Below are positions 1 to 64,000 of a stretch of 64,000 nucleotides of DNA, piece by piece (positions within the stretch are counted from its first letter, which is position 1; each line of letters opens with the position of its first letter). A program made the translations under genes and the position numbers. The notes under the pieces were generated by a model that had not been told where the DNA came from, searched no databases, and saw only the letters and a program-made list of their open reading frames with translations. The stretch is taken from positions 165,292,001-165,356,000 of the forward strand of contig NC_086102.1 in NCBI RefSeq assembly GCF_963921235.1, read 5' to 3'. The DNA comes from Mobula hypostoma. Its lineage: Eukaryota.

Positions 1-345
1 GCCGAACTCTTACTCTCACCTAGTCCCACCGACCTGCACTCGGCCCATAACCCTCCATTTCTTTCCTGTCCATATATCTATCCAATTTAATTTTAAATGA
101 CAACATCGAACTAGCCTCAACCACTTCTGCTGGAAGCTCATTCCACACAGCTACCACTCTCTGAGTAAAGAAGTTCCCCCTCATGTTACCCCTAAACTTT
201 TGCCCTTTAACTCTCAACTCATGTCCTCTTGTTTAAATCTCCCCCATTCTCAATGGAAAAAGCCTATCCACGTCAACTCTATCAGTCCCCCTCATAATTT
301 TAAACACCCCTATCAAGTCCCCTCTCAACCTTCTACGCTTCAAAG
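1..345 (-). mobile_element. CR1-clade LINE, 3' end fragment
   Basis: ORF 20..217 reads RGNFFTQRVVAVWNELP...FKIKLDRYM, the CR1 ORF2 C-terminus. Confidence 0.85.
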
Positions 346-1099
346 AATAAAGAATAAAATTCATGCATTAAAAAAAATCCTACCTATGGAGAAGCTTCAT
401 CAAGTTTCAATTGAAGAGAAACATGCGATTGAGTGAGGGAGAAGGACGATATTATTGCTATCTTCAGAGTCACTATTACTGGTAGTTGATTTATATTTCT
501 ACATTCTTTTTATAAACTTAATTTAAATTCAAAAACTTCAATGGCAGGTTTTGAATTTTTTCAGTGTATTAGTCTAATAATATTGCCTTTCTGTAATCAG
601 AGAATTTCCTAACAAATGAAATTATTACTACTTTACGTGGAGGAAAAAAATTGAGGGTATGTTTAACTTCTACCCGGAGGCAAAACCATGTGTTATCAGT
701 TTAGTCACTTTCCTTTCTTTCTCTGTTATCAGTTTAAAGTCAATGAATCTTCAATACAACGCCAGTAGCTGCTTGATAGAAGGGAAAATTCTTATCATTG
801 CATCAGTATTAACTTCCAGAATCCATAAACTTTGAGGTTGTTTTAAAAATACCAGATCAACTGTACTCAAAACATGATGCTCATTCTTCAGGTAGACCAT
901 AACCTATACTTTTGCCATGGTAGATAAAAGCTATTTAATCTAACAGTCTTCACATAATTCACATACTTAAGGAGGATTGAAAATTTTGCCAAGATTTTGT
1001 TGTTTTGTTAATTTATTCAAATATTTTTAGTATCTTAATTTGTTTCTGCCTTTTCTACTATGTTTTCAAGATTCATGATTGTTTAATGTAATTTCCAGT

Positions 1100-1465
1100 G
1101 CACAGTTTTGAAGGAGAATGAAATAATTGTTACTCTGGATCCAGTGCATCACAAAGATCACAATCAGATAAAGAACACAATAATTTAAAAAAACACAATA
1201 AATACATAGATTGATTATATGTCCATAAAGTGACGATAGGCATAGGAGTGTCTGTACATAAGGTGACTGACAGGAAATGATAAAGTAGTGGTGGTGAGGA
1301 GTGTGAAAGGGTGGATTAGTGGGTGGAGGTGTTGATCAGCCTTACTGCTTGGGGAAAGTAACTGTTTTTGAATCTAGTGGTCCTGGTGTGGAGCTACATA
1401 GCCTCTTCCCTGATGGGAATGGGACATACAGTCCATGAGAAGGTGGGTGGGGATCTTCATAATGT
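1100..1465 (-). mobile_element. Rex1/Babar-like LINE, 3' end fragment
   Basis: The reverse strand gives a degenerate LPSGKRL...TTRFKNSYFPQAVR C-terminal motif, also seen in the other Rex-like copies. Confidence 0.6.
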
Positions 1466-2269
1466 CCGAGTAACCTTATAGAACAGGATCATCAAACCTA
1501 AGTAATGTCTGATGTGCAAGCTTATGCGTAGATGTGGTATAACAGGCAACTGCAAATACCTAATGTTTAATAGGATGCAATATGCAATTTCTTCAAAGTG
1601 CATTTGTTTGCATATTTTGTGAACAGACAGTTATACGTGTTAATTGGTTGTCATTTTCTGCACATCGCTTCATTGTTTTCCATGGGAATTTCTCTGAAAC
1701 GTTGAGCAAGGCAGGCCTCCTCCTCTCAACCACCTTGCACATTTGCAGGTACCTTTGGAAATTCTCAAGCATAGTATTGATTATTTCCATCTGCACATTC
1801 ATTTTACCCCATGTAACCTTCAGTTGACAAAAATGTATTAAGATAGGAGCATTGGAATCTACAAAGAGGAACATTAATTTTGTGTTTTTTTTTTACCAGT
1901 GTAAGGATCTGTAAAGTTTATGGTCTTTTGAAAGCTGTTGACTTATTTCTAAACTTTCCCCTTTGTCAAGAATTTAACTGCAAATATCAATATTGGTATA
2001 AACTTGCCAACAGTTATTCTTGAAGTTTAATTTAAAGAAGTCCCAATGAGAGAAGAGCTTGCTGCATTTTAATCCCAAAACAATAAAATGCCACTAGGAA
2101 GAAATGTACCTAATTTTGTTAAAGCTCTCAACTTTTTTGAGCATTTATACTTGGGGTACTGAACAAGGTAATATTGCTGAGTGACAGCTGAATTTGTGAC
2201 CCATTGTTAAGTGTGAAATTTTATTCCCACTTGATGCCAGTTTCTTCCCTCGTTTCTGAAATAACTTGG

Positions 2270-2456
2270 AGACATAGGAGACTGTAGATGCTGTAATCTG
2301 CCACAAAAAGAGAAAATCAGCAGACACAAGAGATTTTATAGGTGCTGGAAATCTGAAGCAACACTCACAAAATGCTGGAGTAATCTGCAGGTCAAGCAGC
2401 ATCTGTCCATACAGAGGGTGGTGAATGTTTTGGGTTCAGACTATGCATTGGAGCCT
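2270..2456 (-). mobile_element. Degenerate short Penelope-derived element(s) of the hammerhead-tail family
   Basis: gctggaaatctgaagcaacactcacaaaatgctggag...gcagcatct is homologous to the copies at 22108 and 45545; the ribozyme end is eroded. Confidence 0.6.
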
Positions 2457-2596
2457 TGACCATATTTCAATTGTTATTAAGTTGCTAAACTTGAAACATA
2501 GTTTGATTTTTAATTTTTAAAAAAAATTCAAATTTTTGTGAATATTTTAAATTGATATTTTCAAACTTACAGAAGCTTTTGACAGTATATTGTACA

Positions 2597-4870
2597 TCAT
2601 AGAATAGTACAGCACAGTACAGGCCCTTTGGCCCACAATGTTGTGCCGACCCTTAAACCGTGCCTCCCATATAAACCCCACCTTAAATTCAACCATATAC
2701 CTGTCTAGTAGTCTCTTAAATTTCACTAGTGTATCTGCATCCACCACTGACTCAGGCAGTGCATTCCATGCACCAACCACTCTCTGAGTAAAAAACCTTC
2801 CTCTAATATCCCCCTTGAACTTCCCACCCCTTACCTTAAGGCCATGTCCTCTTGTATTGAGCCCTGGTGCCCTGGGGAAGAGGCACTGGCTGTCCACTCT
2901 ATCTATTCCTCTTAATATCTTGTATACCTCTATCATATCCCCTCTCATCCTCCTCCTCTTCAGCGAGTACAGCCCCAGCTCCCTTAATCTCTGATCATAA
3001 TGCATACTCTCTAAACCAGGCAGCATCCTGGTAAATCTCCTCTGTACCTTTTCCAATGCTTCCACATCCTTCCTATAGTGAGGCGACCAGAACTGGACAC
3101 AATACTCCAAGTGTGGCCTAACCAGAGTTTTATAGAGCTGCATCATTACCCCACGACTCTTAAACTCTATCCCTCGACTTATGAAAGCTAACACTCCATA
3201 AGCTTTCTTAACTACCCTATCTACCTGTGAGGCAACTTTCAGGGATCTGTGGACATGTACCCCCAGATCCCTCTGCTCCTCCACACTACCAAGTATCCTG
3301 TCATTAACTTTGCCTTGGAGTTTGTCCTTCCAAAGTGTACCACCTCAAACTTCTCTGGGTTGAACTCCATCTGCCACTTCTCAGCCCACTTCTGCATCCT
3401 ATCAATGTCTCTCTGCAATCTTTGACAATCCTCTACACTATCCACAACACCACCAATCTTTGTGTTGTCTGCAAACTTGCCAACCCACCCTTCTACCCCC
3501 ACATCCAGGTCATTAATAAAAATCACGAAAAGTAGAGGTCCCAGAACCGATCCTTGTGGGACACCACTAGTCACAACCCTCCAATCCGAATGTACTTTCT
3601 CCACCACGATCCTCTGCTTTCTGCAGGCAAGCCAATTCTGAATCCACCTGGCCAAACTTCCCTGGATCCCATGCCTTCTGACTTTCTGAATAAGCCTACT
3701 GTGTGGAACCTTGTCAAATGCCTTACTGAAATCCACGTAGATCACATCCACTGCACTACTCTCATCTATAAGCCTGGTCACCTCCTCAAAGAACTTTATC
3801 AGGCTTGTTAGACACAATCTGCCCTCCACAAAGCCATGCTGACTGTCCCTGATCAGACCATGATTCTCTAAATGCCCATAGATCTTATCTCTTAGAATCT
3901 TTTCCAACAGGTTTCCCACCACAGACGTAAGGCTCACCGGTCTATAATTACCCGGACTATCCCTACTACCTTTTTTGAACAAGGGGACAACATTCGCCTC
4001 CCTCCAATCCTTCGGTACCATTCCCGTGGACAACGAGGACATAAAGATTCTAGCCAGAGGCTCAGCAATCTCTTCCTTCACCTTGTGGAGCAGCCTGGGG
4101 AATATACCATCAGGCCCCGGGGACTTACCCGTCCTATTGTATTTTAACAACTCCAACACCTCCTCTCCCTTAATATCAACATGCTCCAGAACATCAACCT
4201 CACTCATATTGTCCTCACCGTCATCAAGTTCCCTCTCATTGGTGAATACCAAAGAGAAGTGTTCACTGAGGACCTCACTCACTTCCACAGCCTCCAGGCA
4301 CATCTTCCCACCTTTATCTCTAATCGGTCCTATCTTCACTCCTGTCATCCTTTTGTTCTTCACATAATTGAAGAATGCCTTGGGGTTTTTCTTTACCCTA
4401 CTCGCCAAGGCCTTCTCATTCCCCCTTCTTGCTCTCCTCAGCCCCTTCTTAAGCTCCTTTCTTGCTACCCTATATTCCTCAATGGACCCATCTGATCCTT
4501 GCTTCCTAAACCTCATGTATGCTGCCTTCTTCCACCTGACTAGATTTTCCACCTCACTTGTCACCCATGGTTCCTTCACCCTACCATTCTTTATCTTCCT
4601 CACCGGGGCAAATTTATCCCTAACATCCCGCAAGAGATCCCTAAACATCGACCACATGTCCATCGTACATTTCCCTGCAAAAAATATCCCAATTCACACC
4701 TGCAAGTTCTAGCCTTACAGCCTCATAATTTGCCCTTACCCAATTAAAATTTTTTCTGTCCTCTCTGATTCTGTCTTTTTCCATGATAATGTTAAAGGCC
4801 AGGGAGCGGTGGTCACTGTCCCCCAGATGCTCACCCAGTGAGAGATCTGTAACCTGACCCGGTCCTTACA
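2597..4870 (-). mobile_element. CR1 LINE, 5'-truncated, with a frameshifted ORF2 reverse transcriptase
   Basis: ORF 3239..4663 has KSPGPDG, NYRPVSLTS, QHGF, DFSKAFDKV, GVPQGSVLGPLLF and KFADNTK. ORF 2547..3284 has YKTLVRPHLEYCVQFWSP. Confidence 0.95.
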
Positions 4871-4984
4871 TCTTACCCTTACATCTACAAGTAATCTTTG
4901 GGAGAGAAAAGAACAAATCTGTGGCAAACTTTTGACATGTGCCATGGGTATTGAATTTTTGATGAGGGATCTCAACCCTCATGT

Positions 4985-5582
4985 TCCCCTTAAATAATTC
5001 ATCTTTTCCCCTTAACCTCTTTTTCCTGTTTCACCCAACCTCAGTGGAAAAAGCCTCCTTGCATATACTCTGTCTATACACTCATTAATTTGTGTACCTA
5101 TATCAAATCGTCTCTCATTCTCCAGGGAATAAAGTCCTAGCCTATTCAATCTGAACTTATAACTCAGGTCTTCAAGTACCAGCGACATCTTTGTAAATTT
5201 TCTCTGTACTCTTCCAGTTTTACTTACATCTTTCCTGTAGGTAGCTGACCAGAACTGCAGGCAATACTCAAAATTAGTTCTCAGCAACATCTTGTACAAC
5301 TTTAACATTCATCCCAACTCCTGTACACAATACTCTGATTTGTGAAGGCCAATGTGTCAAAAGTTCTGTTTATGACTTTATCTCCCTGTGACACCGTTTT
5401 CAAAAGATTATAGATTTGAATTCCCAGATGCATTCTTTTCTACCGCCCTTGTCACGACTCTACTGTTCACTGTGTGAGTCGTAGCCTGGTTTGTCATCCC
5501 AAAGTGCAACACCTCACACTTGTCTCCATTAAATTCAGTTAGCCATTTCTCAGCCCATTTTTCCAGCTGGTCCAGATCCTTT
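4985..5582 (-). mobile_element. CR1 LINE fragment
   Basis: ORF 5012..5308 reads LYKMLLRTNFEYCLQFWS, a degenerate CR1 ORF2 motif. Confidence 0.8.
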
Positions 5583-5849
5583 GATAGCCTGTATAATTTA
5601 TGTTCAATCTATGTTTTTCTTGTGAATCCGGCTTATCTGAAGCTACATGCCTGTGATGCTGCTGCAGTTAATTATTTCATTTCACTGCTGTATTCATGCA
5701 CTTGTGCCCATGACAATAAAAATGAGTTTGAAATTTTATTCCTAACTATCTTTGGCCTTTTTATAACCAGTATGGTAACTAATTGGGGGGGGGGGGAGGT
5801 AGTGGATGTAATGATAAGGAGAGATTGGATAGGGTGGATATCTTCTCAC

Positions 5850-6215
5850 TGGAAGATGGAAGATGAGATGATCTTAGTGACTGCAAAATTATGAAGGATG
5901 TGTACAGGATAGATCACCAGAATCTTTCGCTGGGGAATGGACTCTAGAATTAGGGAGGCACTGATTTAAAGTGAGGTGAAGAAATCTAAAGGAAATCTGA
6001 GGGGTACGCTTTCCCTTCGGAGCATGGCAATTATCTGGAATGAGCTACCAGAAGAGGTGATGAAGACAGATACAATGATAATATCTAAAAGATGTTTGGA
6101 TAGGTAAGGTGTAGTGAGCACAGGCTAAAGTGGACAGATGAGGTTACCAGTGATAGGTATGGATGAAGTAGGCCAAAAGAGCCCATTACTGTGCTGTACA
6201 GCTTTATGATTCTAT
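5850..6215 (+). mobile_element. Old CR1 3' fragment
   Basis: Degenerate WNELPEEV...KRCLDR coding remnant, followed by a CR1-like 3' tail (ctgtgctgtac...tatgattctat). Confidence 0.6.
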
Positions 6216-6409
6216 AATATCTAATTTATTTATACCAGTACCTACAAGATTTTGTTCTAATTGTGTTCTTTCATGTAAAATTTTTACAAGTAAAACACAC
6301 TCTCGAAAAAAAGGTCAATTGCAGTGCATAGTGAACAACATGGTCACATGTTGCAGTGATACTGAATTAACTTTTGCAGGTTGATTTAAGAACCAAATTG
6401 TTGAAGGCA

Positions 6410-6863
6410 TACAGACATTTACACCACATGCTGCTACCGCAAAGCAAACAGCATTATGAAGGACCCCACACACCCCTCTTACAAACTCTTCTCCCTCCTG
6501 CCATCTGTCAAAAGGCACTGAAGCATTCGGGCTTTCACGACCAGACTATGTAACATTTTCTTCCCCCAAGCCATCAGACACCTCAATACCCAGAGCCTGG
6601 ACTGACACCAACCTACTGCCCTCTACTGTGCCTATTGTCTTGTTTATTATTTATTGTAATACCTGCACTGTTTTGTGCACTTTATGCAGTCCTGGGTAGG
6701 TCTGTAGTCTAGTGTAGTTTTTGTGTTGTTTTACGTAGTTCAATGTAGTTTTTGTATTGTTTCATGTAGCACCATGGTCCTGAAAAACATTGTCTTGTTT
6801 TTTACTGTGCACTGTACCAGCAATTATGGTCGAAATGACAATAAAAAGTGACTTGACTTGACT
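6410..6863 (+). mobile_element. Rex1/Babar-like LINE 3' end with a (gactt)n tail
   Basis: Remnant IMKDPTHPSYKLFSLLPS...FFPQAIR; ends gacaataaaaagtgacttgacttgact. Confidence 0.75.
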
Positions 6864-7208
6864 GCTCCTTAAGCTGATGGTCTGGAACGTTAGTCTTCTG
6901 TACTTCCTGCCTGATGGCTGCTGCAAGAAGATGCATGGCCTGTATGGTGAGGATCTTTGATGATAGATGTTGCCTTCTTGAGGTTGATGAATGATGTGCT
7001 GAAGCTGTTAATCTTGTGCAGCTGTTTACAAGGGAAGAAGGAATAAACTGAGTATATACCTCAGATTCAAACGAGAGTAGCAATTGGGTCTGAAGCTCAT
7101 TCAGGTGAAGGAAACGAAAGGTAGTAGTTGAATGTTTTAATGCCTTGAAGCCTGTTAACAGTAAGTTTCCATCATGCTTAGGAATGGGATGCTTGTGTTT
7201 TTGTAATA

Positions 7209-7472
7209 AGTAAAGGCATCCGTTAGTCTTGTGAGACCATGGATCTGCGCCTGGAAAGTCTTCACTCTCCAGGGCGCAGGCCTGGGCAAGGTTGTATGGA
7301 AGACCAGCAGTTGCCCATGCTATAAGTCTCCCCTCTCCATGACACCAATGTTGTCCAAGGGAAGGACATTAGGACCCATACAGCTTGGCACCAGTGTCCT
7401 CGGCTGGGGCTCGAACTCACGACCTTCAGGTAGCTAGTCGAATGCCTTAACCACTTGGCTACGTGCCCACAC
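7209..7472 (-). mobile_element. tRNA-derived SINE with TSD, body probably RTE-related
   Basis: Minus-strand head gggcacgTAGCCAAGTGGttaaggc...gaGTTCGAGcc carries Pol III A and B boxes. A 10-bp TSD TTTTGTAATA sits at 7199-7208 and 7473-7482. Confidence 0.85.
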
Positions 7473-7495
7473 TTTTGTAATACATGCTAATGATT

Positions 7496-7624
7496 CTGAC
7501 GAAGGGTCTTGGCCTGAAACGTCGACTGCACCTCTTCCTACAGATGCTGCTTGGCCTGCTGCGTTCACCAGCAACTTTGATGTATGTTGCTTGAATTTCC
7601 AGCATCTGCAGAATTCCTGTTGTT
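7496..7624 (+). mobile_element. Short Penelope-derived element carrying a hammerhead core; 11-bp TSD
   Basis: Starts CTGACGAagggtcttggcctGAAACGTCgactg. TSD TGCTAATGATT at 7485-7495 and 7625-7635. Near-identical to the copies at 38919 and 59923. Confidence 0.9.
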
Positions 7625-8089
7625 TGCTAATGATTTAGACTTGTATTTAAGTGGCTTGATAAAGAGATTGATACAAAATTGACTGGTGATAACAATGAAG
7701 AGGAAATCTTTACACTGAAGGAAAATAAATATTGGGAATGAAATTGGTAAATGGAATTTAATCCAGAGAAGTATGTAATAATGTATCTGAGGAGGTGCAT
7801 CAAGGCAAAAGAATATATAATAAATAGGATATTAATGGATGTGGAGGAATGAGTTGATCAATTGCTGCCTTTAATAAGCTAATATTTTACTCAATGGTAG
7901 CCTGGTGTTTCTTTTGTGCTAATTTATGAATATTGTCCTTTAGGATTACTTTTAAAAAAATTAAGTTGAATGAAAATGATGCAGCATTGCATGTCAGTGC
8001 ACGTATTCGTTATCTGCATGTACTTTTATCTGGGTTTTATATTTTTAATTCTTGAGAATTTCACAATGTCATCACACCATTATATTTCC

Positions 8090-8588
8090 CCAGATGTGGC
8101 CCTGATGTTAATAGTTGTCATTAAGTGGGTAAAAATTCAGCATGTCACCAAATACTTAACACACTTGTACAAGATGCACTGTAAGAAGTACCATAACTGG
8201 TTGCATCATGGCCTTGTATGTCAGTTCCAACACAGTAATGCAAGAAGCTGTGGAGAGTTGTGGACACAGTCTAGTCCATCATGAGCACAGCCCTCCCCCA
8301 CCACCGAAAGCACCTACATGAGGAACTGTCTCAAGAAGGTTGCATTGATCATCAATGATCTTGGCAATGTCTTCATCTTGCTGCTACTATCAGGCAGGAG
8401 ATACCAAGACCTGAAGTCGCACAACACCAGGTGCAGGAACAGCTACTGTCTTGAATTGACCTGCATAACCCTAATCCTATCTCGGAAGTGGAATGCTACA
8501 GATCATCTCTTTGTTACTATGGGCTAGGTTTTAATTGTGATTTTGCACTAATGTTTTGCAGTCTTTTTCTTCACTGTCTTATATAATC
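8090..8588 (+). mobile_element. Rex1/Babar-like fragment
   Basis: ORF 8318..8527 reads CLKKVALII...LLLSGRRYQDLKSHNTRCRNSY. Confidence 0.7.
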
Positions 8589-8590
8589 TA

Positions 8591-8657
8591 CAGTACTTTG
8601 CAGAAGTCTGAGACACATACATATAGCTAGGATGCCCAAGACTTCTGCACAGTACTG
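8591..8657. mobile_element. 67-bp Tc1/mariner-type MITE
   Basis: TA|cagtactttgcagaagtct...agacttctgcacagtactg|TA: imperfect TIRs of about 19 bp with a TA TSD. Confidence 0.85.
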
Positions 8658-8719
8658 TAGGGTGCCATTACGATGATGAAAGATTGGTTATGGTTGTTTT
8701 TTTTTTGGCTGTGGGGGAA

Positions 8720-9075
8720 CTTGAGGTCAATTAAAACAATGAAGTGCCTAGATAGAGTTAATAAGAAGATCAATCTCCCTGTCAGAAGGATCAAAAACCA
8801 TGGGATTACAGACTCAGAGTGACTGGTAGAATTAGAGGGGATTTGCGGATTTTTTTTCTACCTAGAGGGTAGTAGGAGTCTGGAATTAATTGCCTGAAAG
8901 GTTGTAGAAGCAGAATACATTATCATAGTTAAGTAGCATTTGATTGTTCACTTAAAATGTATGACTAGCAGGGCCACGAATCAAGTGTTGGAAGATGGGG
9001 TTAGGCTAGACAGTTCTTTTTCTACCAACACAGACATAATAGGCCGAACGGCCTTCTGAGTTGCAAATTTTTCTA
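8720..9075 (+). mobile_element. Old CR1 3' fragment
   Basis: Degenerate RVVGVWN*LPE motif and a CR1-like tail (ggccgaacggcct). Confidence 0.6.
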
Positions 9076-9958
9076 TGAAGTAGGAAAAATAAGGCAGTCT
9101 CCATTCATTCTTATCTATTGCAGCTGATCCATAAATACATAACCTTTTAAAGTAATGAATCATTGTGTTTGACTTGTAACATTGGCCTTTATATTCACTG
9201 CAATCTGTTCTTTTCAGAATAGCTGTTCGGCAATTGCAAGCTATATTAAACTGATATTCTGATTTTGTTGTTTGATAGTTGCTTCATTTTTTTATGGTAT
9301 TTTTTGGCTGTGATAATTTATAGATGTGGTTCTTTGGAATCACATTTATGCAGTTTGTTTGCATAAGCTGAATAAAAATGACATGGAAGGGCATGAGTCA
9401 GTACACATACTCCAGTAATATCTGGTTGTTTTACACTTTTATTTCCAGTTGGCAATTTAAAATTATGGCCCTATCTGTACTTTAAATATGTGATAATGGC
9501 ATGTGTACCTAATAAGGGCCAGAACCATTTCTTCAAACTGTGTGAATAGTTGTCACTCACAAATGACAAATGCGCCGTCATTTGCTCTTTTCACGGCTCC
9601 CTAAAATCTATACCCTGGAATCAGGGCGATGAAATTAGCTGCTGTGTAAATTGTGTGTCTGAATGGTTCATTATCTAATCACCATTGGAGCTAGAATGAT
9701 AAAATAGATTTGATTCTGAGAAGAGCCATGGCAGATGAATTCAACTATTTTACAATTTGCACTTAATTTCTTATAGAAACAAAAATGGTGGGGTTCAGAA
9801 TTAAATGGGATATTGAATACAGTAGTGCACTTTCTAAATGCACTGTTGCTATCTTCAGTTTATTATTACATTTATATCAATGTACTCTGAGAAGGTACTT
9901 CTCTAACTTCTATTAACAAATCTTATTTTAAAAATTTCATTGTAAATGTCTCTTTCAG

Positions 9959-10134
9959 GAGCTTTTGAGGATGATGGTATTGTTCATATTGAAGGAAGTG
10001 TGGATCCTGTTCGCGATATTGAAATCATTCACGAAGAACTGAGACTAAAGGATGAAGAACTCATTATGCCCATTATTGACAAACTGGAGAAAGTGGCAGT
10101 GAGAGGAGGTGACAAAAAACTAAAACCAGAATAC
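9959..10134 (+). CDS. OLA1: OLA1 internal coding exon (equivalent to human exon 5), 176 nt
   Basis: Acceptor tctttcag|GA and donor TAC|gtaagt. Translates (R)[58 protein letters not shown], which closely matches vertebrate OLA1 as I recall it. Confidence 0.97.
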
Positions 10135-12009
10135 GTAAGTAAAATATCAGCCCCATCTCTCTCAGTCACCCCCTGCTTTTCTCCGGCTGTGTATGAAATA
10201 ATTGAAATGCACAGTCGATCTACTTTCTGCTTGTTATCCTTGGTCATTCTGTGACAGTTGTATTAAAGGACTGAGTTTAACATGATATTTCTGTATATAA
10301 ATTATAAAATTCTGAGGCCAGGAGTTGTAGACATCATTAGCACTGAGTTATTCATTCAGTGGGTAACCTTGGGTCAGAATGCCAGGCTAATGAAAGTATT
10401 TGGACAGACCTTTTACATGTTCAGAGCACTATACAGATCTTTAAGCCTTGTGCTTGATGTGACAGCTAGGGAAAATAATTCAAACTTATGATTTTTACTC
10501 GTGCAGAGCATCATTTCTGTTCTACAAGTTAAAGTTCTGGCCTTTTCATTATTTTCTCTGTCATTTATCTTGATGAAGCTATCCTGACTCTTTGTTGTAT
10601 TAACCAGCTGGGCCATTTCACCTGCTGAAACCATTAGGGGACTCGGTGTTTTCTCAGATTAATCCTCCTGACATTGGTTTTTGTGATGATGGCTGGAGCA
10701 GGCATTCAGAATTTGCAGGTGGCCAGTGACGCACATAATTGCTGACAATTTTAGGCAATGAATAAAAATGGTCTGCATCACTTGTCAAAGGTTGTATGTA
10801 AAGATGCCAAGTGAAATCTCCTGGATGCCTTTTTAAGCTATAAAGAATAGTTAGTGAGGATGATGTTTAGCATTTTCATATTGTAATGCATGTGCAGGTT
10901 GTTAGTGTCATGTCATTAAATTTTAAAATTGTAGAAATCAAAAATGTGATTGTCATGAAGATGTTCTGATGGAATAGAAAATTTACTACTTCGCAGATCT
11001 TTCATGTTTTTCTCACTGTCAATGTTCATCATATTGGCCAATTATAAAATTCTGTTTTGTATTTTTGGGGTAAAATGATCCCGAGTTTATATACTTGAAT
11101 TTTTGTAGAATCTTGCTATTTAAATGACTGCTTATCTTGCAAGTATTTAGACAATTAAAAATTTAATGTTAAGAACATTCTGTCTTTAGTACTGTTGCTA
11201 AAATATTTCCATCACAAAATATTTATCAGAAAATCTTATGTATACATTTTTGTACATAAGAGTCAAGCTTGACCTTTTAAACCTGCCTGCCTTTTATTAC
11301 CACCTGCTTGTAAAGGAAATTGTGCCACATGCAGCTCTCGATTCAGAGCAGTGAAATGGATAAGGAAAGGCTTTAAGAGTTCAGTTTGTGTCACTTGCTG
11401 TTTGCCGTTTCCATTTCACAGATGATTAATCTTTCTTTAAGGAACGGACAGAGAAACAAAGCAAGTTGTCTTCCTGCAGTTGCACCTTCTGAATGCTCAT
11501 TGGTTTGATAACTAGAAGGCCTTTAAATTTCCTGTTGAGAAAGATGTTCTGAAACTGAATGTACTGGTTGGAGATCACCAGCATGATTCTGTTACTATTG
11601 TGCAATTGAAGTGAATTTTCCTTTTCGTTTTCTGGAAGTGGGGAGGTATTGGCAAAAAGCAAATATAGAATAAGCTTTTTACTATTTTTGCTGGCTTCTG
11701 TGAGGTTGGATAAATGTGGATGTTTTATTTAGCTTCTTGTTCTCCCTTTATTTTCCATGTCTTCAGTCATTTATTTATTTTAATCCTGGTTTCCAATGTT
11801 GCTTTTCTCACACAAACTAGTGAGAATGATTACATATTTTTGAAAAGGTTATGTTGAAAGTTAACAAAAGTATTTTTCCCTTCCATTCCATGAAGCTTTT
11901 CCTTTGAAATAAAATACTATTTCAACAACTGGAAAATAATTGCCCAATTCTTGTAGAGTTAATTTACTTTTATAGATTGTAACACATTTGTTTTTGTATA
12001 ATCTTTTAG

Positions 12010-12090
12010 GATATAATGTGCAAAGTCAAGAACTGGGTTATAGATGAAAAGAAACATGTGCGCTTCTATCATGATTGGAATGACAAGGAG
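12010..12090 (+). CDS. OLA1: OLA1 internal coding exon (exon 6 equivalent), 81 nt
   Basis: ttttag|GAT...GAG|gtaaga. Translates [27 protein letters not shown]; phase 0/0, in frame with the previous exon. Confidence 0.97.
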
Positions 12091-12319
12091 GTAAGACTTG
12101 GAGCAATGTATTATATATATAAACTGCATTACATGTCATTTCATCCGACAAAAATCTTGTAATTAGGTTGTAAGAAGGACTGTTGTATAATTTACTTTCC
12201 TAGTTACTTAAAATGTCTCACATGTAGTATGACAAATATTGTTAAATTGATTCTTATTTGGTCTCTTCTTAGAAAGAAATTGAGCTCTGAAGTCTGCTTT
12301 TTTTTGGCTTTTTTAACAG

Positions 12320-12417
12320 ATTGATGTATTGAATAAACATTTACTCTTGACTTCAAAGCCAATGATTTATTTGGTTAACTTGTCTGAGAAAGACTACATT
12401 AGAAGGAAGAATAAATG
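12320..12417 (+). CDS. OLA1: OLA1 internal coding exon (exon 7 equivalent), 98 nt, with the NLSE G4-like motif
   Basis: ttttaacag|ATT...TG|gtgagt. Translates [32 protein letters not shown](W). NLSE in place of NKxD is characteristic of YchF/OLA1 ATPases. Confidence 0.97.
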
Positions 12418-14189
12418 GTGAGTTTCCCCACTGGAAAGAGAAAACGTGACTCTTTAAATTTATCTTCATCTGTGCTTTTATCTGTAAAAGCTAATGATAG
12501 AATGTTCCTTAGGTCAGATCTTAAATACAATGTTCGTCATAATGTCTCAAAACAGTTTTTAAATGAGAACTTTATTCTAATGCTAGTTTGATAGGTGTAT
12601 ATTAATGTAACATGGGTAACTATGAATAACCTTCATAATCTTTGGAGTATTAACTTAATGAAGTTTCTTATTTTGCGTTTTCATTGAAGAAAATTGCAAA
12701 ATTGAAGACTAAAAGTGCTCTCAATGCATAATTTATTCATTTGTACCTAAATGAGCAGACATTTGGAATAGAAATTATCTATGATTAAAGGAAATGAAAA
12801 CTAGAAATATGGAGGGTTAAAGAATATTTCTTAATTGCACACTTGAAGTAAATATAAGTAATTGTTCTAATTTGGATTATAGTACATAACTGGTATGGTA
12901 GCCGTTGTGGGTTATTTTGTATTTGTTATCAGCAGGATCACTGAGGAAATGATGCCAGTACAAGAGGAGTAAGACTAAAATAAATTTAAAGATTGAAGAC
13001 AATCTTAAATGAGTAAATTATCTTCTCCTCATTTATTAATATATTAACTCTGGTTTGTTCCTGTTGATTCTAAACATGGAAACAATGTAAAAAAAAGTCC
13101 TTTATTATCTGCCCCTGACTGATATACTGGTTTGTGTCTTCATTGTACTTCTATCTTGTATGCTAATTATTACTGTATGAATTGAAAACTTTGTAAAATA
13201 TGAGATTAATTTCCAAAATTGAAAGGATTTCACACTCATTGAGTTGACCAGAAGTGAAGATAGTGTGGTGTAATTGCACAGTTAATAATAGACCCCAATA
13301 ATAAACAAACTTTCAGGAGAAGTTTGCCTATGATTTAACTTTCCACTTGTAGTTTTGATTAGAGTTTATTATTTCCTTTGAACATGTATAGCTAGTAGAA
13401 TTAAAACATTGTTTTTGCTGGATGAACTGTGAATCTTTACTTACAACGTAAAGAAGCTTGCTTTGTAAGGTTCATGATTCATTGTTGAATCATAGAATTA
13501 AAAATGTGCAGTGTACTGTTATCTGTCTTTGTCAGAGGATCAAAGTCATTGCAAACGAGTGATGTACCAAAAGCAAATTTGCCACATAGCCATTTTTTTC
13601 TGAACAATTTGCTGCCTGCTGTTCCTGTTTTCCCTCCAGCAAGTCACTGACTACCCCCTGCACATCCCTGCCCGTAAAATAATGATTAAGGGAGTATTTG
13701 TCATACATTTATGAGTGGAAGCATTGCGTGATGTAGAAGGCATCTACTGAAATTGGGGATCCTTTTTTTCTTCTTTATATAGATCGTATCAAAACTTTAA
13801 TGCTCTATTTTTCTCTGCACAACATTTGTACCAGGGTTTAAAAAAACATACATTTGAAAACAATCATAACAGGAGGTTTGTGTGTGTTCAAGTTATTGTC
13901 ATAATGTACCAAGTCAGTACTTGCAGTTTCCAGGTGTGAAAGACTCATGCAGATAACATTTATGGTGGCTGTTTCTTAATTAATATCTTAACTGATGCAC
14001 TTTAGCTTCATTGGTGCTTGGAAAATATTGGCTCACTGATAAAACATTTGTCTTGAATTAATTATATTCATTGTTAAGAGACAAAAATTGGATTAAATAT
14101 ATGAGGAATATGGACAATTACAAGTAGTACAGGAAAATTAGTTTTGAATTACCTAAGTCCCATAATACAATTAGTTTGTACCTGCAAAT

Positions 14190-15365
14190 ATACAAAGATC
14201 AACATACATTTATCATGAAAATATACATTGTAGTATATCTGACTCATACGGCCAGATTTGGGAACAGCTTCTTTCCAACTGTGATAAGACTGCTGAATGG
14301 ATCCTGACCCGGATCTGGGCTGTACCCTGCAAATATCCGGACCTGCCTCTTGGTTTTTTTGCACTACCTTACTTCCCATTTTTCTATTTTCTATTTATGA
14401 TTTATAATTTATATTTTTAATATTTACTATTTTTAACTATTTTTAATATTTTTAATTTTTAATATTTGTAATCCAGGAAGTGTGAAGCACAGAATCAAAT
14501 ATCGCTGTGATGATTGTATGTTCTAGTACCAATTGTTTGGCGACAATAAAGTATAAAGTATCTCCTTACAGGCATCCACAAAACAAAGAAACCAATTAAA
14601 ATCCATGAAAACAAAAGAAGACTGTTGAACACCCAACGTGCATGGAAAAACAAATCTTTTAAACAATAGAAGTAAGCAAATAGTATTCAGAACTGAGGTT
14701 CATGAAAGTGAGTCCACAGCCAATCCAGGAGCCCGTTAGTTGCAGGCCATAGCCTTGGTCCAGTGCAGAGACAAGTAAGCCTCAAAGTGCAGCAAGTTGA
14801 ACCAGCGTATCCCTTGCCCCTGGCCATGACACCCTGGCCTTTTCATTCTGATCCGGCGCTTAAATCGTCCAAACCGTGATTCGTTCCTTGCTCCTGGACC
14901 CGGGTCCTGCTGCTTCGATGCGCTCGCAGGCCTTGATTCGGCCTGTACCTGACCTTTCCAATTTGCTCAGTGCTTAAATCAATGAAACCTTGGGTCTTTT
15001 CTCACTCTTGGGCCTGGGCTCCACCTTGATTCTGCTTTGCCTCCGCTCACCTTGCCTCAGTTCTTCTGCATCGAATTGCCTCTAAGTCTGCTCCAGCAAC
15101 GGCAATACATAGGCTCACTGCCCGCTGTCAGGCCTGGACCCTACTGCCTCGATTCGGCTGGTACACTCCACACCACAACCGTGTTGCACCTTCGAGACTT
15201 CAGTTCACACCGCAAGAATGCCAGGTCCTACAAGCAATTCAAAAGCTATTGTTTGCAGTGATCGTTTACCATAAAAAGAGTGATTAATAAAGTATTTAGT
15301 TGTTTTCTTTGTTTTATTTGTCACCAGCAAGTAGTCGCTGAGCTTCACCAGCTCCATCTTAAACG
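14190..15365 (-). mobile_element. Non-autonomous retroelement (aagatgg-type head, Rex-like tail) with a nested + strand Rex1/Babar 3' end at about 14245-14520
   Basis: A GC-rich, non-coding body stands out from the AT-rich flanks. The nested piece reads RFGNSFFPTVIRLLNG and ends gacaataaagtataaagta. Confidence 0.55.
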
Positions 15366-15829
15366 AAGCCTAATATACCTAATTAAAGTCATAAGACTCC
15401 ACTGAAAACGTGCTATTAATAGGTGGCTATGAGTGCCTTCATAAAGGGGAAAGCCCTACAAAAAAGCTAATTTGTCAGTATAATCTAATTTCTGCTTGTT
15501 CTACAGCTCTTTCTGTTGGGTAGCTTTATTGTGATAAACAAGTTCAAAGTTATATGAATAAATAATTTCAAAGTAAGCTTTTAAAGCCGCTTAAAGAGTA
15601 CAATATTTTAGAAGGTGCACTAAATTGAGGATTATTCCAGTTTTTTAATTTGTTCAGTATATGAGAGACAGGAACAAATTCCTGCATGTATCTGTTAAAT
15701 ACACTATTAGCAAATTTGACACATTTTTGTACCTTGATGTAGTTATGATGCTTTTGCCAGTCTACCATCATGGGCTGTTGTGCAACACTGGACCCTCAAT
15801 GCTCGGGATGAGGAATGTTACAGAGGATT

Positions 15830-16070
15830 TTTAACTTGGTTTGTTAATTCTACTAGTGAGTCTGGGAATTTTGCAGTGACAATACTGGTGATATTATCCC
15901 CCATACTTTGAGGTGCCAGCTGCTGTTTGTCCGTGTGTCTGAGGAATAAGAGAGAGCAGGGAATTCTGCTTTGCAGACTGTGACCTTGTTGCTGGGTTTG
16001 AGACCTTGGTCTCTAAATAGTCTTTTCCTTGGTTTGGTGAAAGTTGTCATCATGTATGGGAATTGTCATT
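15830..16070 (-). mobile_element. RTE-clade LINE fragment
   Basis: ORF 15853..16053 (FTKPRKRLFRDQGLKPSNKVTVCKA..PALSYSSDT) resembles the RTE FGRLRKRVF...TK..VY.AV..P.LLYG.ETW region. Confidence 0.65.
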
Positions 16071-16199
16071 GCTATTGAGAGGGAGCTTCAGACTTTTACT
16101 TTTCTTTAGTTTATTGTCGATAGGTAGAGTTGTGTGGTGGAGCAGGTTAATAGATAATTCTGTTTTTTGGATGTTACTACTTGTTTCAGACAAAACATA

Positions 16200-17085
16200 G
16201 AGTCACCTTCATAAATCCCCATTGACCCCCAATAACTGTGATTTCATTCTCTTGAGACTGACACGTGAGCATCCTTCAGGAGGATGAATCTATGCAAAAC
16301 TTGTGACCCAGACGGTGTACCTGGTCGGGTACTGTAGTCTTAACTGGCTGGAGTGTTAATTGACATCTTCAACCTCTTGCTTCGGCAGTCTGAGGGTACC
16401 CACCTGCTTCAAGCAGACTTCAATCATACCAATGCACAAGAAGAGCATGGCATCCTGCCTCAGTGACTATAGTCTAGTTGCACTTATATCCATTGTGATG
16501 AAGTGGTTTGAGAGATTGATCATGAAGTGTATCAACTCCTGCTTGAGAAGTGACCTGAATCCACTCCGTTTTGGCTACCATCATAACAAGTCAACGACAG
16601 ATACCCTTCATTCAGCTCTGGAATACACGGCCAATGAATACATTAGGAGCTTTTCATTGATTGCAGCTCATATTCAATGCTGTTGTCCCCTCAACACTCA
16701 TCACTAAGCTCTAAGGCTTGGACCTCGATACATCGCAATGCAACTAGATCCTTCACTTCCTCACTTGTAGACCCCAGTCAGTTTGGATTGGCAGCAATAT
16801 CTCCTCCACAATCACCATCAGCTCAGGTGCACCACAAGACTGTGTGCTTAGCCCCTGCTTTACTCACTTAATATTTATGATTGTGCGGCCAAGTATAGCT
16901 CCAATGCCAAATATAAATTTGCTGACAGCACTACTGTTATTGACCAAATCAAAGATAGTGATGAATTAGCATATAGGAGGCAGACTGAAAATCTAGTTGA
17001 GCGGTGCCACAACAACATCCTTTCACTCAACATCAGCAAAACCAAAGAGCTAATTATTGACTACAGGAGGAAGAAATCAGGGGCC
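16200..17085 (+). mobile_element. Rex1/Babar-like RT fragment
   Basis: VPTCFKQTSIIP..CLSDYSLVALISIVMKWFERL, plus KFADSTT and NISKTKELIIDYRRK remnants. Confidence 0.85.
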
Positions 17086-17499
17086 ATGGCTTTGATTTGA
17101 TTTAATGAATTAATTTGCTCTTTCCGTAGCTGCAGCTCTTATATTGTATATAAACGTAAACCTATTTTGTACTTTTACCATTGAGATGCTTCATTTTTAT
17201 GTACAGGTATGTCTGATTTGCTCCTGGCATGCTCTTTTATTTTCATGTTTGAACTAGGACTTGTCTTTTGCCTTAATGGTAGTTGTATGCTTTTTAAAAT
17301 TAATTTATAGGATGTGGTTGTTGCTGGGAAATCGGTGTAATTGCCTCTGAATAGGTGATGGGAAACCAACTTCTCGAGCCACTGTAGTGTCTGATGAAAG
17401 TATTCTCACTGTGTTGAGGCAGACAGAGCACTACCAAACATGGTGAGTTCTTTCTCATTGCGTGGGCTTTTGTCTTACTTCTTAAACCATTGAAGAGAC

Positions 17500-20400
17500 A
17501 GGGTCTAGCGGAGTGGCCATCATCGGAGTGGGAGCTAGAGTCAGAGTGGGCACTTTGAGGCTTTGACAAGAAGAGGCTGAGACCAAAGAAACAAGTAAGA
17601 AAGGTAGGTTTTTCCTTTCGTTTTGCTGAACGAATGGTGTTGGTTGCCCATAGTACAGTGCAGGCAGGGTTGCAGGTATGGCATTGGAATGCTCCTCCTG
17701 CAGGATGTGGGAATTCATGGATCCTGATGGTCTCCCTGATGACTACACCTGTGGGAAGTGTAGCCAACTCCAGCTCCTGAAGGACTGAATTAAGGAGCTG
17801 GAGTTTGAGTTGGATGAACTAAGGATCATCTGGGAGGCAGAGAAATTGATAGGTAAGACTTTTGAGCAGATGGTTACACCCAGAGTGCAAAATTCAGGGA
17901 GTTGATGAGTGAACACAGAGAGGTAAAGGGAGAAAGAAGTCAGTGCATGGTCCCCTGTGGCCATTCCCCTCTGTAAGAGGTATACCCCTTTGGATACTGC
18001 TGAGGGGGAGGCCTATCAGGGCAATGCAGCAGCAGCCAGACCAATAGCACTGTGGTTGGCTCTGAAGCTCAGAAGGGTTGGGTGAAATCAGGTAGAACAA
18101 TGGTCATACGGGACTTGATAGTTAGGGGGACAGATTGGAGATTCTGCAGCAGCAAAAGAGACACCAGGATAGTGTGTTGCCTCCCAGGTGCTAGAGTCCA
18201 GGATGTCTCTGAGCAGTTGCAGAATTTTCTTGGAGGGGAGGGTGAGCAGCCAGAGGTCGTGGTGTGCAGTAAGTTTAGGGAATTAGGAAGGAGGCTGAAG
18301 AGCAGGACCTCCAAGGTGCAGGGGGCAGGGTTTCAAGTTCTCAGATAATTGGAACCTTTTCTGGGAAAGGGGTGACCTGTACAAGTGGGACGAGTTGTAC
18401 CTGAACTAGGGGGAACCAATATATTGGGAGGGAGGTTTGCTAATGCTTTTGGGGAGGGTTTAGACTAGATTTGCAGAGGGATGGGAACCAAAGTGAAGAG
18501 GATGGGCGGTTGGAACTCAAATAGAGATAGCTTGTAGGGGGTTTGTGAGGAAGGACAGGCAAAGATGCACTCAGCCAGATGGTTTGAGATATGTCTCTTT
18601 TAATACAAGGAGAATCATAAACAAGGCGGATGAACTTAGAGCATGGATCAATACGTGGAACTATGACGTTGTGGCCATTACAGAGACTGCGATGTCTCGG
18701 GCAGGAATGGCTACTGAGTGTGCTGGGCTTTAGGTGTTTCAAAAAGAACAGAGAGGGAGGCAAAAGAGGTGGAGGCATGGTATTGCTAATCAGGCCTAGT
18801 ATCATGGCTGCAGAAAAGGTGGAAGCCATGGGGAGATTGTCTACTGAGCCAGTGTGGGTGGAAGCCAGAAACAGTATGGGGTAATAACTCTACTGGGTGT
18901 TTTTTTTATATATAGACCTCCCAGTAGTACCAGAGACATCGAGGAGCAGATAGGGAGGCAGATTCTGGAGCAGTGCAATAATAATAGGGTTGTTGTGATG
19001 GGTGATTTTAATTTTCCTGATATTGACTCATCTCCTTAGAGCAAAGGGTTTGGATGGGTAGAGTTTGTTAGGTGTGTTCAGGAAGTTTTCCTGACACAAT
19101 AGTAGATAAGCCAACTAGAGAAGAGGATGTACTTGATCTGGTATTGGGAAATGAACCTGGTCAGGTGTCAGATCTCTCAGTGGGAGAGCATTTTGGAGGT
19201 AGCGATCACAACTCTATCTCCTTTACCGTAGTGCTGGAGAGGGATAGGAGCAGACGATTTGAGAAAACATTTAATTAGGGTATGGGGAAATATGAAGTTA
19301 TTAGGCAGAAACCTGTGGGCATAAATTGGGAGCAGATTTTCTCAGCACGCAAAAACGTGGCAAATGTTCCGCATAGGTATGTTCCATTGAAGCAGGGAAA
19401 GGAACCATGGTGTACAAAGGATATAGATAATCTAGTTAAGAAGAAAAGAAAAACTTACAAAAGGTTCAAGGAACTAGGGCCTATTAGAGCTCTAGAAAAT
19501 TACGTTGCCAGGAAGGAGCTTAAGAATGACATTAGGAGAGCTAGAAGGGGCCATGAGAAGGCCTTGGTGAGCAGGATTAAGGAAAACCCTTTATGTGAAG
19601 AGCAAGAGGATGAGCTGTATGAGAATAGGACCAATCAAGTGCAATAGTGGCAATGTGTGCATGGTGTTGGAGGAGGTAGTGGAGGTACTTAATGATAACT
19701 TTTGCTTCAGTATTCACCAGTGAAAAGGACCTTGGCAATTGTGGGGATGACTTACAGTGGACTGAAACACTTGAGCATATAGGCATTAAGAAAGAGGATG
19801 AGCTGGAGTTTTTGAAAAGCATTAATTTTGATAAGTTGCTGGGACCGGACGAGATATACCCTAGGCTACTGTGGGAAGTGAGAGAGGAGATTGCTGAGCC
19901 TCTGGCAATGATCTTTTCATCATCAATAGGGACGGGAGAAGTACTAGAGGATTGGAGTACCAGAGGGTTGTTCCCTTGTTCAAGAAAGGGAGTAGAAATA
20001 ACCCAGGAAATTATAGACTAGTGAGTCTTACTTCAGTTTTGGGCAAGCTTTTGGAGAAGTACCTGAGAGGCAGGATTTACAGTCATTTGGAGAACTATAA
20101 TCTGATTAGGGATGTCAGCATGGCTTTGTCTTGCCTAATGAGCCTGATTGAATTCTTTGAGGATGTAACAAAACACATTGATGAAGCTAGAGCAGTGGAT
20201 GTAGTGTATATGCATTTCATTAAGGTATTTGTTAAGGTTCCCCATGCAAGGCTCATTCAAAAGGTAAGGAGGCATGGGATCCAAGGAGATCCAGCTTTGT
20301 GGATCCACAGAAAGCAATGGATGGTTGTAAAAGGTTCGTATTCTGCATGGAGTTCGGTGATCAGTGGTGTTCCGTAGGGATCCCTCCTCTTTGTGATTTT

Positions 20401-21340
20401 TATAAATGACCTGGATGAGGAAGTAGAAGTTTGGGTTAGTAAGTTTGCTGATGACACAAAGGTTGGGGGTGTTGTGGGTAGTCTGGAGGGTTGACAGCGA
20501 TAGGATGCAGAACTAGGCTGAGAAGTACAGATGAAGTTCAACCCAGATAAGTGTGAAGTGGGTCATTTTGGTAGGTCAAATTTGAAGACAGAGTATAGTA
20601 TTCAAGGTAAGACTCTTGGCAGTGTGGAGGATCAGAGAGATCTTCGGGTCTATGTCCATAGGACACTCAAAACTGCTGTACAGTTTGACAGAAGGCGTAT
20701 GGTGTATTGGCCTTCATCAACCGTGGGATTGAGTTCAAGAGCCATGAGGTAGTGTTACAGCTATATAAGACCTTAGTTAGACCTCACTTGGAGTACTGTG
20801 TTCAGTTCTGGTCACCTCACTACAGGAAGGATGTAGATACAGTATTACAGAGAGAGTGCAGAGGAGATTTACAAGGATGTTGCCTGGATCGGAGAGTGTG
20901 CCTTCTAAGAATAGGTTGAATGAACCAGGGTTTTTCTCCTTGGAACGACAGAGGATGAGAGGTGACCTGATAGAGGTGTGTAAGATGATGAGAGGCATTG
21001 ATCGTGTAAATAGCCAGAGGCTTTTTCCCAGGGCTGACATGGCTAACATGAGGGGGCATAATTGTAAGGTGCTTGGGAGTAGATACAGGGGTATGTCAAA
21101 GGTAAGTTTTTCACACAGAGAGTGGTGGGTGTGTAGAATGCACTACCAGTGACTGTGGTAGAGGCGGATACAATAGGGTCTTTTAACAGTCTCTTAGATA
21201 GGTACTTGGAGCTTAGAAAAATAGAGGGCTATGCTGTAGGGTAATTTGAGACATTTTCTAGAGTAGGTTACGTGGTCGGCACAATATTGTGGGCCAAAGG
21301 GCCTGTAATGTGCTATAGATTTCTATGCTGTATGTTCTAT
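17500..21340 (+). mobile_element. Near full-length decayed CR1 LINE (ORF1 zinc finger and SGNH esterase-like domain; ORF2 APE endonuclease and RT)
   Basis: ORF1 remnants: CSSCRMWE...YTCGKC at about 17690-17760 and VCCLPGARVQDVSE. APE motifs: YDVVAITET, GGKRGGG, YRPP, MGDFNFPDI, LDLVL, SDHN. RT motifs: NYRLVSLTS, KFADDTK, RPHLEYCVQFWSP. Tail ttctatgctgtatgttctat. Confidence 0.93.
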
Positions 21341-22107
21341 CTAGACACAATGATATTGAATACAATTCTGCCATTGAATACATTTACATTGCTTAACTTG
21401 AGCTGGATGTTTTTTGAATTTACCTATTTTTAATGCCAGTTTTTTCAATGGTAGGTTTTAAAAACAATCCACTGCAATATTATTCAGTTATTCAAAACAG
21501 ACAGCAATATACATATTATTCAAACACGGCAAAGAAATATTTTCAATATTTTCTGCTTTAAGGTTGATGAATGCTACATTTGAGGATTTTAGAATTCTGA
21601 AGATGGGATTAATTTTTTTTCGTGCAGATAAATGGATGGTCTATTATAGTTTTTCAAACTGAGGAAATGTCCTTTCTCTTTGTTTTCTAAGCCACTAATT
21701 TGAAATTGAGGATCGTGAAAAGTAATAGTTAGGAAAAACTCATATTGTTTTCAAGGCCTATCATGAAATGGCATTTATCATAGTTCTTTCTTGACCTGGA
21801 ATTAGACCACAAAAATTTACATACAGAAAGTTTTAATGATTTGGAAGTTGAAGTTTAATTCTTAGACATCACCACTGTTTCTCATTAATGCTTGCAAGAC
21901 TTTGCTCCATTTTCTTGAAAAATTGTTTGTGTGGATGGTTGTCATAGTTTTCAATTGGACACTGGAAATGAGAAGATAGAAGCTGATGTACCAGATTTTA
22001 AAAAAATTGAATGTGAAGCTTTGAAATAATGTTTGAACGAATAAGATTCCATACATAAAAATATTGCAGGGAGATTGTCAGCATTATATATTTATATTGT
22101 AGTATAG

Positions 22108-22240
22108 AGTCCTGATGAAGGGTCTTGGCCCAAAATGTCGACTGTACTCTTTCCTATGGATGCTGCCTGGCCTGCTGAGTTCCTCCAGCATTTGTGTGTG
22201 TTGCTTGGATTTCCAGCATCGCAGATTTTTTCTTCTTTGT
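22108..22240 (+). mobile_element. Short Penelope-derived hammerhead element with a mutated core
   Basis: agtcCTGATGAagggtcttggcccAAAATGTCgact: GAAAC has become AAAAT, and both changes are at CpG sites. The family tail follows. Confidence 0.85.
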
Positions 22241-23949
22241 TACTGCAGGGTAATGTTTTTATTTGTGAAAGCCTACACCACCATTTAAAAAAAACACATG
22301 GGTCATACTTCAGAAAAAAAGTACATCAAAAGTCGTTGCACTGATTATTTCAGTTTATACTGGAAAAGATTGCGACAGCATTTTCAGTGCAGGAACGTTC
22401 AAACAGATTCTGGGCTGAATTTTAACTGAACATGTCTGTTGTTCCAGAAGTTACTGTGATAATTTATTTTTATAACAATGAGCTGACAACCACACTGTAG
22501 ATATTCCCAAACTTATGAGCACCTGTACATCTGAACGAGTAATTTGGAGATTGGTGGGATTGATTTACTGGCTACTACAGGACTGCACACATATTTAATG
22601 GTGTGAGGAATCAGTTCGTAACTGCATTTCCTACAAACTGTTCACTGAAACAGAACCCAATATACATCTCTGTAAATTTTTGAATCACTGAAGCTGCTGG
22701 TTGAAGTCCAGATAAAAACAAACCAGGATCAAGTTGTGATGATGTGATATTAGTTAAATGCTCATTTTATATGACTTAATTCAAGAAATATTTATTAATT
22801 TTTTTGCTCTCAGAAAGCTATAACTTATCATTTGATAGATGATGGGATTGATTCTACTTACTTGTGAAAGGAGGTGACATTAAATCATTTTGCTTTTATT
22901 GCTGTATGTTTTAGCATCCATACACTTATTTTCAGAAACAATAAACAGGTCTTTATATCTATTTAATAGAAATGCAAAGATGGATGTAGTATGGATGATA
23001 AAGCAGGGAAAATATCTGTTTACCTGGAATTTTGTGTAACTGATAGCAATTTGATGTAGGATGTAGACATTAATCCCCTTCAGCCTTCTCCATCCTTTAG
23101 TTATTTCAGAGGTGTGCAGTACTTTTAACTCGGCAGACCAGTTTTGATCTATTACCACTTAATCTGTTAATCTTAGTTTTGAGAGTTTAAGTCTTCCAAA
23201 TCTATACTTGTGAGAAACCAGTGATTATATCTCTGCTTTTTAAAAATATAAAATAAGATGTGCCAAGTAATTTGGGGATCTATTGAGTTAGATGCAGCCA
23301 CTGAAAACCAATAGCTAAGTTGGAACTATCTCAAGAAAGTAACAAGAATTCAAAAGCGGCTCCAGTATGATCAGTTATTTGTAATACAACAACTTGCTGA
23401 AAATTATAGTCAATGCAGACATGAATTTACCAGTGTTACTGATTTTAAGCATGTATTTGACAGTTTGACAGAAATTCTTTTCAAAGTTGCGACTTAAAAA
23501 TGTCAACGGTTTGGCAAATGGGGTATACAAAATACAGCATGCACAAAAAGCTTGATTTTGGAGACTGACCTAAAGCAATGGGTTGTAGAAAATCTATCTT
23601 TATCCCTTAATTTGTTTACCATTATGGTTGAAAAGGTAATGAACACATTCTTGGTGCCATGGTTGCAAACAAATTGTCATTTTTAAAACTTTGTTGAAAA
23701 GTGTAACATTGATTGCAGAAGATGAAAATGACTGACAGATTATTGTGTAGCACTGAAAGCTGCAGATATAGATTTAAGACCTTGTTAAAATTACTCAAAA
23801 AAACCTGGCAAATATGTACGGGCATATGTAGAGTTCATGGATAACAAGATTTTGAAGATTGCAGAATGAGCTACTGCATGTATTTTTTTTATGAAGGTGA
23901 CTAATGTACAAGAGACAGTATGTTAGCTCTGACTTCATTCACTCTACTA

Positions 23950-25040
23950 GAGATATTCCTTTTATCCTATCCATTCTTCCACACTCACCACTACTTAAAA
24001 CTATTTTCTCTTTTCCCAGTTCTAATGAAGGGTCTTAGACCTGAAACGTTAACCTATTTTGCTTTTCCACAGGTTTCTGGCTGATCTACTGAGCATTTCT
24101 AGATTTTTTGTTTTGGTTTCAGATGACCTTAAACTGCTGTTTTTAAAAATTTCAGCTCTTCCATCTTCTACTGAGCACGGCTTGTTTTCTGTTTTATTTT
24201 TGTTTCAGATTACCTTAAACTGTTGATTTTTTGATTTTCAGTTAGCCCCTCCACCTTCTCTTCTACTAACTCTCTTAATTATGACAAAGGGGCCCAGAAT
24301 TGAATGTTAACTGTTTCCCTTTCCATAGATGCTCTTTGCATTTTCTATTAATCACTATTAGCATTCCTGGAAGAAGCATGGGAGTCAATTCAAACTTGAA
24401 GCACTTTCTCGTGGGATGTATGTCTCCTTCCCTCATTCACCCTCAATGATTCCCATTCTCCTCATCGATTTTTGATATGTCTTGACCAAAACTCAGTTCC
24501 ACCGCCATCTCTTTCCTCAGCCAATATCTCAAGAGTTTCAGTGCAAAACCCATTCTTTCACCTTGCCTCACTGCACCATCAATGGATCAAAAAGGCCCTT
24601 CCAGGTGAAACAGTGTTCAGTTATACTTAACAATCTCTTATTTTACATTTGGTGTTTATGTCATTATCTCTCCTATTTTGGAGAAACCAGATGCAGATTG
24701 GGAATCTGCAGAATACCTCCATTCAGTCTGCAAGGCTGATGCTAAACCTGTGTTCTATCTGTCTGTGGCCTTGTAAGATTTTCAATAAAACTTAAAATAA
24801 GCCTGAGAACAGCACCTCATTTTCTGTGTAGGCAAATTGAAGCCTTTAGAACTCAATACAGAATGGAATCATTTCCGATAACTTGCTTTCTCTGTATCGG
24901 AGCTGACCAGTTTAATTAGGTTATAAGTGTTTTGTTACATTAATTTAAATTTTCACTCTCCAGAAATTTCACATGATGCCCTGGACATTTCCAGCATTTT
25001 CCTTTTGGTTTCAGGTTTCAGTAGCTCATTTTGTTTTCCT
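23950..25040 (+). mobile_element. Old Penelope-like element cluster (GIY-YIG remnant, eroded hammerheads)
   Basis: ORF 24482..24739 (KRPFQVKQ...LLFYIWC...SYFGETRCRLG) is GIY-YIG-like. A hammerhead-like cagttCTAATGAagggtcttagacctGAAACGTT is at 24017-24050, with a more eroded copy near 24280. Confidence 0.7.
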
Positions 25041-26274
25041 GAAGGCAGATGAAAAAAAGCAGGTGTCATCTTGAAATAAGGAATGTCCAGAGAAATTGAA
25101 GTTCAAAATTTGCCAGTTCTCAATGCTTATTCATCTAGAATTCCAGTCAGATACACTGTAGGTATCAAAGGTGCAAGGTTCTTTGATTTTCTTCTTAGAG
25201 GAAAATAATAAAACATAATTTACAGAAGAATAGAGCAGGAATGTAAAGTACTGACAAATTCCATGCAGGCAGCGGATTGGTTAAAATGGTGATGAGTGGC
25301 AGGTGAAAGTCATGGTAACAAATATGTGATATGGGGGGTACCTGGACTTTGAAGCATGTTGAAAATTCTGTGCAATTCCGAAATAACGTAGAAATCCTAA
25401 GAGGAAATATACAATTAACATGTTGGATATTGAACACGCTTTACATAATGCATGCAGATAAATCAGTGTGTGATTAAACTACTAAAACCTTTCAACTGGC
25501 ATGGTCCATAGTTCTGTAATTTTCCCCCTAAAGTTCCTACCTCTTTGCAACTATCATGCTTTAAGATGTTCCTTAACATGTGAATTTTTTTTAACTCAGA
25601 AAGGCTTCCAGTTAATCATCATTAAGTAGCCTGTAATTATTAATTACTAAAATACTATTATGGAAGAAAATTGCAAGGAAGTAATTGCGACTTAAAAGTC
25701 AATTAATGTATCAGTATTATTTAAAAGGAAAGCTGTGGTGATGAGTGCTGTAAGATCAAAGTTATCCTTTCAGCCTTGACATGTAATGCTATTGTGACAA
25801 CTGCTAAAAGTGATTGAATACAAAGAGGTCCCGTCCAAGGAGGCTGTCAAATACATGAGCCATCTTAATGCAATATGAAAACTGTCAAGTTGTGTCATTA
25901 TTGCCATTCTTGGGAATCCGTTGTAGCTTGTTGAACAGGGAATTCCCCTGTCCATGCCCAACATGCAGTTTTATTTTTCCTTCTGTAAAGTGTCTTATTT
26001 TCTGAATTGAGTGACAATCTAATTTTGGTTGACTGAGAACGTTATTGAATGAAAAGCAAATACAGCAAAATTGCATTAAGCAAACATTTACTGTCACGAG
26101 CTATAACAGGTCATGTTGTTAGGGTTGCTGAGCAGTTGGAGGATTTTAGACCCATTTTATTGGTTCTTTCTCAAGGATGGTTCTGTTTTTCTACTTTGGA
26201 TTGATTCCCCATCTGTTTCTATCAGAGTTTTTCATACATGCTCACTAGCTCCTAGAGTATGTCTTGTCAGTTAG

Positions 26275-26898
26275 GAGGTGTAGAAGAGTGAGATAGATCA
26301 GCTGGCTGAGAGATGCACTGAATGTCAGTAAGACCAAGGAATCGATTGTGGATCGTGGAAGTTGGGAGAACACGCACCAGTCCTCATTGAGGGATCAGCA
26401 GTGGAAAGGGCGAGCAGTTTCAAGTTCCTGGGTGTCAACGTCTCTGAAGATCCAACCTGGGCTAAACATGTTGATGCTATTACAAAGAAGGTGTGACAGC
26501 AGCTATATTTCATTAAGAGTTTAAGGAGACTTGATATATCACCAAAGACTTGCAAATTTTTACAGATGTACCATGGAGAGCATTCAAACTGGTTGCATCA
26601 CCATTTGGTATAGAGGGACCACTGCACAGGATTGGAAAAAGCTGCAGAAAGTTGCAAACTCAACCAGCCTCATCATGGCTACTAGCCTCCTCAGCATTGA
26701 GAGCATCTTCAAGAGGCAATGCCTCAAAAAGGCAGCATCAGTCATTAAGGACACCCATCACCCAGGATATGCCCTCTTCTCATTGCTACCATCAAGGAGG
26801 AGGTATGAGAGCCTGAAGGCAAACACTCACCATTTTAGGAATAGCTACTTCCCCACCTCCATCAGATTTCTGAATGGATAATGAACCCATAGACACTA
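26275..26898 (+). mobile_element. Rex1/Babar-like 3' fragment
   Basis: ORF 26531..26881 reads FYRCTMESIQTGCITIWY...LFSLLPSRRRY...FRNSYFPTSIRFLNG. Confidence 0.9.
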
Positions 26899-26899
26899 G

Positions 26900-27690
26900 A
26901 GTTATAGAGTCTTATAATGCTACAGCATGGAAACAGGCCCCTCAGCCCATTTAGTCTATGTTGAACCGTTAATCTCCCTAGTCCCATCGACCTGCACCCA
27001 GACAGGACTCTGTGCTCCTCCCATTCATATACAATACCTATTCAAATTTCTCTTAAATGTTGAATTTGACCCCGCAATTACCATTTGCGCTGGCTGCTGA
27101 TTCCACCCTTTCACCACCCTCTTGAGTGAAGAAGGTCCTCGTTCCCCTTAAACATTTCACCTTTCACCCTCTAGTTCTAGTCTCACCCAATCTCAGTTGA
27201 AAAACCTTATCTGTATCTCTCATAATAGTGTATACCTCTATCAAATCTCCCCTCAATCTTCTACGTTCCAGGGAATAAAGTCCTAAGTTATTTAACCTTC
27301 CTTTACAATTCAGGTCCACAAGTCTTGGCAACATTCTTGTAAGTTATGTCTTGTACAACTTCAATATACCATCCTGACTCCTGTACTCAATACTTTGAAT
27401 AAAGAAAGCCAATGTGCCAAATAATCTCTTTCTGATCCTGTCGCCCTATGACTTCACTTTCAATGAATTATGGATCTGTAAACACAGATCCTTCCATTCT
27501 CCTGCTCTCATCCATGCCCTACCACTTAAGTCCTATCCTGGCTTGTCCTCCCAAAGTGAAATACCTCACACTTGCCTGCATTAAATTCCATCTGCCATTT
27601 TTAAGCCAATTTTTCTAACTGGTCCAGATTCTGCTGCAAGCTTTGATTGCCTTCCTCACAGTGCACTTCCTCCCTCAAACTTTTATTGTC
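26900..27690 (-). mobile_element. CR1 3' fragment
   Basis: Homologous to 1-345 and 4985-5582 (aaacaggccc...tagtcccatcgacctgcac; ttaaattccatctgcca encodes WQMEFN on the reverse strand). Confidence 0.8.
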
Positions 27691-27779
27691 TAGCACATTA
27701 GTTACCTGCAGAAAATGGATTTGCTCTCACCAGCTAAACTGACAAGTATATTTTTCTGTGTTTAAGCATTCCTGTAATG

Positions 27780-28050
27780 GGACAACACAGTAGTGTAGTG
27801 GTTAGCACAATGCTTTCTTTACACTACAGGCGACCTGGGTTCAATATCTGCCGCTGCCTATAAGGAGTTTGTATGTTCTCCCCGTGACCTCATGGGTTTC
27901 CTCCAGGTGCCCCGGTTTCCTCCCACAGTCCAAAGATGTACTGGTTGGTCGATTAATTGGTCATCATAAATTGTCCTGTGATTAGGCCTGGATTAAATTG
28001 TGAGTTGCTGGGCATTGTGGCTCGAAGGGCTGTGTATCTCAATAAAAAAT
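27780..28050 (+). mobile_element. tRNA-derived V-SINE (HE1-like)
   Basis: A box gtagtgtagtgg and B box gggttcaat, followed by the V-domain ggagtttgtatgttctccccgtg...gggtttcctcc.ggtgc.ccggtttcctcccacagtccaaaga. Confidence 0.85.
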
Positions 28051-30129
28051 AGTAATGTAAATTAAAGAATTACCAAATTAATTAATTATCATGGCTTTAA
28101 TTTTAGATTTTTTTTTAATATACAGAAAGTGTCACTTATTATGGCAACTTTTTTTGAAATTGCATTACTTAAAAACAAAAAGCATAGCATTAATTGAGGA
28201 AATAAAATTACCTGTTTGATATGCAGATGGAATGTTAAGTCAAAACTGGTTTCTTTGCTTCTATTATTGGTAACTCTGGTACTAATATCATAAAGTCTTT
28301 TGCCTCACCTCTTACATTGTCAATCAATGCATTGTTACATCAAATAGTAACTGAAAGAAAATGTCTTTGTGAAATGAGTTCCTGTTGAAGATTGTAACGC
28401 ACCTTATTGTGTATCTCCTACAAATAAAGCTGCATTTATGAATTTATGATGTGATGTACTAATAAAGTCAAACGCACTGTGGGAAGCTGCTTATCTTCAC
28501 AGCAGTCAGATTTCTTGAAACATTAGTAAACTCACCATTTATTTTTACCTGTAGTTTACTTGTATATTTTTCCTATGAGTCGTGCAGTCTAAGTCGCAAT
28601 GAAGCATCATTAGGGGGCTGAGAAGAGAATAGGCAGGATTGGACAATTTTTCTGAAAAGCTACATATTGTGAACTCCAACACATAATTTTAAACTGTATG
28701 AATACACACAGTAACAATTACCAGTTGAAGAGTCTATTCTATGAATTTATGGCAGAAAGTAATTGAAAGAGTTCTGCATATAGGTACATTTGAAAAAGCT
28801 GTTTTTACACATCATTCTGACATTCTTTTGTAAATTATTTTTCTTTTCTCTCTAAACCTTATGTAATTTAGATGATCTTTTCACATACAGAGGTCAAAAA
28901 TATGCCAAAATCTGTGGAAATTACCAGTCTAATTGCATCTAGGTGACAATAAAACTAACTCCCTAGGGAACTTTGACAGTCTGCAATTGATCTTGGCTAG
29001 CTTAACTGTACCTAGTTTGTTCCTATATGATATGGCCTATGCAGTAGCATTCAATGGGCAAATATGGAGAAGAATAGTAAATTTAAAGAATTTAAAAAAA
29101 CCTAATTTCCATTGTCTGCAATTTTTGAAGCAATTGGCAAAGGAGGAAAAACTTAAGAAATAGTAAATAATTGGGGGCAGATCTTCTTTTCACTGCATTG
29201 TTGCAATTTGTATTTTCTGTGACATTAGTAGTAACAACATGAAAATGGTACCCAGCTGTTAGTGTTATATCAGAAAATTTCAAGATATGAAATACCCAAC
29301 TGATTTCAAGATCTTTTCTCAATACATGTTGGCAAACTGGCCTGTAAATCATTCCACCAAACACATGAGTTGCATCTACCTGTACTTAGCCTCTGCCTAG
29401 ATTCTTTACTCAAGTTTCCCAGCCCCACTTTTTTCAGGATGTGGAAGGTTAGATAAGATGACCAACCTTACCTAACAAATGATACAGATTAGTAGCTTCA
29501 AGAAGCAAGTAAGCCTCAGATCTACTGGTTGTCAGAAGTTTTTAAAGAATCTTATATCTCTAATGTATAATTTTAAAACTACTCTGATAGATTTAATCAG
29601 GATATTTATTTGTCTTTGATATTTCAAAAACTAATAAAATAAAAGCAGATTAAAACACTAACAAAAACTAAAAATTTTGTTATATTTAAAGTATAGACAC
29701 TGCCAGTTATTTGTAGTTACCATGTGTGCAGCATTGCCAAGAACCTTCAGTTCTCTCCTTGTGCATAGCTTGGGAGCTGGATGTCAGCTTCGCTCAGCAC
29801 ATTGATGGTGTGGAGCAAACAATGCTGGCATTTCACCTCCAGCATGTTCAGGACTTCTGTTGTTCATAATGCCTGTACGGTTTAAAAAGGCAGCGTTCCT
29901 CAAGGGCATTTAGGGATGGGAATTAAATGCTGACCTTGCCCAGACTGTCAAAATGAGTAAATTCATATATATATATATATGTGAAGCTGGTTGTTTCCTT
30001 TAGAACTTTCTGCTGTCAGTTAGTTAGACCATTGTTCTTTTTTCATGTTGCATCATTATAGATAAGTATTCCTGTGTTAATATCTTCTCTAATCACTTAA
30101 TCCTAAGAATTAATAAGAAAAGCAACATA

Positions 30130-30830
30130 CACTCAATGGCCACTTTATTAGATAAATCTTGTACCTAATAAAGTGGCCGCTGAGCGTATGTTCATAATCT
30201 TTTGCTGCTGTAGCTCATCAACTTCAAGGTTTGACATGTTGTGTGTTCAGAGGAGTACTTCTGAACACCACCGTTGTAACACATTTGAGTTCCTGTTGCC
30301 TTCCTGTCCGCCTGAACCAGTCTGGCCTCCTCTGACCTCTCTCATTAGCAAGGCATTTTTCTCCCAGAATTGCTGATCACTGAATGCTTTTGTTTATTGT
30401 ACCATTTTCGTTAAACTCTAGAGACTCTATGTGAAAATCCTAGCTGTTTCTGAGTTAGTCAAACCACCCCATCTGACATTGACAATCATTCCATGGTCAA
30501 AGTAATTTAGATCACATTTCTTCCCCATTGTGATATTTGGTCTGAAAAACAACTGAATCACTTGACCATGTCTGCATGCTTTTACTTATTTATTATTTAG
30601 TTTACTTATTTTTAGGCACAGAGTGGAACAGGCCCTTTAACCCACATATGGGAAGAACGAACAAATTTAGTTACAGAGGATGACGGAATTGAACTCCCAA
30701 CTCTGATGCCCCAAGCTGTGTACCGTGTCTCCCTAATTATGCATTGAATTGCTGCCACATGAGTGGCTGGTTAGATATTTGTATTAATGAGTAAGTGTAC
30801 ACGTGTACCTAATAAACTGGCCACTGAGAA
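30130..30830. mobile_element. Non-autonomous Tc1-like DNA transposon with a nested SINE-like fragment (about 30580-30740)
   Basis: TA|cactcaatggccactttattag ... ctaataaactggccactgagaa|TA; the interior is homologous to 37684-38146. Confidence 0.8.
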
Positions 30831-30834
30831 TAAG

Positions 30835-31330
30835 TAGATAAAGAAATCATGTGGCATACTTGCCTTTGTTGGGGCATAAAATTTATAAGTCAGGAGCCCA
30901 TGTTGTAGCTGCATAAAACTTTGCTGAGGCCAGGTTTGGAGTACTGTGTGTGCAATTCTTGTCATGGCATTACAAGAAGGATGTGGAGTTATTGGAGAGT
31001 ATGGAGAAGGGGTTGAACAAACCTGATTTTTTTTTCTCTTGGAACCATTGAAGGTCAAGGGAAGACCTGATAAAATGATGGAACTGCCAAATATGAGAGG
31101 CTGTAGCTTTATGGTAAGAGGCTGAAAGTTTAAAAGAGACTTACCAGGCAATTTTTTTTTCAGCCTGGTAGGTGTTTCAAACACATTGTCGGGGCAGGTG
31201 GTAAAAGTAGATGTAAAACTGACGTTTAGACAAACACAAGAACAGGCAGGGATATTGACCCTGTGAAGGCAGATGGGATTAGTTCAAATTGGTATCACGG
31301 TAGACTGAAGAAGTTGTTCCTTCGTTGTAC
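30835..31330 (+). mobile_element. Old CR1 fragment
   Basis: LHKTLLRPGLEYCV and YKKDV remnants. Confidence 0.7.
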
Positions 31331-31659
31331 TTTGTTTTGTACTTTGTTCTTTGTTTTATCATTTCCTCTTTAAAAATAGACTATGTTTGGAAAGATCAAA
31401 AAATCTGTATACATAAAATGATTTCTGTTATATTTTCAAAAATCGTTAACCTACCTGGTTGTTGAAACTAAAGTGTTGCTGATGGGATTTTAATAGCTTG
31501 CTGTGAATTTGATAAATATGCCTCCGACTCGAAAACTTTAAAATCAAACTGATTTCTCCTTGAATTTTGTACTTATTCTTTAAGTATTGCTGTGAATGAC
31601 AATTTATACCATATGTAACATTTATTCCTATTCCATGTCAGATTGTCACTTTACACTTA

Positions 31660-32545
31660 TGACTGAGTGCCATTTTCAAGTTTCCTGATGACACCACTGT
31701 CATAGGCCAAACTGAAGGTGATGACAAATCAGCATATAGAGGGGAGATTGCAAATCTAGCTGCATGGTGCCACAACAACAATTTCTTAATGTCAGCAAGA
31801 CCAAGGAACTGATTACTGACTTCAGAAGGAGAAAACCAGAGGTCCATGAGTCAGTCCCATTGGAGGATAAAAGGTGGAGAGCAATTTTAAGTTCCTTGGT
31901 GTTCCTTGTTCTGGGCCCAGCATGTAAGTGCAATTATGAAGAAAGCACGGCAGTGCCTCTCCTTCCTTAGGAGTTTGCGAAGTATTGGCATGACATCTAA
32001 AACCATGACAGACTTCTGCAGATGAATGGTGGAGAGTAATTGACTGATAGCATCACAGCCTGGTATGGAAACACCAATGCCCTTGAATGGAAAATCCTAC
32101 ATAAAGTAGGATCAGTATCTTCACAGGTAAAGCCCTCCCCACCATTGAGCATATCTACATGAAGTGTTGGCGCAAGAAAGCAGCATCCACCATCAGGGAA
32201 CCACACCACCCACTTTATGCTTTCTTCTTGCTGTTGCCACCAGGAAGAAGCTACAGGAGCCTCAGGACTCAAACAACCAGGATCAGGAACAGATTACCCC
32301 TCAACCATCAGGCTCTTAAACTAAAAGAGATAACTTCAGTCAACTTCACTTGCCCCATCCATCACTGGAATGTTCCCACAACCTATGGACTCATTTTTAA
32401 GGACTCTTCATCTCATGTTCTCGATATTTATTGCTTCTTTTTATTATTACTTCTTTTTGTATTTTGACAGTTTGTTGTCTTTTGCACATTGGTTGAACGC
32501 ACAGTTGGTTCGGTCTTTTGTTGATTCTATTATGGTTATATATAT
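31660..32545 (+). mobile_element. Rex1/Babar-like 3' fragment
   Basis: KFPDDTTV, LNVSKTKELITDFRRRK and FLLLPPGRSYRSLRTQTTR. Confidence 0.85.
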
Positions 32546-33659
32546 TTTTTCTACTTTGCTTTTCTTGCTTTTTGTTTTGTAGTTTGGTACTTCTGAATTT
32601 TTGTAGCTTTTTGCTAGAAAATTAGTATAATAGAATGTGGCTAAAACTGAAGATTTTGGACTAAGCCTCCTTGGAAGTACAGTGGGCTTAGTGCAAACAA
32701 TCAAGGAAAGAGTTGGCATCAAACTCATATATTGAAAGTGGAATCTATAGAAGCTCTATTCCAGCTTAGTACTATTGCTTGAGTATTCATTTTTTAAAAA
32801 TGGTAATACCAAATGTTCATTCATTTGGTCTTACTTGGTATCTTTTCTGAATAGGACACCTGACATTGTGCTTTCCAGTGATGGTCTCTTAATATCATGG
32901 GTAATCTGTCATTACTACAGTTATGTTGTTAGTGGGCTGCTAGGGAGGACTGTAATAAATTGAAATACAGGTTTCTAAAGGCCTCCTCCCTACCCTCCTG
33001 GCAAATACACTGTTTATGGAAAATAAATTTGAAGAATTCAGAGCAAGACTGCAGTACCAGATTGACATCAGGAACTGTTCTGTTACAGAGACATGGTTTA
33101 CCATTAGTGTTCCAGTTTGAGGGCTTCACCTTCCACCACGTGGACTGGATAGCAGTATCAGATAAAGGCAGAGATGGCAGTGCTTTCTTTATGATTAACT
33201 TATCGTGGTGCACAGGAATGGTGGTTCAGATGTTGTGCTGAACTGGAACATCTGGGGAGCCTGGTGTTCAAAAGTTGGAATTCAGGATCTTTATCCAGGG
33301 TCTTCATTCATTGTCATTGGTGAGTCCTGGCCCGACACCAAAGATCGAAGTCTGAAGGTTGATCAGAAGCCCAGAAATTGAAACCCTGTGGCTGGAGCCC
33401 TGGGCCTCTGAGTCAGCGAGTTCACTGGGAAGGTGAAGGTCTAAATGTCTCCACTGGAGGTTGGAGATGGCCTGTCCTGGGGTAGGAGTGGGGCTTGTTT
33501 AGCTGCTTTTGTTGTTGTTTCTTGTGTTGTTCTGTGAACATGGTGGACATGATATGTTGGTGATAGAATGTGTGGCGACGTTTGCGGGCTGCCCCCAGTA
33601 CATACTCAGGTTGTGTTAATTGTTAGTTGATAAATAAATGAATCTGATTCAGATCTGAA

Positions 33660-34590
33660 ATCTCAATCCCGCGCCCAAACTGAGTCTCTGTACCCCTCTC
33701 TGCAAGTGGATCCTTGACTTCCTTATCCGGAGACCACAATCAGTGCAGAGCAGTAGTAATATATCTCCTGCTGACAATCAACACAAACACACCTCAAGGA
33801 TGTGTGCATAGCCCACCGCTGTGTTCTCATTATACTCATGACTGTGTGGCTAAGCGCAGCTCAATTGCCATTTGTAAATTTATTGATGACACCACTGTTG
33901 TTGGTGGTATCTCAAGTGATGAGGAGCAAGATAGATTTGCTGGTTGAGTGGTGTCACAACAACCACCTTGCACTCAACATCAACAAGACTAAGGAATTGA
34001 TTGTGGACTTCAGGAAGAAGAAGTTGGGAGAGCACACACCAGTCCTCATTGAGAAGTCAGCGGTGGAAATGGTTAGTAACTTCAAATTCCTGAGTTTCAG
34101 CATCTCAGCGGATCTATCCTAGGCTCAACACATTGATGGCACATTAAGAGTTTGAGGAAATTTTGTATGTCACCAAAGACTTGCAGCTTTTGATCGATGT
34201 ACTGTGGAGCACATTCTGACTAGTTGCATCACAGCCTGGAAGGAGGCCCCATTGTGTAGGATCGAAAGAGGCTGCAGAGGGTTGTACGTGTAGCCAGCTC
34301 TCATCAACAGGCGCAACCCTCTGCACCATTAAGGACATCTCCAAAAGCTGATGCTTCATGCCCTCTTCTCATTACTACCATCGGGTGGGAGGAATGAACC
34401 TGAAGACCCACAATCAATGTTTCAGGAACAGCTTCTTCCCAACACCATCAGGAGGTCCATGAATGCTACCTTGCTATTCATCTTTTGCACTGTTTATTTA
34501 TTGTAGCTTTAGTATTGTTTTTATCTTGTTCTGTACTGCTGATTTAGAAACAAGTTTCATCACATATAACAGTGTTAAACCTTATTCTGA
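33660..34590 (+). mobile_element. Rex1/Babar-like RT and 3' fragment
   Basis: TPQGCVHSP..YTHDC..KFIDDTTVVG and LNINKTKELIVDFRKK. Confidence 0.85.
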
Positions 34591-34814
34591 AATTTCAGCC
34601 CAAGTACAAGCTAACATTAACCTACTCATTGCAGCCTGGGAATTGAACGGACAACATTCTTCATGGTACCACTATGGTTTTTATATTTTGTTTAATGACC
34701 TACTGTAACCTGATAATGAAATGGAGTATTAATTTCCTGAAAGTTGATGAAATTCTGTGTTGCGTTGTAACATACTCTTATGTTGCAACATGCTGTAAGT
34801 CTATTTTACTGATA

Positions 34815-36434
34815 CAGGTTTCCCCTGCCATCCGAAGGTAGAGCATTCCTATGAAACGGTTCGTAAGCCGGAATGTCATAAAGCGAAGAAGCAATTACCA
34901 TTTATTTATATGGGAAAATTTTGTGAGCGTTCGCAGACCCAAAAATAACCTACCAAATCGTGCCAAATAACACATAAAACCTGAAATAATAGTAAAAGCA
35001 GGAACGATATGGTAAATACACAGCCTATATAAAGTAGAAATACTTTTCCACAATCATTGCCTGCACTGTTCTCTGTAGCGAAAATCTCACGCAAGCGCTC
35101 TTGGGAAAAACACGGCGCAAGCGCTGTTGGCAGAAAATCTCACGCAAGCGCTCTCGGCAAAAACACTCTCTCCAGTAACCTTTAAGCTATGAAACTGCCA
35201 AATCATACCAAATAACACATAAAAATACACAGCCGATATAAAGTAGAAATAATGTATGTACAGTGTAGTATCACTTACGGGAATTGGGACAGCGCCGAGC
35301 ACACTGATGGTGTGTTAGACTGAGTTGTCGGAGTTTGGGTGGTGCAGTGGCCCCACCCTCCAGGCAGCAAACCAATACCGATCCGCGAAGCATGCAGTGG
35401 TACAGCGGTAGCCGGGAGGCACACAGCATATCTTTAAGAAAAAAGCCGAAATAAACAAGCTAATTGATTAGGTGCCGCCCAGCAGATAGTTGTCGGCCCA
35501 GATCAGAGGTGATTGTCGAATGCGTCGCCTCTGATCTGGGCCAACAATTACGTGCTGGGCGGCACCTAATTAATTAGCATGTTTATTTTGGCTTTTTTCT
35601 TAAAGATGTGCTGTGTGCCTCCCAGCTACCGCTGCATTCTCCACAAATTAGTATCTGTCCACAGCCTGGGGGTTGGGGTGGTGGGACACTGGGGTGTCAT
35701 CTCATCGTCATCTGTTTCCATTAGGGCAGGCAGCTCATCTTCTCTTATGACTGCCTGCCTCGATGTCGAAGGTCGAGGTTCATCGTCTGCTGTGGCTGAT
35801 GTGGAAGGTATGCTTGACTGCTGAGCCTCACGCAATTTTCTATCATACAGTTCTTTGTAAGCACTCAAACCATCCTGCAAATATCCCCTAAACCTACGTA
35901 CCCTTTCAAAATTAAAGTCGTACTTATTATCATTGCTGCGAAAATCTCACGCAGTTGCTTCATGTTCAGTTCGCTACTGCATTCGGTTTCGATTGTTATC
36001 CTTTCCTCTTGCAATTGCATCAGCTCTTCATCTATCAGTTCTTGGTCATGGGATGCCAAAACATCAACATCATCTTCGTGAGCTTCCACAAGCCAAACTC
36101 ACTTTGTCCTTCCTTCGTTCACCACGATCAAAATGCTTAATTATGTCTAGTTTTACGCTAAGTGTAACACCCTTACGAGCTCTTTCAGGCTTTTCCAATA
36201 CTTTAGAACTCATCTTGCAAACTGCTGCTCACAGGGACGTGTTTAAGCAATGCCGGCGAGAATGCAGTTCCGAATCCGGGGGAGAGCGGCTGCTCGGGGC
36301 GCACAGCGCACTGCTTTTTTTCATAACAGTGAAAACACCTTCTGTTAGCGAAAACAGGGAACTAATGTAGAATGTAGGTCTTTTGTAACAGTGAGGTTTC
36401 GTAAAGCGAACGTTCAAAAAGCGAGGGACACCTG
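34815..36434 (-). mobile_element. Internally deleted Tigger/pogo-like DNA transposon
   Basis: TA|caggtttcccc...gggacacctg|TA termini. The minus strand from 36213 reads MSSKVLEKPERARKGVTLSVKLDIIKHFDRGER (psq/CENP-B-type HTH start), then runs straight into an acidic C-terminal remnant (SHDQELIDEELMQL). There is no DDE core. Confidence 0.88.
35403..35634. repeat. Near-perfect inverted repeat of about 230 bp
   Basis: cagcggtagccgggaggcacacagc...gatcagaggtgat pairs with gtcgcctctgatc...gctgtgtgcctcccagctaccgctg. The arms are about 110 bp with a loop of about 10 nt. Confidence 0.95.
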
Positions 36435-37683
36435 TAAAGGTAAAGACAAGGTAATATTGTCATTTCTGATAACTTATAAAATAAAATTTTGATTTTGTGA
36501 TTAAGTGTAGAATATACAAGTTTTGTCTCCTGGAACATGCATGGCAAGATATTGTCCATTTTTAATAAAAGCAAATATAAGCCTATTTTAAAGGTAGCAT
36601 ACAAGTCTATGGACTTGGAGCAAGAACAGACAACTGAGTCACACAATCCTGCAATTGCACAATCCTATGGGGAGATCCAAATGTAACCTCAGCTCCATGT
36701 TCTCATCAACCCCTGGTAACTTTACATATCCCGTGCAGCAAAAAGCCATTTATGCCTGCTTAAAATACTCAATGCTTCCACTGAACTGGAAGAGCAGAGA
36801 ATCTAGACCAGGGATTCTCTAAGAGGAAACAAAACGGAGGTGATAATTTCACTCAACTTCACTTGCCCCATCACTGAGCTGTTCCCACAACCTATTGACT
36901 CACTTTCAAGGACTTTTTATCTCATGTTCTTAATCTTTATTGTTGAATTATTTCTTATTATTATCTTATATTTTCCTCTTTTATATTTGCACAGTTTGTT
37001 GTCTTTTGTCCGTCCCGTTGGGTGCGGTCTTTTATTGTTTCTTGTAATTACTGTGAATGCCCACAAGAAAATGATATATGCTGACATAGATGTACTTTGG
37101 TCATAAATTTACTTTAAGCTTTGAATTTTGAAATTCAGCTTGTTTCAGTAATGTTAATTTTAAACAGTGACCCTGGTTCTAGGTGCTTTAAGAAGCGCAC
37201 TCTTATCAACCTTTTCTAGGCCCCTCAAAGTCTCAGAAGAATATATTAAACTTTAGTTGAACAACACAACAAAGGTAACAGCATTTGTAGAATAACTACA
37301 GAAAAGGGAACTCTGAATTCTGTTTCATGGTTTTTGCTATTTGCTGAGTGTATAAAAATTGCAAACTGAATTTCAGGTACTATAATTTGGATTGCAGTAC
37401 AAAGTCAGTACAATATTCAATTACTGTATTTATTGGGGCATAGTTAGCTCATTATGGTATGTCACAAATACAAGATAACAAAGCAAAAGTTTATTATCTT
37501 ATAATGATTTAAAGGATATTCAACTCTTCCAGAAAAATAATAGATTTGTCCTGCTGGGGAAAGAAAGATCTTTAGCACCCAAGTCAAAAAAAAGCACAAC
37601 CATGTTCAGAGCAATGCTTCCTTCCTCCAACTTCAGTTTAGAAAGAGCTGTCCTCTTCCCTCCATATTTTGTTGTGGCAACAA

Positions 37684-38146
37684 CCCTCAGTGCTCACTTC
37701 ATTAGGCACTTACTGTAAGTTTCAATATCTTGTACGTTTAGAGATGCTCTTCTGCACACCACAGTTGTAACACATGGTTATTGGAGTGACTGTCGCCTTC
37801 ATGTTAGCTTGAACCAGTCTGGCCATTCTCCTCTGACCTCTCATTAACTAGGCATTTTTAGCCACAGAACTGCTGCTCATTGGATGATTTTTTTTGTTTT
37901 TTGCATCATTCTCTGTAAACTCTGGGGACTGTTATGCATGAAAATCCCAGGAAGTTAAACCAGCCCGAAAGGCACCAACAAGCACTCCATGGTCAATATC
38001 ATTTAGATCAGATCTCTTCCCCATTCTGATATTTGGTTTGAAATAACTGAACCTCTTGACCATGATACATGCTTCAATTATTGAGTTGCTGCTGAGAGGT
38101 ATTTGTATTAATGAGCAGGTGCACCTAATAAAGTGCCTACTGAGTA
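37684..38146. mobile_element. Second copy of the Tc1-like non-autonomous element
   Basis: Degenerate TIRs ctcagtgctcacttcattagg and cctaataaagtgcctactgag; the interior aligns with 30190-30830. Confidence 0.8.
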
Positions 38147-38249
38147 TGTAATTGCTATATTTGTTTTGCTGTATATCTTTGCAGTGATTTCAGAGTGATA
38201 AGGTTGAGCTGAATTGGATTAGGTTTTGTTCTGTTTGCTTTTTCTGACC

Positions 38250-38500
38250 ACTGGTAGTGTACACCTGTGGCTAAGGATATTTTAAATATTTCTGCCAGGG
38301 CCGCTGCAATTTTCTGCACTAGTCTCTCTCAAGGTCGGAGGAAATACATGTTAGGCCTGGGGGATTTATCTACCTTTATTCGCTGTAAGGCAGCAAGCAC
38401 CTCCTCCTCTTTAATCTCTATATGTTCCATGACACTGCTGCTTGTTTCCCTTCCTTCCATATATGCTATGCCAGTTTCCTGAGTAAATACTGATGCAAAA
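38250..38500 (-). mobile_element. CR1 RT N-terminal fragment
   Basis: The reverse strand reads IEIKEEEVLAALQRIKVDKSPRP. Confidence 0.7.
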
Positions 38501-38917
38501 CAGTATGCAGAACTTTTGTTTTAAATAGAACAGGAGAAAAATGCTATTATTAATTATAATTTTAGCATGAGTTGCTAACTCCCGAATTTTGTTGTTTTGT
38601 GTATCAGGAAGCTTGCACTCCATAAAGAACTTGTGTTTCCTGTTTTAATTTGCACTTCATTCTACTATATTGTTCCGTTGTCCAATTTAAATTACAATGT
38701 CATATGACAGTGACAAAAATTGATGGTGTCATAGTAAGGATTCTTGAAATTTGGGTGGAGCAATGACAGATGGAATTTAATCTTGACAAGTTTAAGGTAA
38801 TGTATTTTGAGAGGACAAACAAGGATAGGATGTACATAATGAATGGTGTGGCCCTAGGGACCGTTGACGAACAGAGGGAACTCTGGATACAAATCATAAA
38901 GTGAAGGAAGCTTCAGT

Positions 38918-38955
38918 TAGTCCTGACGAAGGGTCTCGGCCTGAAACGTCGACTG
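38918..38955 (+). ncRNA. Minimal type I hammerhead ribozyme motif with an intact core
   Basis: Stem I UAGUC(38918-22)/GACUG(38951-55); CUGACGA at 38923-29 plus an extra A; stem II GGGU-cucg-GCCU; GAAAC at 38943-47; GUC cleavage triplet at 38948-50. Stem III is the palindrome ACGU. Activity is untested. Confidence 0.8.
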
Positions 38956-39052
38956 TACCTCTTCCTAGAGATGCTGCCTGGCCTGCTGTGTTCACTAGCA
39001 ACTTTGATGTGTGTTGCTTGAATTTCCAGCATCTGCAGAATTCCTGTTGCTT
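38919..39052 (+). mobile_element. Short Penelope-derived hammerhead element
   Basis: Near-identical to 7496-7624; no clear TSD. Confidence 0.9.
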
Positions 39053-39229
39053 GTACACCATAGGAAGGATATTTTTGTGTTGGAGGGCATGCAGAGGAAA
39101 TCACCACTGTGTTTCTTGGAGTGCAGTTAAACTGCTAGAAATATGTCAATGGCAGTGATATCAAGCAACTACTTGTGGTTGCTGAGTTTACTCCTAACTT
39201 GATTGCAGCTTTGACCAATGAAGCTACAA

Positions 39230-40640
39230 GAGGTTCCGGTATGATCTCCAGAAAGCCCATCTCACAGGCAAAATGGCAATTCTAGACAAAACTTGAATCA
39301 ACAAAGGATGCTCGACAATTGTGGCTACTATCTCTTATAAAGTTAAATCAAGTGACATAGGCGACAACAGGGTTTCACTTTCAGATGAGTTCAATGCCTT
39401 CTAAGCTTGCTTTGACTATCAAAACCTGGAGGAACCATCACAAACTCCTATAGCCCCCATCTGAAGCCGATGTGTGAGCAGCCTTCAGGAGGATGAATCC
39501 ACGAAGCATCTGGTCAAGATGGGGTACCTGACCAAGTACTAAAAACCTATGCTGATCAACTGATTGGAGTGTATACTGAGATCTTTAATCTCTTGCTTTG
39601 GCAGTCTGAGGTACCCACCTGGTTCAAGGAGGTTTCAATTTTACTGGTGTCTAGGAAGAACATGGTAACCTACCTCAATGACAGTCGTCCAGTAGCACTT
39701 ATATCCACAGTGATGAAGTGTTTTGAGAACTTATGCCCAAGAAGTGACTTGGATCCATTCCAAATTGCCTACTGGAGCAACAGGTTCACAGCAGATACCA
39801 TCTCATTGACTCTTCACTCAACCCTGGAACATCTGGACAACAAAATTGCATACATCAGGGTGGTCTTTATTGAAGACAGCTCAACACTCTATACTAGAAA
39901 TTCTCTCAAAACTAATGAATAAGCTTCAAGACTTTGACCTCAATATCTCTTTGTGCAATTGGAGTTCCTCACTTGCAGACCCTACTCAGTTTCTCAACAT
40001 CTCCTCCACGAACTCCATCAGCACAAGTGAACCACAAGGCTGTGTGCTTATCCCCTTGCTTCACTTGCTTATGGTTTTGAGGTTAAGCATAGCTCTAATG
40101 CCATATTTAAACTTGCTGACAACACCACTTGTTGGCCGAATCAAAGGTAGTAAAGAATCAGCACATAGGAGGGAGATTGAAAATCTGGCTGAGTGCTGCT
40201 ATGACAACCTCTTAATGTCGGCAAGACCAAAGAGCTGATTATTGACTTCAGGAGGAGGAAACCAGAAGTCCATACCAGTTCTCATTGGTGGATCAGAGGT
40301 GGAGATGGTCTGCAAATTGAAATTCTTTGGTGTTATTATTTTGAAGGACCTGTCTTAGGCTCAGCAAGTAAATACTTCCTTAGAAGTTTGCAAACATTTG
40401 GCATGACATCTAAGATGTTGATGAACTTCTACAGATGTGTGCTGGAGAGTATATTGACTGGCTGTATCACAGCCTGTTATGGAAGCACCAATGACCTTGA
40501 ATGGAAACTCTTAGGAAAAGTAGTAGATACGGCCTAGTCCATCATGGGTAAAGCCCTCCCCACCATTGAGCTTATCTACACAAAGCATTGTTACAGGAAA
40601 GCAGCATCCATAATCAGAGACCCCCACCACCCAGGACATC
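39230..40640 (+). mobile_element. Rex1/Babar-like long decayed fragment
   Basis: LWQSEVPTWFK...LNDSRPVALISTVMKCFE, PQGCVL and SKTKELIIDFRRRK. Confidence 0.88.
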
Positions 40641-42978
40641 AAGGGTAAAACATTCCTCCCATTGAAGTAATCTGCAAAAACATTTGTGGAATTGCAGAAT
40701 GTCAGTGCTACATGAGGCTATTGTTTGGCTGATTGTATATTTGCACGTCAAGAAAGAAATAATCAAAGTGTTGTATTTCTGCCACCCCCACCTTTTCAGG
40801 TAGCATTACTAATTTCTAGGTTTAAAACAGATCCTCAGCGCTCATCTAATTCCTTCATCAATTACCTCAAATCTGCACTGTTTTGATTCATCTGTTTGCA
40901 GAAAATGATCCTTGTTTATTCTTCATAAACTCTTCAAACTCAATCTTGTCTTTGTCTTTCTTTGGGCATCTGTTACAATGTGATCTTAGTCATTCTTTGC
41001 TTACAACTAAATTTTTCCAGTCTTGTTGATCATGGTTATTGTAGGCAAATCCATGGTGTTTTTGCAAGTGATTCCTTTCATTCTTCACATTTCATAAATG
41101 AATTGGAAAAAATGCTTCAGGAAAAAGTAATTTTATTATCTTTCCAAAATTCCCATTTCCATGATTTATGTTGGTTATGTATGTGCTTTCTCCACTCCAA
41201 TATGTTTTGCTTTGTAATAATACTGCATTTGATTTATCAGAAATAGCTTCACAGAATAGAAGATTTCTTTGTCATATGTTCAAGAAGTGTAATGTAAATT
41301 TTGTTACAAAGATTCTTTTAAAATATACTCTATAATTAAAGTTATGAGGAGCAAATGTATTTCCGTAAACTGATATTTCCATTGTGTTTTATTAAATTAA
41401 TATCCAAGTAATGTTTGTTCATACTGCACGGCGTTTAATGTTCCCTACAAAAAAAGCATTAAGACTTGCTTTGTTTTGCATCATCGAGGGAAAAGTTGAT
41501 TGAACTTTTAATAGGCTTATATACTAGAAAGTAATCTTCCACGTCTGGAACATGTCAAAAATGAAAAAAAAAACTTACAGGCTTATTACTGTACTGTTTA
41601 AGCTTTCTAAAAGGTATAGCTGAGTGTTGACCTTTATTTGCTAGCACTTATCCTGGGTGTATTCAGTCTGGATTTACTTGATGTGAAGGCTGTTGAGTGA
41701 TTTTATGAAAAATAATCATGACTTAATCTCAGTTTTAATTGTACTGATAAATAAAAGAATACCAATAATTTACACTTTGAACTGCAGTTGGTTCTAATTG
41801 TTTGATGGGTTTAATTTAAATATTAGATATTTTGAATTTCTTAATGAAATAATTTTACAAGTGCTTCATGAACTTTGAGACATTTGGAAATATTGTTAAG
41901 TATCTTGTTGGATTTGACCTGCCAGCAATGCTTGAAAATCACTCACTCACCCATCCCACCTTTCCTGGTGTCCGTTTTCATTTCAGGTTCTCCCAGTATT
42001 GTGGAATTCCTCACATTTTATTTGAACTGTGTGAAACCCAACTAGTTTACTGCAAGTTGGAAATGCATGCAAACTGAGTTCTCATACAATAGAATTAGCC
42101 CACTTTTCCTCAACAGCCGACAAATCTATACTGCTCGGCTTCCAAATACTTGTTTGTGCATTCAGGCTATGGGCAAGTTGGGTATTTATAAGGTGAGGAA
42201 ACCCACGTAGGGAGGCCCTGCAGATATGTTTATTCTGAATGCCCAACTACAACTGTCATTCCAAGAAGTGAAGCAGGCTGAGAATGGTGACTTAGCCTCA
42301 GACATTAGGTACTGAAGCATTGCCATAGAAAGCCGTGTTTCCCTTTTGACTTGCTGTGTCTGTGAACCCAGAACAATTTTTAAATGTTTCTGATCATCAG
42401 TGGTATTTAAAAGCTGTTGAAGCAACTTTAATTAATTTAAAATACTACTAAAACAAAATAAATGCCTTAAGGTGCCTCTTAAGTGCTATAAAATAATTAA
42501 AAGCATGTAGTAAAATTTAAAAAATGCTAAACTCACCTGCAGCAAGGTTTCCAGTGAGCATCATGATCTATTCAAATAAATGGCTCAGACTGCATTTCTG
42601 GATGAGAGAATGCTGAATGACCAAATGTAAAGTGCATTCTTCCCATCAGAGCTGAGTCCACTGGTGGAAAGATGCTGGCATCTGTCTGCTAGAATCTGAT
42701 CCTCATCTTGTTTCTGATGTTCACTTTGCAACAAGTTGACTTGCTTTCTTTTGTGAGCAGGCATTTTTTCCGCAGAGCTGCCCTGATCTTGTCCTTTTGT
42801 TTTAGATAGACAGCATTTTTGCTTGCTAATTTTAATTTGATCAGTTCTGTTCATGGCTCTTGTTCTGTTCTCCTCTTGTGATCCCAGATATCTCTTATAA
42901 TCCAAAGAGTAGTCTGTATATGGAATGAGCTGCCAGAGAAAAGCAGATGCATTAACATTAAAAAAACATTTGGGACAG

Positions 42979-43750
42979 TGTTGTGTATATACATCTATTG
43001 ATGCTTCTGGACACATCTTCAGTGATGTTCCTGGAATCATCGGGTGTTTCGGGTCTTTCAACATCATACAAACTCCTCCAGGTGACCCAGCTGGGGCTGA
43101 TCAGACCTCAACTTGTGTCCAGGTGGCTAGCTACTTATGATTCCACGGCTCCCCTCTTTTGAGCCACAGCCATCTTGAGGCCCTCTCTGCCGCATCAGTG
43201 GTACTGCGGATGGCTCTCCTCTTCCTCTCTCCCTCGATGCCCAATATGCTGAAGGTTCTAACTAAAGAATGGGCTATGAATCCCCTACAACCAACCTCCA
43301 CTGGGAGACACCTCGCTGTCCATCCAGCCTGCTGACAGTTGCTGACCAGTCCCGCGTACTTGGAGAGCTTCCTTTCAAAGGCCTCTTCCAAGCTATCTTC
43401 CCATGGGACTGTCAGCTCCAGCAGCACCACTTGCTTAGTCGACTCAGACACTAGGACAATGTCTGGTCGCAGGGTGGTGGCTGCGATATGGTTGGGGAAC
43501 TTCAACTGCCCTTCGAGGTCCACCAACAGCTGCCAGTCCCTTGCAGAGATCAGAATGCCTGCAGATGTTCTTTTGGCAGGTATTGGCTGCTCCCCAGCTC
43601 TGACAAAGGCAATGGTCTGCTTGGAGGGTCGGGACTGCTTCGCCCACTCAACTCCTGCACTGATGGCTTCAGCAATGGTCTTCAGGACCTGATCATGCCT
43701 CCACCTGTACCGTCCCTCACCAAGTGCCCTTGCACAGCCGCTGAGGACAT
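42979..43750 (-). mobile_element. Hero-like (R2 group) non-LTR retrotransposon 3' end with a restriction-like endonuclease, nested in a CR1 tail
   Basis: The minus strand reads VLSGCARALGEGRYRWRHDQVLK...LRPDIVLVSESTKQVVLLELTVPWED...FERKLSKY...PVEVGCRGF. The flanks join into CR1 KKHL.RYMDRKALEGHGPN. Confidence 0.88.
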
Positions 43751-45544
43751 ATACATGGATAGGAAAGCTTTAGAGGGACATGGGCCAAATAAATAGCATA
43801 TGGGACTATTGGGCATATTGGTTGGTATGTACCAGTTCGGTAAGAGGGCCATTCCCATTCTGTATAACTCTGTGAGTCTGATTCTGAGATCATCTCACAT
43901 TTTTATAAACTCCAATGAGTATAGGCCCAGTCTGCTCTATTTCCTCATAAGATAACTGCTTCATCCCAGGAATCAATAGAACGAACTTTTCCTGCATTCA
44001 CTGCCTTAAATGAGGCAATCAAAATTGTATGCAGATGTGGTCTCACCAAAGTCCTTGACAGTTGTGGCAATATTCTCCTACTTCAATTGATCCTTCTGTT
44101 AAGAATAATGTGGCCTCACCAAAAAATATGGTCCAAATTTTGCTATTTCTTTAATATACACCTTTGAGTTAATGGAATATTTCAACTGTGATTAATTGAC
44201 AGCCCTAAGATAATTTTTAATAATATTTTTACATCTGGTATAAATAGTTATTTGTTAAATCATCAGCATGTTTGTCATCTGCTAGCAGTGTAACAACCAG
44301 AGTTATATTTCACAAAACAGATGTTGATTTGACATCTAACATATTTTTGAAAAATGTTTTCAACAAAATCATATAAGCTAATTACTGGAATTTGTTTAAC
44401 GGCAACACCTTGAAGCTGAAAGCCACCTATTTGTATTCTGTATTTTGGTGTTCTCTCTATTGTAGGAAAACGATTGTGATGGCAATCACAATTAAAATTT
44501 TTAAATAATTTATTAGTAGAATGGTAATTCTTTTAATTTGAACTAAAGTATGAAATTGAAATGATTATAAATATTATTAGTTACCGGAGCCTATTTTTTG
44601 AGCATTTTAGACTGATAAGTGATTAGCGGAAATAATTATCCTGTTTGCTATAATTACATTAAAATGTGGTGAACATCATCTAATTTTGTACTTAATATGC
44701 AAAGATTTCCACTAGATTTGCAGTATAAGTCATTGAAATGCCATTATTACAAGAATAAAAATTGCAAGCACCATTTATTCAGGGAAGTAAAAGGCCTGGT
44801 ATAGATCAGGGCTTAGTGTTTATGAATAATGGGACATCAGTACTCGCTCTGCCATTCACCATTACTGTCTGTCTGAATAATTACACTAAAGTGGACCACA
44901 GATTAGAATCCTGGTCTTAGTTACTCTTGAAAAGTGTTATATGAGAAATGTTAGACTTTCATATATGATCAAAATGTATCTTTTTGATAATGCAGACAGA
45001 AACTACTGTGGTAGATGAATTACTGTAAATATTAAGGGCTAAATCTCTCAAGTATGTAGTATGAAAATTAGGCTACTGACTTAAATGTCTTTTCTTGAGC
45101 TGAGATTCTACATAATGATATAAATAGTAATGATTAATCCGAAACAAATCTAAACTCAGATGAAGTAAACTAATGGAGATATACAGAAAATCACATGAAT
45201 CTTAAAACTTGGATCAAAAAATAAATCTCTGCTAAATATCATAATACTAGCAGAACTCCCTTCAAGTTATTGAATCAAAGGGCAAATAGGTTTATGATTG
45301 CATTATGACCTTGATAGTGACTTGTATATTAGTCATGTTTGGATTTCATTGGCATCATGAGAATTTTAGTGATAAAGTGCATTCTGCTTAATTGGGCAGT
45401 TAATCGGGGCAGCTGCTTATTTGGGACAACTCTTAAAGAACAAAAACTAATTGAGAAAATTGCTAGAATTCCCTTTGTTTATTTGGAACACTGTGCCTCT
45501 TAATTGGGGCAGGAGACTTGCCAAACAGGTTACAGCTAGCATCA

Positions 45545-46185
45545 CCAACAAGAGCAAATCTGCAGATGCTGGAAATCCAAGCAACACACACACAAAATGC
45601 TGGAGGAACTCAGCAGGCCAGGCAACATCTGTGGAAAAAAGTACAGTCAATGTTTCGGGCTGAGACCCTTTGATAGGACTGGAGAAAAAAGGATGAGTGA
45701 ATTTAAAAGGTGGGGGAGCGGAGAGAGAAACACAAGGTGACAGGTGAAACCAGGAAGGGCAGGGATGAAGTAAATAGCTGGGAAGTTGATTGATGAAAGA
45801 GACACAGGGCTGGAGAGGGGGGAATCTGATAGGAGAGGACAGAAGGCTATGGAAGAAACAAAAGGGGGGAGAGAGTACCAGAGGGAGGCGATGGGCAGGC
45901 AAGGAGATAAAGTGAGAGAGGGAAAAGGGATTGGGGATTGGTGAAGGAGAGCAGTGGGGGGTGTGGGGGACATTACCAGAAGTTCAAGAAATCGATGTTC
46001 ATGCCGTCAGGTTAGACGCTACCCAGACAGAATATAAGGTGTTGTTCCTCCAACCTGAATGTGGCATATCTGAATGGAAAGTGGAAGTGAACGGGTGGCT
46101 ACTGGGAGATCCTGCTTTTTCTGGCAGACAGAGCGTAGGTGCTCGGTGAAGCAGTCTCCTAATCTACCTTGAGTCTCACCGATAG
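45545..46185 (-). mobile_element. Penelope-like element 3' part (GIY-YIG end, pyrimidine-rich pseudo-LTR, eroded hammerhead, tail)
   Basis: The minus strand reads IGETQGRLGDCFTEHLRS...LEEQHLIFCLGSV*PDGMNIDF. The hammerhead remnant cagtcctatcaaagggtctcagcccgaaacattgactg is at 45644-45681. Confidence 0.85.
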
Positions 46186-46372
46186 TATCCTTGCAAGTGG
46201 AACATGTGCTGCACCTGCCCCTTAACCTCCTCCCTCACTACCATTCAGGGACCCAAACAGTCCTTCCAGGTGAGGCGACATTTCACCTGTGAGTCTGTTG
46301 GAGTCATATACAGTGTCCAGTGTGGCCTCCTGTGTATCAGTGAGACTTGACGTAGGTTGGGAGACCGCTTCT
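46186..46372 (+). mobile_element. Penelope-like GIY-YIG fragment in inverted orientation
   Basis: YPCKWNMCCTCP...IQGPKQSFQVRRHFTCESVGVIY...CGLLCISET*RRLGDRF. Confidence 0.85.
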
Positions 46373-48344
46373 TTTTTAAAAATATATGTACCTTTTTAAC
46401 TATTTCCATGAAACTACGGGTAATTGGAGCAGCCATTTAATTGGGCCAAAAATATACTGACCCTGATGTGTCCTAATTAACTGGAATCCACTGTATATTG
46501 AAGTTTGAAATTTAAGACCTAGACAAAAACAGTAAAGGATAAGCATTTGCACTAAATACTTAGATAAAATATAAAATCTTCTTGCACACACGTTTTAAAT
46601 GCCCAGAATGCAAATGATGAAGCAGGAAAAGTGTTCTTTGTTAAAATGAGTTCTAAGGAGTGATAGTTGCAGTATCCATGAGTTGAAGAGGGATTTATGA
46701 TGACAGAATAAACTTCTGGGAAAGTTATTATGAAGTTTGAAAATAGCAAGGGCACAATTAGTGGGAATAACAGAATAGGTGCAGCAAGTTTTTGGAGCAC
46801 TGAGGAGGATTGGTTATTTTAGAAGTTGGATCTTGTGTGAGTTGAAGTATTACAGTACGATTGTACTGAAGGTAGTCTTGGGTTTACAAGTATTGTGGTG
46901 GATGATTTTTTTTATGCTGCTGCCAAAATGTGGCAATAATTTAAATTATTTGTTTGGAAGAGTTGAATGGGTGCAGGGGCTTTTATGCTTAATGTGGAAA
47001 TGTTTTATGGAAGTGAGGAAATAACAAATTAAAGGGGATGTGTATCAAACTCAACAACAGCAACTTGTACTTGCATCATCCCTTAAAATAACATGAAGAA
47101 ACTTTGCAATGTGATCCACAAGAGCATACTGAAACAACCCGGTGGTAATGAGCTTATGAGGGCAGATGATTTAAAATTTGGTCTTAGAAGTGGTTTTTAA
47201 AGGAGGAAAGGGTGCAGAGTTTAAGGAGGGGATTAAAGAATTTGGGGTTTTAGTAAATGAAGAGAAATGCCTAAAATGGCATAGTACAGGTTATGACAAG
47301 ATTGAAAGAATTTGGGCTCCATTTCATGGAAAATTGAACCAAGAGTCTATATGAATACTTACTAGGTCACAAAAATATGCTGCAAATGAGCATAAGCAAA
47401 GGCAGAATTTGGAAGCACAAAGACAGAAGTTTATAATGTTATAATGACATAGTTGGCATCATTATTGGTGGTTGCCTGCAGTCCTCTCTTGCCATCGCCT
47501 GTCTTCCATCTATTCCAGATCATGCCTGCCATAGCTGATGTTAGAATTGTGAAATGCATTTTTTTTGAGTTTTCTGGACCTTTGAACGGCTTTCTCCAAG
47601 GTGGGGCTGTAACTTTACAGCTGACCATAAAATCTGAGACATATTGATCCTTTAAAAAGGTTAGAAATTAATATTTCAAAAACCAATAAAGATAATCTAT
47701 TCATTCTGCAAGTTTTTTTTAAAAAGCTTGCACTTAAAAACACTTTACAGTTTCCAAATGTTTACTATATCCAATTATTCAACATGCAGGTACCAACTAT
47801 CAAGTCCAAATATAAATATTAATTAATAGAACTTACTGCATAATTTACAGGCATCAGTTTCTTTTGTCACTTTTATCTTGTTCACAGTTCTCTTGTAGCA
47901 ATGCTCTCTTTTTCACTCTTAAATGAAATAAAAATGTAGCTTATTCAAGAATGCTAGAGTAAAGAATATAGTCTATATGCACAACCACTGCTTGACAGCC
48001 ATATCCCTTGGTGAACCCTGCTTTCATTGGATCTTCTGATAAAGCTAAAATGTTCTGATATTATTATCCTAATCAGAAGCCTGTTTCTGTAAAACTGCAG
48101 TGCCTATAAACCATCTGCAGTCTGATACAGAAGTTTGTTCTGTTGCATTCGCTACCGTTGAATACCATTCTGGCTGAAGAAAGACAGGTTCACTCTGTGT
48201 TAACTGCTTAGTTATGGGTCAGTGTTTGCTAAATTCTAAAGTTGCCAGATTCTGTTATTTCTCAGCAAAAATTCCTTTCAGATTTCAGTTCATTAATATC
48301 ATTCAAAAGACCCCATATGTTTATCTCTCAAACTTTGTGTGTTA

Positions 48345-48790
48345 CGTAGAGCATAGAAGAGTACAGCACAAGAGCAGGCCATTCAGCCCACATTGTTGTG
48401 CCGAACCACCTAAAAAGCAATCTAAAAACACCCAAACACTAATCCCTCTGACCTACATTATGTCCATATCCCTCCATCTTCCTTACATTCATGTGCCCAC
48501 CCGAAAGTCTCTTAAAAGCCTCTAATGTATTTGCCTCAACCCCAATACCAGACAGCACATTCCAGTCATCCACATCTCTCTGTGTTAAAAGAAAACTTAC
48601 CCTCTCATCCCCCTTGAACCAACCCCTTCTCAACTTCAATGCATGGCCTCTGGTATTAGACATTTCAACCCTGGGAAATATACTCTCTGTCCACACTTAT
48701 CTGTGCCTCTCTTAATCTTACAAACCTCAATCAGATTTCCCCTCAGCCTCCAACGTGCCAGAGAAAACAACCCCAGTTTATGCAGCTCTT
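48345..48790 (-). mobile_element. CR1 3' end
   Basis: ORF 48439..48696 reads FPRVEMSNTRGHALK...TQRDVDDWNVL. Confidence 0.85.
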
Positions 48791-48799
48791 GTGTTGTTT

Positions 48800-48960
48800 G
48801 GTTTCACGACAAAAGATGGCATAAAACTTCTGAGAACCTGGGAAGTGTTTTAAGTTTATGGAGCCAGAGTGGGAATAGGGCGAAATTAAGAAGCAATCTC
48901 TTTTGAAACAAGATCCATTTTGATTTCCTAGAGCATAGTATATCAGTAGATGGCCTGCTG
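48800..48960 (+). mobile_element. Possible old Gypsy-type RT remnant
   Basis: ttt gat ttc cta gag cat agt ata tca gta gat ggc ctg encodes FDFLEHSISVDGL (compare FLGH.IS..G). It is short and degenerate. Confidence 0.3.
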
Positions 48961-50769
48961 TGCCTTCGTGTTCACTTTTGAGCAGCTAGGTGAAAGGATC
49001 AAGGAGAAGCTATTCTATGAGAGAAAATACTCAAAGTACTCTTGTAGACATGGGCTTATTCCTGTGAATGGTTGACTTGAAGGATATGTATGGTAACCAT
49101 ACATACATCTTAAGTGTAAACACTTAACATCTTTTGAGAAATGAGTTACTAACATAGCTGGTTGACTTTTTGAGTTCACTTCTACGTCATTGGAAATTAT
49201 CCTTTCGGGAACAAGAATTTCTGATTCAGTGCACCTATTTGAAGTACTTGAAGAGATAGCATTGGAGGGAGAAGAATGCAGTGTTTGAAAAGAGCCTTTC
49301 AAGATGTCCGAAAATGCCTTCAAACAGTTATTAAGGCTGAAAGAAGACAGCTATCAGAGTTTCTTAAGATATTTTAAAATGAGTTAACAAAGTAAGCATT
49401 GAGAAAGTGAATCTGGAAAATTAATAGTGCAAAACAAGAGAAGCATTTAATTAATTTCATGTATAAGTAGCTATTCCTATTTATTTCCACAAATGGGTGA
49501 ATTATAATGCTCTTATGATGTAAATTTTCCCATTCCTCGGTAATGATTGGTTTTTTTTTGTTTATCCAAAAATGTTTTGTTGCAAAGTTTAAGTTGGTTG
49601 TATTACATTTCTTGAATAAATGCATTGGCATTAGCAGTTTTGAAGTTTTAATTCATTAATAAATTATCTATTTAATTTCATGATCCACAAGGCATTTCTT
49701 GTAGAGGATTAATGCTGCTATATGTACAGTGTTCACACATTTGTATTTATATTTAACATAATTTGTTCTGGCATTATATAATGCCATAGGTAGACTGCTT
49801 TTGAGACACCATGTATATTCTTTTAAATATTGCTGTATTACTTCAATTCATTAACTGCAAAAATATGTATATTTTATAAACAATGATTTTCTTCACAGGG
49901 ACAAGTTTGTTTTGAATTTTAATCTTTTTTTTCCTTGCCTTTGTATTGCATGGATACCTGAAGTTTTTAAATAAAATCTACAAGGGCAAGATTTCATATG
50001 TGCAATAGGTGTTTTGATTGCTATCAAGTTGATATCAAGAACTAGCTTGAAAACTAATGGACTAGATAGTAAGACAATTGAAAGCTACAGTAGTAGACTG
50101 ATAATTTAAGATTTTTTACCTTATTCACTTGTGCATGCTGTCTATATGATGTCAAGTTGGCTAGGAAGTACTTTTTCATTTCATATGACAGAATGTGGCC
50201 GTCATGACTCTTAAGGCAGTGAATGAGCTGTTTACACTATGTATGGTGTTTCCTAATTCTTTGTTAGTCATTTCTTGTCAGATTTGATGTCAGTCAATGA
50301 GGAAACCCTAAGACCTTCATGCTCATTTAGTGGTTGAATGTATCAGTTCTGCTTCTACATTATGAAGATGGGCTGTCGAAATTTGAAATAGTGCCTTTTG
50401 TTACTCCCCTTGTGATATTCAACATTGTAGTAGTTTCTTCAATTATGATTTATCCCGGAAATAATATGTTTATTGATCAAGGTCTTACTTGTAGACAGAA
50501 ACTGATTCTGTAGATTTGTTTGTACAAAATAAAAAGAACTTCTTAAGGAATTTTATTCTTTGCAGTGATGAAGGATCCATAACTTTTAAAAGGAGTGTAG
50601 GATGTCATTATACAAGATTTGTATCTTGGCCCAAAGTGGTGGTCAGTATTCGCTTCCTTTGTCAAAACTTATGGTTTAAAATGTGCACTGCAAGCCTACT
50701 ATTAATGAATGTAAATCTTAAAGCAAAGCTGTGATTTGGAAAATTTTTATAAAGTCCCTTAAGCATGAT

Positions 50770-51460
50770 GGTTGTATATGATTCCACTAGCTCCTTTGGC
50801 AGCGAGTTGCAGATATCAATTAATCTCAAAAAGAACCTATCCCCTCAAATCCCTTTTAAAATTCCTGCATTAAACCTGTGTCCTCCTGTTTCTGATACCT
50901 TCAACAATGAAAACTTCTGATTGTCTACCCCATCTGTGCCTCATATCAGAAAGCCCAGTCGATTCAGTCTCTCTACTTAACTAAAGTTCTTCAATCTAGG
51001 CAACATTGTGGTCAATCTCCTCGGCACTACTTCACAATGCACAGTCTAACTGGTATTTTGTAAATTGCAACGTAGCATTCTAAGTTGTTTATGTTGTGCC
51101 ACAACCTAAGAAGGTAAGCATGTCTTATGCCACTTTCACCACCCAATCTACCTTTGTTGCTACTTTTAAGGCATTATGCCTTGAACTCTGGTTCCTTTGT
51201 TCATTGATATCTCTTAGCACCACACTATTTACTGGCAATTTTCCATCTGATCCTTATCCTACTGTACCCTTAGACAATCTTCCTTGCTATGCACAATACC
51301 ATCAATATTATTGTCATTGCAAGCTTACTAATCATACTCCTATGTTCACATCTAAGTCATATGTATGTAGGGGTCCTAGCACATTCCCTGGAGTAGACCA
51401 CTGGTCACTGACTTCCAATCAGAAAAGCATCCTAACGCCATTCTGCCTCCTAACACCAAT
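50770..51460 (-). mobile_element. Old CR1 fragment
   Basis: SDWKSVTSGLLQG at the end of ORF 51376..51918, with CR1 3' remnants nearby. Confidence 0.65.
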
Positions 51461-51464
51461 GATC

Positions 51465-51965
51465 GAAGCTGTCCTTGAGACTGGTGGTACATGCTTTCAG
51501 GCTTTTGTGTCTGCTGTCTGATTGGCGGGGGGTGTTGGGAAAGAGAGCATGTCTGGAGTAGGGGGGGGTCTTTTATTATCCTGGCTGCTTTGCCAAGGCA
51601 ACAAGAAGTGTAGTCAGAGTTCATGGAGGAGACACTGTTTTCTGTGATATGCTGAACTGTGTCCACAACTCTCTCCAGCTTCTTGCAGTCATGGACAGAG
51701 TGGATAGTTTTCGCTGGTGTATTAATAAAAATTGGTGTGGTGAGGGCAAAAGAGAACATGCTAATTTTCTGTAGAAGTAGAGGAGTTGGTAGGGCTATCT
51801 TCACCATGGTGTCATTGGACTGGGATAGGCCATTGGTGATATTCATTTCTAGAAACTTGAAACCTTCAAACCTCTCAACTGCAGCACTGTTGATGTAAAA
51901 AGGAGTATGTGCACCCACTTCTTCCTGAAGTCAAAGGCCAGAACTTTAGTTTTGCTGACATCAAG
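51465..51965 (-). mobile_element. Rex1/Babar-like fragment
   Basis: INSAAVERFEGFKFLEMNIT and KKLERVVDTVQHIT...CLGKAARIIKDP. Confidence 0.8.
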
Positions 51966-52999
51966 AGTAGGATGGAGAATTAAAATAGCAGGCAACGGGA
52001 AGCTCTTGGTTGCATCTGCATGTTGAACCCAGATGTTTCATGAATTGGGCATCTAGTCTGCATTCAGTTTCTCCAATGTAGAAGTGATCATATTATGAAT
52101 ATCAAAGCAATACACTAGATGAGGAAGTACGAGAGAATTACTCCTTTACTGTTTGGATCTCTGAATGAATGGATGACTGGAAGTGAAAGGACCAACATTG
52201 CATTTACTGTGCAACCTCGGGAGATGAAACACCTGACCTTTTGATATGATCTGATTGTTGATTGTTTACCTTTGTTGCATAATGCTTTTGCTACCTAGCA
52301 TGTATTGCATTTTTGCCATATTGCCACCACAATTTTAGATAAGCCTTACTCATGTTGGCATATCTTTTTGCATTGATTGAACCAGCTTGGTGTCGTGGGT
52401 TCATTGTTACTGTGAGTGATGTGCCATCTGATACAGATCCAAACCAGAAATTGTTTTTCAGGAATAACTGAGCAAATCTTGTTGATGGCTATCCCAACCA
52501 GAGAATATTTTGTGCCCTTTTTATTCTCTGCAGTTTCAATAGGTGAGTGGGGATAGTTGGTGATGATTAAGAGAAGGCTTCCATGCCTAGGTATGACCCA
52601 GTGCTGTGAAATTTTGAGGTTGTCAACTTTGAGGACACCCAAGGAATAATTTTGCGTTGTCCAGGGTGAGTGCCAAGTTTGACAATGGTCCATGTAGTTT
52701 TATTCTGCTTGATACAACTGACCGACTTGCTAAGCCATTTCCAGAGACTGTTCAGAATCTGTAACATTGCTGTGGATCTGGAGTCACATTTGTAGCAACA
52801 TTTCGTTGATTGAATTTAAATTTCCCCACTGTTATGGTGAGATTTTAACTTGTGTTTCTGGATTAGCAACATAGGCCTTGAGATTATAAAACCATTGACG
52901 TTTTTTGGTGGAGGGGGGAGTCACTCCATGAGGTTGGAGGTACAGAAGCCTGAAGGCACACACTATATATATACACACACACACATCTGAGATCCAATT

Positions 53000-54836
53000 T
53001 CCTGTTTGCGGGTGCACTTCACCAGTTCTATTACCCTTCAGCATTTCTTTTTCCACTTCAAAGCATCAAGGCAGCGAAACAACAATACAGAGACAGGATT
53101 CAGACTCAACTTTCCACCAACAACACACACAGCTTATGGCAAGGTCTGCACACCATCACAGACTTCAAAGCTAAACACAGTGGAGTTTCCAACATCGATG
53201 CCTCTCTCCCAGATGAACTAATTCTTTTTTTACACTCAATTCGATGTCGCCAGTACTGAGTCCCTGAGGAGACCTGCAGATGATGCAAGTTCAGCTTGGT
53301 CATCTCTGAGGCCGAAGTACGCAGGTGTTTCCAACAGTTGGACAGTCGCAAGGCTGCGGGACCAGACGGCATCCCAGGGCAGGTATGCAGAATGTGTGCG
53401 GCACAACTGGCAGGTGTGTTTACAGACATTTTTCATCTCTCCCTCTCCCAGTGTAGAGTGCCCTCCTGCTTCAAATTATCCACCATTGTCCCTGTACCAA
53501 AAAAGACCAAGGTAACATGTCTGAATGACTGGTGTCCTGTCGCACTCAACTCAATAATAAGCATATGCTTTGAGAGGCTGGTCAAGATCTACATCTACAG
53601 CATGCTGCCACCCAAACTGGGCCCCCTACAGTTCGCCTCCTGACACAACGGATTGACAGATGACGCAATACCCACAGCTCTAAATACCATCCTTACACAT
53701 CTGGAGAAGAGGGACACTTATGTGAGAATGCTGGTCTTGGACTACAGTTCAGTGCTCAACACCATAATTCCCTCCAGGCTTGACAAGAAGCTCAGAGGCC
53801 TCGGCCTTCACTCTGCCTTGTGCAGCTGGATCCTGGACTTCCTGTCAGATGGCCGGCAGGTGGTAAGAGTGGGCTGCCTCATCTCCACCCCTCTGACTCT
53901 CAACACAGGAGCCCCTCAGGGCTTTGTACTAAGCCCCCTCCTTTACTCTTTGTATACCCATGACTGTTGCCACCCACAGCTCCAATTTGCCAATTAAATT
54001 AGCTGATGACACTTCATTGATTGGCCTAATCTCAAATAATAATGAGGCAGCCTACAGAGAGGTAGTCATCACCCTGACACAGTGGTGTTAAGAAAACAAC
54101 CTCTCCCTCAACTTCGCAAAAACAAAGGAGCTGGTTGTGAACTACAGGAGGAATGGAGACAGGCTAACCCCTATAGACATCAATGGATCTGGGGTTGACA
54201 GGGTGAACAGCTCTAAGTTCCTCGGCATAAACATCATCGAGGATCTCACGTGGTCTGTACATACTGGCTATGTGGTGAAAAAGGCAAAACAGCACCTCTT
54301 TCACCTCAGATGGTTGAAGAAGTTTGGTATGGCCCCCCAAATTCTAAGAACTTTCTACAGGGCCACAATTGAGAGTATCCTGACTGGCTATATCACTGCC
54401 TGGTATGAGAACTGTACTTCCCTCAATCTTAGGACTCTGCAGAGAGTGGTGCGGACAGCACAACACATCTGTAGATGTGAACTTCCCACTATTCAAGACA
54501 TTTACAAGGACAGGTGTGTAAAAACGGCCGAAGGCTCATTGGAGACCTGAGTCACCCCAACCACAAACTGCTCCAGCTGCTACCATCTGGGAAACGGTAC
54601 CACAGCATGAAATCCAAGACCAACAGCCTCCAGGACAGCTTCTTCCACTAGGCCATCAGACTGATTAATTCATGCTGCCACAACTGTATTTTGATGTTAT
54701 ATTGACTATCCTGTTGTACATAATATTTATTATGAATTACTATAATTGCACATTGCACATTTGGACAGAGACATTACATAAAGATTTTTACTCCTCATGT
54801 ATATGAACGATGTAAGTAATAAAGTCAATTCAATTC
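53000..54836 (+). mobile_element. Rex1/Babar-like LINE, 5'-truncated, relatively young
   Basis: RKAAGPDGIPG, VPSCFKLSTIVPVPKK, DYSSVLNTIIP, GAPQGFVLSPLLYSLYTHDC and KFLGINIIEDLTWS; tail aataaagtcaattcaattc. Confidence 0.93.
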
Positions 54837-55729
54837 CTGTCCTCATCACTATGTTCTCCTATATTTTGTTTTCTTGTGCCCATCTTTATATAGAATAGGA
54901 ATTTCTTCTGTAGCTATTCTGATATTTTGGAGATTTTGGATATTTTGTCCAAAAGCTTCTTTAACAGTTAGAATGGTTGATACTTTAAGTAACTTTTACT
55001 GAAATGAAAGCGCTAAGCCCATAATTCACTTAATACCAAGTGCAAGCTGGCTAGAACAGGATAGCAAGAGGTTACCTCAGTAAGGAATGACATTGAGAGC
55101 CTACACTTATTTTTCTGAACAAGTATGACATTTTTGAGATAAGGTATTGTTGTTGCTAAGGAGGGATATTGTATTTACATTGGCGTGTAATATTCACTGC
55201 CACCTTGTGGAATTGTAGTAGACCTGTATACTGAAACAATTCTGATTTTAAATGTAAAATTTTCTGTGCTTGACAATGATGTTACATTTTTTTAAAACAT
55301 TATAAATGTCAACCATATTACCACCTACTGATATAGGTATAGTAAGTAATTAATGCTTTCAAAATTGAATTTTCTTTTGTCAGAGAGGATATCATTTGGA
55401 TTTGAGATGGAATTTTTCTCTTTCATATGCTGTCTATCACCCTTCCTGCTGTTCCAAACTATCTCAACTGACTCCATTTTTCTCTGCGGGGTCTGGCTCT
55501 ATTATGTTTACTTTGGCTTTTGTTATGACCATCACCTTTTCCCAACCTTCTTACTCACTTTTGCAAATCTCTTTGCTTGTTCATCCCTCCCATTTCTGCC
55601 TTTCCACCAAGTAGTCTGTCATTGTCTTTCCCCAACCCTGTCTTTTGTCTCTTGGTCACCCAGACTGGAGTTCTTCCTGTTACAATTTGATTTGTTGTTT
55701 TCTCTCACTTTGTTTGTTGAATATATTTT

Positions 55730-56545
55730 GGCATAACCAAGTTCTCAAACAGCTGGCATCAATCTTGGAACAGAGGCAAATCACCACAAATGTTCTCCCA
55801 CAAACATCGGCAGGAAATGTCCACATCACACGACTTGTACCAGCAGGCCAACCCCCCAAGCACCACATAACATCAAAAGATGTAATCATTCTGCAGGTTG
55901 CTCGGGATTGGAAAATGGACGTGGACTTGGAAAAAAAAGCTTGTGTTTCCCCCAGACATTGTGGCTACAACACTCTGCCCAAATATGGTCCTGTGGTCCA
56001 CAACAGCCAAGCTGGCATATGTTGTGGAATTGACAGTACCATAGGAAGATGGTGTCGAAGAAGCTTATGAGAGGAAAAAGACCAAGAACTCTGAACTGGC
56101 AACTGAAGCTGCCCAGAATGGCTGGAAGACCAAGATTTTCCTTGTAGAAGTGGGATTCAGGGGATTCATTGCTACATCTACGACCAGTCTATTGAAGAAG
56201 ATGGGGGTGAGGGGACACTCCCTCCAACAAGCAATCAAGTCCTTGTCAAATGTAGCAGAAGAAAGCAGCAATTGGATTTGGATTAAAAGGAAAGGCAACA
56301 ACTGGGCTGCAAGATGAAGACAGGAGGGTATGGAACTGAGGGGGGTGTATCTGGGACGCCAGGTAGCACCGTTGAGCCCTCTGGAGACGTCGTGGGCTTA
56401 TCAACGAAGCGTCAAAGAAGGAGAGTGCCCACCTGATGACCCCGATGACGTACCTACCCTCCTTGTCACCACTCCAAGCCCACTGCCAACATCAAGAGTG
56501 CCGACTTACCATAGGGATTGAAACATCAAGTCCTAGTAGCTCTAC
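55730..56545 (+). mobile_element. Second, divergent Hero-like RLE retrotransposon 3' end
   Basis: WHNQVLKQLAS...DWKMDVDL, then after a frameshift VFPPDIVATTLCPNMVLWS...VVELTVP*EDGVEEAYERKKTK...VEVGFRGFIA...WIWIKR. Confidence 0.85.
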
Positions 56546-56869
56546 TATACTTCTGAGTCATAGATGACAGAATCTCACTTGTCGTAAAGCACCCATTTTC
56601 ACTAATCCTATTTAATTTCCCTCTCATTCCCATCAATTATCCCCAGCTTCTACCACTCAGTCAAGTACTAAGGGCAATTTACAATAGCTGATAAACCCAT
56701 CACCCACGCGTCTTTGTTCATAGAAGGAAATCCATATGGTCACAAATTCCACACAAACAGCACAGCAGCTCTGGATTAATTCTGTGTCACTGGAGCTGTG
56801 AGCAGCAGTTATACTGGTTTATACCACTGAGTCACCTCTAATCTCCGAAAGAACAATGGAAAGCTGAAA

Positions 56870-57260
56870 CTGGTGTCTGGTTGATTCATAGAATACAGAG
56901 AGTAGGATTGGAAGGCTGATACTTTAGTTGGAAGTCTGACTCATGGTGTTCCACAAGGATCAGTGCTTGGACCTCGGTTGTTTGTAATACATATCAGTGA
57001 TTTGGATGAAAATGTAAAACAGGTGTATTATCAGGTTTGAGGATAACACCAAGATTGCCCAAGTTGTAGATGTTGTAAAGGACTATTAAAGAATACAGTG
57101 GGGATGTACTATAAATCCATTACAGATATGGGCAGAGAAATGGCAGATGGAGTTTAATCTGGACGAGTGTGAGGTGTTGCACCTTGGGAGTTCAAATGAA
57201 AGGAGGAAGTACAGTATAAGTTAATGGAAGATCCCTTAATAACATTGAGGTACAGACTCC
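56870..57260 (+). mobile_element. CR1 RT fragment
   Basis: GVPQGSVLGPRLFVIHISDLD and WAEKWQMEFNLDECEVLH. Confidence 0.85.
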
Positions 57261-58699
57261 ACTTAACACAAAAGCATTATTTTACTCTTAAAATTCATTT
57301 TTGTATGTGCACACTGAAATGTAGTAGATAGATTTGCCTTTAGCACTTCTGAAGGAATATGCCTTCTAAAATGTGTGGAAGACAGGGACCACATCATCAA
57401 AAGTAAATAAGTATCTTTTATTAATTTTGTTAAATAAAGACTTTAAATGATGAGTTTCTGTCCAGTTTTGCTTTGCAGTGTTTTTCCCTGAATTAGTGTG
57501 ATGTGTGATAGGTCGCAATATATTCAGTTTAAATTGAGTTTCCATGATCTTTAGAGCTAGTTTAAAAACTTTGGGCAGCTAGCTTTTGGCATACAAATTA
57601 TTCATCATTCTTCAGTTGCCTATCATTATTCACCAGTGAAAATTTCAATTAATTTGTGTGATATGTGGTGGCCTCCAGAGAGAGTCAAGAAATTGGACAT
57701 TGTATCAGCAGAACTGTCTGAAAGAAAAACAAGTATCTTGATTGATTTTTCCTGTCCACCTAAAATCCCGGGAACAATTAGATAACTTTATTAAGTGCTA
57801 TTATTTTTTTCTCACTTGTCAATGTTAACATAAGAAAAGTTGTTTACTCACGAAATGTCCTTTTACTGTGAATGTACAGCTCATTGGAACAAAATGATGG
57901 AAACTGATTGCATTTAATTTCTTGGGATCAGTCCAAAGCTGTATTGAATGGGTGTGTATTTAATCTCATAATTGTTCTTGTCTCCTGCTGGTTTAAAGAA
58001 GAATTAATGTTTTGAATAAACTCTGCACAATTTGTTTCTCTTGAAGTTAGTAAACCTTCTTACCTTTCTCTTTGGTGTTCAAGTAATTTAGTACTACTTT
58101 GCCCCACTCTTACATTTTTATCTGGAAATCTATATTATTATTGTTAGCTTTTTTTGTATTAGCCACAGTTGGATTTGTTCTTGTGTATGCTGGTTCTATT
58201 AATTAAGTTCTATGTTTAGATTTGCTTTCAGAACACCCTTAGAACATTTAAAAAACACTGTCTTCAAATAGATGACTGAACCATGCAACTCATTAGTGGC
58301 AATTTAACTATAAATTGGTGATTTTTATTTTGTTGACTCATGGAAACAGAGCTCACCAGTAAGTCAGAAACATTGTCCATCCTTAATTATCTCTTGGACC
58401 AATTGACTGCTGGACCAAATTAAGGGACAATTAAGAATCAACTTCATTAATAGGTCCAGAGTCATTTAGGATGACTTGAATATGTTCAGCAGACTTCCTT
58501 CCTGACTTTCTCCAATACTACAGTTGTTTCATGAAAATGGTACTGTGCTATCATATTATACAAATGTATTCAATAACTTTGGTGAACTGAAATGAGTCAC
58601 CCTGGATCAATAGTTCAGGCTCTCTGCTGGTTGGTAACCTAACCAATAGGCTAATTGAAACCAAATGTCTTGTAATATTTTAGATAGTTCAAAAAAGCC

Positions 58700-59730
58700 T
58701 TCGCCTGTATAGTCTTATAGCTGAAACAGGCCCTTTAACCCAACTCATCCATGCCAATGGTGATTCTCATATATGCTAATCCCATTTGCCTACATTAGGC
58801 CTGTTTCCCTGTGTTGTTTTCCTACCACTCTCCAAATTCCTTTCGAACATTGAAATTGTATCTGCCTCAATCATCCCCTTTTGTGTAGGAAAATTTACAC
58901 TACAGATCTCCCTTAAAATTTTCCCCTCTCACCTTAAATCTATGCCCGCTATGTTTGGACACCCCTTACCTTGGAAAAGGACTGTCTACTCTTTCTGTCT
59001 TCCTCATAATCTTATAAATGTTTGTTTTCCCCTCAGCTTCCCCCCCCCCCATGTTCCACCCAATCTCTCATTGTAACTAACGCCCTTCATTCCTGATGGA
59101 TCTCTTCGGCACTCTTTCCAATGTGTGTATCTGTTCTGTTGTGTGGTGCACAATATCCCAGGTGCAGCCTTAGCATTTATTTGTACGGCTGCAACATGAT
59201 GTCTTAATTCTTGTATTCATGTTTACAAAGGCAAGCAAGCCAATGCTTTCTTGCTGTCCTATGTAACTATGTCTCCAGGTTCATGGAACAATGAAAGTGT
59301 ATCCAAGATCTTTCTGTATACCAATATTCCCTGACTTTTATCGTAAATGTCTTGTCAGTATTTAATGTCCAAGAAAACTTTACCATATATTATTCTGATT
59401 ACATTCCATCTGCCACTGCTCTGCCCAATTCTCCATTTGATCTCTGCTCCTCTATATCCTTAGACAACCTTTTTACTTCAATTCCAATTTTTATATGTCA
59501 GCAAACTTGCTAATCAGACCACCTACATTCTCATCTAAGATATATATATATATCTGGTTCTATATATAGAACCAGAGAGGTCCTGGCACCTTTTCTTAAG
59601 TGAGGTACGCAACAGAATACAGGCTTCAAGTCAGAAGACCAACCTTTTCAATACCATTCTCTACCTTCTGTCACCAAGCTAATTTTGGCTCCAATTTGCC
59701 AACACACCTTCAATCCCTAATGGGCCAGCT
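58700..59730 (-). mobile_element. Old CR1 fragment
   Basis: CR1-like tail (gaaacaggccctt...) and reverse-strand WAEQWQME and SKFAD remnants. Confidence 0.65.
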
Positions 59731-59922
59731 TCAATAATGATAGCCTTTTTTAATGGCATCGTTGCATTTTTAACTTGCAAGTAACTCCTGTCTTTGATTT
59801 ACTTTTTGACCCTAAAGATAAGTGCAACCTTGTACTGGTATTTCGGATTCTGAATGTAATTATCAGTTAAGCATATCTGACCATGCAAGTTCTATATAGA
59901 AAAATGGCAATTAAAAAATACA

Positions 59923-60055
59923 AACAACAGGAATTCTGCAGATGCTGGAAATTCAAGCAACATACATCAAAGTTGCTGGTGAACGCAGCAGGCCAAGCAG
60001 CATCTATAGGAAGAGGCGCAGTCGACGTTTCAGGCCGAGACCCTTCGTCAGGACA
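59923..60055 (-). mobile_element. Short Penelope-derived hammerhead element, antisense to OLA1; 11-bp TSD
   Basis: Minus strand tgtcCTGACGAagggtctcggcctGAAACGTCgactg. TSD TAAAAAATACA at 59912-59922 and 60056-60066. Confidence 0.92.
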
Positions 60056-60159
60056 TAAAAAATACAGATGTTTTATGAAAATATTTTTACTGCTAGATGA
60101 TGACTGTTGCACAATGATGCCCAGAGTAGCTAACAATGTTTTGCATCTTTTTTGTACAG

Positions 60160-60300
60160 GTTGATAAAAATTAAAGAGTGGGTAGACAAACATGATCCGA
60201 GAGCACTGGTCATTCCTTTCAGTGGAGCAATGGAACTCAAGTTACAAGATATGGATGAAGAAGAAAAAACAAAATACCTGGAAGAAAACAAAACACAAAG
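60160..60300 (+). CDS. OLA1: OLA1 internal coding exon (exon 8 equivalent), 141 nt
   Basis: tttgtacag|G...AG|gttatt. Translates (W)[46 protein letters not shown](S); phase 2/2, matching both neighbours. Confidence 0.96.
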
Positions 60301-60549
60301 GTTATTGAGCATTTACTTTTTAAAGCTTTGTTTTTATTTATTAATTTAATTAAATAAAAAAGGAGTTTCCAATATACATTTTGAAATGCCATTAAGTATT
60401 TTAAGTTTTCAGTGTTTGTGCTGAAATCAAATTACTTAGTCAGTTCTGAATGGACTTCAAATGGAGCAACATTTAGTTATCCCTTAAATTTGTTCATCAT
60501 TTTTATCTCCTCCTGTGCACATAGCCTTTGATTCTACAAATCTGGGCAG

Positions 60550-62170
60550 AGTGTAGTACAGTACAGACCTTTTTAACCTACTCCAAGATCAACCTAAGGC
60601 TTCCCTCCCATATAGCCCTCCATTTTTCTTTTGTCCATGTGCCTGTCTAAGAGTTTCTCAAACGTCTCTAATATATTTGCTTCTCCTACCACCCCTGGCA
60701 GAGTATGCCACATACCTACTGCTCTCTGTGTATTAAAAAAAACTCTCTAACATATACTTTCCTCCAATGACCTTAAAATTGTGCGCTCTCGAATTAGCCA
60801 TTTCTGCCCTGGGTAAGTCGCTGGCCATCCATTCTGCCTGTGCCTCTTATCATCTTGTACATCTCTGTCAAGTCACTTTGCATCCTTCTTTGCTCCAAAG
60901 AAAAAAGTCCTTGCTCATTCAACCTGTCCTCAGAGGACATGCTCCCGAATCCAGGCAGCATCCTGGTAAATCTCCTGTGCGTCCTCTCTAAAACTCCACA
61001 CCTTTCCTATAATGAGGTGACCAGAACTGAACACAATAAATCAAGTGTGGTCTAATCAGAAATTTATAGGGTTGCCTTGCAGCCCTTGAACTCAATCCCC
61101 CAACTAATTGAACTCCATCTGACACCTCTCAACCCATCTCTGCATCCTATTAATTTCAGTTGTATCCTATGACAATCTCTACACAATTCACAACTCCACC
61201 AACCTTTGTGTCATCTGCAAACTTTCTAACTTACCCTTCCACTTCCTCCTCCAAGTTATTTATAAAAAATCACGAAACATACTATGTGCCTTCTTAACCA
61301 CTCTAACAACTTGTGTGGCAACTTTGAGGTATCTATGGGTGTGAACCCCTCGATCTCTCTGTTGTTGCACACTATCTCCTGCCATTAACTCTATACTCTG
61401 CATTTAAGCCCAACCTTTCAAAGTGTATCACTTCACATTTTTCCATATTGAACTCCCATCTGACACCTCTCAGCCCAACTTTGCATCCTATCAATTCTGA
61501 TTGTATTCGATGACAACATCGATACTATCCACAATTCCACCAACCTTTGTGTGATCTGCATACTTTGGAACACCAGGGATCACCTTCCTCCAGACAGAAT
61601 ACACTCCATCTACTATCACACTCTGTCTTCTGTGGTCAAGCCATAGAGTCAAGTTTCCCTGATTTTCTGAATGAGCCTACCATGGGCACCTTGTTGAACC
61701 TCTCACTAAAATCCATATACACCACATCCACTGCTCTACCTTCATCAGTTTGTCTTGTCACTTCCTCAAATAGTTCATTCAAGCTTGTGAGACATGACCT
61801 GCTTCTTACAAAGTCATGCTGACTATCCCTAATCAGACTACACCTCTCCAAATACTCCAGATGCTGTCTGTAAGAATTCTCTCCAATAGTTTGACTACCA
61901 CTGATTTTATGTTCACTGGTCTATAATTCCCAGAGATAGCACTATTATCTTTCTCGAACAAAGGAACGACATTTGTGACGCTCCAGTCTTTGGGTACAAC
62001 TCCTTTGGCCAGAGAGTACACAAAGTTTGTCATTAAAGGCACAGCAGTCTCCTCCCTCTGTTCCCGTAGTAACCTGGGGTGTAGCGTATCAGGCCTCAGG
62101 GAGTTACCTATACCAATGTTTTTCAACAAGTCCTAGCACATCCTCTTTCTTAATGTCGACACATTTCAGC
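60550..62170 (-). mobile_element. CR1 LINE fragment(s), rearranged
   Basis: ORF 61833..62129 has NYRPV and ORF 61636..61851 has QHDF...DVVYMDFS; the CR1 3' end is near 60560. Confidence 0.88.
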
Positions 62171-63459
62171 TGGAGGCATATCTCACTGAGCTAGGGAAAG
62201 GATGGTAGGGTGAAGGAGGCATGGCTGACAAGAGGTGGAACATCCAGTCAAAGGGAAGAAAGGAGTACACTTAAGGTTTAGGAAGCAAAGATCAAGCAGG
62301 GCGCCTGAGAGTTATAACGTAGCCAGGAATGAGCTTAAGAAGCTAGAGAATATTTAGTAAATGTGTTCTTTGAGTCCACTTTCAATGGCTACTGGTAAAA
62401 TCTGAGCTCTGACTATGTATAAGTAAAAACTTTTTTGCTGGTTTGCAGTACTGGAGCTGATCTTCTGATGACCAGCAAACCTCCTGAATGTGATTGTGAA
62501 CATCTTGTTTCTTCACTTTATGCCCCCAGATGTAAGAAACCATCCCCAAATGATCAGTGGTGCACGATTTCTCTGACCAGCTGGTGTGACTCTCACCCAG
62601 CAGATAAGAGTCCCTCTTCCCCCAGTACTAATTTGCTGCCATCTGATAAATAACTACTGAAAAGGAAGCAGATTCTGAAGGGCTGAGTTCATTTCCCTGT
62701 TTTCTTTTCCATCTTGGTGCTGCCACCAATGAGCTTCGTCTGGGTTGGGAGACTAAGAAAGACGATCATAGTGGACTGGCTTTTTTTTTGTCAGTCATTG
62801 CATTCAGTATGCACCACACTTACTACTCTTTTGCTTTGGGTCATACTGTAATCATTTGGTTCTTCCCTCACCACACGGTATATTCAGGTTATTACATGAA
62901 ATGAGGTAGTACAAACTGAGAAAAGTAGAAATCTGGAAAAAGCTCCACATTGGGTGCTAATGTATTACATTAGAGATTTGAGACGATATCAAGGGATTGT
63001 ATTATTTAAACACTGGAATAAAATTGTGACATCGCACATATTTTTACCCAAATAAATTATTTTATTTGGGGCTGTTCTACTCAGCTTTTTATATATGAGG
63101 TTTACTTTTAAACATTAACTGACAGTTTATAATCTTGTTGAAGTTTTTGTGAAGTTCCTGACAGGCCATGAGTTGTACTTTCTCATGACACCTTTGTGAA
63201 ACTTTGATTATCAAGGAGAAAGTTGATTATACTTAGCTTGCAACCTTCAGTTTTAAGCTTTTCATTGTATGATGTATGTTTGTACTCAGTTATTATTGGA
63301 GTGAATTTAATATTGTGAAAAGGTCTAATAATTGAGGGATAGAGTTTAATAAAATATATTTTGCCATTTGATGTTTTTGAGGTCAAATATCCAAAATATA
63401 AATATTTGCACTGAAATGTATTGAATAGAATTTTTAAAATGATTTGTTTGTAATTTAAG

Positions 63460-63556
63460 TGCTTTGGCCAAAATCATCAAGACCGGATTCTCATCTCTTC
63501 AGCTGGAATATTTTTTTACTGCAGGCCCGGATGAAGTAAGAGCATGGACCATAAAG
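63460..63556 (+). CDS. OLA1: OLA1 internal coding exon (exon 9 equivalent), 97 nt, start of the TGS domain
   Basis: taatttaag|T...AAG|gtatgt. Translates (S)[32 protein letters not shown], which contains the conserved [15 protein letters not shown] motif. Confidence 0.97.
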
Positions 63557-64000
63557 GTATGTTTCATAGTCTTGTTGTCAGCCACACACAGTTCCACACT
63601 GTTGAATTCAGATTGATATCACTGACTTTTAAGCTTGTCATGGCAGTGATTATAGATGAGGTTTTGTTCGTTTTAACTTTAATTATTTGTGAGCTGTTGA
63701 ACAGTGAAAGTGGGGTGCATTGATTGAGGCAGGTAGCAATTGATTCTGCCTATTACATAGTATGAATTTCTTCATCCTGCAGAATCTATCTTCCCTCCTC
63801 CTGTGGTCAGAGATAAGGCACCTCAGTATTGTGCTTGCTTAATCTGTGTGACTGGGTTTGTCCCCAGTGAAATTGATGTTGCTTTTCATTTGGTATTTGC
63901 TAAGTTTGTTTGGGCTTTGTGTGACTGCTGCTATTGCTTTACTTGACTAATGTTGATTTGTTTTAAATTAAGAAATTATATTAATATAATTTGTGATTGA

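Follow-up and report, generated by a model that had tools for sequence, protein, structure and literature searches.

Short hammerhead-bearing repeats in a Mobula hypostoma window look like by-products of Penelope copying

The role of the hammerhead ribozyme in Penelope-like elements (PLEs) is still open. A window of 64,000 nucleotides from the ray Mobula hypostoma, the whole stretch of DNA analysed here, harbors repeats of ~130 bases that open with a minimal hammerhead and that the initial annotation took for a possible distinct ribozyme-headed, SINE-like lineage. Are these repeats a mobile element in their own right or pieces of a known one? The repeats of ~130 bases are genuine: each is a short copy of the terminal part of a Penelope-like retrotransposon, with the minimal hammerhead and ~100 further bases. 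They have the appearance of dead products left behind by Penelope copying, and not of a new ribozyme-headed element that propagates itself. That PLEs give rise to non-autonomous hammerhead units is, in broad terms, an idea already in the literature (Cervera & de la Pena 2014, PMC4209133; Li et al. 2026 preprint, bioRxiv 10.64898/2026.07.22.740005). About ten PLE 3'-end copies, all in the window, were inspected directly (Table 1).

Table 1. PLE-derived features of the window
Feature	Position	Strand	Description
Short copy, young subfamily	7496-7624	+	begins at the first C of CUGACGA
Its hammerhead core	7496-7523	+	
Short copy, old subfamily	22108-22240	+	begins at AGUC of helix I (position -3)
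Short copy, early-branching in the young subfamily	38902-39052	+	first called 38919-39052
Its hammerhead core	38923-38950	+	
Short copy, young subfamily	59923-60055	-	begins TGTC-CUGACGA
Its hammerhead core	60051-60024	-	
Fifth short copy, old subfamily, old and decayed	2321-2456	-	homology begins ~1-3 nt before the hammerhead core
Longer 5'-truncated PLE copy	45547-46234	-	GIY-YIG endonuclease C-terminal coding, ~300 nt CT-rich UTR, decayed hammerhead and tail, in that order
Its decayed hammerhead	45680-45650	-	
Inverted endonuclease-coding fragment	46280-46385	+	abuts the 5' end of the longer copy
Three same-orientation 3'-end fragments, third PLE family	23965-24404	+	
First fragment of this cluster		+	UTR (~55 nt), hammerhead (24022-24050, CUAAUGA...GAAACGUU) and tail
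Second fragment	~24168-24225	+	tail only
Third fragment		+	UTR (~70 nt), decayed hammerhead (~24282) and tail
Old PLE remnant	24807-25020	+	endonuclease C-terminal motif (EQHLIF), then decayed tail at ~24940-25020

A 33-nt hammerhead pattern matches exactly four sites in the window, against zero expected by chance, and these are the four copies originally annotated, beginning at 7496, 22108 and 38919 on the forward strand and spanning 59923-60055 on the reverse strand. Three of them (all but the 22108 copy) share 94-98% mutual identity, in agreement with their description as near-identical, and the 22108 copy is 81-84% identical to those three. Exact 11-bp target-site duplications (TSDs) flank the 7496 copy (TGCTAATGATT at 7485-7495 and 7625-7635) and the reverse-strand copy (TGTATTTTTTA at 60066-60056 and 59922-59912); thus, the two clean TSDs first reported are real, and the claim of independent retrotranspositions is supported, as insertions of a PLE end module. 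In a target-site check of the short copies, no TSD could be demonstrated for those at 22108, 38919 and 2321-2456(-), the sole candidate at 22108 being decayed, with 7/12 matches. All five short copies are single, with no tandem arrangement in the window. The 2321-2456(-) copy sits ~150 nt past the 3' end of an unrelated CR1-like LINE.

The hammerhead of these copies belongs to the minimal type I class described for PLEs, its sequence being CUGACGA-A-GGGU CUCG GCCU-GAAA-CG-UC^GACUG. Judged by sequence and folding, it has the CUGANGA and GAAA cores, a predicted H17 cleavage site, a helix I of 4-5 bp and a helix II of 4 bp, the extra base between positions 9 and 10.1 that precedes helix II, and a 1-bp helix III with the palindromic ACGU (15.2-16.2/loop 3), as in the PLE hammerheads of Cervera & de la Pena (2014, PMC4209133). 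The latter also occupy the same place, a non-coding repeat downstream of the GIY-YIG endonuclease, and, as here, they are mostly dispersed single copies, 'probably related to truncated PLEs'; in contrast, the young subfamily carries G.U at positions 10.1-11.1, where they carry G-C. The sequence is intact in the 38919 and 59923-60055 copies and, helix I excepted, in the 7496 copy, while the core at 22108 has decayed, its GAAACGUC box being mutated to AAAAUGUC, as first noted. The proposed Rfam scan left the ribozyme unrecognised at any threshold tried, as Hammerhead_1 (RF00163) matches nowhere in the window at the gathering threshold, nor within 38880-39080 when E values up to 10 are allowed, which is expected because helix III is only 1 bp long. 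The 5' strand of helix I is wholly missing from the 7496 copy and reduced to 3 nt in the 59923-60055 copy; most short copies lack a complete helix I, and a functional ribozyme is therefore not maintained at the head of the unit. The absence of a Pol III tRNA head was correctly annotated, since ARAGORN finds no tRNA-like sequence in the window and the unit opens with the hammerhead core, leaving neither a Pol III promoter nor a tRNA-, 5S- or 7SL-derived head by which it could be classed as a SINE.

The same module ends a longer Penelope/GIY-YIG copy, as had been proposed, and this copy links the repeats to PLEs. Its endonuclease coding is broken by a frameshift and stops, and translation of 46234-46015(-) yields GIY-YIG-type motifs (IGET..RLGD.F.EHLRSV, EEQHLIF and GMNIDF). 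A phmmer search with the endonuclease piece returned five relatives, one of them with a faint Pfam GIY-YIG match, although Pfam itself gives no score to the decayed 71-aa piece. On these motifs, the longer copies carry GIY-YIG endonuclease coding upstream of the module, as expected of PLEs. The inverted fragment abutting this copy forms with it inverted-repeat arms (46148-46184 and 46335-46371) that are 81% identical over 37 nt, an inverted 5' duplication being typical of PLEs (Craig et al. 2021). A PLE reverse transcriptase is absent from the window, where the only RVT_1 open reading frame, 3239-4663(-), belongs to the CR1-like LINE. In the contigs of four public runs, the 3' junction displays an A/T-rich flank consensus. 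PLE insertions are marked by TSDs of variable length (~10-15 bp), by targets rich in A and T, and by partial copies, inverted or in tandem, at the 5' end; the present insertions show this pattern in the two exact 11-bp TSDs, the A/T-rich flanks, the inverted 5' pieces at 46335-46371 and 38902-38910, and the same-orientation cluster at 23965-24404. Short copies occur in both subfamilies: those at 22108 and 2321-2456(-) share the diagnostic tail of the endonuclease-bearing copy at 45547-46234(-), and all three young copies of the window are short.

Where, then, do the 5' ends fall? Five of the ~10 PLE 3'-end copies of the window end within 16 nt of the 5' edge of the ribozyme, at -3, -3/-2, ~-1, 0/+1 and at or beyond -15 relative to CUGANGA. 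Compared with smooth truncation models, this clustering has a p of ~1e-4 to 1e-2 over the ~10 window copies, which agrees with the view that random truncation would not gather ends in this way. The earlier survey of PLE hammerheads (PMC4209133) does not map the starts of its single copies, whereas half of the copies here begin at this edge. On the other hand, the statement that all units start at the ribozyme holds for these five only within the 16 nt, as the 38919 copy has nine more family bases (38911-38919, CTTCAGTTA), matching an extension in the genome-wide contigs, preceded by 9 nt (38902-38910, TGAAGGAAG) that are an inverted copy of family positions -15 to -7 and mark a snap-back junction. 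Genome-wide family contigs share this extension over at least 15-20 nt upstream of helix I, which, together with the reach of the 38919 copy to at least -15, means that the ribozyme edge is not the sole 5' end; the public runs were used as contigs, a form in which RNA starts cannot show. Summed contig depth is flat across the unit (5-7.6 million over the hammerhead and 6-9 million over the tail), so few copies stop inside it. At the other end, ~101 nt separate the cut site from the end of the insert.

The explanation that we prefer, to which we give about an even chance, is that the units are mini-cDNAs running from an internal PLE reverse-transcription start back to an RNA 5' end at helix I. 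The endonuclease and reverse transcriptase of PLEs would insert terminal modules singly at AT-rich sites, by target-primed reverse transcription that generates TSDs of ~11 bp. Each insert would have as its 3' end the reverse-transcription start site of the element, ~100 nt downstream of the hammerhead cleavage site, and as its 5' end the end of the template RNA, at or within ~25 nt upstream of helix I. This template end would most likely mark the start of transcription at an initiator-like motif, YYA(+1)GTCC, overlapping helix I. In that case, the units would be mini-cDNAs covering the initial 130-150 nt of transcripts under the control of the PLE terminal repeat, with the ribozyme as a passenger. 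Both starts, that of transcription and that of internal reverse transcription, are inferred from published work and from motifs. Support comes from the PLE linkage, since the module also terminates a copy that has GIY-YIG-type coding and a CT-rich UTR, and inverted 5' snap-backs occur both in the long copy and in that at 38919. The clustered 5' ends, the flat contig depth and the presence of short copies in both subfamilies also count in its favour. Moreover, a perfect YYANWYY initiator motif (CCAGTCC, TTAGTCC or CCAGTTC) with A at -3 is found in three families, although it overlaps helix I (AGUC) and its conservation may stem from the ribozyme alone. In D. virilis Penelope, promoter and start site lie within the terminal repeat, the start site 46 nt ahead of a 75-nt intron (Schostak 2008) that ends at the 5' end of helix I (Cervera 2014, PMC4209133).

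The only biochemically studied PLE, the Poseidon element PAc of Anolis, provides the closest parallel (Frangieh et al. 2024, PMC11167929). Its reverse transcription begins internally at +111-118, 85-92 nt past the cut, genomic insert ends coincide with those start sites, RNA up to +172 is required, and the product shortens when the RNA 5' end is trimmed. Both systems present the same order of terminal repeat, hammerhead, ~90-100 nt and insert end, as well as AT-rich targets; a product length set by the RNA 5' end and a hammerhead dispensable for insertion, both shown biochemically in PAc, would also be common to them. PAc differs in having an AC-rich stem-loop at the start site, which is not evidently AC-rich here, and an open reading frame starting inside the hammerhead. 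The latter arrangement does not transfer directly, because tail reading frames are not conserved between subfamilies and no frame is conserved across the tail. Should reverse transcription in PLEs begin internally and depend on downstream RNA (Frangieh 2024), each insert would lack part of the recognition signal and could not serve again as template; without a promoter and without the RNA downstream of the start site, the inserts would be dead on arrival.

A dedicated non-autonomous lineage, either SINE-like or akin to non-LTR retrozymes but monomeric, appears doubtful, though it is the most probable of the alternatives. Here, master loci made only of the terminal repeat (promoter, hammerhead, tail and downstream signal) would be transcribed and then mobilised in trans by PLE enzymes, and the young family of 130-150 nt would amplify itself. 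Such a lineage would fit with the shortness of all three young window copies, with the great abundance of the family in contigs of two species labels, and with a young core, CUGACGA, that lacks AUG and is followed by stops in the tail frames tried. The summed contig depth of the tail also exceeds that of the old PLE UTR by 10-60 fold, a contrast confounded by UTR divergence between subfamilies. However, the same 5' edge recurs in short copies of the old subfamily, shared with the endonuclease-bearing copy, most short copies are devoid of an intact helix I and of any promoter, and neither tandem units in the window nor high-depth head-to-tail joints are found, so that the distinct ribozyme-headed lineage first suggested is not supported. 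Animal non-LTR retrozymes (PMC7229834; bioRxiv 10.64898/2026.07.22.740005) are likewise short non-coding type I hammerhead units related to PLE terminal repeats, with monomers dispersed in vertebrate genomes, including a cartilaginous fish. Nevertheless, they are defined by tandem repeats and circular RNAs and mostly carry canonical hammerheads with loop-loop contacts, whereas the units described here are single, with a minimal ribozyme often lacking helix I, and show no tandem or circular junctions: five of five short copies stand alone, and no joint of unit length occurs among the best-supported joints of the four runs. The Sm-alpha and Sj-alpha SINE-like elements of schistosomes are also short, abundant, dispersed and hammerhead-bearing. 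In these elements a Pol III promoter forms the head and the ribozyme lies downstream of it, unlike the present units, which have no tRNA-like head by ARAGORN and bear the ribozyme at their extreme 5' end.

It is unlikely that the units are products of ordinary 5' truncation for which the ribozyme creates a hot spot, with the enzyme dropping off past the hammerhead, or jumping the nick left by cleavage onto the short 5' fragment and running off. The end cluster does lie at the hammerhead edge, and in single contigs of a related species a piece whose last bases are exactly GUC (window position 60024) is joined to a unit start, with 1-9 extra bases; in one joint, a unit beginning immediately after GUC (60023) follows the 3' end of another unit. 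Yet the enzyme meets the fold from its 3' side, where structure-induced stops are expected, and the copies end on the far 5' side, which makes the suggested stop at the ribozyme fold geometrically unlikely, and contig depth is flat through the hammerhead. The copies start ~30 nt upstream of the GUC cleavage site, in support of the view that they are not copies of the 3' cleavage product. Furthermore, PAc hammerhead mutants insert normally in vitro and RNA reads neither start nor stop at the cut (Frangieh 2024, PMC11167929), and the jump model still requires an RNA 5' end at helix I.

It seems highly improbable that splicing creates the 5' edge, with the pyrimidine tract and CAG/TAG before helix I acting as a 3' splice acceptor and splicing intermediates or products as templates. 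In three families helix I comes immediately after a polypyrimidine tract and CAG or TAG, and in D. virilis the 75-nt intron ends at the 5' end of helix I (Cervera 2014, PMC4209133). Spliced RNA would, however, bring exon 1 upstream of helix I, and yet the 7496 and 59923-60055 copies have the TSD directly at the junction; since the entire UTR is rich in C and T, such a tract does not mark the helix I position in particular, and no splice donor was identified. Finally, the proposal that the units were copied at unit length from a circular RNA ligated by the ribozyme, or arose by rolling-circle synthesis like retrozymes, compatible with a palindromic ACGU permitting dimer cleavage and with the retrozyme circles known in animals (Cervera & de la Pena 2020, PMC7229834), can practically be set aside, given that a lone genomic unit has one cleavage site and cannot release a monomer, that the window has no tandem units, that 5' ends spread across >15 nt, where a circle would be expected to have a single fixed junction, that across ~49,000 contigs of the four runs the best head-to-tail ('goes back') joints reach a depth of 33-48 against 6-9 million for the family, none of the best-supported ones being of unit length, and that the contigs of two probable RNA runs, which cannot exclude rare circles, contain no such joint.

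Returning to the mini-cDNA explanation, a broader and more tentative proposal is that in this ray lineage Penelope transcripts may begin at helix I, which would make the ribozyme the extreme 5' terminus of the RNA, and most retrotransposition may consist of abortive mini-copies, extending from the cap to a 5'-proximal internal reverse-transcription site, that would have left 10^5-10^6 ribozyme-bearing stubs in the genome. For annotation purposes, the units should be labeled as PLE terminal fragments, neither as a new SINE nor as a functional ribozyme gene. If the mini-cDNA explanation is true, such units would explain the abundance of lone minimal hammerheads in fish, amphibian and reptile genomes. 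If the units span from the transcription start to the reverse-transcription start, their hundreds of thousands of copies would constitute a natural record of both end points.

The four short ribozyme-bearing insertions listed in the initial annotation lie where it had placed them and align with one another over ~133 nt. Three of them (7496, 38919 and 60055, here the young subfamily), described there as almost identical, share 94-98% pairwise identity, whereas the copy at 22108, assigned with the long endonuclease-bearing copy and a fifth short copy to an old subfamily, is 81-84% identical to those three. The two 11-bp target-site duplications (TSDs) claimed are exact, TGCTAATGATT flanking 7496-7624 and TGTATTTTTTA flanking 60055-59923; no TSD was demonstrable at 22108, at 38919 or at the fifth copy. 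A 33-nt pattern spanning the ribozyme, allowing up to 3 mismatches, matched exactly the four sites and none of 100 shuffles. Profile searches recovered the module at the end of the longer Penelope copy (45547-45685, minus strand), as had been noted, together with the decayed fifth copy and two copies of a third family, and exact-pattern scans found 0 further copies in collections of metagenomes, viruses and prokaryotes. Within the third-family cluster (24085-24225, plus strand), a ~50-nt tail segment (ctactgagca...gtttcagat.accttaaactg.tg) is present in two places 83 nt apart, the latter being a tail-only fragment truncated within the tail. A weak match (E 0.03) to unit positions 65-133, the last ~70, at 29785-29864 (plus strand), ending in ...ttctgttgtt, may be an old tail-only fragment.

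Features of the window. In the 5' end column the first C of CUGANGA is +1 and the preceding base 0, the helix I 5' strand AGUC occupying -3 to 0.
Feature	Position	Strand	5' end	Remarks
Short copy 7496	7496-7624	+	0/+1	Young subfamily
Short copy 22108	22108-22240	+	-3	Old subfamily
Short copy 38919	38919-39052	+	at least -11 direct; template at least -15	Young subfamily
Short copy 60055	59923-60055	-	-3/-2	Young subfamily; T replaces A at -3
Fifth short copy (2441)	2321-2456	-	about -1	Old subfamily; decayed; profile search
Third-family copy	24012-24136	+		Profile search
Third-family copy	24271-24404	+		Profile search
Long copy	45547-46234	-		Endonuclease C-terminal coding, stop codon, ~300 nt CT-rich untranslated sequence, decayed ribozyme, tail
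CR1-like LINE	2590-4663	-		474-aa ORF with RVT_1 (E 8e-30) at 3239-4663, then 245-aa ORF with the usual C-terminal motifs
Penelope endonuclease N-terminal fragment	52080-51960	-		FYIGETECRLDAQFMKHL...ELPVA; interrupted by a different retroelement inserted at ~51960

The ribozyme reads (A)GUC-CUGACGA-A-GGGU CUCG GCCU-GAAA-CG-UC^GACUG, with both conserved hammerhead cores and the GUC cleavage site. Helix I is open and of 4-5 bp, helix II is of 4 bp and preceded by one additional base, and helix III consists of one A-U pair capped by CG, making ACGU palindromic. Helices I and II were recovered on folding, and positions 10.1-11.1 form G.U in the young subfamily versus G-C in the older one. The same traits characterize the minimal type I hammerheads described from Penelope-like elements (PLEs), for which action as dimers was supposed (Cervera & de la Pena 2014, PMC4209133), and by sequence the unit is predicted to carry a ribozyme of this class. 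Rfam scans, proposed in the initial annotation, gave no match to it at the gathering threshold or at E values up to 10, as expected with a helix III of only 1 bp. On folding, the tail showed no stem-loop better than those of shuffles (z = -0.7). A coding tail was also considered, starting from the AUG of CUGAUGA or from a later AUG, and rejected, since the frames are closed by consensus TAG/TGA or shifted by a (TG)n indel between subfamilies.

It had been proposed that all units start at the ribozyme. This is too strong, but 5 of the ~10 PLE copies in the window do have their 5' ends within one 16-nt stretch. Under simulated smooth truncation, this proportion was reached in a fraction of trials ranging from 1e-4 (uniform model, 0-700 nt) to 9e-3 (exponential model with a mean of 150 nt), and the non-random clustering of 5' ends at the ribozyme is real in this sample of ~10 copies. 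Among the five short copies, the helix I 5' strand is incomplete or absent in four. Ahead of the copy at 38919, the 9 nt at 38911-38919 read CTTCAGTTA and are therefore part of the element; the preceding 9 nt, TGAAGGAAG at 38902-38910, match family positions -15 to -7 in reverse complement, a small snap-back junction resembling that of the long copy. When contigs of four public sequencing runs were aligned at the 60055 locus, the loose ends at the 5' boundary gave the consensus ...CTCTTCCTTCAGTTA|GTCC in element orientation, its first 15 letters near-identical in all four runs (two positions G/A) and ~20 partly shared. Third-family copies reach at least 55 and at least 70 nt further upstream, a copy at 24807 extends into endonuclease coding and the long copy extends about 690 nt, while a fragment at about 24168-24225 is tail only.

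The long copy provides the connection to PLEs. Its coding part, interrupted by a frameshift and stops, contains the GIY-YIG-type motifs IGET..RLGD.F.EHLRSV, EEQHLIF and GMNIDF, and an inverted endonuclease-coding fragment adjoins its 5' end (arms 46148-46184 and 46335-46371), corresponding to the inverted 5' duplication typical of PLEs (Craig et al. 2021). Pfam gave no score on its decayed 71-aa endonuclease piece; phmmer returned 5 relatives, one having a faint GIY-YIG record and one coming from an unrelated metagenome contig (L001) in which the module was sought and found absent. Within the 64-kb window no Penelope reverse transcriptase was found. The CR1-like LINE, whose 3' end near 2590 is of the ...tgtactattctatg type, is unrelated to the neighbouring old Penelope copy ~150 nt downstream. 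A contig depth peak at 46243-46324 (~2.6 million summed in run X1) coincides with the best-conserved part of the GIY-YIG N-terminal coding in the inverted fragment and suggests a very large number of Penelope endonuclease fragments in the genome.

Two published systems, taken together, suggest how such units could originate as mini-cDNAs. In PAc, the Anolis Poseidon PLE, the hammerhead lies at the terminal repeat/ORF junction and reverse transcription begins internally at +111-118, 85-92 nt beyond the cut site; sequence as far as +172 is needed in the RNA, genomic insert ends coincide with start sites, a shorter RNA 5' end yields a shorter product, and ribozyme mutants insert normally (Frangieh et al. 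2024, PMC11167929). The ray units have about 101 nt between cut site and insert end, compared with these 85-92 nt. In Drosophila virilis, the Penelope promoter and transcription start lie within the terminal repeat, the start 46 nt ahead of a 75-nt intron (Schostak 2008) whose end maps to the helix I 5' end (Cervera & de la Pena 2014). A cDNA starting at the site nearest the RNA 5' end and running off past helix I would yield precisely such a unit. Three families have a perfect initiator motif YYA(+1)NWYY (CCAGTCC, TTAGTCC or CCAGTTC) with its A at -3; because the motif overlaps helix I, its conservation alone proves nothing. Inserts of this kind would have neither the promoter nor the RNA stretch lying 3' of the start site, and would thus be dead by-products, which fits their presence in both subfamilies, the broken helix I and the lack of tandem forms. 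We hold this account of the units, as dead by-product cDNAs reaching from an internal start site to an RNA 5' end past helix I, with about even confidence.

As the main rival explanation, the units would form a dedicated non-autonomous lineage having master loci of its own; the general proposal is already in the literature (Li et al. 2026, bioRxiv 10.64898/2026.07.22.740005), and we consider it less probable here than the by-product account, though likelier than the readings that follow. A reverse-transcription stop caused by the ribozyme fold, as offered in the initial annotation, is unlikely on geometric grounds, the enzyme reaching the fold from its 3' side. A splice-related 5' edge is likewise unlikely, given the TSD directly at the junction in two copies. 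Copying of a ligated or circular RNA, also put forward earlier, receives no support from the joints described below, none of which is of unit length.

Genome-wide, summed contig depth was used, a rough proxy only because all runs exist as contigs, with single-copy sequence near 8. Depth over the young unit (at least 90% likeness) is flat, 5-7.6 million on the ribozyme versus 6-9 million on the tail, indicating that few copies stop within the unit, and the young family is present at similar depth under a second species label. At the 60055 locus, the flanks at the 3' boundary, found at three adjacent positions (59920-59922), are long, A/T-rich and non-repeating, and the 5' boundary shows mostly short loose ends with a shared extension (288 contigs at 60054), long unique flanks being a minority (47 contigs at 60053). 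On the old long copy, tail depth is 10-60x that of the untranslated region, a contrast confounded by divergence between subfamilies. The depth drop over its ribozyme was rejected as a truncation profile, being an artefact of alignments that break at the variable linker between ribozyme and tail. A second insert 3' end ~16-30 nt upstream, suggested by loose ends at 45586/45588, was dropped because their consensus runs on as divergent tail. Head-to-tail joints are negligible: the deepest reach 33-48 in X1, the main DNA run, and up to about 310 in X5, from the second, related species. Among these best joints no unit-length one occurs, and no head-to-tail joint appears in two probable RNA runs, whose contigs resemble those of DNA runs and are uninformative on RNA starts, ends and circles. 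At 59893-60085, a few single X5 contigs join a ribozyme piece ending exactly at GUC (60024) to the unit 5' start with 1-9 extra bases between, or have a unit that starts with the nucleotide following GUC placed behind the end of another unit; these anecdotal joints possibly reflect in vivo cleavage and template switching.

Lone minimal hammerheads have been described as truncated Penelope copies since 2014 (Cervera & de la Pena 2014), initiation at an internal site about 90 nt beyond the ribozyme since 2024 (Frangieh et al. 2024), and Penelope-derived non-autonomous hammerhead units in vertebrates, including one cartilaginous fish, in a preprint (Li et al. 2026). Two points may be novel: that 5' ends accumulate at the ribozyme edge, and that this pattern can be read as marking the interval between the transcription and reverse-transcription starts.
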